From: Gnetum montanum | Taxonomy: Eukaryota; Plantae; Gnetophyta | Direction: 5' to 3' | NCBI GenBank assembly: GCA_015680685.1 | Contig: MNCI01000135.1 | Span: 1-64,000 of the forward strand | DNA: 64,000 bases | Part shown: positions 1-64,000 of the stretch, piece by piece | Position numbering within the stretch: the stretch's first letter is position 1 | Layout of the letters: each line of letters begins with the position of its first letter | Position numbers and translations under genes: made by a program | Notes under the pieces: model-generated | Databases searched by the model: none | Told to the model about the DNA's origin: nothing | Seen by the model: the letters and a program-made list of their open reading frames with translations, nothing else

Positions 1-13
1 GCAACATATACTT

Positions 14-1009
14 CGATATGGATATTACTGGCCTTCCATATATCACAACATTAGTTCAAAAATTCAAAAATGCTATAAATGTCAAATTCATGGGCCCAAG
101 ATTAAAAAGGCTAGAGCCCCTTTAAAGCCAGTAGTTGTAGATAGACCATTTTAGCAATGGGGTTTGAATTTTATTGGTACAATTACTCCTTGAAGAGCTG
201 GAGACAAGTTTATTCTCATGGCTACTAATTATTTCACTAAATGGTCTAAAGCAAAGGGTCTAAGAGGAAGTTCAGCATCAGATGTGATTAAGTTTCTAAA
301 AGACCACATTCTAAGTAGATTTGGTCTACCCAAATTGTTAGTGTCAGACAATGGACCCACCTTCAAATCTGAAGAGTTTATCAAATGGGCATCAGAAAAA
401 TATATTTTCTTATTTTCCTCATCAAACTATTATCCTCAAGAAAATGGCCTAGTAGAATCTACCAATAAAAAGCTTATCGCTTATATCAAGAAATTAATGG
501 ATGAGAATCCAAGAAATCGGATCAATTATCTACAATCTGTGTTATGGTCAGATCGAATTAGATTCAAGAGAGCTATTGGGACATCACTGTATAACTTAGT
601 TTATGGTTTGCCAGCAAGAATTACAAATAAGATTGTAAGCTCAGCTTCTGAATTTGTACAAAGATATAGTGAAAAAACTAATAAATATAGAAGTTTCATG
701 ACTTTGTTTATTAAAAGAGAAGTTGAAGTAGATAAATCAAGGGATAATTTGTTACAGAGTACCTCTCAAGTTAAAAGATGGTTTGATAGAAAATCTCTGA
801 AAAGAACTTTCAAAATAGGGGACCTTATCCTATTATGGAATATGAAGAAACCGAATAAGTTTACACCGATGTGGATTGGTCCATTTCAAATTACAAAGAA
901 ATTGTTAGAGGATACTTACAAATTATCAACTTTGGATGGCATGGAATTGCAATTTCCATATAATGTTTTGCATATAAAACATTATTTTGAACAATTGCAT
1001 ACAGCTTGA
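14..1009 (+). mobile_element. Ty3/Gypsy (non-chromovirus, OTA/Tat-like) integrase, 3' end of pol
   Basis: GYYWP..CYKCQ zinc-finger end and PF*QWGLNFIG lie upstream. ORF 218-1009 has TNYFTKW, RFGLPKLLVSDNGPTF, YYPQENGLVESTNK (rve core) and GPY/F-like KFTPMWIGPF. In-frame stops occur upstream of 218. Confidence 0.93.
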
Positions 1010-1425
1010 AAACATCCAAAGTAATATATGTATATACTATTAGATATAATATTACTAGGAGGATAGTATTAATTATTATGTTTAATTATGCTATTGGTAT
1101 ATAGTTAGATAAGTAGATAGTATATTATAATAATAAATATATTTAGGATTAAATTAGAAAATAGTTTAATAATTTAATTCCTACAAGTGAGACAAGTGGA
1201 AGCCTACAAGTGTAGCAAGTGGAAGAGGTGACTCATCAACCACTTAGTGAAGATTTTGACAACTGGTTAGAATGCACAAAAGGAGGAAAAATTGGTTGAA
1301 GACTCTTGGAGGAAATTTTAAATTTCTAGCTGCTATAACAAGAGGATTGGGTTGCCTAGGATTTCCTCATCTTCCAATTCAAGTTGAGTAGAAAAAGTGA
1401 AAAGAGAGCTAATTTGAAAAAGAAG

Positions 1426-1929
1426 ATGGATTTTGGGAGAACAATGAGGAAGACTTTCATTCCTTATCTGATGGGATATTGCCCAAAACATGTGTTAAAG
1501 GCTTACTTGAAAGCTAGAGCATGTGGAGCACCTAACGAGTGTCCTTTCATGGCTTGGTTGGCTGATGAATTCTCATTCCTCACAAGAGGTTTAGAGATAG
1601 AATCAAATATTTGGGGACAATATCAAAATTGCACCCAAGAAGAGGAAAGGAAAGAAGAACAACCAATCAATGAAGATTCATGGGAAGAAGCCTTTGTATC
1701 CCAAGAAGAAGAAAAAGGACCCAATTGGGAAGAATAGAAGAATTCATCTGAGAAAGAAGATGAGAAGATTGCTAAAGAAAAAGCTCAAGGAGATCAAGTT
1801 GAAAACTCCACTAAGTCAGAAAATAATAGAACAACCTTCATCACGTTAGAAATTACCTATCAGAAAGTTAGAGATATGATGATTCCTACTAGAGTAACCC
1901 TCACCATTCTGTTCCCATCTCAAGAATAG
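1426..1929 (+). pseudogene. Small extra ORF between pol and 3' LTR (acidic middle part), one premature stop
   Basis: ORF 1384-1737 (first ATG 1426) continues in the same frame past TAG 1735-1737 for 63 more codons to TAG 1927-1929. A TATA-like GCTATAA lies near 1332. Confidence 0.55.
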
Positions 1930-2120
1930 TCCATGGATAAAGGACTTGATAATGTACAGTTTGTTGTTTTTTAGGAATGAGGTTTTTATACCAATAAACC
2001 TTATGTTTGATGGGAATTTTCCTCCAAAAATATTTATCTGTTCAGCTATAAAAATTCAATAAAAGCTTCAATACAGTTCAATTTTAAAATGGGGCTTGCA
2101 TAAATTACTTTAAGCCTTTT

Positions 2121-2134
2121 AAAGGGGGCACAAA
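2121..2134 (+). promoter_or_regulatory. Polypurine tract
   Basis: AAAGGGGGCACAAA immediately before the LTR start TGTTGG at 2135. Confidence 0.75.
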
Positions 2135-3114
2135 TGTTGGCACATTTTGGCCATTTCATGGAATAGGCTGCATTTAAGCAAGGAAAAAATTTAAAATGGA
2201 ACCAGACATTTGAATTAAACACTAGCAAAATGTGACAGATCAAATGATGAGAATTTACGGTAGCAACAGTGCTAATAAGTTTTGTTATAAGAGTACAATG
2301 CTACTTGCAGGAATAATAATGTAAGGGAAATCATTGAAGGCTTTAAGTTAAAACATGAATAATGATCATCCTGCCATTATGCAATGCTTGATTCTTTAGC
2401 CTTGAGAAAGATTGGGAGAAATTCAGTGAACGCAAAGCACACATGGAGGTCTCGCAATGAATTGGCATTTACAGCTACATTCTGCAAGAAAACATTAATC
2501 GTGTCTCCATTCTCTCCAAAAATGCAAACAAGATCAATCATGGCCTGCAACTTGAGCAAACCTCTATGGTTGGAAATTATGATAGCAGTGCTATGTGCGG
2601 CCATATGCAAAAAATAGAAAACATATTGAAAATCATTCATGGATAAAGCGCAAGAATTTGGCCGCTAGAGACGGTAGATCTGTGATAGTCCACATCTCTG
2701 GTATGGCTATTTTCCATCATGTCATGAAAAACTGCAAAATCGCAAAGCAAGGAGCGTCTATAAAACTGCAATTGTGCCACCATTAAAAGGAACTTTCGAA
2801 CCCAACAACAAATAGATTCCAAATCTCACAAATTTATGAATGTCTCGAATACAGGGGACGTAGCCATGGCATTCACATGGTTAACAAACCATGTTATTTC
2901 TCCACCGGATTTGCCCTCATGTTCCCTTATCTGATCTCATTGCAATTTACTTTGTGAAAGAAAGAAAGAACATTGTGAAAACTCTTTCATGGCAGAAGGT
3001 TCATGTTGATGGTGGGTTTTTGTTAGAAAAGTGACAGGAATTCTGCACTTCATTTGCAAGAAAAAGTTTTTTTTTTTTTTTTGGTTTTCTCTATGCATCA
3101 TTTCTAAAGCAGCA

Positions 3115-3345
3115 ATGGCAAATGCTACGAGCTGTGCCCTAGTGATGAAAGCAACGTCAAATGGGATGTTTCAGAAGAATAATCCTCTGCATTTTGCATT
3201 TTTGCTGTTGGTGATCCAGATTTGCATCGTGATTGCCGTTACCAGGTCGAAGGCCTTCATTTTTCGGCCCATCCACCAGCCCTGCATCATCGCTGAAATC
3301 ATCGAGGGAGTACTTCTGGGGCCATCAGCCCTTGAACAAAGCAAG
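3115..3345 (+). pseudogene. CHX: Captured N-terminal fragment of a cation/H+ exchanger (CHX, CPA2 family)
   Basis: MKATSNGMFQKNNPLHFAFLLLVIQICIVIAVTR..FIFRPIHQPCIIAEIIEGVLLGPSAL matches the CHX N-terminus (MKATSNGxFQGxNPLDFALPL...QPRVIAEIxGGILLGPSALG). No further CHX sequence follows. Confidence 0.9.
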
Positions 3346-3356
3346 GTGTGCTCACT

Positions 3357-3575
3357 AAGCAACATTATCAAACACCTTATGTGCTTCCATGATGCTCTGG
3401 CATTTTCTATACATGTCCATCAAGGCTGCACCCATGTAAACATCCCTCCGAAGCCTAAGTTTATAGGCCTGAATGTGGATCTTCTTGCCTATCTATAAAG
3501 CCAAATCCATTACGAGACTCTGCAGGCTTTGAGAAAAAAAGGGAATGTGAAACTGTTTGCAGAAATGGGGCTGCT
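3357..3575 (-). pseudogene. Captured PLS-class PPR gene fragment
   Basis: Minus-strand translation ANSFTFPFFLKAC/(frameshift)SLVMDLAL*IGKKIHIQAYKLRLRRDVYMGAALMDMYRKCQSIMEAHKVFDN gives typical L and S PPR motifs. Confidence 0.88.
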
Positions 3576-3577
3576 TT

Positions 3578-3642
3578 AGGCTTGACGCCTTCACATTCGG
3601 GCGCTCTTAAAACGTGTGCAAGAATTAGAGATCAATCGCTCA
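3578..3642 (+). pseudogene. Short second PPR fragment (opposite orientation)
   Basis: RLDAFTFG/ALKTCARIRD resembles the PPR L-motif start xDxFTFxxxLKACA. Short, with one frameshift. Confidence 0.5.
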
Positions 3643-4185
3643 TTGCTAGTTGGTTATCAAGGAAGGAAGAATCGGTTACCAGGAAATGATGTAAAGGATG
3701 TGTTACTGATTGAAGAACCTCTGTAACAGTATCAAGTGACCACCACCATATTCGAATTTCTTTTTCCAATGAACATCACTTTTCCAAGGAAGCCAACAAC
3801 AAATTTTACGTGGATATGAAGCCAGCATCAAGTGCAAATGCATATGATTTAATTATACAAGCATCAGATGGTGTGCTTGATTTGCAAAGATCGGCTTTCT
3901 TGATTTTAAAGACCATGCAACTACCTCCACCAACATCTACACTAAGGTGGATGCTGAATTACTTTCTTAGTACCGCCTATTCATGAGAATTACTAGGGCT
4001 TTGTACATGGTGGGTAATGATATTTAATAATTAAAATCCTAAACAAAAATAAGATGACAATTGTATGAAGCGCTTATAGTATGGAGATCTTGGCTTTATT
4101 TCTTAAAATTATTACTTAGGTTGTGACTTATGAAAGAAATATTTGTAAAGTTTGTAGAGACACATGCCAATGTTAGCATGACTTT

Positions 4186-4270
4186 CTCCTAACTTCATGT
4201 ATAAGTTATAACTTCCTAACTTGTTGGGCAAGTAATATCTCCTAACTTGTTGGGCAAGTTATAACTTCCT
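4186..4270. repeat. Short tandem duplication (~27 bp) in LTR core
   Basis: CCTAACTTGTTGGGCAAGT occurs twice, plus a degenerate third unit. Confidence 0.7.
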
Positions 4271-7200
4271 TACATGGGAGAGAAGTTACCCAAGATATTT
4301 TGTAATAGCTAACTACCTATGAAATCCTATAAAAAGGTTTCAAGGATTAGAAGAAAGAAGGTCTCACTTTGGGTCTTGGTGGCTAAGGGGGAAGAGTATT
4401 GAAAAAGAAGACATTGTGAAAGATTGCTTGTAAGATGACTTATTAAAGATAACATTTTAGCCTCTTTGTCATAGTCCTGCGAGTTATGTTTATTTTTTAT
4501 TTTGTTTAAATTGTTTAGCTAGTGGTTTAGATAGTATCATGCTTGGCAAGTAATTTTGGGATTTTTATATTACTCTTTTTGTTCTTGTTGCATGATAGAA
4601 AATTTCTATTAAAATTTTGCTATAGAAGAGCTTGTGTTTGAAAGCTTTAAGAGCATTTTAGTAGTGAATTTTATTATTGTGTAATTGATAAGAACTGCTA
4701 TTGAGATTGTTGTAAGAGAGCCTCTACATGTAGTCAAGCCGTTGAACGATTCAATAATCAAGAGGGCTCAACAAATCTTTGGTATTTTGATAGGATCAGA
4801 ATAGCTTCTTTTATCTTTAAAGTGAATCTTCGTGGTATCTCAATCATAAATTGTCAAGTCTTTTGAAGGTTCGGTTGAATGCAATTGTTCACATCCATTA
4901 TCTAGCCAAAATTGAGTCTGGTATGTGATAGTTTACGCAGCAATTTTTTGGGTAACATATTAGGATTGTCTTGAAGAAATTTCTTATTTGAACCTTGAAA
5001 GTTTGATCAATTCGTAGTTATTGAATTTTGGATAGCTTTATTGCGAAGTGTTTACTCATATCATTTTACCTTGTTTAAACATTTGAGATCTTTACAGAAA
5101 TATGCTTTCTTGTTCTTTTCTTTTTGTTTCCATTGAATCTCGGTCTATTTCTAGTTTTCTTGTAGAACTATTTCCTTCTCTGGGGAAAATTAGAAGTAGA
5201 TTCGTAGAGTTGTGCTCAAATGTTTTTGCAAAACATTATTTGTTACAAGTAGGTATTATAAGGACCGCATAGACTAGACAATTGAATAGAATAAGAACTC
5301 TCAACAACTCACAGTACTTTGCAAAGTTGGCTGAATCTCTTTAAGATAAGTCATTTATAGTTTTAGACACAACCCAATCATTTCATTTTTCATAACAGTA
5401 CACCACAATAGCACACACACATACTCACATTAACTACTGAGTCTATTTAGAGGTATCTAGGCCTTGGTGTTGCCAGAGACTAGCAAGCACCTAAATCTTG
5501 TTCGAGGACACTCGTTGGCAGTCGTGTCCCAAACGATTGTCAACAACAACATGTGGAACTAGGTGAGGTAGTGTATAAAGTAATAACTCAATTTTCATAG
5601 CATGTAAAGGTTTTGTATGCAACATGTGGACACTTGGGAAGGATTTGTTTTCCTTAAAACCCAACATATAAGCTAATCTCCTCCCTAATTTCCCATATGT
5701 AGCATGTAAGGGCTAGATTTGTGCTCATAAATCCAAACACAACATTTTCCAATAATTTTAGCTCTTACCCATCTCATGGGCCCAATGCATTGCAACAAAT
5801 CTAAGAATTTCTAGCCTCTTTCTGTAGCAATCAAGGTAGAACTCAAGAATTTTGGCCATCACAGTGAAAAAGGTTGGATTGACCAATTCAAACCTAGGAT
5901 TTAAAAAGGCAAAGGAGGCTATATGGATCATTTATAGGCTTCTAGATCCATTTGCAGGTGATGGATCTTTGTCCATGGCCACCATATACACATCTTCCAT
6001 CACTTTTCCTAGTTTTTGGTCAAATTGTGAAAATGTTTTCCCACCTCTAGGCTTGATTTGGTTGAAATTTTGCATTCCAACTATGTCATATCTAAGATTT
6101 AGGATTTTCGATCATGTTGGGAAATAAATTTTGGCATCTTTTGGTAAAGATTTAGGTTTTTCCGAGGTCATATGTGTAGCATTGATGCTTATTTTTGCTT
6201 ATTTTGGTTAAACTTTGAGGTATTTTCTAGCATATTTGTGATGAGATTTTGAGTTCTAATTACACAAGATTGTTGTTGAAGGTCTTTCAACCATCCCAAA
6301 GATGAAATTGGATTTTTTTTAAAAAAAATTCTAGGTTTTTTTTTTTGCAATTACTTAATTGCATATTAGCGTTTTTTGGCTAGTTTTTGGTGAAAATCTA
6401 GGTTTTTTGATGAAAACTTTATGATATTTGGGATTTTCCTGCACCTATGAGCATAGCATTAATGGTGAATTTAGGCTATTTTGGTTATGTTCTCTGCATC
6501 CATGGTTTAAAATAATTTTTTAAAAATTTTCTCAAGTTTTTCCCTACCTTGGTATCTACGTTGGACAATTTTTTAGTTTTGGTTGTAGAGTTTTTGGGTT
6601 TTTTTTCTTGGCCTATGTTGACAACATTTGGGTATGTGGGACTTGAATTGTGTAATTTGGGTTTTTCACAGTCCCATGGCCAATGTGTTGGCTGTAGGAG
6701 CCAAGAAATCTTATGTTTTTTTCTTACAAAATTTCTTCCTACATTCCCAATGTTTGGCCATATCTAGAGTATTTGCCCATTATTTTATGGAAAATCCCCA
6801 TTCTCCAAGCTACAATATTGTCAATCTTGGCATTTCGTTCCTATGAAGACATATTTTTTGTTTTTAGCATTGTCAATTTCGATGTTATTTTATGTTGTAG
6901 TTTTGGCTTTAATATTAACATGTTTTGATGTTTGTCTTTCTTCACAAGTATTTAGCGATCCTAGTGATGGTTTCAACAACATTTTAGTTTCTTTTCCCAT
7001 GGTTTAGTCTAGGCCATTAGTGATGATCATGTGTTATCATCTTTGTTGTGTTATGGCTACTAGCTTGTTGCTATATTTGTAGCTAAAGAGATTGTGTATC
7101 ATTGCTTTGTACTTCCTTGTGTAATCATGGTTATAGTCATGGGCTACCTGGCCATGTTGAACATTCATGATGTTGTATTTAGATTGGTTTAACACTGCTT

Positions 7201-7479
7201 CTTGGTCATATATTTTTAATTATTTTTAATTGTTTTTCATATTTAATGTTTTTCTATTCTTTTTATATTTTATATAAGAATGTATTCAGGCCACATGTTA
7301 CAACAACATAGCTATGAAGTAAACTTTTAACAATATGGTATAACAAAATGGAAAATGAAAAATTTAAAACAAGGCCCATCTATTAAAGTAAAAACTATAA
7401 CCATTTCCATGTAGTAAACACGTCATGACGTATGAACAAGGAAAGGTAGAGAAGGTTACATATTTATCAATTTTAGGAC

Positions 7480-7580
7480 CTAGTTGGCCACAAATTTTAG
7501 GCCCTAGTAGGCCATGACTTCACCAATTTTATGTCCTGGTAGGCCATTAGTTTTAGGCCTTGGCAAGCCATGGTTTGCCA
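7480..7580. repeat. Degenerate 22-35 bp tandem repeats
   Basis: About four TTTTAGG(A/C)CCTAGT(A/T)GGCCA-like units. Confidence 0.6.
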
Positions 7581-7589
7581 GTTTTTTCT

Positions 7590-10090
7590 AGAAAGTGTGA
7601 GATAGTCTCAAAAGAGCATACAAGAATAAAATAAACAATGAAATACAATATAAGGCTACAAAAATAAATAAATAATCATTTATGAAAGATGGGAGAAGAT
7701 GCCTATTGTGGATTTTTTGCTTTATCTTTGATAGATCAAAGGGCTTCTTGTGCACAATTCCATGTTCACCATTCTTATTTGATATGGCAAGAAATGTGTA
7801 TTGTTTTTGGTCATTTAGTGTTGTATAGTTGGAGATGTTAGCCTTGGTGTTGTTGTTATTATTGTTAACCCCAGCTTGAGTGTGGGGAGTTTCATCTTGA
7901 AACTTCACGTCTAATCTTTGTTCAATGTTAACATTGTTAACTAATGGTAAACACATGTCATCCCCATGAATCACAATTTCACCATCCTCATATGGTAAAT
8001 AAATCTCCTAGTGTATAAGAGATGAGACCACTTGAAGCCAACCATGATCTTCCTAGGATCAAGTTTAAACTGGGTGTTTCCTCAACCACTAGGAAATTAG
8101 TGGACGTGGGAAACTATACCCCAACTACAAAGTCTAATGAGATGGAGCCTTGAAGCACTACCTACGACCCATTGAATGACTTGAGCATGAAGTTAGGATT
8201 TCTTGAATTTTTTTAGTTAAGCCTAGTTTCTCAACAACAGTGAATGATATCATGTTAATCATCACCCCATCATCCACATGAACATGATGAACCTTATACT
8301 TGTCAACACGTATGATAATGAGGAGAGGAGCATATTTCACTTCTCCATTCCATGGGTCAACCTTCACTTCACTTTCATGAAAGATGAGTTTGGTTGATAT
8401 TTGTTTTCCCCAAGTAAAGTTGCTCAATGATAGAATGAATGGATTCTTTGGTAGTTGGCATGTTTGCTCATAGGAATAGAGGTCAAAATTTGAGCTAGTA
8501 TGTCTCTATGAGCAAGAGAAGTCATAACTAAGTTTTATAGGTCCAATGATATGCTATTTTGATTCAGGGATGATTTAGCTTGGTCCAATGATGTAAAGAA
8601 ATTCTTTTCCTTGATGTGTGATTTTTTACCATTGCAATGGAGATTTCTTGTTAAGTTTTTAGTTATTGGTCATAATGAATAATCATTGGTTATAGGTTAT
8701 GATAGGTTTTCTTGTTGAAGGCGAAGGGACCCAAATAAAAAATGGTTCCCTTGCCTTAGAGGGATTAATAGCACATTATTTGGATTATGATGTTGATGCC
8801 AGAGAAGGTGGAACATGTATGACAAAAGGCTCATTAGGGACCAAAGATGGTAATACCCTTATGACCAATGGTGTTCTACAATTTAGATTCTAGGACTGAG
8901 TGCTAGCTAGTGGTACCTTGATGACATACATTTCTCCAAGAGAACTAGATCGAGTAAATGTTATGAACAAGGCTATGATGTAGGAGCTATTGTTAGTATT
9001 TGAAGAGCTTGATTCATTCAACACCAACTCTCTATAATTGATCATCTTCTAAAGATCATCTTTCAAGGCTAGGAAAAAATTAGTATCATGACCAGCTAGT
9101 TGATGATAGTAGCAAAACTTATCAAGCCTGAAGTACTTTGGTAGTGTTGGATCATATTTAGTTTCTACCCTTGGATATCTAACTATCTCACAAAGATGAT
9201 CATGCCTCTTATGAGTTTCCTCAAATAGCTACTTATGGTGAATACAATTGTCTTTAAGCAACTATTCTAGAAGCTCAAAGGGCTTCATAGGCAACTTAGC
9301 ATACCTAGTCCTATCCTTACACTCAAAATTTGGTCTTAGTTGGTTGGAAGCATTAGAAGTAGATGGTTGCAATAGATTAGAAGATGTTTTGCATGGTAGA
9401 GACTTTCACCTTTTTGTTTGTTTCATATCCTTGGATACCATGGCCATGGTTGTATGCACTTGTTTGATCTTATCCTTGTCCCTCCTTAAGTGCTAGCTTT
9501 TATAGGTCACATAGGCTAGATCATTACTAGCTTCAATAGCCTCCTCAATGTTCTTAATTTGTGAAAATTCTTGGCTCAGTAACCTAGATTCTAAGTAGTA
9601 GAGCATCAACATGATGAAGTCATTGACTACTTCCTTGAAGACAGCCAAGAGATGGATCTTAGACATGGGCTTGCAAATTTTGTTGAGTGTTGCATTCCAT
9701 CTTTAAAAAAACCTTTGAATTGGTTCAAGTGGCCCCTACCTCACTTTTACAAGTTGATATAAGATCATATTAAGCTTCAAGTTTTATTTGAAGCAGTTGA
9801 CAAATTAGTGTATTAAGTCTTCAAGAGAGAATATAGAACCTCTAGGTAGGGCTTGATACTAGTTTAAATCCTTTCCTTTTAGAGAAATATAGAAAATCCA
9901 TAGTATCATGTGAGGCCACACTTGCAATAGAATATGCTCAAAATAGAACATGACAAGATGTGCATTAGGATCTCCTTCACCATTTTATTTGGTGAAGTTT
10001 GGGATAGGCATGCCTGTGGATAATGTGATTTGAGGAACAATAAGGCTAATGGGATCATCTTAGTGAAATTCCATAATCTTTACCATTTGA
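7590..10090 (-). mobile_element. Degenerate Ty3/Gypsy gag + aspartic protease, no RT visible
   Basis: Minus strand: PIPNFTK.NGEGDPNAHL (gag start, ~9950-10060); FCYYHQLAGHDT..LKDD (CxxHxxxGH-type knuckle, ~9050-9130); PLLIIIRVDKYKVHHVHVDDGVMINMI (protease, ORF 8158-8427). Confidence 0.8.
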
Positions 10091-11099
10091 GTGGTACTGG
10101 TTTTGAGTTTTCATAACTTTTCAATAAGATCTTGGATCAATTGAAAGCCTTGATCTAGGTCCTATGGAGCTCTTAAGGGCTACACTTATGATTGTTAAAT
10201 GGCTAGTGGTTGTGAAATGAGCAACGATATAGACTAGAGAGGTTATGTGACTATTGTTGTATGAGGATTAAATTGGGAAAATGATGTTTGTATAGGAACA
10301 TGAGCAATGGAAGAGGCATTAGACACAAAGGAATTACATGAAACATGTGGAATTCATGCTTCAAAAGAAGGATCAGCTAAAACTACAAAAGGTTAAGGCA
10401 TGAAGGAAATTACTAGTGGAGGTTGAGACAATATAATAAAAGCTGTTGAGGTGAACAATGAAGTAAACAAGAAAGTGAGTTGGGAACTTGGGTTTGTAGA
10501 GGTAACAAAGGGAGTTTAGTTTACTATTGAAGTGAAAGGCATAGAGTTGAACATAGTCACCTCTAGGATAGATAGTTGTAAAAGTTTCCCTAAGAATGTA
10601 TCTAGTTCATAATTAGCTCCGAACTTGTCCTGGTCCTCTTAATGAGATCCTAAACTTACCTTTTCACTTACTTTATCATCCTCATCTACACTTACTAAGT
10701 ATGCCAATAGGTGTATGTAGAATTTAGATAACTTAATATGGTTGTATGGTGAAGGGATGTATTCCTTCCCATCCTTATGGATCAACTCATATTAACATTT
10801 GAAGTTAAACTCCTTGCATGAGATGCATACTCTCACTTGGATTTTTATGCATATGAAGTTGTAGTATTGTTCATCAATGTTTACATGCACTAGGCTAAGT
10901 CCTAAACACTTAAGAAATTGCCTACACTTTACTACAGCTACATGCTTAGGCTCATATATGCAAGTGGATTCCTTGTTTGAGACCATGGCTACTATGTGGT
11001 GTAGTAAAATAGTTAAAACAAAAGTCATAAAATTTGAAAGACTAATTAATTGTTCAAGTGTAATAAAGGCTTTAAATTTTTTTGGCATTTTAAACAAGC

Positions 11100-11320
11100 T
11101 ATAAGCTTGCAACATACAAGGCTCACAGTGTAAGGAGCTATAGTGTGTAAAGCCTATAGCATGTAAGACTTCACAGCATGTGAAACTATAGCATATAAGA
11201 CTCACAATGTGTGAGGCTTGCAATGTGTGAGACTTTACAACATGTAAAACTCACAGCATGTGAAGCTCATACCATGTGAGACTACAACATGTGAAGATTC
11301 ATAGTGTAAGAAACTACAAC
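11100..11320. repeat. ~16-bp minisatellite (CACAGCATGTGAAACT-like, roughly 12-13 units)
   Basis: Repeated units seen directly: cacagcatgtgaaact, cacaatgtgtgaggct, cacagcatgtgaagct, cataccatgtgagact. Confidence 0.8.
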
Positions 11321-13002
11321 AAAGGAGAAACAAAATAAATTGCAACTTTCATTGAACCAATAATTTTTTCTAGCATGTAAAGTTGATAAAAACCAAAGTA
11401 GGCTTTAGCATATGTAAGAAAAAACTTGGTAAAGACAAAACACATATGCAAAAAACTTGGATAAACTGTGAATGCAAAGAACAAGGAAAGCACTATAAAC
11501 TACCATAGTAGAAATAATGGTTTTGGTTATAAAATTTCATGTGCAAAAAACAAGGGCTACTCTATGCACTACAACAAAAATTAAATTTTTGTAGGTATAT
11601 GGGTAAAAATGGCTATGATATGAAACATTAGGTTACAAGAAAACCTAAAATAAATTTTTAGTTGATCAAATATGCTCACACACCAAGGCAGAAATAGGCA
11701 AAGAATTTTTGCAAATAGGTTTAGGCTAAGAAGTTAGGCATAGGCCCTCCTTCAAGTGCCAAAAAAACTATAGCAGCTTATAAATTTAGTGCTAGAAAAC
11801 CAAAAATCTTAACACATAATAGTTTTAACTCTAAGATCCATAAGCCTCAAAAAGATCTGAAGCACCTTAAACAGTTTTGTTGATCACTTAAGGACATAAA
11901 AATCATTTACCAAGCATTTAAAATGAAATAGAGAGAAAATGTATAGGAATGAATCATAGCATAGAAAGAGGAACAAAGAGCGATGAGATATGACCAAACA
12001 AGAAAAACTACAAACTTAATCTTAAATGTTGTAAAATGTTGGAAATAAATAGGTTTAGAAAAGATCAATAGGTTTTAAAAGCCTGAGAATACAAAAATAT
12101 CCTTGAAATCTAGGGTAGATGACATGGTGTGTTCTGCACTTGATCTACACTAGTCTCCTGATTGATCTACATAATAAAAACTATTACCAGGTTTGCTACT
12201 CTCAGTAATCAATACTGAAAAATTGTTGTAAAAAATTGTAATAATTTCTACTCCATTGCCAAGAAATCTCTATTGTTTCCGAGCAATCTCTTTGCCAAAA
12301 TATGTCCCCAAAAGATCTAAAAACTGACCTTTGATCTAGCTTAAATAGGCCTCAAATTCACTATACTTGCATTCATTACATTTTCAGACACTTTCTAGAG
12401 CATTGCATCATGTTTTTGGGCCATTTCCATGGTCAAAAAGTGAAGCATATGAGTGACCATCACTATTAGCTTTTTCTGCCATGTTTTGGTAGCATATTTG
12501 GGCTATTTTCATGGCCCAAATTGTAGTGTATGGGCTAGTCGCATTTTTGAATTTTGTTGCTAAATTTGGCAACGTATTTGACATTTTGGCCCTCACATGC
12601 TAACATAGATAAAATTCACAGCATGTGGACTATAAATTTCATCTTTGCACATTAAAAGTGAACTAAAAATTTTCCAAAACAAGGTCATAGGATAGGAGTT
12701 TTCATGGGAACATAAGGCAATTGTTTCTACTCTTAAATTCCTACAAAATTACAATGCATATGTTGGCTACAAGGATTTTTTTTATTTTTATTTTTTGCCA
12801 CATGAATTTCAATCTTATCATACCCTAATTTATGACACTTGAAATAACTTACCTTTTGCCTTAATGAATGAAGGAAATAGAAAGTATAAAGTCATGCATG
12901 AGAAGTTTCCTAATTTCTTTGCAATTTGGAAACTACTTCATAGTTAATTATCCACTTCTTTTTTCTTAAATTGTAGTCATAACATTTTATCTACTAGGTT
13001 CA

Positions 13003-13115
13003 ATTGTTTACTTTTTCTTACTTTATGTTTCAAATGTTGATGCTTCTGCATACTTTAGTTGTTTACTTTTTCTTACTTTATGTTTCAAATGTTTACGCTT
13101 TTGCTTACTTTATGT
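13003..13115. repeat. ~55-bp tandem duplication
   Basis: TTGTTTACTTTTTCTTACTTTATGTTTCAAATGTT..GCTT.TGC.TACTTTA occurs twice. Confidence 0.75.
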
Positions 13116-15479
13116 TTTAGTCATTTACATATGTTATCATCTTTCAAAAATTACAAAGAACAAAATAAAACATAAAATTTAAAACATAAGATAAAATAAA
13201 ATTTTCATTAATGGTAACTCATTGTAGCATAAAAAATTAAGCTTTTAAAATTAGGCCACATATGATCTATGCAACATGATCACCACCACCACCACCACCA
13301 TGACCTCCATTGTTACTATTGCCACCACTACCATTGCAACTGACCTACAAAATAAAACATGTAATTATTAGATCTAACAATTAATAGAATCAAGAATAAA
13401 ATATATATATTCGGGTTAGACAAAGAACTAGAAAATATATCTTCAAGCCTAAACTATGGAAGACCTTCTTCCAAGTGATATATTATTTTCTCTTTGAACG
13501 TGTTAGCCCAATTGATCTCTCCCAAGTTTATCCCTTCAAAAATATTTTCTTGTTCTATGTTTGTTCATTTTGTGGTCTTATCTACTCAGGTTTCCATGGA
13601 CATTTGGATTGATACCACTATAATCCAATTTTTTGGAGACGTAGTAACTTCAACAGATTAACTAAATAGTTGGAACACTTCACTAGCCCCTACCCCTTGG
13701 ACAAACATCTCTAGTTACATCTTGCAATGGCTTAGCTTTCCAAGATTTCTTGTAATTTTCTTTTTATAGGTCTTCTAAGTCTTATATAACTTTTCATGGG
13801 CCTTTTGAGTCTTTCCCCAATTCCTTATTAATGCACAGTAGTCACACCATTCTGGTGACTTCCAAGGCATTGATTCCATCTTGAGATCCTTCTCAAGACT
13901 CCCTTATGCCATGGAGACTCTTCCTCGTATCATTGACTAGTATCAAATCTATTCAATCTTCTTAGTTTATAATTCACCCATGTTAGCAACTTGCACTTCT
14001 ATAAATTCTATATAGTTCCTTAGGCTTCACTCTTTTTACACTAACATAAATCGTTAGCATAAAAAAGTGATAAATGACCAAAATAATAAGTTTTAGTATA
14101 AACTACCATAGTTTAGGTTAAAACATAAGACTAGTTTATTTTAGAGTGAGTTTCAACAACAACATAAAATTAGGTAATAGCATGAAATAGAAGTTACACT
14201 AACTTTACGCTTACCATCATATTTTTTAACTAAGTCTTAATATAAAACTATGCATCAACATTAAAAAACTAAAGTATCATGAAAGTAAAACAAACTAGGA
14301 TCCATAAAAACATTTTAGCAAAAATTTAGCATGAAAACTAAAATATGCTAAGTTAAACCAAGTGTAGCATGAAATGAATTAATAACAAAGAAAAATGATT
14401 TTACGCTATGCTAAGCCCAAAACAAAGAATACAATGTTCACAAATACTTTGTAAAACAATTATCCTATACTAGGGTCACACAATGATGTGAAACAAAAAT
14501 TATCCATAAGAAAAAGACAAAAAGTAAGAAATGTAGAAAGAAAATCCAAAAATAAAATCACACGAACAATAGAAACTTAGATGATGATGCATTCTCTAGA
14601 GCATTGGCCCCAAGGTTTGCAACATCCCCTAGACCATGGTCTCTATACCACTTGCCTCTTCCATTGATTTGCTAGGTCCTACCTTTTTTCTTTCACTTCG
14701 CTAACACATCGCTTTCTTCACCCTCAATATTGTGCTTTTGTTGCTAAAAATTAAAAAGTAAAGGTTGCTGACTTCTCTTTTTCCTTTTAACCCTGCTTTT
14801 TCAATTTCATGCCCCATAAAATTCTTATGTTGCTTTTATGCTGAATGGCTTTAAAATCTTTCACATAGCATAAAATAGCCTTTGTGCTACTTTTATGCCA
14901 AGTAGTGTAAAAATCCTTTATATCCCCATGATGCTACCTAGTGTGAACCATCCTTCATGCTCAATTTACACTACATGATGTAAAATGTATTTATGCTTAC
15001 TAGCATAAAACCCATGGAATAGCACAAAACCTTTTAATATGCTATAGTGACACAAAACATCACACTTTGCTTAGCTTACATAACCTACATTGTCCATGTT
15101 GTTTCCTAAAAAAATTATTCTATGCCATGATCACTAGTGATGATATATCCTTTTTCTTTAAGTATGCATCTTGATGTATAACCTATCCTAATATTAGGAC
15201 CATATTAAATAATGCAATTGATGAAAATATAATTATTTTTTTTACCTAATGTATTTGTTGACATGTGGTGTTAAAATGATGGAATAAATGTTATGTAATC
15301 TTTGTTTTCATTCTATGATGTGTAGGGTTAATAGATGAATATGTGGCAATAATTGAGTAACTCATTACATCTTTCTAGACAAATTGGCAATTTCATTTAA
15401 TAAATAAATCAAACCTATTTAGATATCAAACCTATTATCCTCTAAGAGTATATCACAACCATTGATAAATCTACTTAAT

Positions 15480-16510
15480 GACCTAAACATTTAATAAAAC
15501 ACTAAACTTAGAAGCTAATGACATAATTGAAGACATCCTTAAAGAGGCCCTAGTCACTATGAGAAAAGGCAAAAAGGAAACCTTGAAATTAAATTCCACA
15601 TTAAAACTAAAGTGCATGCAAAGCATCATTGAAACATTATAAACAAATATTGAAAATTTTGTGTGGTCTTACAATGACATGCCAAGATTAGACCCAAGAA
15701 TGATTCAACATAACATAGTACTAAATCCAAGATTAAGCTAGTTAAGCAAAAGGTTTGTAAGATTAGCCCCAACCTAGCTTGGGCTATTTATGATGAAATT
15801 AAAAGCTATATCAAACTAGTTTCATTAGAGAAGTGGATTATGAAAATTGGATGTCTAACATGGTTATAGTACCTAAGAAGACTAGGATTATTCATATATG
15901 CATAGATTTCTGCGACCTCAACAAAGCAATAATTAAAAATGATTTCATGTTATCAAGTATCAATCAACTTTTTGACATAATAAGGGACTATGCATTACTC
16001 TTCTTCATGGATAGTTTTTCAAAGTATAATCAAATTAAGATTAATCTATAACATTAGTTATATATAACTTTCATGACACCTTGGGGAACTTTTTGTTATT
16101 CTATGATACCTTTTGGGTTAAAGAATGATGGGGTCATGTTTCAACAAGCGATGATGTATATTTTTAATGATCTCATGCTTAGTCTAACAAATTATTATGT
16201 AGATGATATAACAGTAAAATAAAAAGTAGATAACAACCATTATTAGGATCTACATATTGTTCTTCAACATTGCCTCAAGTATGAACTTTGGTTAAATCTA
16301 AAGAAATGTATTTTCAATGTTGAAACTAGAAATATGCTTGGCTTTGTAGCCTCAAAAGCATAAATACATGTCAATCCAAAGAAGTTCAAAGCCATAATAA
16401 ACATGCTAGTACCTACAAATCTTAAAGAATTGTTAGGATTACAATGAAGCTTGTAATTCATTCGTAGATTCATTTCAAAGTTAAGTGATAAACTTTACCC
16501 TATGCAACAC
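15480..16510 (+). mobile_element. Tat-clade Ty3/Gypsy reverse transcriptase (5' half, interrupted at 16510)
   Basis: WMSNMVIVPKK..IHICIDFCDLNKA, MDSFSKYNQI, TPWGTFCYSMIPFGLKN, YVDDI, KKCIF, FIRRFISKLS. The frame resumes after 40809. Confidence 0.9.
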
Positions 16511-17369
16511 TGATGAAGATTTAATATGTTGATTGTGTTCATGTTTGCTCATTGACACATCCTAGGATGCATAGGACAATATGTGTCAATGCTAATCCTC
16601 TTGAAGCCTATATAAGTACACACACCAGCCCCATTTATGGTACCTTTGGTCAGTCTAGTAGCTAAACTCTTGCAATTTTCTTTTGTAGGACTTAGAAAAA
16701 TTTCCCTCTAAGTACCTACAATGTGAATTGAATTAATTGTACAAAATTTTATTTTAGTACAATATGTACTTTGACACAATTGCATGAATATAAATAAAAT
16801 CAAGATTTTTCCTCTCCATTACAACACTTGGATTAGCTTAAGTTTATTTTTAAGCATTTTACTTTACATGAAATTTACTTTCTTGTACTTAAGGGTTTAA
16901 TATTTTATTTCATAAGTAATGTAAGTATGACCACTTTGAGCATAATATATTAAGACTTGATAATCCCAATAATAAATACTCTGTATGCCCAGTAGTGAAT
17001 ACTTGGTATCCTAGTAGTGTTGGTATATGTTCAGGATGTGTATGGAAAGTTAGAATGGATACTTCATGTTTAGGAAATTTTAGTTATTAATTAGTAGATT
17101 TATATATTTCAACCACTTATTTCCTTAATACATTTCAAGATAAAAATAATAAAAATTATAAATACAAACATTTTACACCTCATTAACACTTAGTCATACA
17201 AACAAATTTAACACAAGTGATGACTAGAAAAACAACAACTAGTAACATCACAATTTACTAAATAGGACATAGGATGCTTAGATAGAAGGCATCCATGAAA
17301 TCAAAATATATCATTCATACATTCTTGTGATTCATATGGCTGGATATATAGAATACTTGCTACTCATCA
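16511..17369 (+). repeat. 5' LTR of Athila-like element
   Basis: TGATG...CTCATCA, homologous to 39931-40804. Followed by TGTCATCATTGTTTGTGAC, a decayed version of the tRNA-Asp PBS TGGCGCCGTTGCCGGGGA. Confidence 0.85.
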
Positions 17370-18479
17370 TTGTCATCATTGTTTGTGACTATTATTTTTA
17401 GCTATGTGCACTATGTTTTAGATAGTAAAATCATATAAGGTTATTATAAAAATATAATAAATCATCCTAAAGAAATAGTAATATTTTATAATTTTATTAG
17501 AAGCATACTATGAAAGAGCAAACTAAAAACATCTTCATCTTGTAGGACTAATTCAGCACCTATTGATGATCTTAACAAGCAACATGATAGAACTAGAAGA
17601 AATGCTAATGAGATACCTAAACAACTAAAGGTTATTTATGCCCATAATTGATCCCTATTATCTAGATTTCACTTTCATTTTTCATTAGGATGAATAGTTG
17701 CACTAGAGATACTTGGATGGTAACATTATTTTACCTCCCAATCATTTGATTCCCTCACTATTCATGCTAACTCTAATAAAGCTAGGACTTGAACCAATAG
17801 CCTCATAATACTAAGTGAAGGAACACATTTCTAGGTGTTATTAGCTAAGAGAATTCCAACTTAGAAAAGATAAATTCATGGAGGCCAACAATGAAGCTTC
17901 CAAGGACATGAAGATCCTAATCTAATTAACCTCACAATCAAAAGAGAGGACATCGAGCTTCCATTAGGATGATCCCAATGGCAAGGTCATCCTCCCTTCT
18001 CTAAGGATAACACAACTCATTAATGGTTACATTCAACGTTGGAAAGTAATTAAGGTAAGAGGAGAACTAATCCTAGAACCAAGGAAACCTTAACGCTAGG
18101 ATCCCCCTACTGTTCATCAAAAGAATAATCAAGAGACCAAAGGAGAGTAAGCCAAAACAACTCTTCTAGTCCTCCATCCTCATCATCATCCTTATCATCA
18201 AGCTACGACAAAGGAAAATGTGATCAAGACTGAAGGAAAAATAATCAAGGCCAACTTGAAGATGATAAAAGACCTCATCACAAAAAATGAAGGAAAGATC
18301 ATAGATAATAGCAAGAACAAAAGGATCATTAGAAAAGAAGGCATAGCAGACCACATCATAGGAGACATGGCCATGATAGGGATCATCATGAATATGATAA
18401 CTATGATGAGCCACTAGTTTCTACGAGAAGCATGATAAACATATTTGAGGTAGTTTTATATTTCCACCAAGCATCAAAG

Positions 18480-21400
18480 TGATAGCCAAATCAAATGGCT
18501 TGATATGAATAACATTCCTAAGTTTGAAGAAGATTGTACTGTTGATCTGCAACATTATTTGTAAGCCTTTCATGATGCCTATGCCTTGGAAACATAGAGA
18601 ATGAGTGGCAGAAGCTCAAACTATTCCCTAAAACACTCATCAAAAAAGCTAAAAGTTGGTATCAATCTTTGGAGTTGGAATCTATCCATAGATGGAGTAT
18701 AATGTTGGAGTTGTTCAACAATAACTATCAAATGTAATCCAAGGTATTCAACTTGAGGAAACAAATTCAAGGGTGGAAGCAAGGTAATCACAAATCCCTT
18801 GATGTAGCCTTAGAAAGGTATTACTCTCTTCTACATCAATACCTAGGTCATGGTTTTTCTCAAAGGAACCAAATTTTCCACATGATAGATGGGCTCAAAA
18901 ATAAAACCAAAGAGACTCTTTAGATGTATTCCCAAGGAATATTGCCAAAAATGAGAGTCCATTAGATCCAAAGGCTTATTAATCAAGTGGCCAAAGATGA
19001 AGGAGAATTGAAAAAATGAGAAGTTACAAAGGAGTATAATAGGGATCCCTACATTCATAAAGAGAGGTACACCACTACAATCTTGAGAATGAAGCACCAC
19101 TGGAGGAGGTGGTATAAAGAAAAGCCTTCATGATTAAAAAAAATTCACATATATATTGGCTAAAATGGATAAAATATAGAACTTGTTAGATGAGAAGTTC
19201 CAAACCACTTTAAAAATTATGGAGGATAAAACAATGTAGGGAAACATAGACAAAGATAGAAGAAGAAGAAGAAGGAATGCAAGAAAGGACTACCATCAAC
19301 ATAAAGATAAGGCTACACTAGTTGATGAGGTTATAGATTCTAAAATAGAAGATTACAAGAGTAATATCTACCAATATGAATATCCCAATGGATGTTGCCT
19401 AATATTGTCACACCTACAAGAATTTGGGGTTTATGCCTTGAATCCAAAATTTGCAAGAAGGTAACCATCCATGAGATTGCCTTATCTAGAAGGAAATTAT
19501 CAGAAAAAATATTATCAAAGTGGAGTGTCACCTCAAACTTAAGATCATGATCATCAATGACAAAACCTAGAATCATGGGGGATGCCACCACCAAGGAAGC
19601 AGTATCCTTACCACCAATTAGACCTATATAGAAATCATGTCTAACAACCTATGTCTCCTAGTGGCTCTACAAGCCACACCTCTTCTTCCCATCACTATTA
19701 CCTCCCTAAATATCATAGACCTACCACTCCATGAGCTAATTCTCCTTCCACTTACAGTTCTCATCATCCACCACAACACTCTACATCTTACACCTCTACT
19801 TCTTTACCACTAGCACCACCTATGTAAGGTGAGATACCACTATAGCCTCAATAATGTAGTGCCACATGGACCATGAACCTATAGCTAGATGACAATTTGA
19901 GTAGTTTTGAGCATAATCCTCAAGAAAGGGCTTTCTTTAGATCCAAAAATCCACATAAATCCCCATAGGAATCTATGGCTTCTAACCCTTCTCAAACTAC
20001 TCCAAAGGTAATAACCAAGCTACCTTCAAACCAAAGATCATAAAATGTACACATTGTCATGTTAACACATGCATTCATAGATTGTATAAAGTCAAGATGC
20101 ATTCTCTTGAAAAGATCCAATCCTAGAAGTCCTCTAATTTATTTTCTAATCACAAAAAATGATTAATGAAAAGCTCTACTAGACTCTAGTTGTGGTATAA
20201 ACTTAATTTCCCAAGAAATCTACAAAACGTTCAATGTATCCCCACTTAAAAATGTAACAGTAGGTTAGAGATTGCTAATCAATCCACCACTATTCCCTTG
20301 GAACTAGTGAAGGATATTATGACCATTGTATATGGATAATCATATCTAGAGAACTTCCTAGTTATCCATGTAGATGACTATAAATGAGGCTTCACAATTA
20401 TCATGAAAAGCACTTGGCTAAGTATAATTTATACCAAGCTATGGATCAAATACCTATTCTTGGAAATATCTACGAAAAATGAGTTTAGAAAGATTGAGAA
20501 GAAGAGGGCTCTATGCATCATGAACAATTAGCACATCCATTATAGCATGTAAGAGGTATGTAGAAACAACAAATGTCCAAAGATGCCTATGTGTAGCAAC
20601 CAAAAAATAAGAAGATACCCAATTGCTGATAATAGATGATAGCCCTAGTTCCACAATGTGTATGGAACCAACTAAAATCCTTACATGTGCTTACATTTAC
20701 GAGATGAATGAAATGGAGCAAATCCAAAATTAACACTTTGAAGTAGAGTATAACAAAGAAGTAGAAATGGATTGGAGAGAGTTGGAAAACCATAATATTT
20801 CTAAATAATAATCCTTAGAATTTAAATCCTTACCAGCATCCCTAGAATATGTATTTTTTTATAATGAAAAATTAGTAATCATTAATGTACATCTCACTAA
20901 GGAACCAAAGTAGAAGCTAATAAACATTATCAACAAATGGCCAATAGTCTTTGCTTAATCATATGATGAACTAATAGAAATAGATCCATGCATATGCTAG
21001 CATTAGATCTATATAGACTCTACTATTAAATCCAAAAGGTAATCACAAAGGAGGTTGAATTCAAAATTAAAATAATTTTTTAAATATGAAATTCAAAAGC
21101 TTCTCAAGTTAGGATTCATCTATCTCGTGGTAGATACAAAGTGGGTGAGCCCATTTGTTATTATACCAAGGGGGATAATGGACAGTCTATATAGACTTCA
21201 AGCTACTGCACATGGCTATATTTAAAGATCATTTTGCATTGACATTTGTGAAGTAAGTTTTTGATATAATTGTAGGTCATAACTATTATAGTTTTCTATA
21301 TGGGTATAATAGGTACAATCAAATACAAATTGCTTCAAAATATCAAGCCAAGATAACTTTTACAAGTTACTAGGGAACTTTTGCATACAAAATGATGTCC

Positions 21401-22615
21401 TTTGATCTATGTAAAATTCCTTAAACCTTTGAACACCTGGTTCTAAGGATCTATCAATAGAAAATTAGTAGTGATTTGAAAGTCTTCATGGATGAATTCT
21501 GCACCTATGAAACTAATTTTGAACAAGCACTAGATCATCTTGAATAGGTACTAGAATAGTGTGTAAAGACAAACCTATGACTAAAATGCAAGAAAAGCCA
21601 CTTGATGGTCCAAGGCATTGTCTTAGGGCATAGAATTTTAGGGAAAGAAATTGAGGTGGGTCATAAAAAGATAATGTTTATTCAAGAAATAACCGGATAA
21701 TCCCAAATCACTAAATATGTAAGGGCATTCCTTGGTCATACTAGTTACTACATGCATTTCATTAAAGACTTTATAAAATAGCCAAACTACTAGTTAAGAT
21801 TACCAGGAAGGATGCAACCTTTGAATAAACCATGAAATGTGAATAACCATTCTAATACTTGAATTAGAATCTCATAGAAAAACCAATTCTACATGCCCTT
21901 GATTGATCCAAACCTTTTTACATCATGACACACACATCCAACTATGAATTGTAGGTGATGCTAACATAAATGGATGATCAAAAACATCAATATTATATCC
22001 ATTGTGCAAGCAAGAGCATTGTGGATGCATAACTCAATTACACCAATATAGAAAAGAAACTCATGCCAATGGTGTGTGCTCTAGAAAAATTTAGGCACTA
22101 TGTGCTTGGATATCCAATTTTTATGGACACCGATCATAATGCAATTAACAACCTAATGAACAAGATAGTTGTGGACCCTTGTGTTTAACAATGATTGGTG
22201 ATCTCAAAGGAGTTTGATCTAACAATAATGGATAAAAAGGGAACCAAAAATTTAGTTGTAGATCATTTGTCTTCATTAATATGGGATAGCAATGATAATA
22301 AATAGCTCTTATCCAATCAATTTTGAGATGAACTTTTCTTTGCTAAAAGGCAATTGAAGCTCATGAACTAAGGGTCATAAGCTGGTATGACGAATTCCTC
22401 TCATATATACTCACACAAGAGACTCCTATTATATGAGACCATAGGAATAAATAGAAATTTCTCCACCAAGTCAAACACTACATAGAGAAAGAGGGCAACC
22501 TCTACAACATTTGTGCTAATGGCCTAGTACAATGGTATGTACCTAATGCAAATCAACTAAAAGTCCTCCAAATAGTCAAGAGGGCCCTTGTAGGGGTCAC
22601 TATGTAGGAAAAAAG
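18480..22615 (+). mobile_element. Athila-like gag-PR-RT-RNase H-integrase N-terminus (many stops and frameshifts)
   Basis: KLKLFP (gag), LLDSS (PR), WVSPFVIIP, GYNRYNQIQIA, VFMDEF, RAFLGHT, NYTNIEKKLMPMVCALEKFRHYVLG (RH), EGPCRGHYVG (integrase HHCC). Confidence 0.85.
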
Positions 22616-25482
22616 TATTGTCACATTGAACCATTTGATGGAGCAAGCTTTATAAAATAATGCCAAGACCTTATCAAGGTGAAAGTCAAATTGTCCAATC
22701 TAACTTTTTATTGGTAATAGTGGAAAGTATGATTATAATATCAATGATTGTTGAATGAAAATGAATGATATAATAATATTAAACAATAATCTAAATGGCA
22801 TCATTTCCATGAAGATTTTTTGCCCAACACAACTGCAGAAATTATGTTTTTGTAATAATTAATTACATTGGGAAATTCTAGAAGGATGATTCACCTTGAA
22901 AATTGGAAAATTTGCCAAAGCTTATTTCATAGTACATTGCAGCAAATCATATTAGTGACTACATTCTAGGGCAATTTAGCAATTTGAAGCACATGTATTT
23001 ACTAACCTTGTATTCAATGGCAACAAAAAAAATCAATCATGAATTATCCATTGCAATTGTGAAATTTTTCACAACAACAAAGGGTTGAAAATTGGAAAAA
23101 TCAAATTCATGAAAATAGAGTAGAGATTTTACTTTGGGTACCAATCATCCATGGATTTGCATAAGCAAAGCCAAAAAGGAGAAGCATAGGCACATCTGAA
23201 CTGAGAACTTTACAGTAGTTGTATGAAGCTTTCAAGATGTAGACAAGAAGTAGCCATAACTAGGGCCTCAAATCTTGCAACGACTTATTCCCATCTAGTA
23301 GGATCCTAGTTTCTAACTGACCTATAAAACCCTTAGTTTCAACTGAATCTACCTCAACATTGGGTCCATGGTGGGCTTAAGTAGCTTATTCATGTCTCCA
23401 CCTACATATTTGATGGGTGCCATTAGCAATGGATTTTGAGTTTTCAAGGATGAGTTGCCATTTCCACCTCAATTCATGAAGATTTTAGCAACAAATAAGG
23501 TAGCAACTACACAGCATTGTAGGGAACAACACAAAAATGACAAACCCTCATCTCTCACTAGTCAACCCAAGATACAGTAATTGATGAAAATGTTTGCACT
23601 AACAAATGCTATAATCAACATTAGATAGAAGGGCACCAGCTGTTCCTACACATTACTTTGCCCTTCGATCATGGCACCTAATATGATGGAAGAAACATCG
23701 ATGAAAATTGGCAGTAAGACCTTGTAGAGGCTACAACAAGATTGGAACATGTAACCCTATAACCACACCTCATCCACAACTCACCATGGTAATTACTGAC
23801 CCCAAAGCCTTTGCCTTTGCATTAACAATGCCATCATAACTCTTCCTCAATCAAAATGGCACCCATGGTGACAAAGAGGTGCAATGTGGTGCATGATGAA
23901 CCCTCATTCCTACAACATGTGATAAACAATAAAGCCTTCCTCCTGCATTTTCACAACAAACTAGAGATAATCACATTTCATCTTAATATTTAACTTTTAT
24001 CAAATGATGCTTTGGTTGGAGCATAATAAAAAAAAAGAGAAAAAAAAAGAAGAAAAAAAATACATATTATTATTATTGTAGGCAAGAGATTACAACATAA
24101 GTTTTAAAGATAGTCTATATATATATATATATAATAGAGAAAAGGTTATCTTTAAAGGGGAGAAAGGAGATTATTAAGAAGGATACTTACCAACTTTGGC
24201 TTAAATTTCTCATAACTTGCTATAGAAGTTACAATTTCTCATGATGGTTAGGATTTAATACCCTAAGATATTTGTAGCTTCCCTTAACCTTTTATGATGG
24301 TTGTAACTACCCCAAAGCTACTATAAAAAGGACTAGTGGGAGAAATTCAAATAGGGAAAAAAATTTGAGAAGAATTGTTGAAGATTTCTTGTAAAGAATG
24401 GCTTGCTAAATGCATCAATTTAGCTACTTTATTTTAATCCTATGAGTTCTTTTCTTCCAATTTTATTTCAATTGCGTAGTTAATACTTTTGATAGTATTG
24501 TGTTTGGCAAGTAATTTTGGTATTTGTGTTATCTCTTATAGCCCTGTTATTGTGCAATATTAAGAATTCTATTAGGGTTACCATAAAAGAGCTTATGTTG
24601 TCATAAGGCATCTTGAGAAATTTAATAGTAACAACTTTGTGAAATTGCCTATTTGAGTTTAGAGAATCTATAAAATCTTTGATACTTTGAGATGACTAAA
24701 ATAGCTTCATTTGTTTAAAGTTTATTGCCTTGGTATTTCAATCTTGAAATTGTTGAATTTTTCATGAAACCTTTATTTTTGCAATTCTTGACAACTATTA
24801 ACTAGCCAAAATATATGATTTTATTTTGTCATTTACAAAGCATTTTTTGGTAACTTAATAAGATTGTCTTTTATGAAATTTCTTGTTAAGCTCAAATGGT
24901 TGGACAATTCATAGCATTAGATTGAATTGGGATAGCTTTATTGCAAAGTATTTCCTGATGTCAATTTATCTCACTTAAATGTTTGAGATTTTACACAAAT
25001 TAGCTTTTCTTTCCTTACTCTTTCTATGTCCATTGAATCTCACTCTATTTCTAGTTTTCTTCTGGAACTCTCTCTAGGAAAAATTAGGAGTATATTTTGG
25101 CAGAATTGTGGTTAAGCATTTTTGTGAAATTTTATTTGTTTCAAGAAACATACTATAGGGACTATATAGACCAAGTAACTTGACAAATTGGGAATCTTTA
25201 ATGAGTCATAGTGTTTCACAAGGTTAGCTGAATTTCTATTATAATAGCCAATTACAGTTTCATACACAACCCAATCATTTCAACATTCACAACAATAAAC
25301 ACATATTCATTTTTAGTTCGTTTCATTACCACTGAGTCTATTTGGATGTATCTAGGCCATGGTGTTACCAAAGACTAGTAAGCACCTAAACCTTGTTTGA
25401 AGAAACACCTACATTTCCCATGACTCGAGTCACGAGACTAAAGGCACAATGTTGGTGGTCTGGTCCCAAACAGTCACCAACA
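22616..25482 (+). mobile_element. Solo LTR (cargo-LTR copy 2, 2867 bp)
   Basis: Starts TATTGTCACATT (TG>TA) and ends CCAACA. Perfect TSD AAAAG (22611-22615, 25483-25487). The interrupted integrase resumes as TIKILMVGYFWLTIF. Confidence 0.92.
22778..23016 (+). pseudogene. Captured plant extracellular-LRR (RLK/RLP) fragment(s)
   Basis: NNNLNGIISMKIFCPTQLQKLCFCNN*LHWEI and, with small frameshifts, EIGKLPKLIS*YIAANHISDYILGQFSNLKHMYLLTLYS fit LxxLxLxxNxLSGxIPxxxxx. Confidence 0.7.
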
Positions 25483-25487
25483 AAAAG

Positions 25488-26540
25488 ATGACCATAAAAA
25501 TCCTGATGGTAGGATATTTTTGGCTAACAATCTTTATGGATGCTCACCATTTTGCTTATTCATGTGAGAGATTCCAAAAATATAGAGGAATGACAACTAG
25601 AATGAAAGGACCCCAATAGTGGATTCAACCACTAGATTCTTTCAATCCTTGAAGAATTGATTTCATGGCATACATCACTTCCATGTCCAATGGGAAGTCA
25701 TACATCATTGTTGTTGTTGACTACTGTACCGAAAGGGCTAAATTTGTAGAAGTTTTTTACTATATCTCTACTATTGCAACTCGATTCTTTTAACAATAGG
25801 TGATAAACAAGTTTGATGTGCCTACAACACTAATTTCTGGTAATGAAACATATTTCACAGGTGCTACCTTTCAAAAGTTAATGCAATGCTTAACGATGCA
25901 ACATAAACTCACGACACCTTACCATACTCAAGCTAATGATCAAGCAAAACTAAAAAATACAAATCTTATTAGAATTCTAACATGAACTATTAGTAGATAT
26001 AGAAAAGATTCAAGTACCAAACTCATTGATGCCCTTTGGGCATATCACTCGACATGGAAATTTCCTATTAGCTACTCTCCTTATGAATTAGTGTATGAGA
26101 AGTTACCCAAACTTCTAATTCAAACTAAACTCTGTACACTCATAACTACATGTGAGTTTAACTTGAACATTAACTTAGCACAAAAGGAACAACTCATGAC
26201 ACTCAATGTGCTAGATGAAAATTGAAAACTAACCCTAATAATAAACGAAGTGCATAAGACATACAATAAACAATGTCACAATGCATGAATAAGGAGAGTT
26301 ACTTTTAAACCAGGAGAGAAGGTTCTCTATTGGAATTCCATGCATGTGTCGCAACAAACTAAGTTCTAGATATTATGAGAAAGACCATCCATAATACACT
26401 TAACTTTTCCTTCTAGGGCTCTAATAATCTACCATTCAACAAGCCCTCAAAAGCACATGCTAGTCAACATCCAACAACTTAAATCCTTCGTGGACTTCCA
26501 AGAAACTAGTTGCAACACTAACATCTCAAATCAATAACAA
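25488..26540 (+). mobile_element. Athila-like integrase core and C-terminus
   Basis: GYFW, IDFM, YIIVVVDYCT, KFDVPTTLISGNETYF, TPYHTQANDQAK, DALWAYHST, SPYELVY. Confidence 0.88.
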
Positions 26541-26711
26541 ACTCACTCCATTTTCTAAATCTCCTCTTTCCAACTTAGTACCATGATATCTTCAAGAGGG
26601 TAAAAGGATTTTTCTTCTCTTTTGTTTTGTAATGTTCTTTCTATATTTTTCATTTTCTTTATATTTTATTGATTATTCTATATTGTAGGCACATTTCATC
26701 CATACCATGGA

Positions 26712-27100
26712 GCAGCTACCACTGTTATTAGAACCATCTATATTACTGTCAACACTAGAAGAACAATTGTTTGCACCACTCATCAATCTAGCATTGAAAT
26801 TTTTGAATCCTTTGATGAGATGTTGCTCATCACGAGAGGAGGTCAAGTCATCTACTTTGGACATCTTGGTGACCACTCATGCAAGATAATTGAATATTTT
26901 GATGCTATTCCTAGATGTTGGAAGCCACCTCTGTGGTTGTAGAGCAACTGTTGGAAATAGATTTTGTAGAACATTAAAAAAAATCATCCCTCTTCAAGCG
27001 TAACATAGATATGGTGAAAAAGCTCACTATTCCACCACCGGGATCAAAGCATCTGCACCTTGAAAATCAATATTCACAAACCTTAATGGAGCAATTCAAG
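26712..27100 (+). pseudogene. Captured fragment of a full-size ABCG/PDR transporter (NBD2 and linker)
   Basis: [67 protein letters not shown] / [61 protein letters not shown] matches the PDR consensus ([28 protein letters not shown]...PPPGxKDLYF.TQYSQ). It reads in a different frame from the listed ORF 26707-26889. Confidence 0.93.
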
Positions 27101-27879
27101 AATGACGCATTGTTAAACATGGAAATTTTTTAGGTGCATTAAGGTTTTAATTGGTCAGAACTGTTACCTTGGAGCCTCACATGACAAAGGCTGATAAGAA
27201 ATAAAAATGAATGCCCAGAGCTCTAGAAACCTCACCGGATGATTAACAATGTATTGTTACGAACCTACAAAATCAAGAGTAAGATCAGAATCAAACACAA
27301 AGATAGAGACAGGAACACCCAAAAAGTGGTATTGGCAACCGTTGCTGAAGGCCTTCGTTTTAACTCTCATCGCCACCGCCATTGCTCAGGCCCCTACCCG
27401 TGTCAACAAGATAAGGATAGTCGCATAAGCAGCAGTAAGTGGTGGCAACCAATTGCAAGAGGCCGCAGCCGCTGACAAAGAATGCTTACATTATGGGCAA
27501 AGTTACGATGTAACACGAGACATGCATGGACATGGAGCCATCTTAGAATTGTTTTCCTGTCTCTTGATCTTCGTGGAATTCGCGTTATGCTGAAGCTCTG
27601 AATGCATTATTGTGCATTTTAAAGGATTCATGATAAGGCGTGAGAATGTCAAAAGTTGTGCATGAAAAGGAATCGACCCGCTAGTGGCCATTAAGATCCG
27701 CATCCTAAGCTGTGCAATGATTGAACATCATCATATCCATGGCCACTACTTGGCTCTGTGATTCCTGGATTCGCAAGGCGTCGCCATAGGAAGTCATGGA
27801 AAGCATAATGCTTCATCTTCTTCTTTTTCCTACATGCTTGACTTCCGTCAAGAGCAAATGCAGCAAATAAATCATAGAC

Positions 27880-27967
27880 CATGGCCAACATTGGATGCCT
27901 ATTAAGCCCATTCCTGGACCTCTAGTTGTCAACATTGATGATTCCCTTCAGATGATAACCAATGGAA
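27880..27967 (+). pseudogene. Captured 2-oxoglutarate/Fe(II) dioxygenase fragment, part 1
   Basis: HGQHWMPIKPIPGPLVVNIDDSLQMITNG matches GxWxxVxPxPGALVVNIGDxLQxxSNG. Confidence 0.88.
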
Positions 27968-30900
27968 TGTTATTCCCAATTGTTTGCACCAATATTATAT
28001 TAAATGTAAAAGAAATTGCAAAAAATAAAAAAGATACATAGTTACCTGAGAAAACCTTTAAGTGAAAAACCCTACCAAAGAATCAGCTCTTGGACTGTTA
28101 GCAACACAAATTCGAAAAATTGAAGCTTAAGGATAATTTACAAAGGAAGGGAGATGATTCTCAAGCTTATGCTTTGAAAAATGTGATTTGGATGCTCCCT
28201 TTGAGCTCCTTACATACTGTCAGGAAACCAAAAATTAAAAAAGGAATAAGGTAGTTTATTTTGGTTGGGATAGGTATGAGCCCAATTATAACATAAACAG
28301 AAATAAAAATATAATAAGGCAAGGTAGAAATATCTGAGAAAATCAAGGCACATTTGCCTTCATCCACCTCACAATTCTTCTTCTTGAAGGTAATGCTACT
28401 TTGAAGAACGGTCCAAACCATCTTTAGAAAATCCAATTATAAGAAGAGCAAATGTTGATTAGCATCGAAGAAACTTTTTAGCATGAGTTGACTTGGTGAG
28501 TATATCTATAGGATTTGCTTCAATTAAAATTTTATTCAAAAAAATCCTTTGCTTTTTAATTTCCTTACGTATATAGTGATATTGTATTTCAATATTAATC
28601 AAAGTTTGAGTGATGCCAAGTTCAATTATTAGCCTTTGGAACCATATAGCTTCTTTGCATGCTAACTTAGTAGCAACATATTCAACTTTAGTGATAGACT
28701 GAGCAACACAAGATTATTTCTAACTTTTCCAAGAAATAGCACCACCAAAAAGATTAAACACATATCCACTAGTAGATTTCCTACAATCAATATCACCACT
28801 CCAATCTACATCAACGAAGCCAAGAAGTCTATTGAAATCATTTTTATACCAAATCCCATAATTGGAAGTACCACGAAAATATCGGAAGACTCGTTACATG
28901 AAAATCTAGTGTTGTTTTCCTGCATTAGACATATACTTGCTAAGTTTTTCAACAATGTAAGCAATATCAAGTCTAGTAGAGACCACTACATACATTAAAC
29001 TACCAATAGCACTAGCATATGAAATTTTAACCATGAGCTCTTTTTCTTCACTTGTCTTTGGGAATTGTTCAACTAATAGTTTAATACCAGTTTCACAGGG
29101 TGTAGTCACAAGCTTGTAATCATGCATACTAAATCTTCTTACAATATTTTCAACATATGTAGATTGTCCAAGCCAAAGATTGTTATTAGCCTTGTCCCTT
29201 TTGATTTCCATGCCCAAAATTTTTTGTATAGCACCAAGATCCTTCATCTCAAATTAAGAAGACAGATGAAGTTTTAACTTCTAAATATCATGTATGTTAT
29301 TACCTGCTATTAACATGTCATTGACATATAGCAGCAAAATAACATATTTGTCACTTGTATTTTTAACATACATACAAGAGTCTTTGACACTTCTAACAAA
29401 GCCAAGATTTATCATGTGATCATTAAATTTCTTATTCCACATCCTTGGTGCTTGTTTGAGCCCATATAGTGATTTTAATAATCAACACACCATTTGCTCT
29501 TTTGCTTTAATTTCATATTGTTCAGGTTGAAGCATATATATTTCTTCCTCAAGATCACCATGGAAGAATGCTATTTTCACATCCATTTGTTCAAGTTCAA
29601 AATCATAAATAGCTATGATAACCAAAAATGATCTTATGGATGTTAATTTTACTACTAGAGAAAAGATTTTATCATAATCAATTCCCTTTCTCTAAGAAAA
29701 TCCTTTAGCTACAAGTTGTGCTTTGTATTGATTCCGAGATTTTATTTTGTACACCCATTTATTTCCAATGGGTTTTCTCTGTGATGGAAGCTCAATTAAT
29801 TTCCAGGTTTTATTTTGGTGAATTGATAACATTTCAACATCCATTATCTATTTTCACTTTGCATTTTTCATAGATAAACATGCCTCATCATATGTTGATG
29901 GCTCATTATTTTCAGTAAATAGGACATATTCTTCTAGATGTGAGGGTAATTTTCTTATACATGTTAAACATCTTAACAACTCATCTTCACTAAAAGTAGT
30001 TTCTCCCTCTTCATGTTGGTCCTTCTCGTTTACCATGCTATCACCATCTTGTTCGCTAAGGGCAGGATGACCCTCAAAAATTTCATTATTAATTTCAACA
30101 AGCGCATACATAGGAGTTACATCATTTGAAGGAGTTTCAGTATTAGAAGATTCCTCCTTCATAGATCCACATTTTTCTCTAAAGATAACATCTTGACTAT
30201 AAATAACTCTTTTGGTTTGTGGGTTATACAACTTATAAGCTTTGACACCATGTTTATAGCCAAGAAAAATACATTTGACAAACTTAGAGTCTAATTTGGA
30301 CCTATCATATTTTTGAACCTATACATAGGCTTCACAACCAAAAGTCTTCAAATAATTCAAATTAATAGATCTACAACACCGAACTTCTTCTGGAATTTTT
30401 TTGCCAAGTGCTAATGAAGGAGATATATTGATAAGATAACCTGCAGTTGTTACTACTTCACCCCAAAAATGCTTGTCAAGATCATATTCACTAAGCATAC
30501 ATCTAGCACATTTCATTAATGTTCCATTGAAGCACTCTACTACTTCATTTTCTTAGGAGTCCTTGGAATAGTCTTTGCCTTTGAATGTCATGTTCTTTAC
30601 AAAAAGCACTAAATTCATTTGAGCAAAACTCACCACCATTGTCAATTCTTAGAATTTTGATTTTCTTTCTTAAAGAATTCTCAAAAAGAACTTTGGATTC
30701 TATGAATTTTTGAAATACTTCAAACTTATGTTTTAACAAATAGATCCAACTATTTCTAGAATAATCATCAATAGAAGAAACATAATACATGCTACCTACA
30801 AGAGAACTTATTTTAATATCTTTAACTAGTTCACATACATCACTATGTATTAGTTCTAATATCTAAAGAGATTTAGCATTACTTCTTTGAAAAATGTAAC

Positions 30901-32348
30901 GCCTTTGTTTACCATGTAGACAATGATGACAAAAATCCAAGGAATCTTTCGAAAGCTTAAATTTACCTTGCTTGTAAAGTTTCTTAAGTCCTTTTTCATG
31001 AAGATGTCCTATTCTTTTATGCCACAAATCAATACTTAAATTTAAATCAATAACTACTAATGCACTTAATTTCTACTTTAATGTCTTAGCCTCTAATTTA
31101 TACAACTTGTTTATTTTAATCCTAGAAGCCAAAACAAATGAACCATGCAGTATTGCACATTTTCCAGTTCCAAACATAACAGTTAATCCTGCATCATCCA
31201 ATTCACTTACTCAAAAAAAATTTAGTAAGTGTTGGAACATTACATACACTGGGAATCGATTTAACTACTCCATTTTTAAACTAAATCTTTACCTTTCTAT
31301 AACCTATAACTTTGCATAAACCATCATTACCCAATCTAACCATTTCAAGATTAAATGATGTATACTCACTGAACTAATCAACATGTGGAGCGTAGTGATG
31401 AGATGCACCCAGTCCACATACCATGAATATGAATCAGCATTATCAGAAGATGAGACAACATACAAATCTCCTTCTTGAGTAGGAGGGGCTTGATCACTTT
31501 TTGACACATTACTCTCTTTCCCCTTTTTTGGAGGGGTTTTATAGTCTTTCTTTATATGACTAACTTTACCCCAATTCCAACATGTAGGTGGCTTCTTTAC
31601 AAATTTTTGAGCCTTATTCTTAAATTAAAGCCTCTTAACAAACTTTGGCTTTACATTATTTTTGATAAATAATACATCATTTTAAGGATTAGAACTTTTT
31701 CTTCTTNNNNNNNNNNNNNNNNNNNNNNNNNNNNNNNNNNNNNNNNNNNNNNNNNNNNNNNNNNNNNNNNNNNNNNNNNNNNNNNNNNNNNNNNNNNNNN
31801 NNNNNNNNNNNNNNNNNNNNNNNNNNNNNNNNNNNNNNNNNNNNNNNNNNNNNNNNNNNNNNNNNNNNNNNNNNNNNNNNNNNNNNNNNNNNNNNNNNNN
31901 NNNNNNNNNNNNNNNNNNNNNNNNNNNNNNNNNNNNNNNNNNNNNNNNNNNNTCGCTTGCACCAATATTATATTAAATTTAAAAGAAATTTTAGAAAATA
32001 AAAAAGACACATAGCTACCCTAGGAAAAACCTTCAAGGTGAAAAACCTAGCAAAGAATTTGCTCTTGGACTATTAGTAGCATAGCTTCAGAATATTGAAG
32101 CTCAAGGAAAATTTACAAAGGAAGGGAGATGATTCTCAAGCTTATGCTTTGAAAAATGTGGTTTGGATGCTCCCTTTGAGCTCCTTATATATTATCACAA
32201 AACCAAAAATTAAAAGAAGGGATAAGGTAGTTTATTTTGGTGGGGATAGGTACAAGACCAATTATAACATAGAAACAAATAAAAATAGAATAGGGTAGGG
32301 TAGAAATATTAGAGAAATAAAGGTATATATTCCTTCATCCACCTCACA
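27968..32348 (-). mobile_element. Ty1/Copia element nested in cargo-LTR copy 3
   Basis: LTRs 27968-28373 and ~31953-32348 (left end hidden by the gap); TSD TGGAA/TTGAA. Minus-strand zinc knuckle, WYVD protease, LWHKRIGH, IDDYSR/RIDNGGEF integrase, QMDVKIAFFHG, LYVNDML, MKDLG RT, DVDWSGD RNase H start. Confidence 0.93.
31707..31952. other. Assembly gap (N run)
   Basis: 246 N. It covers the Copia PBS/gag start. Confidence 0.99.
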
Positions 32349-32353
32349 TTGAA

Positions 32354-32418
32354 GGTACAGAAGCATTAAGCATCATGCTGTAATGAACAAGGATACTTAT
32401 AGGCTCTTCATTACAACA
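32354..32418 (+). pseudogene. Captured 2OG dioxygenase fragment, part 2
   Basis: Removing the Copia and one TSD copy gives in-frame ...ITNG-RYRSIKHHAVMNKDTYRLFITT, matching NGRYKSxEHRAVVNxxxxRLSIAxF. Confidence 0.88.
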
Positions 32419-35400
32419 TCATCATCCTCATCTTCATCTATCATAGAGGAGAAGGACAGAGTGAAGTAAAAATGGGCAAATCACAATGGGGCAAAAATGA
32501 GAGCAAAGGTGAGCAAGTTTGAGCAAAATGGTTACATCGACATCATGCAATGGATGCCACATGTGGCCATGCTGGACCGTCTCATGGCAACCTTCTCCTA
32601 TAACCTCGACACCTGCAATAATGTCGTAATTATTCATCAAGATGAACTCTTCTATGTATGGACACTGCAACAACACCACCACCACAACTACAATAATTAT
32701 AAGTTGATAGCACCCATGACCATGGACTATAACCTAAACACATGCTTGGGATGCCATTGGAAATGAGGGAGCTACTTTCAAACATAGTGTCACCATTACC
32801 ATCTGCAAATCCATCATGACGACACCATTTCTATACTAGTTACATGCCACTACATTGATGATGGAGATAGAAATTAGGTTGTAAATAAGTGGTTGCTACT
32901 CTGCTAAGGCACACAACATCAATGAGGCATGTTAAAATCACAACACATTGTAGTTGTTAGTTGGTAGTTTGGATGGCCATGTTATCATCTGTAGTTACCA
33001 TTTTCACCAACACTCGTGATTTTTAAATGTTATTATGGTTTTATATTTCATGCATTCATACCAAGGTTTTGATATTAAATTATTATAAGATGACAAAAAA
33101 TAACCATATAATAAAACAATGATGAAAGAAGAATAAAATAAAATAATTGAATTTGGTAAATGAAGTTCAAATTGAAGGGAACATTTTTCTAGTCTATATG
33201 TAATCAACCATAGTTTGGCTATCTTGCATTTATATTCAAGTGACCTAGAATTAAAGAAGGCACCTAGAGTTAGAGCCATCTCTACTTAAAAAGCTTGTTT
33301 CACCATCTTGATCATGTTGAGCATAAACTATATCTTCCCCATAGGAAGATTTATCATAAGGGTTAATGTGCCAAAATTGGTGATCTCATATTAAGGATAA
33401 TGACTCAAGAATATTATGAAAAATAAAATAAAATATTTATAAGTTAGTTATTAAACAAGACACTTGCCAACTATGGCTTAAATTTCTCATAACTTCTTAT
33501 GGAAGTTATAACTTCTTAGGGTGGTAATGAATTAATCCCCTAGATATTTGTAACATCCCTTACCTTCTCATGATGATTGTAACTATCCTAAGGCCTCTAT
33601 AAAAAAAGGCTTCAAAGGTAGAATTTGAAGGAATGGATTATGGGTAGAAGATACTTGCAAGAATATTGAAGATTATAAAAGCATGGATTGCTATTGTAAA
33701 AGCATGGAATGCTAAAGACATCAATTCAGCTGCTTTGTTTTAATCTTGTAAGTTCTTTTCTTCCCATTTTGTCTTAGTTACTTAGCTAATGGTCTAGATA
33801 ATATTGTGTGTGGCATTTAATTTTGGAATTTTTTAGATTATTATTATAGCTATGTTTTTGTGCAATATTATATTTTCATTAGGTTTGCCATATAAGAGCT
33901 TATGTTTTCTTAGAAAAGCAACTTGACCAATTTAATAGTAATGTCTTATTGAAATTTCCTATTTGAGACAAGAGGATCTAGAAAATCTTTGATACTTTGA
34001 CTTGCTTGAAATAGCTTCATTTTTTAAAAGTTTATTGCCTTGAATTTTAATCTTGAAATTGTCAAATTTTTCTGCTAATTCTATTGTTTGCAATTCTTGA
34101 ACACTATTAACTAGCTAAACAAAAGCTTGTACTTGCTATTTACAAAGCAATTGGAAAATATAATAAGATTATCTTTTACAAAATTGCTTATTAGGCTCAG
34201 AAGGGTCTAGACAATTCATAATATTTAGATTGATATTATGAAGTGTTTCATCATGTTCAATTTATCTTGCCTAAATTTTTAAGATTCACACAAATTTGCC
34301 TTCTTTTCTTTTCTCTTTCTAAATCCTTTGAATCTAGCTCTACTTCTAGTTTTCTTGTGGAATTTTGTCTCTAGGGGAAATTAGGAGTAGATTGGTAGAA
34401 TTATGCTCAAGTATTTTTGTGAAATTTTATGTGTTTTAAGTAGCGTACTATAAGGACTATATAGACTAAGTAATTTGATAAAATAGGAATCTTTAATAAC
34501 TCATAGTATTTGACAAAGCTAGCTGAATTTCTTTTACAATAGCCAATTACATTTTCATACACAAAGCCAAGCATTTCAACATTTACAACAAAAACTACAC
34601 ATTCATGCTTAGTTTGCTCTATAACCACTGAGTTTATTTGGAGGTATCTAAGCATTGGTGTTGCCAGAAGAATAGCAAGCACCTAAACCTTGTTTGAAGG
34701 AACACCTTTGTTTCCCATGACCCCAAGTCACAAGACTAGAGGCCTATGTTGGTGGTCCCAAACAATTGCCAACATTTATATTTTTCCTTTTCTACTTTTT
34801 ACTTTAATCATTATTTTTATGTTCATTTATTCTAAATTGAAATCTCTAATGTTGTTCCATGGCTACTACAAATTTTGGAAATTGTTGAAAGTAGCTATCA
34901 AGATTATGATTTATTACAAAGGACAACTTTTTCTGTAGAATATGTTCTCTACTAACAATTTATCAATGCTTTGGTGGTATCAAGCACTAAGTTCACGACA
35001 TCCACCCATTCCATCTATCTCATGTGAAGTTCTGCATCATGGGAGAATGAAGGTTCTTTCACATCAAAACTAAAAGTATCATGTGATCTTATTACCTAAA
35101 AACCTAGGAAAGGACCAAGTGAAAATGAAAAAGGATATGACCTCAAGAGGATTTATTGTGTTCTTTTCTCAACTTTTTTCTTAAGTTCTATGGCTCCTCA
35201 TGGATATATCATCACTCCTACTTTTGACCATAAAACAAAGTATGCCTCTATATGATGTGGTTCTCAATAAAAAAGGGGGAATTATAAGCACACACCTTTG
35301 AAGATCTCTTGGAATACAAGCATTGGTTATGGAGCTAGATAAACATGTTAGCCATTCCTAAAAGCATCCTTCTAACTAAGGTCCAAATTTCTTCCTAACT

Positions 35401-36461
35401 ACTTTCCTTTTCTCCTTTCTTCTTTTCTTGGAGTGATGATTGTCCTTTGTGGTTTTCATTAACTTATGTTAATAAATAGAGAGGAAAACATCAATGCAAT
35501 GTCACTGTCATTGAATTGGACCTAGTCTAGACTTAAAATAGACTAGTATCAAATCATCTTAATCCCATATTTCACTAAGGATCCAATGAGACCATGATGT
35601 GGATTTTTCCTATATCATTCTCTTTCTACCCTTCTTGCACTCCAATTTATAGTTTGTTTTATCATTTTCATAGCCTTCAAAAAATCGCTTACATGGGTAC
35701 AGTGTTTAACTTGAATAACCATTCATCATCTAGGATGCCTATGGACTCCCTATGGTGAAGTTATGCAAGGGAATATTAGCCATAAGTCTACTTTGTAGAG
35801 GACCCACTTGCATATCTTTTTTTTTCCCTCAAAATAAATCCCATAACCATGGGCCTCATTTCAATCTCAATACGTTTGATAGCCTACATCATCTAGTTTT
35901 ACTCTACATTGGTATAAAGAACATCTTTCAATTACTCATTTCATGTAATTACATTGTTCCAATTCTTCAACCATACCCTCAATTGTGTCACTACCATGTT
36001 TTTTCAACTTTTTGGCTTTCATTTGATCCTTATTTTAAACTCATACTCATTCAAAATTCCTCAATATCTTTAGCTAAAAAATAGCTATGAAAAACTTTGT
36101 TGATGCATCCTTGCCGATGCAATTAGGCTAGTTAACATAGCCTCATCAATGCATCTCCATCAATGTAGCACAAAAATCCTATAAATACGCATCACACTTA
36201 GCTTATTTTTTACATTTTCCTTCAAATGCAAGAGGATTTTTTCCAATTTTTAAGAGCTTAGAACCTTCTAAGATTCAAAACTTGGCAACTACTTATTCTT
36301 TTTCACTAGTTCTTTGATCCTTAAGCTTTTGAAGGTATGCTTTATGTCATAGGATCATTAAACACTAGCTTTTCATGAAAAAAATTTCGAAATGTTTTCT
36401 AAAATCCCATGGATAAGATATTAAAATAATACTAAATTAATAACCATAAGAGTTAATCTTA

Positions 36462-36951
36462 ATAATCAACCTTCATTAAAGCATGAATAAAATAATAATA
36501 CAATAATATCATGCCCCTATAATCACTAAATAAGAACGTAACAATAAATTCCAACTTGTGACTAATAAAATTAACCCCATCAAAACAAAAAATGTATCTA
36601 ACTAAAAAAAGACTATATCTAAATGACTAATCCTAAGTTATTTTTGTGATCACATATGGCACCTAAGTGAGGACCATAGGAAAAGGGGCCATCATAGCCT
36701 AGGAAGATAATCAACCTTCATTAAAGCATGAATAAAATAATAATACAATAATATCATGCCCCTATAATCACTAAATAAGAACGTAACAATAAATTCCAAC
36801 TTGTGACTAATAAAATTAACCCCATCAAAACAAAAAATGTATCTAACTAAAAAAAGACTATATCTAAATGACTAATCCTAAGTTATTTTTGTGATCACAT
36901 ATGGCACCTAAGTGAGGACCATAGGAAAAGGGGCCATCATAGCCTAGGAAG
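36462..36951. repeat. 245-bp tandem duplication, apparently perfect
   Basis: 36462-36706 appears identical to 36707-36951 by inspection. Confidence 0.95.
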
Positions 36952-36953
36952 AA

Positions 36954-39700
36954 ATGACCATAGCGTGGAAGGGAACAAAAACAACAACCACAACAATAAC
37001 CTTAGGAGCAAGTGGATGAGGAAACCCATGCTACCAGGCTCCTACATGAGAAGTCCAAGGTGGAATCTTTTCACCAAATTCCCAAAGCAAAAATGAGACA
37101 ATTTACACAGGGTGAGATCCTAAGACCATAACCCAATCTAGATGGCATGCTCACAAAATCCTACTTGAAAAAGGCCTACAATAAAAAAACTCATAGTTCC
37201 ATCCTTTAGAACTAAGTTTTAGGGCATTCCTAAAGCTTTCACCAAAGGAAGTAAGGACATAACTACAAGGGTCTCCACTATGGTCCATTCTCTCCACTAA
37301 TGGAGAATGGTACATGGGGAAAACATACCTTTTTTGGAACAACTAACAAGGGAATGCAACTATCAAAATCAAGGATATTACCATCTCCTATTGGTTGAAG
37401 CAATAGCAGAGGTTCTCGAATTACCCAACATTGAGGTGAAGTTAGCAAAAATTTCTACTTATGTAGACCTAGAAGCAAAGAAATAATGAGTTCATCAATG
37501 TTATGCAATGAACCCCAAGTACATACCCTAACAAAGGCAAAGCAAGCCTACTTCAAGATCATAGACTACCACCTTAATCGAATGGTAAGGCAAAGTAAGA
37601 TGACTACCTTCTCCACTAGGACATGTATAAATCTAAGCAAAAAATTCTAAAATAACCTGCCTCAACTCATCTTTCTTGAAATAGATAAGTATTCAAAAGA
37701 AAATGAGAAGGGTAGGAAGACACTCCTCTTTCCATGTCTTATCAAAAAAATTTATAAAAAGGAAGGGATAGCCCACTCCTTCAATGATGTGATTTGCAAA
37801 GCTCCTATTGCATCATGGTAGGAGATTATGAAAGATAAAATGTCTATCAAGCTTCAACAAGAGGAGCAACCACCACTACCATCACATACAACATTGAAGA
37901 TGATACCACAAATGCTAGAAAGTGAAAAACATCTAGGAAAACTTAGAAAATAGTAGCTACAACAACAACCCTCCAAAGTTGGTGAAGAATACTTAGATAG
38001 ACCATGAGTCACTGAATGAGATCACAAGGATCATTAGATGGTCAAATGATGAAATGACCTTGTTATTCTCCTCACAAAGAAACTAGGCACCTATTCATTC
38101 CACTCCCAATGCAAGAAAAGTCACTATGTCCATCCTAGGCCTTCTCTATGATGCTAGAATAAGGTGAGCGAGTGATGGTCCTAGTAATGCCAAACAAGGG
38201 CCAATTGATAGTAATAGAGATGATGGTGGACAAAATTGGAGAAGCTCTAACTACTCCTATAGAATCTGTACTTGATGTTCCTACCAAGGTATATGTACAA
38301 GTCTTAATAGGAGCAAGAAGTATAGGGATGAGTGCAACCCAATAAGAGAAAGTTTTGGAGTAACTAGTCAAAGTGGCACATTCAATTCTGGAGATTTTTG
38401 ATCTTCTAAAAAACATGTCTACTACATATTTGCAACTACTAGAGACAAGGAGTAAGCTATTAATAGCAAATATGCAACTCAATAAGGCCACTGTTAGCAA
38501 TCAATAGTTGGTCACTAAGGTTGTATAAATCCAATCCTACTTATCGAATCCTTCCATTATTATCCTAGAGTTCATCAAAGATGAAGCTTACCAATAGCTT
38601 TAGCAAAAATATTAGAAGGCTAAGAAATCCAAGGATATGGAAATCTTTGATGCCTCACTATCAAAGGCAATGATGAATTTCTTGAGCCATGACCTTAAAT
38701 AGGTTCACAAGAAAAATATTATGCTATCCCTAGAAAATCATCAACTACAAAATGGGGAGTAATAGAAGGATCATATGGTTAAATAAATTTTCCAATAGTA
38801 GAAACAACTTGGCAAAGTAAACTTAGATTTTAGGAGGTTGGTTGTAGAGAATAATAATCTCTCAATGAAGCAGGTTCATGCCCTTTGCCAAAAGACTACA
38901 ATTAAGGTGATCGCCTAGAAAAATTAGGTCCTAAAATATGAATAAGTCAAGAATCACTACAAAGACTAGGTGAAGATGCTCAAAGAAATCAATGAAAATG
39001 AGATTAAGCTAGCAAAGGCGAAGGTGAATGAGGCTTTCTAATAACTCCAATAATGAGGTGATGTATGACAACCCATTAATGATGGACTAAACACCTACAA
39101 CCAAGCAAAAATTCACCTAAAAGAGTTGCAGATCAAGGAGATAATCGAGTGTATGAAACTTGCCAACCTCCATTATGTAAAACTGGCAATGCTGATAGCA
39201 AGAAGGCCAAGATCAAAATTAGAAAAGGAAGTAGATAGCTCCTACCTCCTTTATGAGATAGAGCTTAAGTTCCAAAAAGAGATTGAGAAAAAGCTATAAG
39301 TGGTCAATATAAAGCTTAAAATTCTTAGAAGAAAGTTCATAGAAAAAAGATCCATTATTGAGAACATCGCTAGGCGAATCAGTGACTACCAAGAGCTACA
39401 AAACCTTGTCCATACATTCAACTTCTTACATAAATAATTCAAAGCCTAGTTTTTCAACATGAAGAAGATGTTTCCCACACCATCATGCCCATGGGATATC
39501 CTAGTACTAGCTCATCTAAGCGAAGTAGCCTAAGCAATTCATGATCCACAAGGTAAAGAAAAGAAGATGAAGGCACTTCTTCATGCCTTCCAACTTTCAA
39601 CAATAGCAGTAGGGTAACCCAAACCTTCAACAGAGGAGGGATACAATGGAGGATCTTCTATGTCACAATAGCCTCTACCTCCAAGCACAATATAAATATT
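36954..39700 (+). pseudogene. Degenerate Athila env-like/extra ORF region
   Basis: Lies between INT and the 3' LTR. Remnants such as LWSILST..WY...YLFWNN..IKIKDITISY, AIAEVLELP and TLLFPCLIKKIYKKEGI resemble Athila env-like proteins, followed by K/E-rich coiled-coil-like sequence. Confidence 0.5.
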
Positions 39701-39930
39701 TTATTCTATCTCCATCCTTCCAGCAAGCACTTACCAATTTTCTATCGAAGTATCCAAGTTCTTTGTGCATTACATCAATTTTCTATCCATGTAAATTATA
39801 AGTGAAAATAATGCTCAAGAGTTTTTTTAATTATAGTTAGTCAATTAGTTCCATATGTTTCCATAATTTTTAAGAAACTTGATTTTATTTTGTTTACTCA
39901 AGGAAGAGTTTTTAGTCAATTGTGGGGGTA

Positions 39931-40804
39931 TGATGAGGCATTAATAAGTTAGATACATCAATGCATGCTCATCAATGCAACCTCATTAACGCATCCCTAT
40001 CAATACATCCTAGGATGCATTAATGTCTATGCATGAACACTACTCCTTCCAAAGCCTATATAAGTGTGTACACTAGCCATATTAATAGCACCTTTGGTTA
40101 GTCTAGTAGTTGAACTCTTGCAATTTTCTTCTATAGGACTTTAGAAAAATTTTCCTCTGACTTTTCACATCATGGATTGAATTAATTTTTTGAAATTTTA
40201 TTTAAGTGAAAAATATACCTAGATATAGTTGCATGAACAAAAATAAAATTGAGTTTTTCTCTCCATTGCAGCGCTTGGATCATCTTATGTTTACTTTCAA
40301 GGATTTTACATTACCTGCAGTTTACTTCTTGTACTTAAAGGTTTAATATTTTATTTCATAAGTAATGTGAGTATGGCCACTTCAAGCATAATATACTAAT
40401 TCTTGGTAATCTCAACAATGAATACTTGGTATGTTCAACAGTAAGCAATTGGTACCCAACAATATTGGTATACATTCAAGATGTGTAAAGAAAGTGGAAA
40501 AAAATGCTCTACATTTAGGATATTTTAGTTATTAATTAGTAATGTTAAATATTTTAACCTTCTCTTTCCTTAATACATTTTAAGATAACAATTATAAATA
40601 CAAATATCTTACACCTCAGTCACACTTAATCATATAGATAAAATTAACACAAGTGATGATTGAGAAGATAATGACCTATAACCTCATTTTTACCATCTAC
40701 AACATTAGTCACTTAAGTAGAAGGCATCCATGAAATTCATTTAGACCATGCATACATAGTTGTGAGTTTTATGGTTGGGTGTAGGATATGCCCGCTACTC
40801 ATTA
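39931..40804 (+). repeat. 3' LTR of Athila-like element
   Basis: Preceded by PPT TGTGGGGGTA; termini TGATG...CTCATTA (CA>TA); homologous to 16511-17369. Confidence 0.88.
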
Positions 40805-40809
40805 AACAC

Positions 40810-43072
40810 TTACTAAAAAATGGATTTACCTTCAACTAGGATAATAATTACCAAACTACCTTCAATAGAATGAAGCAAAAAATGGCTCAATTACTAACAA
40901 TGTATCCACCATAAAATAATAAGTCATTTTACATCTATCTAGCAACTTCTAATACATCTGTAGCTTTCTTGCTTTATCAAAAATGAGACAATCAAACTGA
41001 AACACCTATCTATTACCTAAGTCATGTCCTCATTGCCTGTGAAACTCAATACACCAAAGTTGAAAAGAATTACCTAGTGCTAATCTATTCTATCAAGAAG
41101 TGGTGACACAACCTTTTATAAAGACAATGTACTATGAGTCATTTCTTCTAACATATATGAAAATAGTAGAATTACCTAATGCAAAGCCATAGTGGCTAAA
41201 TTTGATCTATATATTTTGTTTCATAGACTATGACTAAAGGATAAGCTATCACCAATTAAATGGTTGTGCTCCCTACTAAAGATAATGCAACCATAGAGCT
41301 TGAGTTTCTAGATGAACATATCAACGCTATTAAAAATATACCTAATGGATATGAAGCAATACACAACTTTAATGGGGCCTCTAATGTATATGACACCAAT
41401 GTTGAAACCATTCTCATTCATCATGTAGGTGACATCTTGTCTTTATCTCTTTTTTTTTTCACTTTTTATGTACCAATAATATGGCTGAGTATGAAGGAAT
41501 TTTCCACAAGCTTATGGTAGCCCGTAATCAAAATTTTATACGATTGATTGTTAAAGATGATTCTCAACTAGTTGTTAACTAACCAATGTCTACGCTTATA
41601 AATTTGAACATAAGTTTTCACATTATAACCTAGCCAAGAAATTATTTGAAACCTTTGAAGACATTGACATCCAACATATGCCTCACAATGAAAAATACAT
41701 TAGTAGATGTCACAGCTACTTTGGCATTAACAGTAACACCTAAAGTACTATGTAAGCTACCATCACTGATAGTGGCTTACACTAAACCCATAACATAAGA
41801 GAGCCAAGAGATATCTATTGCCAGCATAGATAATGTTAGCCAACTCAAGTAGTTCAATGATATTAAACACTCTTTATTACATGGTAGACCTCCTTAACAT
41901 TTAAATTCAACATAAATGAATGTTGTATGTAAGAGAGATAAGCAATATGCTATCATGGTGAATAACATATTTTGTTGAAAATCATATGATGATATATTAT
42001 TACTTTTCCTTAGAAAAATTGAAGCTCAAGAAATATTACAACAAGTGCAAGAAGGTCTATGTGGAGGACATGTAGGACCTAGAATCATGGCCACCAAGGT
42101 TATGTACTTAGGTTACTATTGGCCTTACATGAAGCAAGATTACATGTAAAGAGGAAAAGCTTAACACTTTTCCATGACATGACAACCTCATATATGTTCC
42201 ATCAACAGAATTATATACAACATATATAACTTGGCCCTTTCAGTGATGGGGCCTTAACATAATCAAACCTATAACATCCAAGTTATCTCATCATTACTAC
42301 CACATAGTACTTTACTAAATTAGTAGAAGTCATCCCATTGAAATAAACATCACAACAAGTCTATCAATTTATCCTTGATAACATCATTTCTAGATTTGAT
42401 CTAGTACTAATCATAGTTACAGATAACAAAGCTCAATTCAGCATTGGTAAAACAAAATTTTCCTATAAAATAGTTAGGCATGTGGCACTCATTTTCTGTG
42501 CCTTATCACCTATAGGTTAATGGTTAGGAAAAAGCTAGTAGTCATACTATAACCAACCTACTTAAGATTATGATATCAAATAACACATGTATATGGCATG
42601 AACAAATATTATATGCCTTATGGACTTATAGGAAAAATTTCCACATTCCAACTAGTATTATGCATTATAGCCTTCTATATGGTTCCAAAGTCATCTTTCC
42701 CCTAGAATTACAAATTCAATCTTTAAGATCAACCTTATCTAACTACATTAATGAAGGTTAAAATAATACACAATGCATCATCAACCTTAACTCAATGGAG
42801 GAGCATCACTTACAAGCACTCGCTGGCATTGAACACTACCAAGAGAAGAAAAAGTAACAACATCACTTCAACTAAAATCAACAAAGCATTAAAGAGAATG
42901 AATTAGTCCTAAAAGATATCTATTAACCTACTAACAAGTTTGTACCAAATTGTGAGGGGACATTTCTAGTAACTAAGGCCTTCAGCAATGGTGCATTCAA
43001 AATTGTTAACATGGATGGAGCTGAGCTATCCAATCTAAGAAATCACTCATATCTAAAACCATATAATACCTA
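40810..43072 (+). mobile_element. Tat-clade pol continuation: RNase H, archaeal-like RNase H, integrase
   Basis: YIYLATS, PIYYLSH, YTKVEK (RH); FNGAS, TNNMAEYE, DDSQLVVN (aRH ~41350-41730); EGLCGGH, GYYWP, WPF, YFTK, LWTYR, FPLELQIQS (INT). Confidence 0.9.
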
Positions 43073-45424
43073 ACACTAGCATTATTTTTCTTATGTTTAT
43101 TTATATTTATATTAACAAGTTAAGCTAGGTATAGATAAAATAACCACATCTCATTACACAACTACAAACAAGTAAGCAAATGCATCCCTTTCGATGCTCC
43201 CTTTACCATTTTTTCTCTTTGAGAATGACTAAAATATAGTATAAACATTACTAACTCTACTAAGCATGCATGCTTAGGAAGCTTTAAATATTGCTCTATT
43301 ACTAACACCTATGTTAAAACTACTTAAACATGTGTTTCAAGCATAGACATAACATATCCTCTATTTCCACCTCTCCATGTCATTGCATGTGGCAATCTTT
43401 TTGAAATGGTTAGTTTATGTCTTCCTAGTTGTGTTGCCAGAGTATTCCAAAAGTTGTTTGAATGGTTCTATTCATTGAAGCACCAAGTTACCTTGTACCT
43501 TAATCACATCTTACTTTATTAAGATTTTTTAACCATGTTAACCAAATTTTCCTCAATCTTTTCCCCCTACTTATCTCATTTCACAATAATATTTGCAAAC
43601 ACATTTTCAGCTATCAAACTTTTCCTCATACAATAGTTTTATTCATCCATTCCCTTACTCCACCCATGTGAATTATTAACCTTGTGCCATGTGACAATAG
43701 TAAATACATGTATCTAAATGTTTAACATAATCATGATGACACTAAATCATTTTAAATGTTTAGTGTTAAATAGAAATGTTGCCTAAATCTACTACAGAAT
43801 TTTTGCAAGCATGGTAAAAATATTTTTACTTCCTAAAAAAAGATGGAGAAAGAAAAAGGAATTGCCATGAAGTTCAACCAAGGTTGAAGTATGAATATTA
43901 CAAAATTAACACTAAGTTCATCATAATGAAGCATTTTTTCCCTAAAGACATCCACAAATGACCAAATTACATCCAACCTAATTATCTCAAGAAAAAAGGA
44001 AAAAAGAAGAGAGTCATTGACACATCATTTGTAGCACCATATTATGGCTAGACACCTATGAATCAAAGTCACGATGGTCATCCCTTTCATGCTCAAAATC
44101 TTTCCCAAATACCTCATTAATTCCTAATATTAGCCTTGCACGCCCCTCTATTAACAATTTTCAACATCCATAAAAGCAAGTGTGACCTAGAAGTGTGTGC
44201 AATAAATCTACAATGGTATTTTATCATTCCTTATTGATATCTGTTGAGTCTAAACTCAAAACATCAATAAAGAGAGGCCAATGAAACACCTCAAAAGAAA
44301 CTAATTTGTAGCCCAAAACATAAAATCCATGTCTATGAAGTTTACTTATAACTTTGAAATGAAGATCATGCATGAAAGTAGCCTTTTATCTACTTCTCAA
44401 AAAGTCATTTTATGGTCTTTTTTACTTAAATTCTTCTAAATTTAACCTTAGTGTAAAATGTAAGAGTTTCAATGTGAATTGAGTCCAACATATTTTTGTT
44501 CATAGCATATGTTTCAAACTACATTAGAAAGTACACTGCAAAAGTTAACTTTCGGAAGGGTATGGTTTCTCATCACACATAATAGCTTACCTAACTACTT
44601 CAATGTGAAAATAGTATGCTCCATGCCTACAAAAGACACAACTAACACATTACATGGCAATTTTGGCATTTTAAAACCTTTGAGAAGATTTAGAGACCTA
44701 AGTTAGAATTCAGAAATTTTCATCAAAGAGTAGCATAAACTAGTGGTGCTAATCTTGGATCCTAATTTGCATTCATCTTAGAACTTGAAGCAATTCCTCT
44801 TCTTTATGCTCAAAAAGGAGAGTCCTAAACAAGCCCACCTTGCAATAGAACTTTCACAAAGTGAGATCATCCTAGAAGTAGGATATTAAGACACCTCATT
44901 AAGTTCCATGCTTGAAATAGTTCCTCTATCATTTTCAAGAATAGATCAACACCAAAGTCATGTAGCATCAAATGAACCTCTATAACTAGAGAAGCCTTGA
45001 AACCTCTACCTTATATCCAAGCATGTAGCATTCCTTAGACACTCTATGCCCATATCTATGCTCTCTAAACTTTTTTGCATACTTTAATACAAGTTTATAG
45101 TTATATTTTTTAGTTATCTTTATTTTATTGCAATGTTCACATTTGTTCTATTTCTTGTCAAAGATCTACTAGATCTAGAAATTATATTATAGTTACATGT
45201 TTTCAATGTTTTTTTATGCATTTTGCATCTTTTTCCCATCCATAATCCCTTAATGAATTGAGCTTTATCTATTGTGTTATTGCTAAAGATATTTGGTCTT
45301 CTAGCACCCAAATCCTTTCCATCACTACAAAGAATCATTAATAAAGAGTTAGTAGGAAAACCAATAGTTGTGAGGTAATAATAAGACCTTCTACTCTACT
45401 AACCTTCTTCTTAGAGCTAGGTAA

Positions 45425-48400
45425 TGTTGACCTTTTGGTATGTCAAAATCTTGGAAAATTAAGACTTTGGAAAGTGTATGTATGAGATCTTACAAGAGCA
45501 TGATGAGATTAAGATAAGAGTATGTTGAGACCCAGATGAAAGCTGAGTTATCAATTTGAAGTAACAAAGTTTCAACCAATATTACAAGAACTTGGAAGAA
45601 ATCATAGGGATGTACAACATCTAGAAGTCAAAAAAAGGTGTTCTATTATCTTCAAGAACATCCTAGAAGAATAGCAAACATCCCAGTTGCAAAGCTTAGT
45701 TTTAGGCTAGATGTCCCAAAAAAATAGCAAATGTCCCAAGTATTACTAAGACATCCTAGTCAAGACATGTCATGTTAGATGTCTCAATTTAAGTAAGACA
45801 TCTCACCTACAAGCATTTGAAAGTTAGTAAGATGTCTCAAGCTTGAGTAAGACGTCCCAACTAGCCATTTTCTAACCATTGTATGAACTCCAATGGTCAT
45901 TTCACAATGACAAAGGCTATAAAAGAGATTATATCTTTATGGAAAATAAAAAGCACAGTTCACATAAACATTCCCATCATTGTATACATCTAGTGAAGTT
46001 TTTGTACTTCACTTATTTATTTTGTAGTAGATCATGTAATTGTTGAGAACCTCAAAGCAAGAACTATGTAATTTGAGTACATTCTCTCCTTGATCTTTCT
46101 ATCATTCCTTTGTAAGCCATACAAGGATTCCATTATTCTTATGGTAATACATACTTGAGCTTGTTGGGACCTTGAGGGGTTAGGTGTGTTTCTAAGTAAA
46201 AACACCTTAAGCAAAGCTCAAAATATTATAAGGTTATGCAATCCTTAAACCCACATTTTTAGCTTGTTAGGACCATGTGGGATTCAATGTGTTTCTATGT
46301 ATAAAAAACCATTAAGGAGCTCAGACTTTGTAAAGGTTATGATGTCCTTGAAACCACATTTTTGAAAAAATACACTTCGGAGGTGTACAAGGGTTCTATC
46401 CTTAACCATGTACATCTATGTGCAATTTTTATTGTAGTTTTGATTTTAATTGGTGAAACATATTCAGAATCCCTTCTAAGTTCTAGATCTTCAAGTGGTA
46501 TTAGAGCCTAGTACTCTTACTTTTGATCATAATATCTTAGGATTGAAGGATGGAAGAAACATCATACAACAAGCCACCAATGTTGGAAGGCTTGAATGCA
46601 AGGATTCTTTGAATCCATGAAATTCAAAGTTTAGGAATCTAGCCTAGAGGGATACACTCCATCCACCAAAAACACTACAAGTGCTACAAAACCAAGAAGT
46701 GGACTCAAGATGAGAAAGATAAGTTTATGTTTGATTCTAAAGTAACAAAATCGTCTTTAATATGCTTTAAGTAAATCTAAGTTCAATAGAGCAATGGGTT
46801 TCAAAACTACCAAAGAGATTTCAAAGGTTCTAGAAGTTACTATGAAGGTCCATCTATTATTAAGTAATCCAAGCTTCTAGTTTCACAAAGTAAATATGAC
46901 AAATTAAAAATGAAAGGAGAGAAGATAAAAGATTACTTTTCTAGAGCAAGTGACTTAGTTGTAGCTATCAGAGCAACAAGAAAGGTTCTACCTAAAAGTG
47001 ATGTTATTATCAAAATGATAAGAACCTTGTAGCCTAAATTCAGACCTAAAGTAATAGCCATGAAGAAGATTAAGGGCTTCTTAGTCTTGAAGTTTGAAGA
47101 ACTTTAAAGTACACTTATAACTTATAAGATGAATCTCATAAGTGAAGGTGCAATCAAAGAAAAACCCATTACTCTCAAAAGGTCATCAAAGGAGAAGAAT
47201 CCATCTAATCATAAAATAAACAATGAAGATCAATGAAGACTTCAAGTACTGCTAGAACAAAAATGAAAGAGCTTCAATCAAACTTGCATGAAGGGTAAAG
47301 AAAAAAGGAAACATTTCAAAAATTATAATCTTGATGCATCTTCTATAGAATGTTGGATTTATCGTGATAGAGGCCATGTGACCTCCAAATGTCCAAGTGT
47401 TGGCAAGTTGCAAAAGAATTATCCCTCCAAAGATGAAATGAAAGGGAAATTTTCTACTCCAACTACAATGAAGAACATAGTGAGAAGGAAGTGGATAATA
47501 CTACTATAGATTCACATCTTTTTTTCATGGATCTTGCACATGAAAATTTCACAAAATATTTTGAAGAGCCTAAAAGAAATACTAAGGACAAGTACAATAT
47601 GATGCATGAGGAAATTATTTCTTTTTGGAATTTATGCATAAACATGAGAAGAACTCTATATCAGTCCTCTCATTTCAAAGAACACAAGCATGAAGAAGTA
47701 GCAACCTCAAATGAAATGAAATATTTAAATAGATACATTAATGACAAAAAATGTAAGGATCAATTTCATGAAAAGGAGGTACTCAACAATGGAGGACCTC
47801 ATCCTAAACATCAATAATCATACTACTATTTATAAGCAACCAAGATACATAATGGTAAGTATGATTGTAATCTTTATTCCTTCACCTGCTAAATGTAGTC
47901 TTGGTTAGTTTATTTCTAGAAATACTAGTGGTATGAAACTCTATTTAATGGATGTCATTGATTGGAAATCTTAGTAAATCCAAAGAAATCCTCACTTGAT
48001 CTTACAATATGTTGAGTTGCAAATAGAAGAAAATGACCGTCAAGGCTCTAGTAGACATTAAATTGGTTATTGATTGATGAAGTTTCAAAAACCATAAACA
48101 GACATGTCTCCATACTTGATCTTGGCATTGCAATACAGATTTAGTACTATGATGACTATTGATGCATAATTTGATACTAGGAATAAAGAATGCATCTCTA
48201 CAAGTAGCAAGATGATCCAAGAAGAGGATACTATTTTGTAATAGATGCATTGAATTTGGAGAAGCTAGGGGAAAGTCTGGTACATGTGCAAGGGGATCCT
48301 ATCCCTTATCTACAACCATCATTTTCTTGGGGCCACCTATGTAATGGGAGATTTCTAAGACTCTCATAAACATTCAAGTAGCAAGACTTTCCACTTTCAC

Positions 48401-50457
48401 ACTTATAACAAAATGAGAAAATAGAGTCTTACAACCCTACTCAACTATGTTGGATTCTAGCAATGGCTCAAAGCTAAAATTGTAAGTACAAGATTAAGTT
48501 TTTATATTACCTTAAGAAGTGTTCTTTAATGCTAGACTTTAGATATATATACCTGATATGATACGACATATTGTTGAGATATCAGGCATGATAGGTATGG
48601 AGCTATTCCTTCTTATGGATGCTTAATCCTTTTTGAGATATTGATTTGAGCATATTTTAATTTTTTTCCCTGCTAGTATTTTCATGGTAATCTATAATTT
48701 CTCTCTCCTTGCAATGGAATTAATTTGCATTATCTTTTTGCTGATGTTTGAGAAGAAGAAGAGATTTTAGAGTTAAGTTCATGAGGTGACTTACTTTACA
48801 TTTGGTAATAGTTTGTATATGGTAAATACTATTTGCTGAGACTTGGTTATTATTACTGTGGACATAGTCTTCATACTTATATGACTAATCTTGATTTAAT
48901 ATTTTTGGCATATACAGTAGATAGTGTTCTTAATAGCTTTCCTATATGATATATTCTTGGATACATACTTTTGTTTATCATGACATGATGTTTCAAAGAC
49001 AAGATACTTGTTTTTCAATGCTTAGCCTTTTATTTTACATGGAAGCTTTCCTGGATAGCAATTGAAAGGCTTTGATTATATTTTTTTTAGTGCTTAATAT
49101 ATTATATACTTTGGACTTGCATGTCAGATAGGATTGGATATTTTTTGTTGTGACTAATTCATGGTTAGCCCTATGAGATCATTTCTAATGGATGTGTAAT
49201 GATTAATTGTTATCCATCTCCTTTTCAATTCTTGTTGCCATAGGATTACTCTTTAGCATTTTATATAATTGTGATTTTAATTGCCTATCTAATACTATTT
49301 ATTATGTTATTATGTTAATCTATTTTCTCAAGTTTTTAACATTACCAAAAAGGGGAAGATTGTTGACATTTTGGAATGTCAAAATCTTGGAAAATGGAGA
49401 ATTTGGAGAGTGTACATATGAGATCTTGTAGGAGCATGATGAAATCCATATAAGAGCATGTTGAGACCAATATGAGAGCTAAGTTGTCAATCTCAAGTAA
49501 CAAAGTCTCAACCAAGATTGTAAGAACTTGGAAGAAGTCACAAGGATGTACGACATCTAGAAGTCAAAAGAAGATGCTCCAGTGTTTGCTAGAACATCCT
49601 AGAATAATAGAAGATGTCTTAGTTGCAAAGCTCAATTTCAAGCTAGACGTCCTAGAAAAATAGCAGATGTCCCAAGTGTTGTTGAGATGTCCCAATCAAG
49701 ACGTCTCATGTAAGATGTCCTAATAAAAGTGACATGTTCCACTTGAAAGCATATGAAAGTTAGTAAGACATCTCAAGCTTGAATGAGATGTTCAACCTAG
49801 CCATTTTCTAACCATTGTATGAACTCCAATGATCATTTGACAATGACAAAGGCTATGAAATAGATGATATAATTGTGGAAAATAAAAGTCACTATTCACA
49901 TGAATATTTCCATCATTGTATACATCTAGTGAAATTTTTATACTTTAATTCTTTATTTTTTAGTAGAGTATTGTAATTGTTGAGAGCCTCAAAGTAAGTA
50001 ATATGTAATTCGAGTACACGATCTTCTTGATCTTTCTTTTCTCCCTTTGTAAGCCTTGCAAGATTGATGTGCTTCTTGTAGAAAGGCATCCTTGAGCTTG
50101 TTGGAACCTTAAGGGGTTGGGTGTGTTTCTGAGCAAATACACCCCAAGCGAAGCTCAAGATATTCTAAAGGTTGTCCAATCCTTGAAATAATATTTTGTG
50201 CCTATTGGGACCTTGCAAGGATGGGTGTGTTTCTATGTCAAAACAACCCTTGTAGAGCTCAAACCTTATAAAGGTTGTGGTTTCCTTGAAACCATGTTTT
50301 TGAAGAAACAAAGTTCGAAGGTATGCAAGGATTCTACCCTCAAAATGTGCACATACCTACATTGGTGAATCATGTACATCTATGTGTAGTTTTTATTACA
50401 ATTTTGATTTTAATTGGTGTAACTTATTCAACCCCTCTTCTAAGTTCTCAATCTTCA
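45425..50457 (+). mobile_element. Non-autonomous SIRE-like Ty1/Copia element
   Basis: LTRs 45425-46493 and 49361-50457; TSD GGTAA/AGTAA; PBS TGGTATTAGAGCC (tRNA-iMet) at 46496; PPT AAAAAGGGGAAGAT; gag SYNKPPMLEG and knuckle ECWIYRDRGHVTSKCP. No recognisable RT or INT. Confidence 0.88.
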
Positions 50458-53400
50458 AGTAACCTAAGTTTGATAATCCTTATCTTGTTCACCAATTCTT
50501 CTTATTATTTATAATCAAAGTTTAGTCTCTTAGAAGTCCAAATATCACCCATACATAAGCTTATTAAGGCCAATTCAAAAAAATACACCATTTCAATCTT
50601 TGAAAACTATGAAAATCAAACTTATTTTTTGCACTAGAAACCATGTCTAGTCTGTAATACTAATTGAAAAGATTTCAATGGTAGCAATTTCACGTTAATT
50701 AGACTTACAGTTTAAGAGATATCGAGGTTTGAAATTTCTTGTAAATTTTGTTTTAATAAAATTGAAACTTAAAACTATATAAAGTTAAAAATATATTTAA
50801 AATAAAAATATAACTTAATTTCAAAAGTTGGGTTCAAGAATTAAATCCATAACATTAAAACCTAGAAATCTAAGTCTCAAAGATCATTACACAAGCAATC
50901 AAGCTAAGTGTTCTATTTGTGATAAAGAGAGCACATCATAATAATGTATCACTTTTAAATTTTAAATTAAAAAATTAAAAAATAAATGAAAAATATTTTT
51001 TGTAGTCATGCTGATCGACAAGGATTGTGTTAACCCATGAAAGGGCCACAATGCCCTACAAGGAGTACACTATCTATAAAAGGGCCACGTAGCCCTCATG
51101 GTTGTGCCTTCACCTCCAAGCCTATGCTACAAGTTTGTCATTACACAATCGCCTCCAAACTTACACCACCAATTTTTTGTCATATTGTCATCCTTGTTTC
51201 TTGCCATCACCTTGCTTGCTATACTCTACTGCTACCCAATCTCCTTGTGCTCGTTGCTTACCCCTGGCCATCGCAACCTCCTTCTTCCTACCTCTTATTT
51301 ACGTTACCCACTTGGTATTTTTCTATGCAATCAAATCTGTCACTACCAACCATTGTCGTGTCATACCTACTTGCTAGCTCCAACTTCCCATGCCCTACCT
51401 TACTATCCTACACCTGCCTTCTACATTTTTCTTTCAATTTTCACCTTACCTACCCATCCCCCTTAAACCCTCATTGTGAAATCTACTAAGATTTGTGACA
51501 ATACACATCCATAGATACTATGAGCACCCCAAATTCATACTACCATATTTGCAGTAATAGTGATCTATGATGTTCACAGGCATCGTGACCAAGATAGATG
51601 CCTACTAAAAATGGGTAGCCAAATTTTTAAAAAGTCCATTAAATTTAAAAATTTCATCAATTGATGAAATAATTTTACTTTTGGGCCTAGGCAAGATAGA
51701 ACAAGTCTTAAATAATTATTACTTTGGACATTTAAATAAATCTAGGAATTTTCTCAGGTAGTTAGATGATTAAGCCTTAAGAGTTAATTCTAGAAAATGG
51801 AAGGTCATGTGTTTAAACCTTAGCTTCAAAATTTTAACTTTTAACACTTAATTTTATTAACATCAAATTTTAAATCATTTATATTTTTAGTAAAATCTTT
51901 TAAATGCCATAACTTTCCCTTAAAGGTCTACTTCTAGTAAATGAATGGTCATTTCTAGTAGATTTTGACCTTTTAGATGTAATGGAAAAGTTAGATTTGC
52001 TATATGGGATCTTAAAAATTAATTTCTAATTTGATCTTTTAAAATATTCCTTAAGATCCTCAAAAGCTTAATTTAGCATAACTCCAACTTTTGATGTCCA
52101 TATCTAATATATAAATAGTCATTTTTGATATTTTTTAGCATTGTAAATCCAATGGTGATGTCAGATTGATCATCTAGAAGATAATAATTCGAAAATAGTT
52201 TAAATCATATCTTAGTAGGTCATAACCTAGATCAACTAACCTAGCCTAGTAATCTAATGATTGATATTAACAAGTCTAACCAATTTTAGCCATCTTGGAT
52301 CTTACAAATAGGTAATTAAGCTATATGTATAGCTTGATGTAGGTAACCAACTCCTAGTGTGTCATTAGGTACATTGCCAAAGTCTGTGAAGATAGAAAGA
52401 TTATTATGAGTTAAAGAAATGTAGTCAATCATTAGTAACCTAATGAATCAAATAGTTGAAGAATTAGTTGGTAAACTAATACAATGAAGATTTATATTAA
52501 TCCAACCAAAAACTAGATCAATTTCGCAAAGATCGATAATCATGAAGAATCATAGCCTTACCCTGACAAGGTGTATGATACCCATGAGAGGAAATGAGCC
52601 AAGTGAGAATTTAGGAATAAGTATGAAGATAGTGGCATATAATGCACTTGCAAGGTTCCTTGCCAATAAAATACAATACCTGCTGTGTTTAGCTTAGGCC
52701 TTGGACTAGCATGAAGATTAATACTAATGCATCCTAGAAGAATTGCAAAACATGAATGTTTATGTTCTTTATTTACAAGAAGTCTTTCCATGGAAATTTT
52801 TATACCAATTCCAACATAATTTAGGAAAGTTGGCATATGAAGATGTCTACAAGTAAAAAGGTTCTTATGAAGGTTCTTTCTTTAAGCCATACAAACTAGC
52901 CTACTACAAGAACCACAAAATAAATGATTGTGCAATCTTCTACAAGGAGCTAAGTTCAAGCTAATATGAAGGTTCAAATAAATATTAGAAGAAATTATTT
53001 TAGAAATTTCAAAACTTCAAGTTATGGGAAAGAAAGAAAGATCAAATTTTTAAAGAAGCCACATAGCCTCGGTATTGGTACTTAAAATGAGATCATCAAG
53101 GAGATGTGTTTGTATGGTTAACATACATTTGATGGTTGACCTAATTTATTTAGACATCAAAATCTATCAAGTATCTTACTTAATTAACCAAATCAAGAAA
53201 TTATTAAAGTACAACTTATTACTACCTTACCCTATTCTCAATCTAGTCTCATTTATCCATTGTGAAGACTTCCATGTGATAGTCAAAANTTATCAACACT
53301 TACCTTAATCTCTAACTAATGAAAAAAGGTGAATTAATGATCTACCAACCACCAACCACCAACCACCAGTTCTTTCTAGGGTTACATAAAGTGCAACTCA

Positions 53401-55624
53401 TATGTCTAGTTATTGAAGTGAAGGTAGGGTAAATCCTTTTTTGCTATTTGTATTACTGAAAATATTTTACTTGTTAAATTTAAAATTATAAATTAAATAA
53501 TTAAGGAGGAATAGAAATAAGAGATGGAAGTAAGTATAAGTAAATCCCTAGTTTTAATCAACCTATGGGATCAACGGATGTATTCGTAATTCTGCTATAA
53601 GGAATATATGGTTAGATGGCCTTATTCAAGATGGTAGGGTTTGATATAGCACCTCAACTTCTTTCTTAGGAATTAACTACAATAGCATAGTAACTCAAAA
53701 TAATTAGATATTACATCAAATGTACTCTAAGATCTCAATGAAGAAGGTTGCTGATCCATCTTCAACAAATAATTGATAAACTATAACTCTTGATAAATAC
53801 TATTCATGAGCATCATTAGTTCTTAGATTATGGGACTCAAATTGTCCATTAAAGATTCAAAATAAATAGACTAAGCACTAGCCAATGGAACTGCATGATG
53901 AATGGATGAAAATGTCTTCTTCAAATTAGGTTCTTCTTCNGATCATTAATGTGGACTTGTTTGAGGATGAATGAAAGCTAAAGAAGTTAGTTTGTCATGT
54001 CTCCATCCGCAAATGTAGCCATTTTGTAACAAAGATGGTGTTGCTTTGTAACAAATAACATGATTATTATAATAAAACCTAAAAGGACACATTGTAATAA
54101 TAAGCATGTCTATTTAGGTGATCTCTGAGGATTTGATCTAAGCTATTTATAGACCAAAACTTTAGGTTTTACCAGCATAGAGTTATAGAGTTGGTAAAGA
54201 TGAGTAACAGGTATTAGATAAAGTAAAATAGAAAGGTGACTAGTCATTCCTTCTAATTAGATACAAGCCTAATTATGGTGGCAATGCTAAATTACCTCTA
54301 AGGAGTAAATATTAGAGAAAGATAATCCTAAGGAACACTCAAAGCATGACCTAGATACATTATTCCCACATCAATAAACTTTTCTTTTTATTCCTTCTAC
54401 ACTTTTCCTATTACATTCATTACACATAATGTCAAATGTTATATATATTTGATATTTTTCTTGACATTTGGAAATGAGATGTCACATATAGGTTATAGCA
54501 ATGTTAAGCTAACAAATAGAAAAATCATGTAACTAGCTATGGAATTAAAATGTTAAGCAAAGTAAAATTTAAACAATAAATCAGAGAGATTAAGAATCAT
54601 TAAGATAAGTAAGTAGAAGGTTAAAATCAAAACTATGAACATGATTAAGCAACAAGTTAATAAATTAAAAATTCTAAGAAAAACAATTGATATCTTAAAC
54701 AATAATTTAGAGGTATGCATGGATTAAGAATCAATTTCAAGAACAAAGGAGATATTAAAGATGAAGGATAAAAAGGATGAAGATTTAAACATAAGACCTT
54801 AGAATCAAGAAAATAAACAAAATAAAAAAAAGTTAAAAGATTTCAACAAGATAGAGATGCTTAGTCATGAATCATCATCTAGTTTTATCCTTTTAGTAAC
54901 AAAATCATGGGCATAACACTATCAGTTTAGACAAGTTTCTATAGAGAATGTATTTTACATCTCCTCATTTTTTGCCACTGAGCTTTAAAATGAGCTCTCT
55001 TAGGTGGTTTCCTCTCATTTGATTTAATTCCTCATGAAGAGCTACTCAGGCTTTTACTTGAAGTTGTCCACAGGTTTTCAACCTCAATATTGCTAGTGCT
55101 TCTAGATCTTGACTATGTTACTACCTTAGCCTCTCACTTGCATTTATTACATCTTGCCTTCTTGATCAAATCAAAAGAATCTAATGAAGAGGTTGAGAAG
55201 GTCATTATTACTCTTAGGACCCATCAATAATTAGTAGCATAATCGATTCTTCCTCTTTGATGTTTGATGTGCATCACAAGCCTTGACCTTGGCACTCCCT
55301 CTGATTAATTTTTCTAGAAATTATTTCAGCCCTCTAAGCCCCTTCCTAAGTAACTAGTTCCTTCTTAGTTTATTAATCTTGAGGCTAGAGAAACCTTAAA
55401 CATGTAGGTTCTAAGCATGCTAAGGTCCATTTATTTTTATACTAAAGCTTCTTCAAAGAGTTCATACTCTCAATGGAAGAAGTGTTGCTTTCCATCATTC
55501 TCTTCCTATGGGAGGAATGGGCCTAGCATTTTTGTTTCTCTACTCTAGAGATTCCCTATGCTTCCCCTTGACATTTATAGCCCACTATGGTGACGACCGA
55601 TTTCTAGTTCCTTCTACAAGACCT

Positions 55625-56471
55625 AATGGATATCCTTTATGACAACCACCTAAATAGTCACGTGCCACCTCATAGTAAGGATCCATGAACTTCCAAAAAA
55701 ATCCTGATATGAAGGTCACAATTAATGATAGATGTAGACCTAATGGGTATGAAAATTATCACCCATGTACATCAAACCCTCCTATTAGTTTTTGTCTATC
55801 AATTCTTTTTATGGTGTCTCTACTAGGTTTGTATTTTGTTGCCATATTATCTGTGTTCCATTAGAAGAAAGCTATTTTTTGTCAATGATTATAAAATCCT
55901 CCATAGTTTCATATCTAAGTATGTTGAAATTTTAATTCCCTTTGTTGGATCCAAATCATTTTTTGTAACTTGATCCTCTGTGAGATACACATGTCTAAAT
56001 GTCTAATTTTGTACTTTTTGGTCTTTTATCATGCATGGCCCAATGGGTGTCCTTTCTAACAACTACCTAAGCAATCATGTGCTACCTCCTAACAAGAAAC
56101 CCTTGAACTTCAACTGAATCATTGAATGGTAGTTTTAATTAGGTGGAATAATTAAAGATGTATACTTGATGTCTATGACAACTATCATCCATGTACATCA
56201 AACCCTCTTGGCAATTTTTGTTAATTGGTCATTTTTAAGAATGGGTTTTGGGATGTTCTTGGTAGGTTTTTATTTTGTTATTGCAATGTCTATGTTACTC
56301 TTGGGAAAGGATAATTTTTATTAGTGTTTGCCAAATCCTTAATAGTTGCATGTCTAAGTGTGTTTAAAGTTTAATGCCCCTTGATGGATCCCAATCATTT
56401 TTTGTAACTTGGTTCTTTAAGAGATACGTACATCTACATGTTTAATTTTTTACTTTTTGCTCTTTTATCAT
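55625..56471. repeat. Diverged ~410-430 bp tandem duplication
   Basis: 55625-56031 and 56041-56471 share blocks such as CCATGTACATCAAACCCTC, GGATCC.AATCATTTTTTGTAACTTG and TACTTTTTG.TCTTTTATCAT. Confidence 0.8.
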
Positions 56472-56768
56472 TAAAATATCATTATTATCACATTCCCCTC
56501 AAAAATTGGTAAGATAACTTTCTTTTTATTATGAAATTAATAATAATTGTTTTTGCTACTGTTATTTCATAAAAATAAGAATAGTTGATGGATAAAGCAT
56601 TAATTGTAAAATTTTTTACTAATTTGAAATTATGATTACTAATTTATTAATTTTGATATTTAAAAGTTAACAAGTTGGATATTATTAGGAATTGAACTCA
56701 TGATCTCATAAATAAAAATTTTTAATGAAAGTCATTATGTCTTTTTCTAGTTTACATGATTTTAGAGG

Positions 56769-56920
56769 TGTTAGAACCTAAAATATGTGAAATATACATA
56801 CACCCCAAGATATATAGTCCACATAGAACTTTATTACTCAACATCACCCACTAGAATTAAACCCATGACTTTGAGTTTCCAAATCAATAGTCTTACCACT
56901 ATGCTAACGCCTCATTGTTA
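56769..56920 (-). repeat. tRNA-like (A/B box) dispersed repeat, copy 1
   Basis: Minus strand TAGCATAGTGG (A box) ... GGTTTAATTCT (B-box-like). Homologous to 62197-62339. Confidence 0.6.
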
Positions 56921-57699
56921 TTTTACAAGATTTTGGTTTTGAATGACCACCATTTTTCATGAATCTCTATGCCTCCATCTCCATTCATATTATTGGGATG
57001 TAGCTTAATCTTTTTGAATTCTATTATTTTTCTATCTAGATAATGTTCCATCTTGGATAAGACTATGTATTTCTTTAGTTGTCATGTATATTTAGTTTCA
57101 TCTATTAAGAAATTATTAACATGATCTACCAATAGGGATTCTCAAAGCTATTATGTTTAATATCTCCTTCATGTTCTTTTCGTCTAGTATCAATGCTTCT
57201 TCCACTTTTCCTAATGTATACTTTCCCACAAAAACATTTTAGAGAGGGGGAGGAGGATGTGACAAGTGGAATGTTAGATCCCTATAATAATAATAATTAT
57301 TCTAAGTACATTAGATTAAAGAAGAGTCTAAAGCAAAGGCCTATTAGTTTTGAGGATGTATTTTTAGATTTTCATCCTTATAACCAATCTTGAAAACCCT
57401 CCCCTATGGGATAGGAAAAGAATCATGCATTACCCTTGTTCAAAAGTACTATTATGGGTTTTCACTTCTTACTGAAGGATTTCTTATAAATAGAAGGAGA
57501 AAACTTTCTATAAAGATAAAGGAATACATCAATTAAAAATAAGGAATAAATAGTGACAAAAGCTAAAGGCTTTCCATCCTTAATCATCCAAGACAAAAAG
57601 AAAATAATATTCTAGAAAATAAATTAATTTTTCAACTTTCATTAGAACCTTTTTTTTGTTTAAACTTCTAGCTGAAATGTGGTATCTTTAAGAATATGA

Positions 57700-59400
57700 T
57701 ATTTAACTCATGAAGAAAGATCATAATTATACTCTTGCTATTGGAAATTGATTGCATACCAGAGCTTCCAAATAGAGTAGAGAACAAGCTATCAAAGACA
57801 CTTCCAAATGCAGAGAAAGAAAGTAGACAAATCAATTTGATCACTAAGAATGATTTCATTGATGCTTGGTTAAGTTATCACAAATTATGGATGTCCATTT
57901 CTAAGCATGCTATGCACCATGAAACTCATAAAAACATAAGATAAATAGTCTTTACTTCCACAAAGAGGACATTAAGAAGAAACAATTCTCATATGTTTAA
58001 GACAAATGTTAATAGGAAGACTTTGATGACTAAGAAACCATAAAAACATATGAATTTTTGAAAAGGTCAAAGCTTTCCAAGTATTTTTCATTTTCATCAT
58101 CCAAAAGTACAATGATAATTGCCTATTCTAGATCTTATTGAATTTGTTATGAATAAAATCATTATTTGGAATAATCTTGTATGCAACTTTGAAATTAAAA
58201 ATAGATACAGATCTACCATCCTTCCAAAAAATATTTGAAAAAGCCTAATGCAAACTATTATTAACTTCAAATAAGTTTTCGAGATCAAAATTTAATTTTT
58301 CAAAATCTATTTTTCTCTTTTTATTCAAACCATAGAAGCTACAAGCCTTCTTCCATTTCATCCATATTTCATGCATATTTTGATAGGTTACTAAAGTAAT
58401 ACCAAACTTGCTATAAGTGGTACATAATCTAGATGAACTAGTAGCCCAAGTTCTTTCATTAAAAGAAAGCCACTATGAGCTAGTTTACTTAAACATATCT
58501 CCTTAAACTATAATATGATTATAATTCTAATACTTACTAAGCTTGCACTATGTCTTCCAAACATGTTTAAGAACTAAAGAACCAAGGATAGAAATGGCCT
58601 CAAGAAAAAGAAGACAATGAAGAAAGTTATTAAATGACCAACTATTATCATTTTTAAGTTTTCTTGACATACGTTTATTTCTTAAAATGAGCATTCAAAC
58701 ATCATCTCTATCAATTTAATTTGCAATCCATTTTTCTTTAAGAGAAATACCCTAGTTATAACAACTAATAAGGCCATGTCCTTCATCTTTTTTGCTACTA
58801 TTGCAAATATTCCAAGCAAATCTAGAAAATCCTTTTCTATGTTTCTTAGTAGACCAAAGAAATTGACAAATAATATGATCAATTCTAGTACCTTTGTAAT
58901 CAAGACTTTCTAGGAACACCAATTTATAATTTTTATTCAATGGATTGTAATATGGTTTTAATAATCTCTTTTCTTAATAATATTCCTAGTTTATTAAAAT
59001 TGCCTATATGGTAAGTTAATATTACTATTATCTCTTTATAATTTTCTTTATTCTTAATAAAATCTTCATATGGTTCTTTATCATCAATATAATAGTTTAG
59101 AAATTTTTGCCTTTTAGTATGCTAGTTGTTAATGTTATCATTTTGAGCCTTTTTAATGATTTTAAAGTTATAACCATTTAATCTACAAACATGATTGAGA
59201 TGTTTAGGTTCTTCTTTTAAGGTTTTCATATTACAAACTTTAAGGGCTCTAAACATTAAGATTCTTAAAACTCCAATCTTCTAAGCAAAGGAAAGGTTGG
59301 AATTAGCATCCAAGTATCTATCTATATGAGTTTTCTTCCTAGAGATTCCACAAGAGCTTTTTGAATTATTATTATTATTCATAATCTTAGTAACATTAAC
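57700..59400 (-). mobile_element. Highly decayed LINE (L1-like) ORF2 remnant
   Basis: IICQFLWSTKKHRKGFSRFAWNICNSSKKDEGHGLI matches the post-RT motif FLW...VAW..IC..KxEGGLG. A YYIDD-like RT remnant lies near 59080. Confidence 0.65.
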
Positions 59401-59495
59401 ATCTAAGAAAGAAAGAAGTTATTATGTTCTATTTTAATAGTAGATGAAAATTTATAATTAATAGAATTTAGTTATATATGAAATTTATTTAATTT

Positions 59496-59670
59496 AAGAA
59501 TTACCACTTAGAGTGATGATAAGGTGTTTATTTCTCAACTCATAAGACCTAGGTTTGAGCTTAGATGCATCCACTCAAAAGAGATTAGGCTTTTGTTCAT
59601 CCATTGTCCCTTTGAGGACCTTGCCTTGGTGAGATGAAAATTAAGCCTTTGGATAATGATCCTTTTTATA
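59496..59670 (+). mobile_element. tRNA-derived SINE
   Basis: About 175 bp with a decayed A box, B-box-like GACCTAGGTTTGAG and a T-rich tail CCTTTTT. Flanked by a 15-bp TSD AAATTTATTTAATTT / AAATTTATTTAGTTT. Confidence 0.72.
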
Positions 59671-59783
59671 AAATTTATTTAGTTTGTCTTCACTGTATTA
59701 CCAAATGCATTCTATATCATCAACATATCTAATCCAATTCCTTGGCTTTAATTTGTATGAATTTCAAGCTTTATGTTCAAAGT

Positions 59784-60961
59784 TGATGAGTGGCAAGGTA
59801 CCCCTACACTCAACCATACGAAACAAGCGTAGCACGCGCGATCCAGTCGAACTCCGCAGACTAAGTGCCTACACACCCCATGGAACACTTAGGGTTAATC
59901 ATTCGTTGTCTTCCCAGACTTACTTGTAGTTGTCACGATGTATGGTTAAGTAAGTCCGAGGTATATTATTTTTTTGTTTTATCTCCTATGCTATCGAGGT
60001 GAAGGGTTGAAGAAACTAACTAACTCTAACTAATGAACTAAGTCTAAATTACCTAGCGTCAGCATCCGTTCCCACTTACCGTACACACCCTGAACCGATG
60101 CAACCGTGGCTACCAAACGCTAATCATTGCTGGGATCACCACGTGTAACGCATGTGCTCGAAGTGGTCGTACTGAGGCACTAACTAGGAGGAAAGGGTTG
60201 AGAAAGCTAATCTAGCCTAATTGTAATGAGCAACTGATTCCTTGATTATCCATACACATCTTGGTGCATGACTACCACTGGGATTACCAAGCGTAGATCC
60301 TAGATACACCACTGGGTTACCAAGTAGTCACACTGAGATGCTCGTAATCAAGTCATACTCATTCTGTGTTGCGATGAGCATCTGTTCCTTGACTATCTGT
60401 ACACATCCTGATGCACGACTACCACTGGGATTACCAAGCATAGATCCTAGATATGCTAGTGGGTTACCAAGTAGTCACACTGAGATGCTCGTAATCAAGT
60501 CATACACATTCCGCGTTGCGATGAGCATCCGTCCCTTGACTATCCGTACACATCCTTAGATGCTCGTAATCAAGTTGTACTCATTCCGCATTACTAAGAG
60601 AAAGCAATAAATAATAATAAATAAAATCCTATTCCATGCACTACAAGTTTTATCTAGGAAGTTCATCTTTATTTCCGTACACAACTTGTGTTCAGGTACA
60701 ATGTTGCTCGAATAAAGATCCGTTCACTTTAGGACTCCTACTGCAGGCACATGGAAAATATTCTATCTCTAGAGTGATCAATCTACCAGAGTTTCCCTAC
60801 TTCTAGCCTAGGATGAGGAAACAAGAGAGAGCCGCCTCTTATTTATAGACTTGGCAGTGGGCCACGATATCATGTACGCAATATCGCATAGGATGCGATA
60901 TCGCAATGGCCGAGATATCATGTACGCAATACCGCGGCCTATGCGATATCGTGTCTCATCA
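59784..60961 (-). mobile_element. Young solo LTR (Athila-related), inserted in an RT
   Basis: Termini TGATGAG...CTCATCA; TSD AAAGT/AAATT. The left end resembles the reverse complement of the Athila LTR end at ~40740-40804. CpGs are retained. Confidence 0.85.
60226..60556. repeat. ~147-148 bp tandem repeat inside the solo LTR (2 full units plus a partial)
   Basis: ATGAGCA starts at 60226, 60374 and 60521 with near-identical units. Confidence 0.88.
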
Positions 60962-62185
60962 AAATTCTTCCATGTATAGATTGGCTATAATAGGAGATGT
61001 TTTAATTTTTCTTTTAATATTTTCTTATTTGTGGATGAGGAAAAAGATAAGAAATATTTAAGGATTATATTATAGATCCTAAGGAAGCACCAATTGTTTG
61101 CATATTCCTCAAACTATGCATTCTAGAAGAAAGGGATTTAGTTTTTTGGATACATATTAGAAATAGGTATAGTGGTGGACTCATCTAAAGTCTTAGTCAT
61201 GATTGGCTTGTTCCAATAATAGTTAATATAGTGAGAAGCTTCTAGGTTGGCTAGCTACTACAGAAGATTTATGAAAGATTTCTTTGAGATAACACCTCCC
61301 TTCAATAAGTCTCTAAAAAAATATTGTACTTTTGCTTAAAGCTATGCTTGTAAGATAACTTTTAATAAGCTAGAAAAGAGATGAACCTCAATACAAATTT
61401 TTATATCTTCTACTTGTAGAAATTTTATGATGTGTACATAGAAGCTTCTAGTAAAGGTTATGGATATTTTCTAAAGCAACAAAATAAGGGGGTAGGTCAC
61501 ACATCTAGATAGTTAAGACTTCATGAGACTAAGTATCCAACTCATGATCTTGAACTTGCTACCATAGTATTTTCTCTCAAGATTTGGAGGCACTATTTCT
61601 ATGGTGAACAAATTACTTTATGGGAGAACCATAAGATCTCACAGTATACAATGAGTCAACCTTAGTTAAATATGAAACGAAGAATATGGATTGAGTTATT
61701 AGCAAATTTTGACTTCTCAATCTAGTACCATCCAAGCAAAAGGAATATAGTTGTAGATTCTCTAAGTAGGATAACTAGGAAACTCTACAATCTCCCTATC
61801 TTACCTAACCTAAAGGATGAGATTCTTTCTCAAAAAATCTCAAATTCTTAGCACCATGATAAAGTATCATCTTTATTCAAGGAATATTGGTTAGTTTTTC
61901 TTAGTAAATAGCTTAGGTTTATTGAACTTTAAAGAAAGGACTTATGTTTTAGAGATAGTTCATCGAAGACTTTTAGAAGAAGCACATTTGAGTAAGTATT
62001 AGATGCATTTGGGTACTGACAAGATGTACTAAAATATTAAAAGCACTATTAGTGACTTAACATAAAGAAAAATGTAAGTGAATTTTTAGGTAAGAGTTTG
62101 ATATGTCAAAAAGTCAAGGTAGAACATCAAAAACCTAGTGGGTATTTATATTCACATCGCATTCTAGAATGGAAGTAGGAAGTAA
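60962..62185 (+). mobile_element. Chromovirus (Tekay-like) RT-RNase H-integrase N-terminus, truncated
   Basis: ILRKHQLFA, LASYYRRF, KYPTHDLELATIVFSLKIWRHYFYG, NIVVDSLSR, CQKVKVEHQKPSG, ILEWK*EVI. An LYEF remnant at ~59750 lies left of the solo LTR. Confidence 0.88.
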
Positions 62186-62196
62186 TTGTTAAGGGG

Positions 62197-62339
62197 TGTT
62201 GGAACTTGAAATAATTGAAACATAGGTACACCCCAAGATTTATAGAAGTTTATAACTTAGTGCTACCTAGTAGAATTGAACATGTAAACTAGGGTTACCA
62301 GGCAAAAACTCGTACCACTTGGCTAACTCCTCATTGTTA
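62197..62339 (-). repeat. tRNA-like (A/B box) dispersed repeat, copy 2
   Basis: Minus strand TAGCCAAGTGG ... TGTTCAATTCT. On the plus strand it starts AAGGGG|TGTTGG. Confidence 0.6.
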
Positions 62340-62849
62340 AGATGTTAGAGTTAAGACATTGCACATTCCACATCCATCATCATATACATTATAATAGTGC
62401 TTGATGCATGCATATGTGGCAATGGCCCCACTAATTCCTAGTTGGGTGGCCCATATAGTAGAAACAATAAATTCTATCTATAAAAGATGCTTTCAAATTT
62501 TGACAATGTGCAAAATAATTAAATAGAGGTAAAGTTTTTGCATTTTTTGATATGGAAGAAATTTTATTTAAAATTTGGCTACTTTGACTATTTTTTCAAC
62601 CTTATTTAAAATCAATTAGACATGTGCAATGAAGATTAGACAATGAGCCTATAAGCAAAGCTTGTTACATCACTATTCCAAAAAAGCCATCAAAAGGGAA
62701 GACAAAAGAAGACATGAAAAAAAATGATCAAATATTATTTGAAGAAACTATAAATAAACAAAGATCTAGCTCTTCATAGAGGCAAATGGTGAAGAAAATA
62801 GCTAAGTTGTTGGTTATGCAAGGAGGCTCTTCCATTTCTCCTAAGCTAG

Positions 62850-63720
62850 TTTTTTAAGTGATCCTATAAGCTCTCTTATTCTCATACCAGTTCTATCTAA
62901 ATGGGTTTCATTACCAACCTTTACGAAGTATAATTGTGAAATAGGGGATCCTAAGAACCATGTGGTTACATTCAGAAATGAATGCATGCTTCTTGCTTCT
63001 TGCTTCTTATCCTCACATTGTGCTAAGGTGTTTCTCCTTTGTAGCTATTAAACAAACTCCAAATAAACCCATTGATAAGTTCATTTCTTGATGAATAGAA
63101 ATGTTAACTAACCTACCTTACTTTTGGAGAAATGTTATTTACAAGACATCTTCAAGGCCATAGTGATTGACTATATCAAAAAAGGATGCTTTATCCTAAG
63201 CTCCATTCTATGAATGATGCTTTCCTAGCTATAAGGAATATTGAGGAATTCATCATTCAATAGAGTAACTAGGAATTCTTATCAATCCATAATAAAGCTA
63301 ACAAGGTTGTAAAACAAAATAAGGGACAACCAACATCCCAAGATGTTTCTTCTTTTTCTAAGGGACAAAGTAACATTACTTTAGTTGCTCCTTCTCTAAC
63401 TTAGTAATGTAGGCCTCAAAGGAATAGAGATCAATATACCTAGATAGCCATGAGGTATTCTCTACTTCTTAATAACCTTGTTAGGGACAAACGCCTTAAG
63501 AGAAATGAAGTTTGTGATAACATAAGAGCACATTATCACTATATTCAACTCATAGCAATGGATCCTTCTCAAAGATAAGAAGGCAACCCTAAGGTACCTA
63601 AGTGTATGATCATTGAAAGTACTACTATTATCATGAGAGCAGCAATCATGACATAGTTAACTATAGAAATTTAAAGGATGACATCCAAGATCTCATAGAT
63701 AAGGATAAATAAGAGTGCAA
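62850..63720 (+). mobile_element. Gypsy gag remnant related to the 7590-10090 element
   Basis: DPISSLI..LPTFTKYNCEIGDPKNHVVTF and YYYYHESSNHDI..NLKDDIQDLID parallel the gag motifs at ~9050-10060. Confidence 0.72.
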
Positions 63721-64000
63721 AATGAACCATCCAATATGCACTTGGATAATCAGTAGCCAGAAGTCTTTTAGAATCCCCTATAAGCTAGAAACATCATTTT
63801 AGCTTTTAAGATAAAAGATAAAGCTCAAAACTCTCCACCTAAAGAGTCATATATCATTGGTTTGATTACACTACCCCTTAATCAAAGCCAAGTCACCTTG
63901 TCCTAGTTTCATGTCGTATTAGTGCAACCTTGATTGACCAACATCCTGCTACATCCCACCCTATTACATACTCCTATCACTTCACTCTTGCAACTCAACC

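Follow-up and report, generated by a model that had tools for sequence, protein, structure and literature searches.

The DNA analysed here (Gnetum montanum, contig MNCI01000135.1 of assembly GCA_015680685.1, positions 1 to 64,000; hereafter the 64-kb window) contains three plus-strand long terminal repeats (LTRs) that share their tips and a core running from the promoter to the 3′ end. Copy 1 (2135-5545, 3411 nt) is the 3′ LTR of an element and consists of a 5′ end (2135-2167), a variable zone (2168-4157) and the core (4158-5545). Copy 2 (22616-25482, 2867 nt) is a solo LTR with the same three parts at 22616-22648, 22649-24170 and 24171-25482. Copy 3 (26684-34774, 8091 nt) is a solo LTR that includes a nested Copia element, without which it measures ~3.7 kb; its 5′ end lies at 26684-26716, its variable zone extends to 33447 and its core occupies 33448-34774. 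The target site duplication (TSD) of copy 2 is AAAAG/AAAAG (5 bp) and that of copy 3 is TATAT/TTTAT (four of five positions matching). The 5′ LTR of copy 1 lies beyond the left edge of the window. The 5′ end common to all three LTRs is ~33 nt long. Searching the window for a 5′ pattern (CACATT-N3-4-CCAT-N3-ATGGA) and for a 3′ pattern (GTCCCAAAC..CAACA) gave exactly three sites for each, all at the ends assigned here, against an expectation of zero from shuffled sequences; both were built from the copies themselves, so the counts show only that the window holds no further copies. The terminal letters are TGTTGGC...GTCAACA in copy 1, TATTGTC...CCAACA in copy 2 and TGTAGGC...GCCAACA in copy 3. 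Thus, the LTRs have TG...CA ends with short terminal inverted repeats, with one change in copy 2, which opens with TA.

Upstream of copy 1 we identified the decayed 3′ part of a Ty3/gypsy internal region (2-1006, plus strand), with an integrase zinc finger at 2-151 and the integrase core and SH3-like part at 194-1006. The Pfam matches were Integrase_H2C2 (E 2.8e-5), rve (E 2.7e-6) and SH3_Tf2-1 (E 1.2e-3), and no chromodomain was detected in this region. A protein-homology search with the integrase returned only two matches, both below 50% identity, from a collection that includes neither this genome nor close relatives. Reverse transcriptase and RNase H lie beyond the window edge, so the Ty3/gypsy gene order is presumed. 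A polypurine tract, read from the sequence, occupies 2121-2134 (plus strand, opening with AAAGGGGG at 2121-2128) and directly precedes the start of copy 1. As copy 1 is preceded by a gypsy integrase and a polypurine tract, the copies are true LTRs; by these features, their termini and their TSDs, all three are of Ty3/gypsy type. The possibility that copies 2 and 3 are the paired LTRs of one element was rejected, because they have separate TSDs and neither a primer binding site nor a polypurine tract lies between them. The termini and TSDs thus bear out the LTR ends, duplications and constant 5′ tip reported in the preliminary description of this DNA.

The 3′ core common to all copies spans 1.3-1.4 kb with 70-77% identity. 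Positions 4773-5511 of copy 1 are 71% identical to 24673-25406 of copy 2 and 70% identical to 33983-34697 of copy 3, and the whole cores of copies 2 and 3 (24171-25482 and 33448-34774) are 77% identical. With sensitive alignment settings, the similarity begins at 4158, 24171 and 33448. Divergence between copies is therefore 23-30% (K 0.28-0.37), and at this level of core identity the earlier assignment of the three LTRs to one family is not established. A TATA-like motif (CTATAAAAA, plus strand) forms an invariant alignment block ~150-170 nt inside the core (4327-4335 in copy 1, 24321-24329 in copy 2 and 33597-33605 in copy 3). The alignments and this motif agree with the TATA-bearing core of 1.3-1.4 kb described before. 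A metagenome scan with the conserved core motif gave 0 matches, and Rfam had no match in 1-36000. Because the TATA-like motif lies downstream of the variable zone, we infer that this zone belongs to U3, the position of the motif being the sole basis of the assignment.

The nested element in copy 3 is a 4.4-kb Ty1/copia retrotransposon on the minus strand (27968-32348; Pfam RVT_2, rve, gag_pre-integrs and SH3_retrovirus). Its LTRs, at 27968-28373 and from a sequence gap to 32348, are 86% identical (K 0.135), and it is flanked by a TGGAA/TTGAA TSD. The gap (31707-31952, filled with N) has the gag side on its left and the Copia LTR on its right in the same orientation. The join across it is plausible, with the last ~16 nt of the Copia LTR, the primer binding site and most of gag missing. 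No frame relevant to the cargo described below crosses the gap. A perfect 245-nt tandem duplication (36462-36952) exactly 5000 nt downstream of the gap looks artificial.

Given the gap and the duplication, mis-assembly might have fused LTR ends to unrelated genic sequence. We regard the chance of this as close to negligible, because the same architecture recurs at three separate loci with proper TSDs and the decay of the cargo fits old neutral DNA (52-57% amino-acid identity to full-length transporters, see below). A distorting effect of the gap itself was rejected, as both of its flanks are nested Copia sequence and it lies away from every junction between LTR and cargo.

The variable zones are 1.5-2.3 kb long (nested Copia excluded) and do not align between copies; comparisons gave chance-level matches only, and the identity profile stays at 40-58% (noise) right up to the core edge, where it jumps to 76-82%. 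This substantiates the dissimilarity that had been noted by eye. The variable stretch is a sharply bounded slot, which begins ~33 nt into the LTR and whose far border falls at an identical core position in every copy. At the K values of the core, homology would still be visible in an alignment; the slot was therefore replaced and did not merely diverge. This supports a wholesale swap of its content between copies. The GC content of the slot is 0.38-0.41 versus 0.31-0.33 for the core, as exon-derived sequence would give. At least four unrelated nuclear genes are represented in it by butt-joined pieces, which lie in both orientations. The identified pieces make up only ~20-30% of the variable zones, leaving ~70-80% of the slot without an identified origin. 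The remaining open frames of the variable zones matched nothing in Pfam or PDB, and no second copy of any cargo piece was found within the window.

In copy 3, a piece of a PDR-type ABCG transporter (26712-27094, plus strand, one frameshift) begins where the conserved LTR end stops. It matches CDR1 in PDB (E 1.5e-11) and full-length PDRs in a representative library (E 6e-22), and tblastn aligns it collinearly to residues 817-957 of a full-length PDR, with 52-57% amino-acid identity to full-length PDRs. The junction stretch GGAGCAGC (~26709-26716) is compatible with the LTR-end consensus as well as with the Ala-Ala codons expected there. The piece encodes 141 codons in 383 nt without an intron-sized gap. 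To locate donor introns, we used 49 partial predicted PDR proteins that lose homology directly after the codon ending ...EYFE; in 34 of the 49 a V follows, which is what read-through into a phase-0 GT intron would give. This intron site thus derives from partial predicted proteins of other organisms and not from the PDR genes of this genome. The piece in copy 3 reads EYFD-AIP straight across the conserved position and therefore derives from a spliced mRNA. Absence of a donor intron at this one junction, in the PDR piece only, supports capture through RNA.

The second piece in copy 3 derives from a 2OG-Fe(II) dioxygenase and is split by the nested Copia. Part 1 (27871-27967, plus strand) matches Pfam 2OG-FeII_Oxy (E 1.3e-4) and an O-demethylase in PDB (E 3.5e-5). 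Part 2 (32353-32418, plus strand) matches residues 279-298 of a plant 2-ODD in PDB (E 0.42 alone), and its match starts directly after the end of part 1 on the same PDB chain. Once the Copia is taken out together with one copy of its TSD, the two parts rejoin in frame (...ITNG|RYRSIKHH...). A protein-homology search with this ORF gave no match in the collection lacking this genome and close relatives.

Copy 1 carries the N-terminus of a CHX/CPA2-like cation/H+ exchanger, 78 codons from an ATG (3112-3345, plus strand), which matches the NapA Na+/H+ antiporter in PDB (E 4.7e-6). Among Atlas clusters, a streptophyte Na_H_Exchanger cluster lies nearest to it (score 0.86, a lead only), and a protein-homology search in the same collection, without this genome or close relatives, gave no match. 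At most 12 nt separate its end from a piece of a PLS-type PPR protein on the minus strand (3358-3492), which matches a synthetic PPR-DYW (E 1.6e-26) and PLS9-PPR (E 2.2e-19) in PDB. A second, plus-strand PPR piece (~3499-3650) was not significant on searching. In copy 2, a candidate LRR-like piece broken across three frames (22755-23085, plus strand) matched only LRR proteins, at non-significant E values of 0.085 and 3.7, and Pfam found nothing in it. Thus, the CHX, minus-strand PPR, PDR/ABCG and 2OG dioxygenase pieces listed in the preliminary description stand on significant E-values, and the LRR and plus-strand PPR pieces do not.

Could the foreign DNA have entered each LTR after integration, either as cDNA or ectopic DNA that filled a repaired double-strand break or within a nested gene-carrying DNA transposon such as a Pack-type element with terminal inverted repeats (TIRs) or a Helitron? 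Break repair can take up reverse-transcribed spliced mRNA (PMC4516963), the mixed orientation and butt-joined pieces suit filler DNA, and the Copia in copy 3 shows that nested insertion does occur here. However, this explanation needs three independent events in the same interval, each sparing the ~33 nt and the same core edge and also deleting any ancestral U3 in between. A nested Pack-type element was rejected, since no inverted repeats of at least 16 nt bound any variable zone, and the slot also lacks extra TSDs. Pack-MULEs and Helitrons copy genomic DNA, and Helitrons (5′ TC and 3′ hairpin-CTRR ends) would retain introns in their cargo; it is the splicing of the PDR piece that speaks against both. 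We therefore consider gain after integration distinctly unlikely.

The reading that we favor, and judge on balance probable, is that the three LTRs are old and belong to related, non-chromoviral Ty3/gypsy elements whose U3 slot was filled with pieces of host mRNA by template switching. The ~33-nt 5′ end beside the polypurine tract would be the presumed integrase recognition site, and the conserved block of 1.3-1.4 kb would hold the TATA box, R and U5, leaving the 1.5-2.3 kb before it free to vary. This free zone would have been rebuilt independently in three lineages and would include partial spliced host mRNAs (PDR/ABCG, 2OG dioxygenase, CHX and PPR). Template switching is the likely route: while copying U3 at the 3′ end of the element RNA during minus-strand synthesis, reverse transcriptase would switch to a co-packaged host RNA and then back. 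Mobility would persist only in recombinants with an intact polypurine tract, 5′ end and promoter, so inserts would pile up in one slot. As U3 of the 3′ LTR templates both daughter LTRs, an insert would be doubled and inherited without damage to gag-pol, and the cargo may thus be passed on through transposition. One point against a simple minus-strand switch is the antisense PPR piece, which requires either that the template was antisense or that the event took place on the plus strand. The sample behind this model is three copies, all old and decayed, and one splice junction.

Gene capture is known for such elements, and a fixed place for it inside the LTR is unusual. The preliminary description knew of no described case. 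We likewise found no description in the literature of host-gene capture at a fixed U3 slot, but capture of host mRNA pieces by LTR retrotransposons has been published (PMC5131818; PMC2774510; bioRxiv 10.1101/777037; PMC13317346), and template-switch capture of partial mRNAs, with several genes per chimera, is documented (PMC5131818; reviewed in PMC13317346). In the model of Tan et al. 2016 (PMC5131818), reverse transcriptase moves back and forth between element RNA and co-packaged mRNA, and 15-20 bp at each end suffice for integrase. As in LTR-mediated retroposition (PMC5131818; maize Bs1), the present cargo consists of partial host mRNA pieces, intron-less in the PDR case, and multi-gene chimeras are possible. 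In LTR-mediated retroposition, however, a stretch of the internal coding region gives way to the retrocopy and the element becomes non-autonomous, whereas here the pieces lie within the LTR (U3), would occur twice per element and leave gag-pol untouched. The capture mechanism may be the same despite this different architecture.

Host exon fragments inside LTR elements have also been found in plant surveys (PMC2774510; bioRxiv 10.1101/777037; rice and sorghum, PMC3726574). Captures in Sireviruses favor neither orientation, and two or more fragments occur within some elements; the maize survey reported no element with more than one gene (PMC2774510). These surveys describe capture as rare and give no fixed LTR position, whereas here one slot is occupied in three of three LTRs and at least two LTRs carry at least two genes. 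The presence of different cargo in the same slot of all three copies is what would be seen if nearly every insertion received a fresh host cassette, which had been proposed to hide the element from silencing, to supply siRNA against donor genes or to shuffle enhancers. If core divergence is mostly decay after insertion, the master elements could have been near-identical and have differed only in cargo, and the LTRs of the nested Copia alone (K 0.135) give a scale for such decay. Three copies yield no rate, however, and the 23-30% divergence fits equally well with long-separated sub-lineages, each with one ancient, fixed mosaic. Moreover, few LTR elements in maize carry captures (3% of Sireviruses, bioRxiv 10.1101/777037; 425 elements genome-wide, PMC2774510). 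Such frequent loading, with a use for the cargo, is unlikely.

Foreign sequence can enter an LTR by template switching and be inherited by a sub-family, as in BARE-2 (from BARE-1/Wis-2) and Veju (PMC13317346), which is a likeness to the present case. Their donors were another retrotransposon or DNA of unknown source, not spliced host mRNAs, and they do not form a multi-gene mosaic. Pack-MULEs, Pack-CACTA and Helitrons resemble the present LTRs in having constant ends and a variable middle composed of several host genes in either orientation. In contrast to the LTRs, they capture at the DNA level with introns kept, and they are bounded either by TIRs and 9-bp or 3-bp TSDs or by Helitron ends. 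The LTRs have a 5-bp TSD, TG..CA ends, a polypurine tract with an integrase, no TIRs at the slot and a spliced fragment.

In retroviral double-copy vectors, an insert in the 5′ part of the 3′-LTR U3 passes into both LTRs at reverse transcription, and replication tolerates it. These vectors are engineered and derive from animal retroviruses, whereas the present case would be a natural and repeated plant version. A tentative and rather doubtful extension of the template-switching model is that a Ty3/gypsy lineage acts as such a vector, keeping its own genes and repeatedly taking spliced host mRNA pieces into one U3 slot, so that its LTRs and solo LTRs form a large, genome-wide and constantly changing library of host exon fragments beside a promoter. 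If true, 'Pack-LTR' elements would be a class that is the RNA-based counterpart of Pack-MULEs, with a bearing on siRNA cross-talk and exon shuffling.

Known capture by LTR elements usually wrecks the coding region and yields dead-end, non-autonomous chimeras. A tolerated U3 slot would let an autonomous element carry host sequence and double it in each cycle, and solo LTRs would disperse it beside a promoter. For annotation, such LTRs will yield false gene-fragment and pseudogene calls. If the architecture is general in this genome, it would provide a tractable natural system for the rate of recombination of reverse transcriptase with host mRNAs, a map of the LTR parts that are truly required, and a direct test of whether siRNA and methylation conflict with donor genes is driven by captured exons (the model of bioRxiv 10.1101/777037).

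The window is AT-rich plant DNA (GC 0.33) and consists for the most part of decayed repeats. Three LTRs of one family had been proposed within it: a 3′ LTR at 2135-5545 (copy 1) and solo LTRs at 22616-25482 (copy 2) and 26684-34774 (copy 3). All three are real. The 5′ and 3′ terminal patterns each occur exactly three times in the window, always at the claimed ends, and the 5-bp target site duplication (TSD) is perfect for copy 2 and matches at 4/5 positions for copy 3. Copy 1 is preceded by a polypurine tract and, farther upstream, by an integrase zinc finger, an integrase core and an SH3-like domain, which identifies it as a Ty3/gypsy 3′ LTR; no chromodomain was detected beside these integrase domains. 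Elsewhere in the window are two old direct-repeat pairs. One (45425-46496 and 49361-50460; 78% identity, 3.9 kb apart) could represent the LTRs of a small decayed element; the other is at 16557-17367 and 40005-40802 (76% identity).

All three copies share ~33 nt at the 5′ end and a 3′ core that starts at 4158, 24171 and 33448 in copies 1, 2 and 3, respectively, with 70-77% identity among copies (K 0.28-0.37). An invariant CTATAAAAA motif occurs 150-170 nt into the core (4327, 24321 and 33597). As the variable zone lies upstream of this motif, it is most likely U3, an assignment based on the motif and not on a mapped transcription start. This zone, or slot, is 1990 nt long in copy 1, 1522 nt in copy 2 and ~2345 nt in copy 3 (once a nested element is removed). 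Comparison of the slots between copies gave chance-level matches only, and in the alignment of copies 2 and 3 identity rises at the core edge from 40-58% (noise) to 76-82%. The alignments and this step bear out the preliminary description of a constant 5′ end and a TATA-bearing 3′ core around a non-similar middle. Homologous DNA would still align at the divergence level of the core, so the slot sequence has been replaced, not merely worn down. Gain of foreign DNA by each LTR after integration would demand three independent events in one interval. Close to the conserved TATA motif, on its upstream side, a ~26-nt unit (TCCTAACTT...AAGTTATAAC) is repeated in short tandem arrays at 4185-4276 and 33489-33526, with one unit more in copy 1; these arrays could serve the LTR promoter as enhancer-like elements.

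Four of the host gene pieces previously reported in the slots have significant matches. In copy 3, a plus-strand PDR/ABCG piece (26712-27094; PDB CDR1 E 1.5e-11, full-length PDRs E 6e-22) is collinear with residues 817-957 of a 1433-aa PDR, with one frameshift, and its start directly abuts the conserved LTR end. A plus-strand 2OG-Fe(II) oxygenase piece (27871-27967 and 32353-32418; Pfam E 1.3e-4, PDB E 3.5e-5) is interrupted by a Ty1/copia element. Excising this element and one copy of its TSD (TGGAA/TTGAA) joins ITNG to RYRSIKHH in frame, and the second part matches the same plant 2-ODD chain directly after the end of the first-part match. In copy 1, the first 78 codons of a CPA2/CHX gene, from the ATG, occupy 3112-3345 on the plus strand (PDB NapA E 4.7e-6); comparison with Atlas points to a streptophyte Na_H_Exchanger, as a lead only. 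A PLS-type PPR piece on the minus strand (3358-3492; PDB E 1.6e-26) lies no more than 12 nt downstream. A second, plus-strand PPR piece in copy 1 (~3499-3650) was not confirmed, and the plus-strand LRR-like piece in copy 2 (22755-23085) was not significant (E 0.085 and 3.7). The identified pieces account for only ~20-30% of the variable zones, and the other open frames of these zones gave no matches in Pfam and PDB. The unmatched sequence of copy 1 and the first part of copy 3 has a GC of 0.38-0.41 versus 0.31-0.33 in the cores, which would fit additional exon- or UTR-derived sequence. Within the copy 1 cargo, 17 consecutive T residues (3068-3084) precede the CHX start codon by 30 nt; they could derive either from the donor 5′ UTR or from the poly(A) tail of a fragment in antisense orientation.

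The Ty1/copia element nested in copy 3 (27968-32348, minus strand) has RVT_2, rve, gag_pre-integrs and SH3_retrovirus domains in minus-strand open frames (Pfam). Its LTRs (27968-28373 and from the gap to 32348) share 86% identity, and copy 3 must be at least as old as this divergence (JC K 0.135) implies. The N run at 31707-31952 falls within this element. Its left flank is the gag side and its right flank the LTR of the Copia element, in identical orientation, which makes the join in the scaffold plausible. Lost in the gap are the final ~16 nt of the LTR together with the PBS and the greater part of gag; if the element was originally complete, the true gap probably exceeds the stated length (246). 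No feature relevant to the findings spans the gap. A perfect (100%) two-copy tandem duplication with a period of 245 occurs at 36462-36952; its second copy (36707-36952) is exactly 5000 nt downstream of the gap and, like it, 246 nt long. This suggests an artefact of assembly or scaffolding and not a biological duplication.

The PDR piece allowed an intron test using 150 matches from a representative protein library, many of them partial ORFs called on genomic contigs. In 49 matches homology stops within a few residues of one site, after ...EYFE (residue 880 of library protein P0006). The next residue is V in 34 of these 49, as expected from read-through of a phase-0 GT intron. Homology begins at residues 810-812 in 25 matches and, with the loss after EYFE, this delimits a widely conserved 70-codon PDR exon. 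The LTR copy (141 codons in 383 nt) crosses the site uninterrupted (EYFD-AIP...). With the intron site inferred from other organisms, this continuity indicates that the piece was copied from spliced mRNA. A predicted 156-aa library protein, P0003, carries the same exon (GLDARAAAIVMRTV...DELLLL) ~3 times in tandem, which suggests that another genome has either a tandemly duplicated PDR exon or a further PDR fragment carried by a repeat.

It is established that plant LTR elements capture gene fragments, but such capture is reported to be rare (PMC2774510; bioRxiv 10.1101/777037). A maize survey identified 425 capturing elements, none of which held several genes (PMC2774510). Among Sireviruses, fragments occur in 3% of elements, 15% of those have two or more, and orientation bias is absent (bioRxiv 10.1101/777037). 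Bs1 and a mouse 'super' retrocopy combine several genes in one chimera (PMC5131818), and BARE-2 has foreign sequence within an LTR (PMC13317346). Host-fragment capture, multi-gene chimeras and foreign LTR sequence are thus known. In the literature covered, which is incomplete, we found no report of an element that retains its coding region while spliced host fragments fill a fixed position in U3. The earlier statement that no described case was known is too strong as regards gene capture by LTR elements itself (PMC2774510, PMC5131818).

No TIRs (inverted repeats of 16 nt or more) bound any of the variable zones, which argues against a nested Pack-type element, and the spliced PDR piece argues against both such an element and a Helitron. 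Template-switch capture is documented for LTR elements (PMC5131818; review PMC13317346), and this model, applied to U3, is the best fit for the cargo. During minus-strand synthesis over the 3′ U3, reverse transcriptase would switch to a packaged host RNA and then return. The antisense PPR piece would require an extra assumption, either an antisense template or a plus-strand event. Only products with the polypurine tract, the ~33-nt end and the promoter would retain mobility, which would explain the fixed slot as a survivorship effect. Because U3 of the 3′ LTR is the template for both LTRs, each of them would receive the cargo, which would then be inherited with gag-pol left intact.
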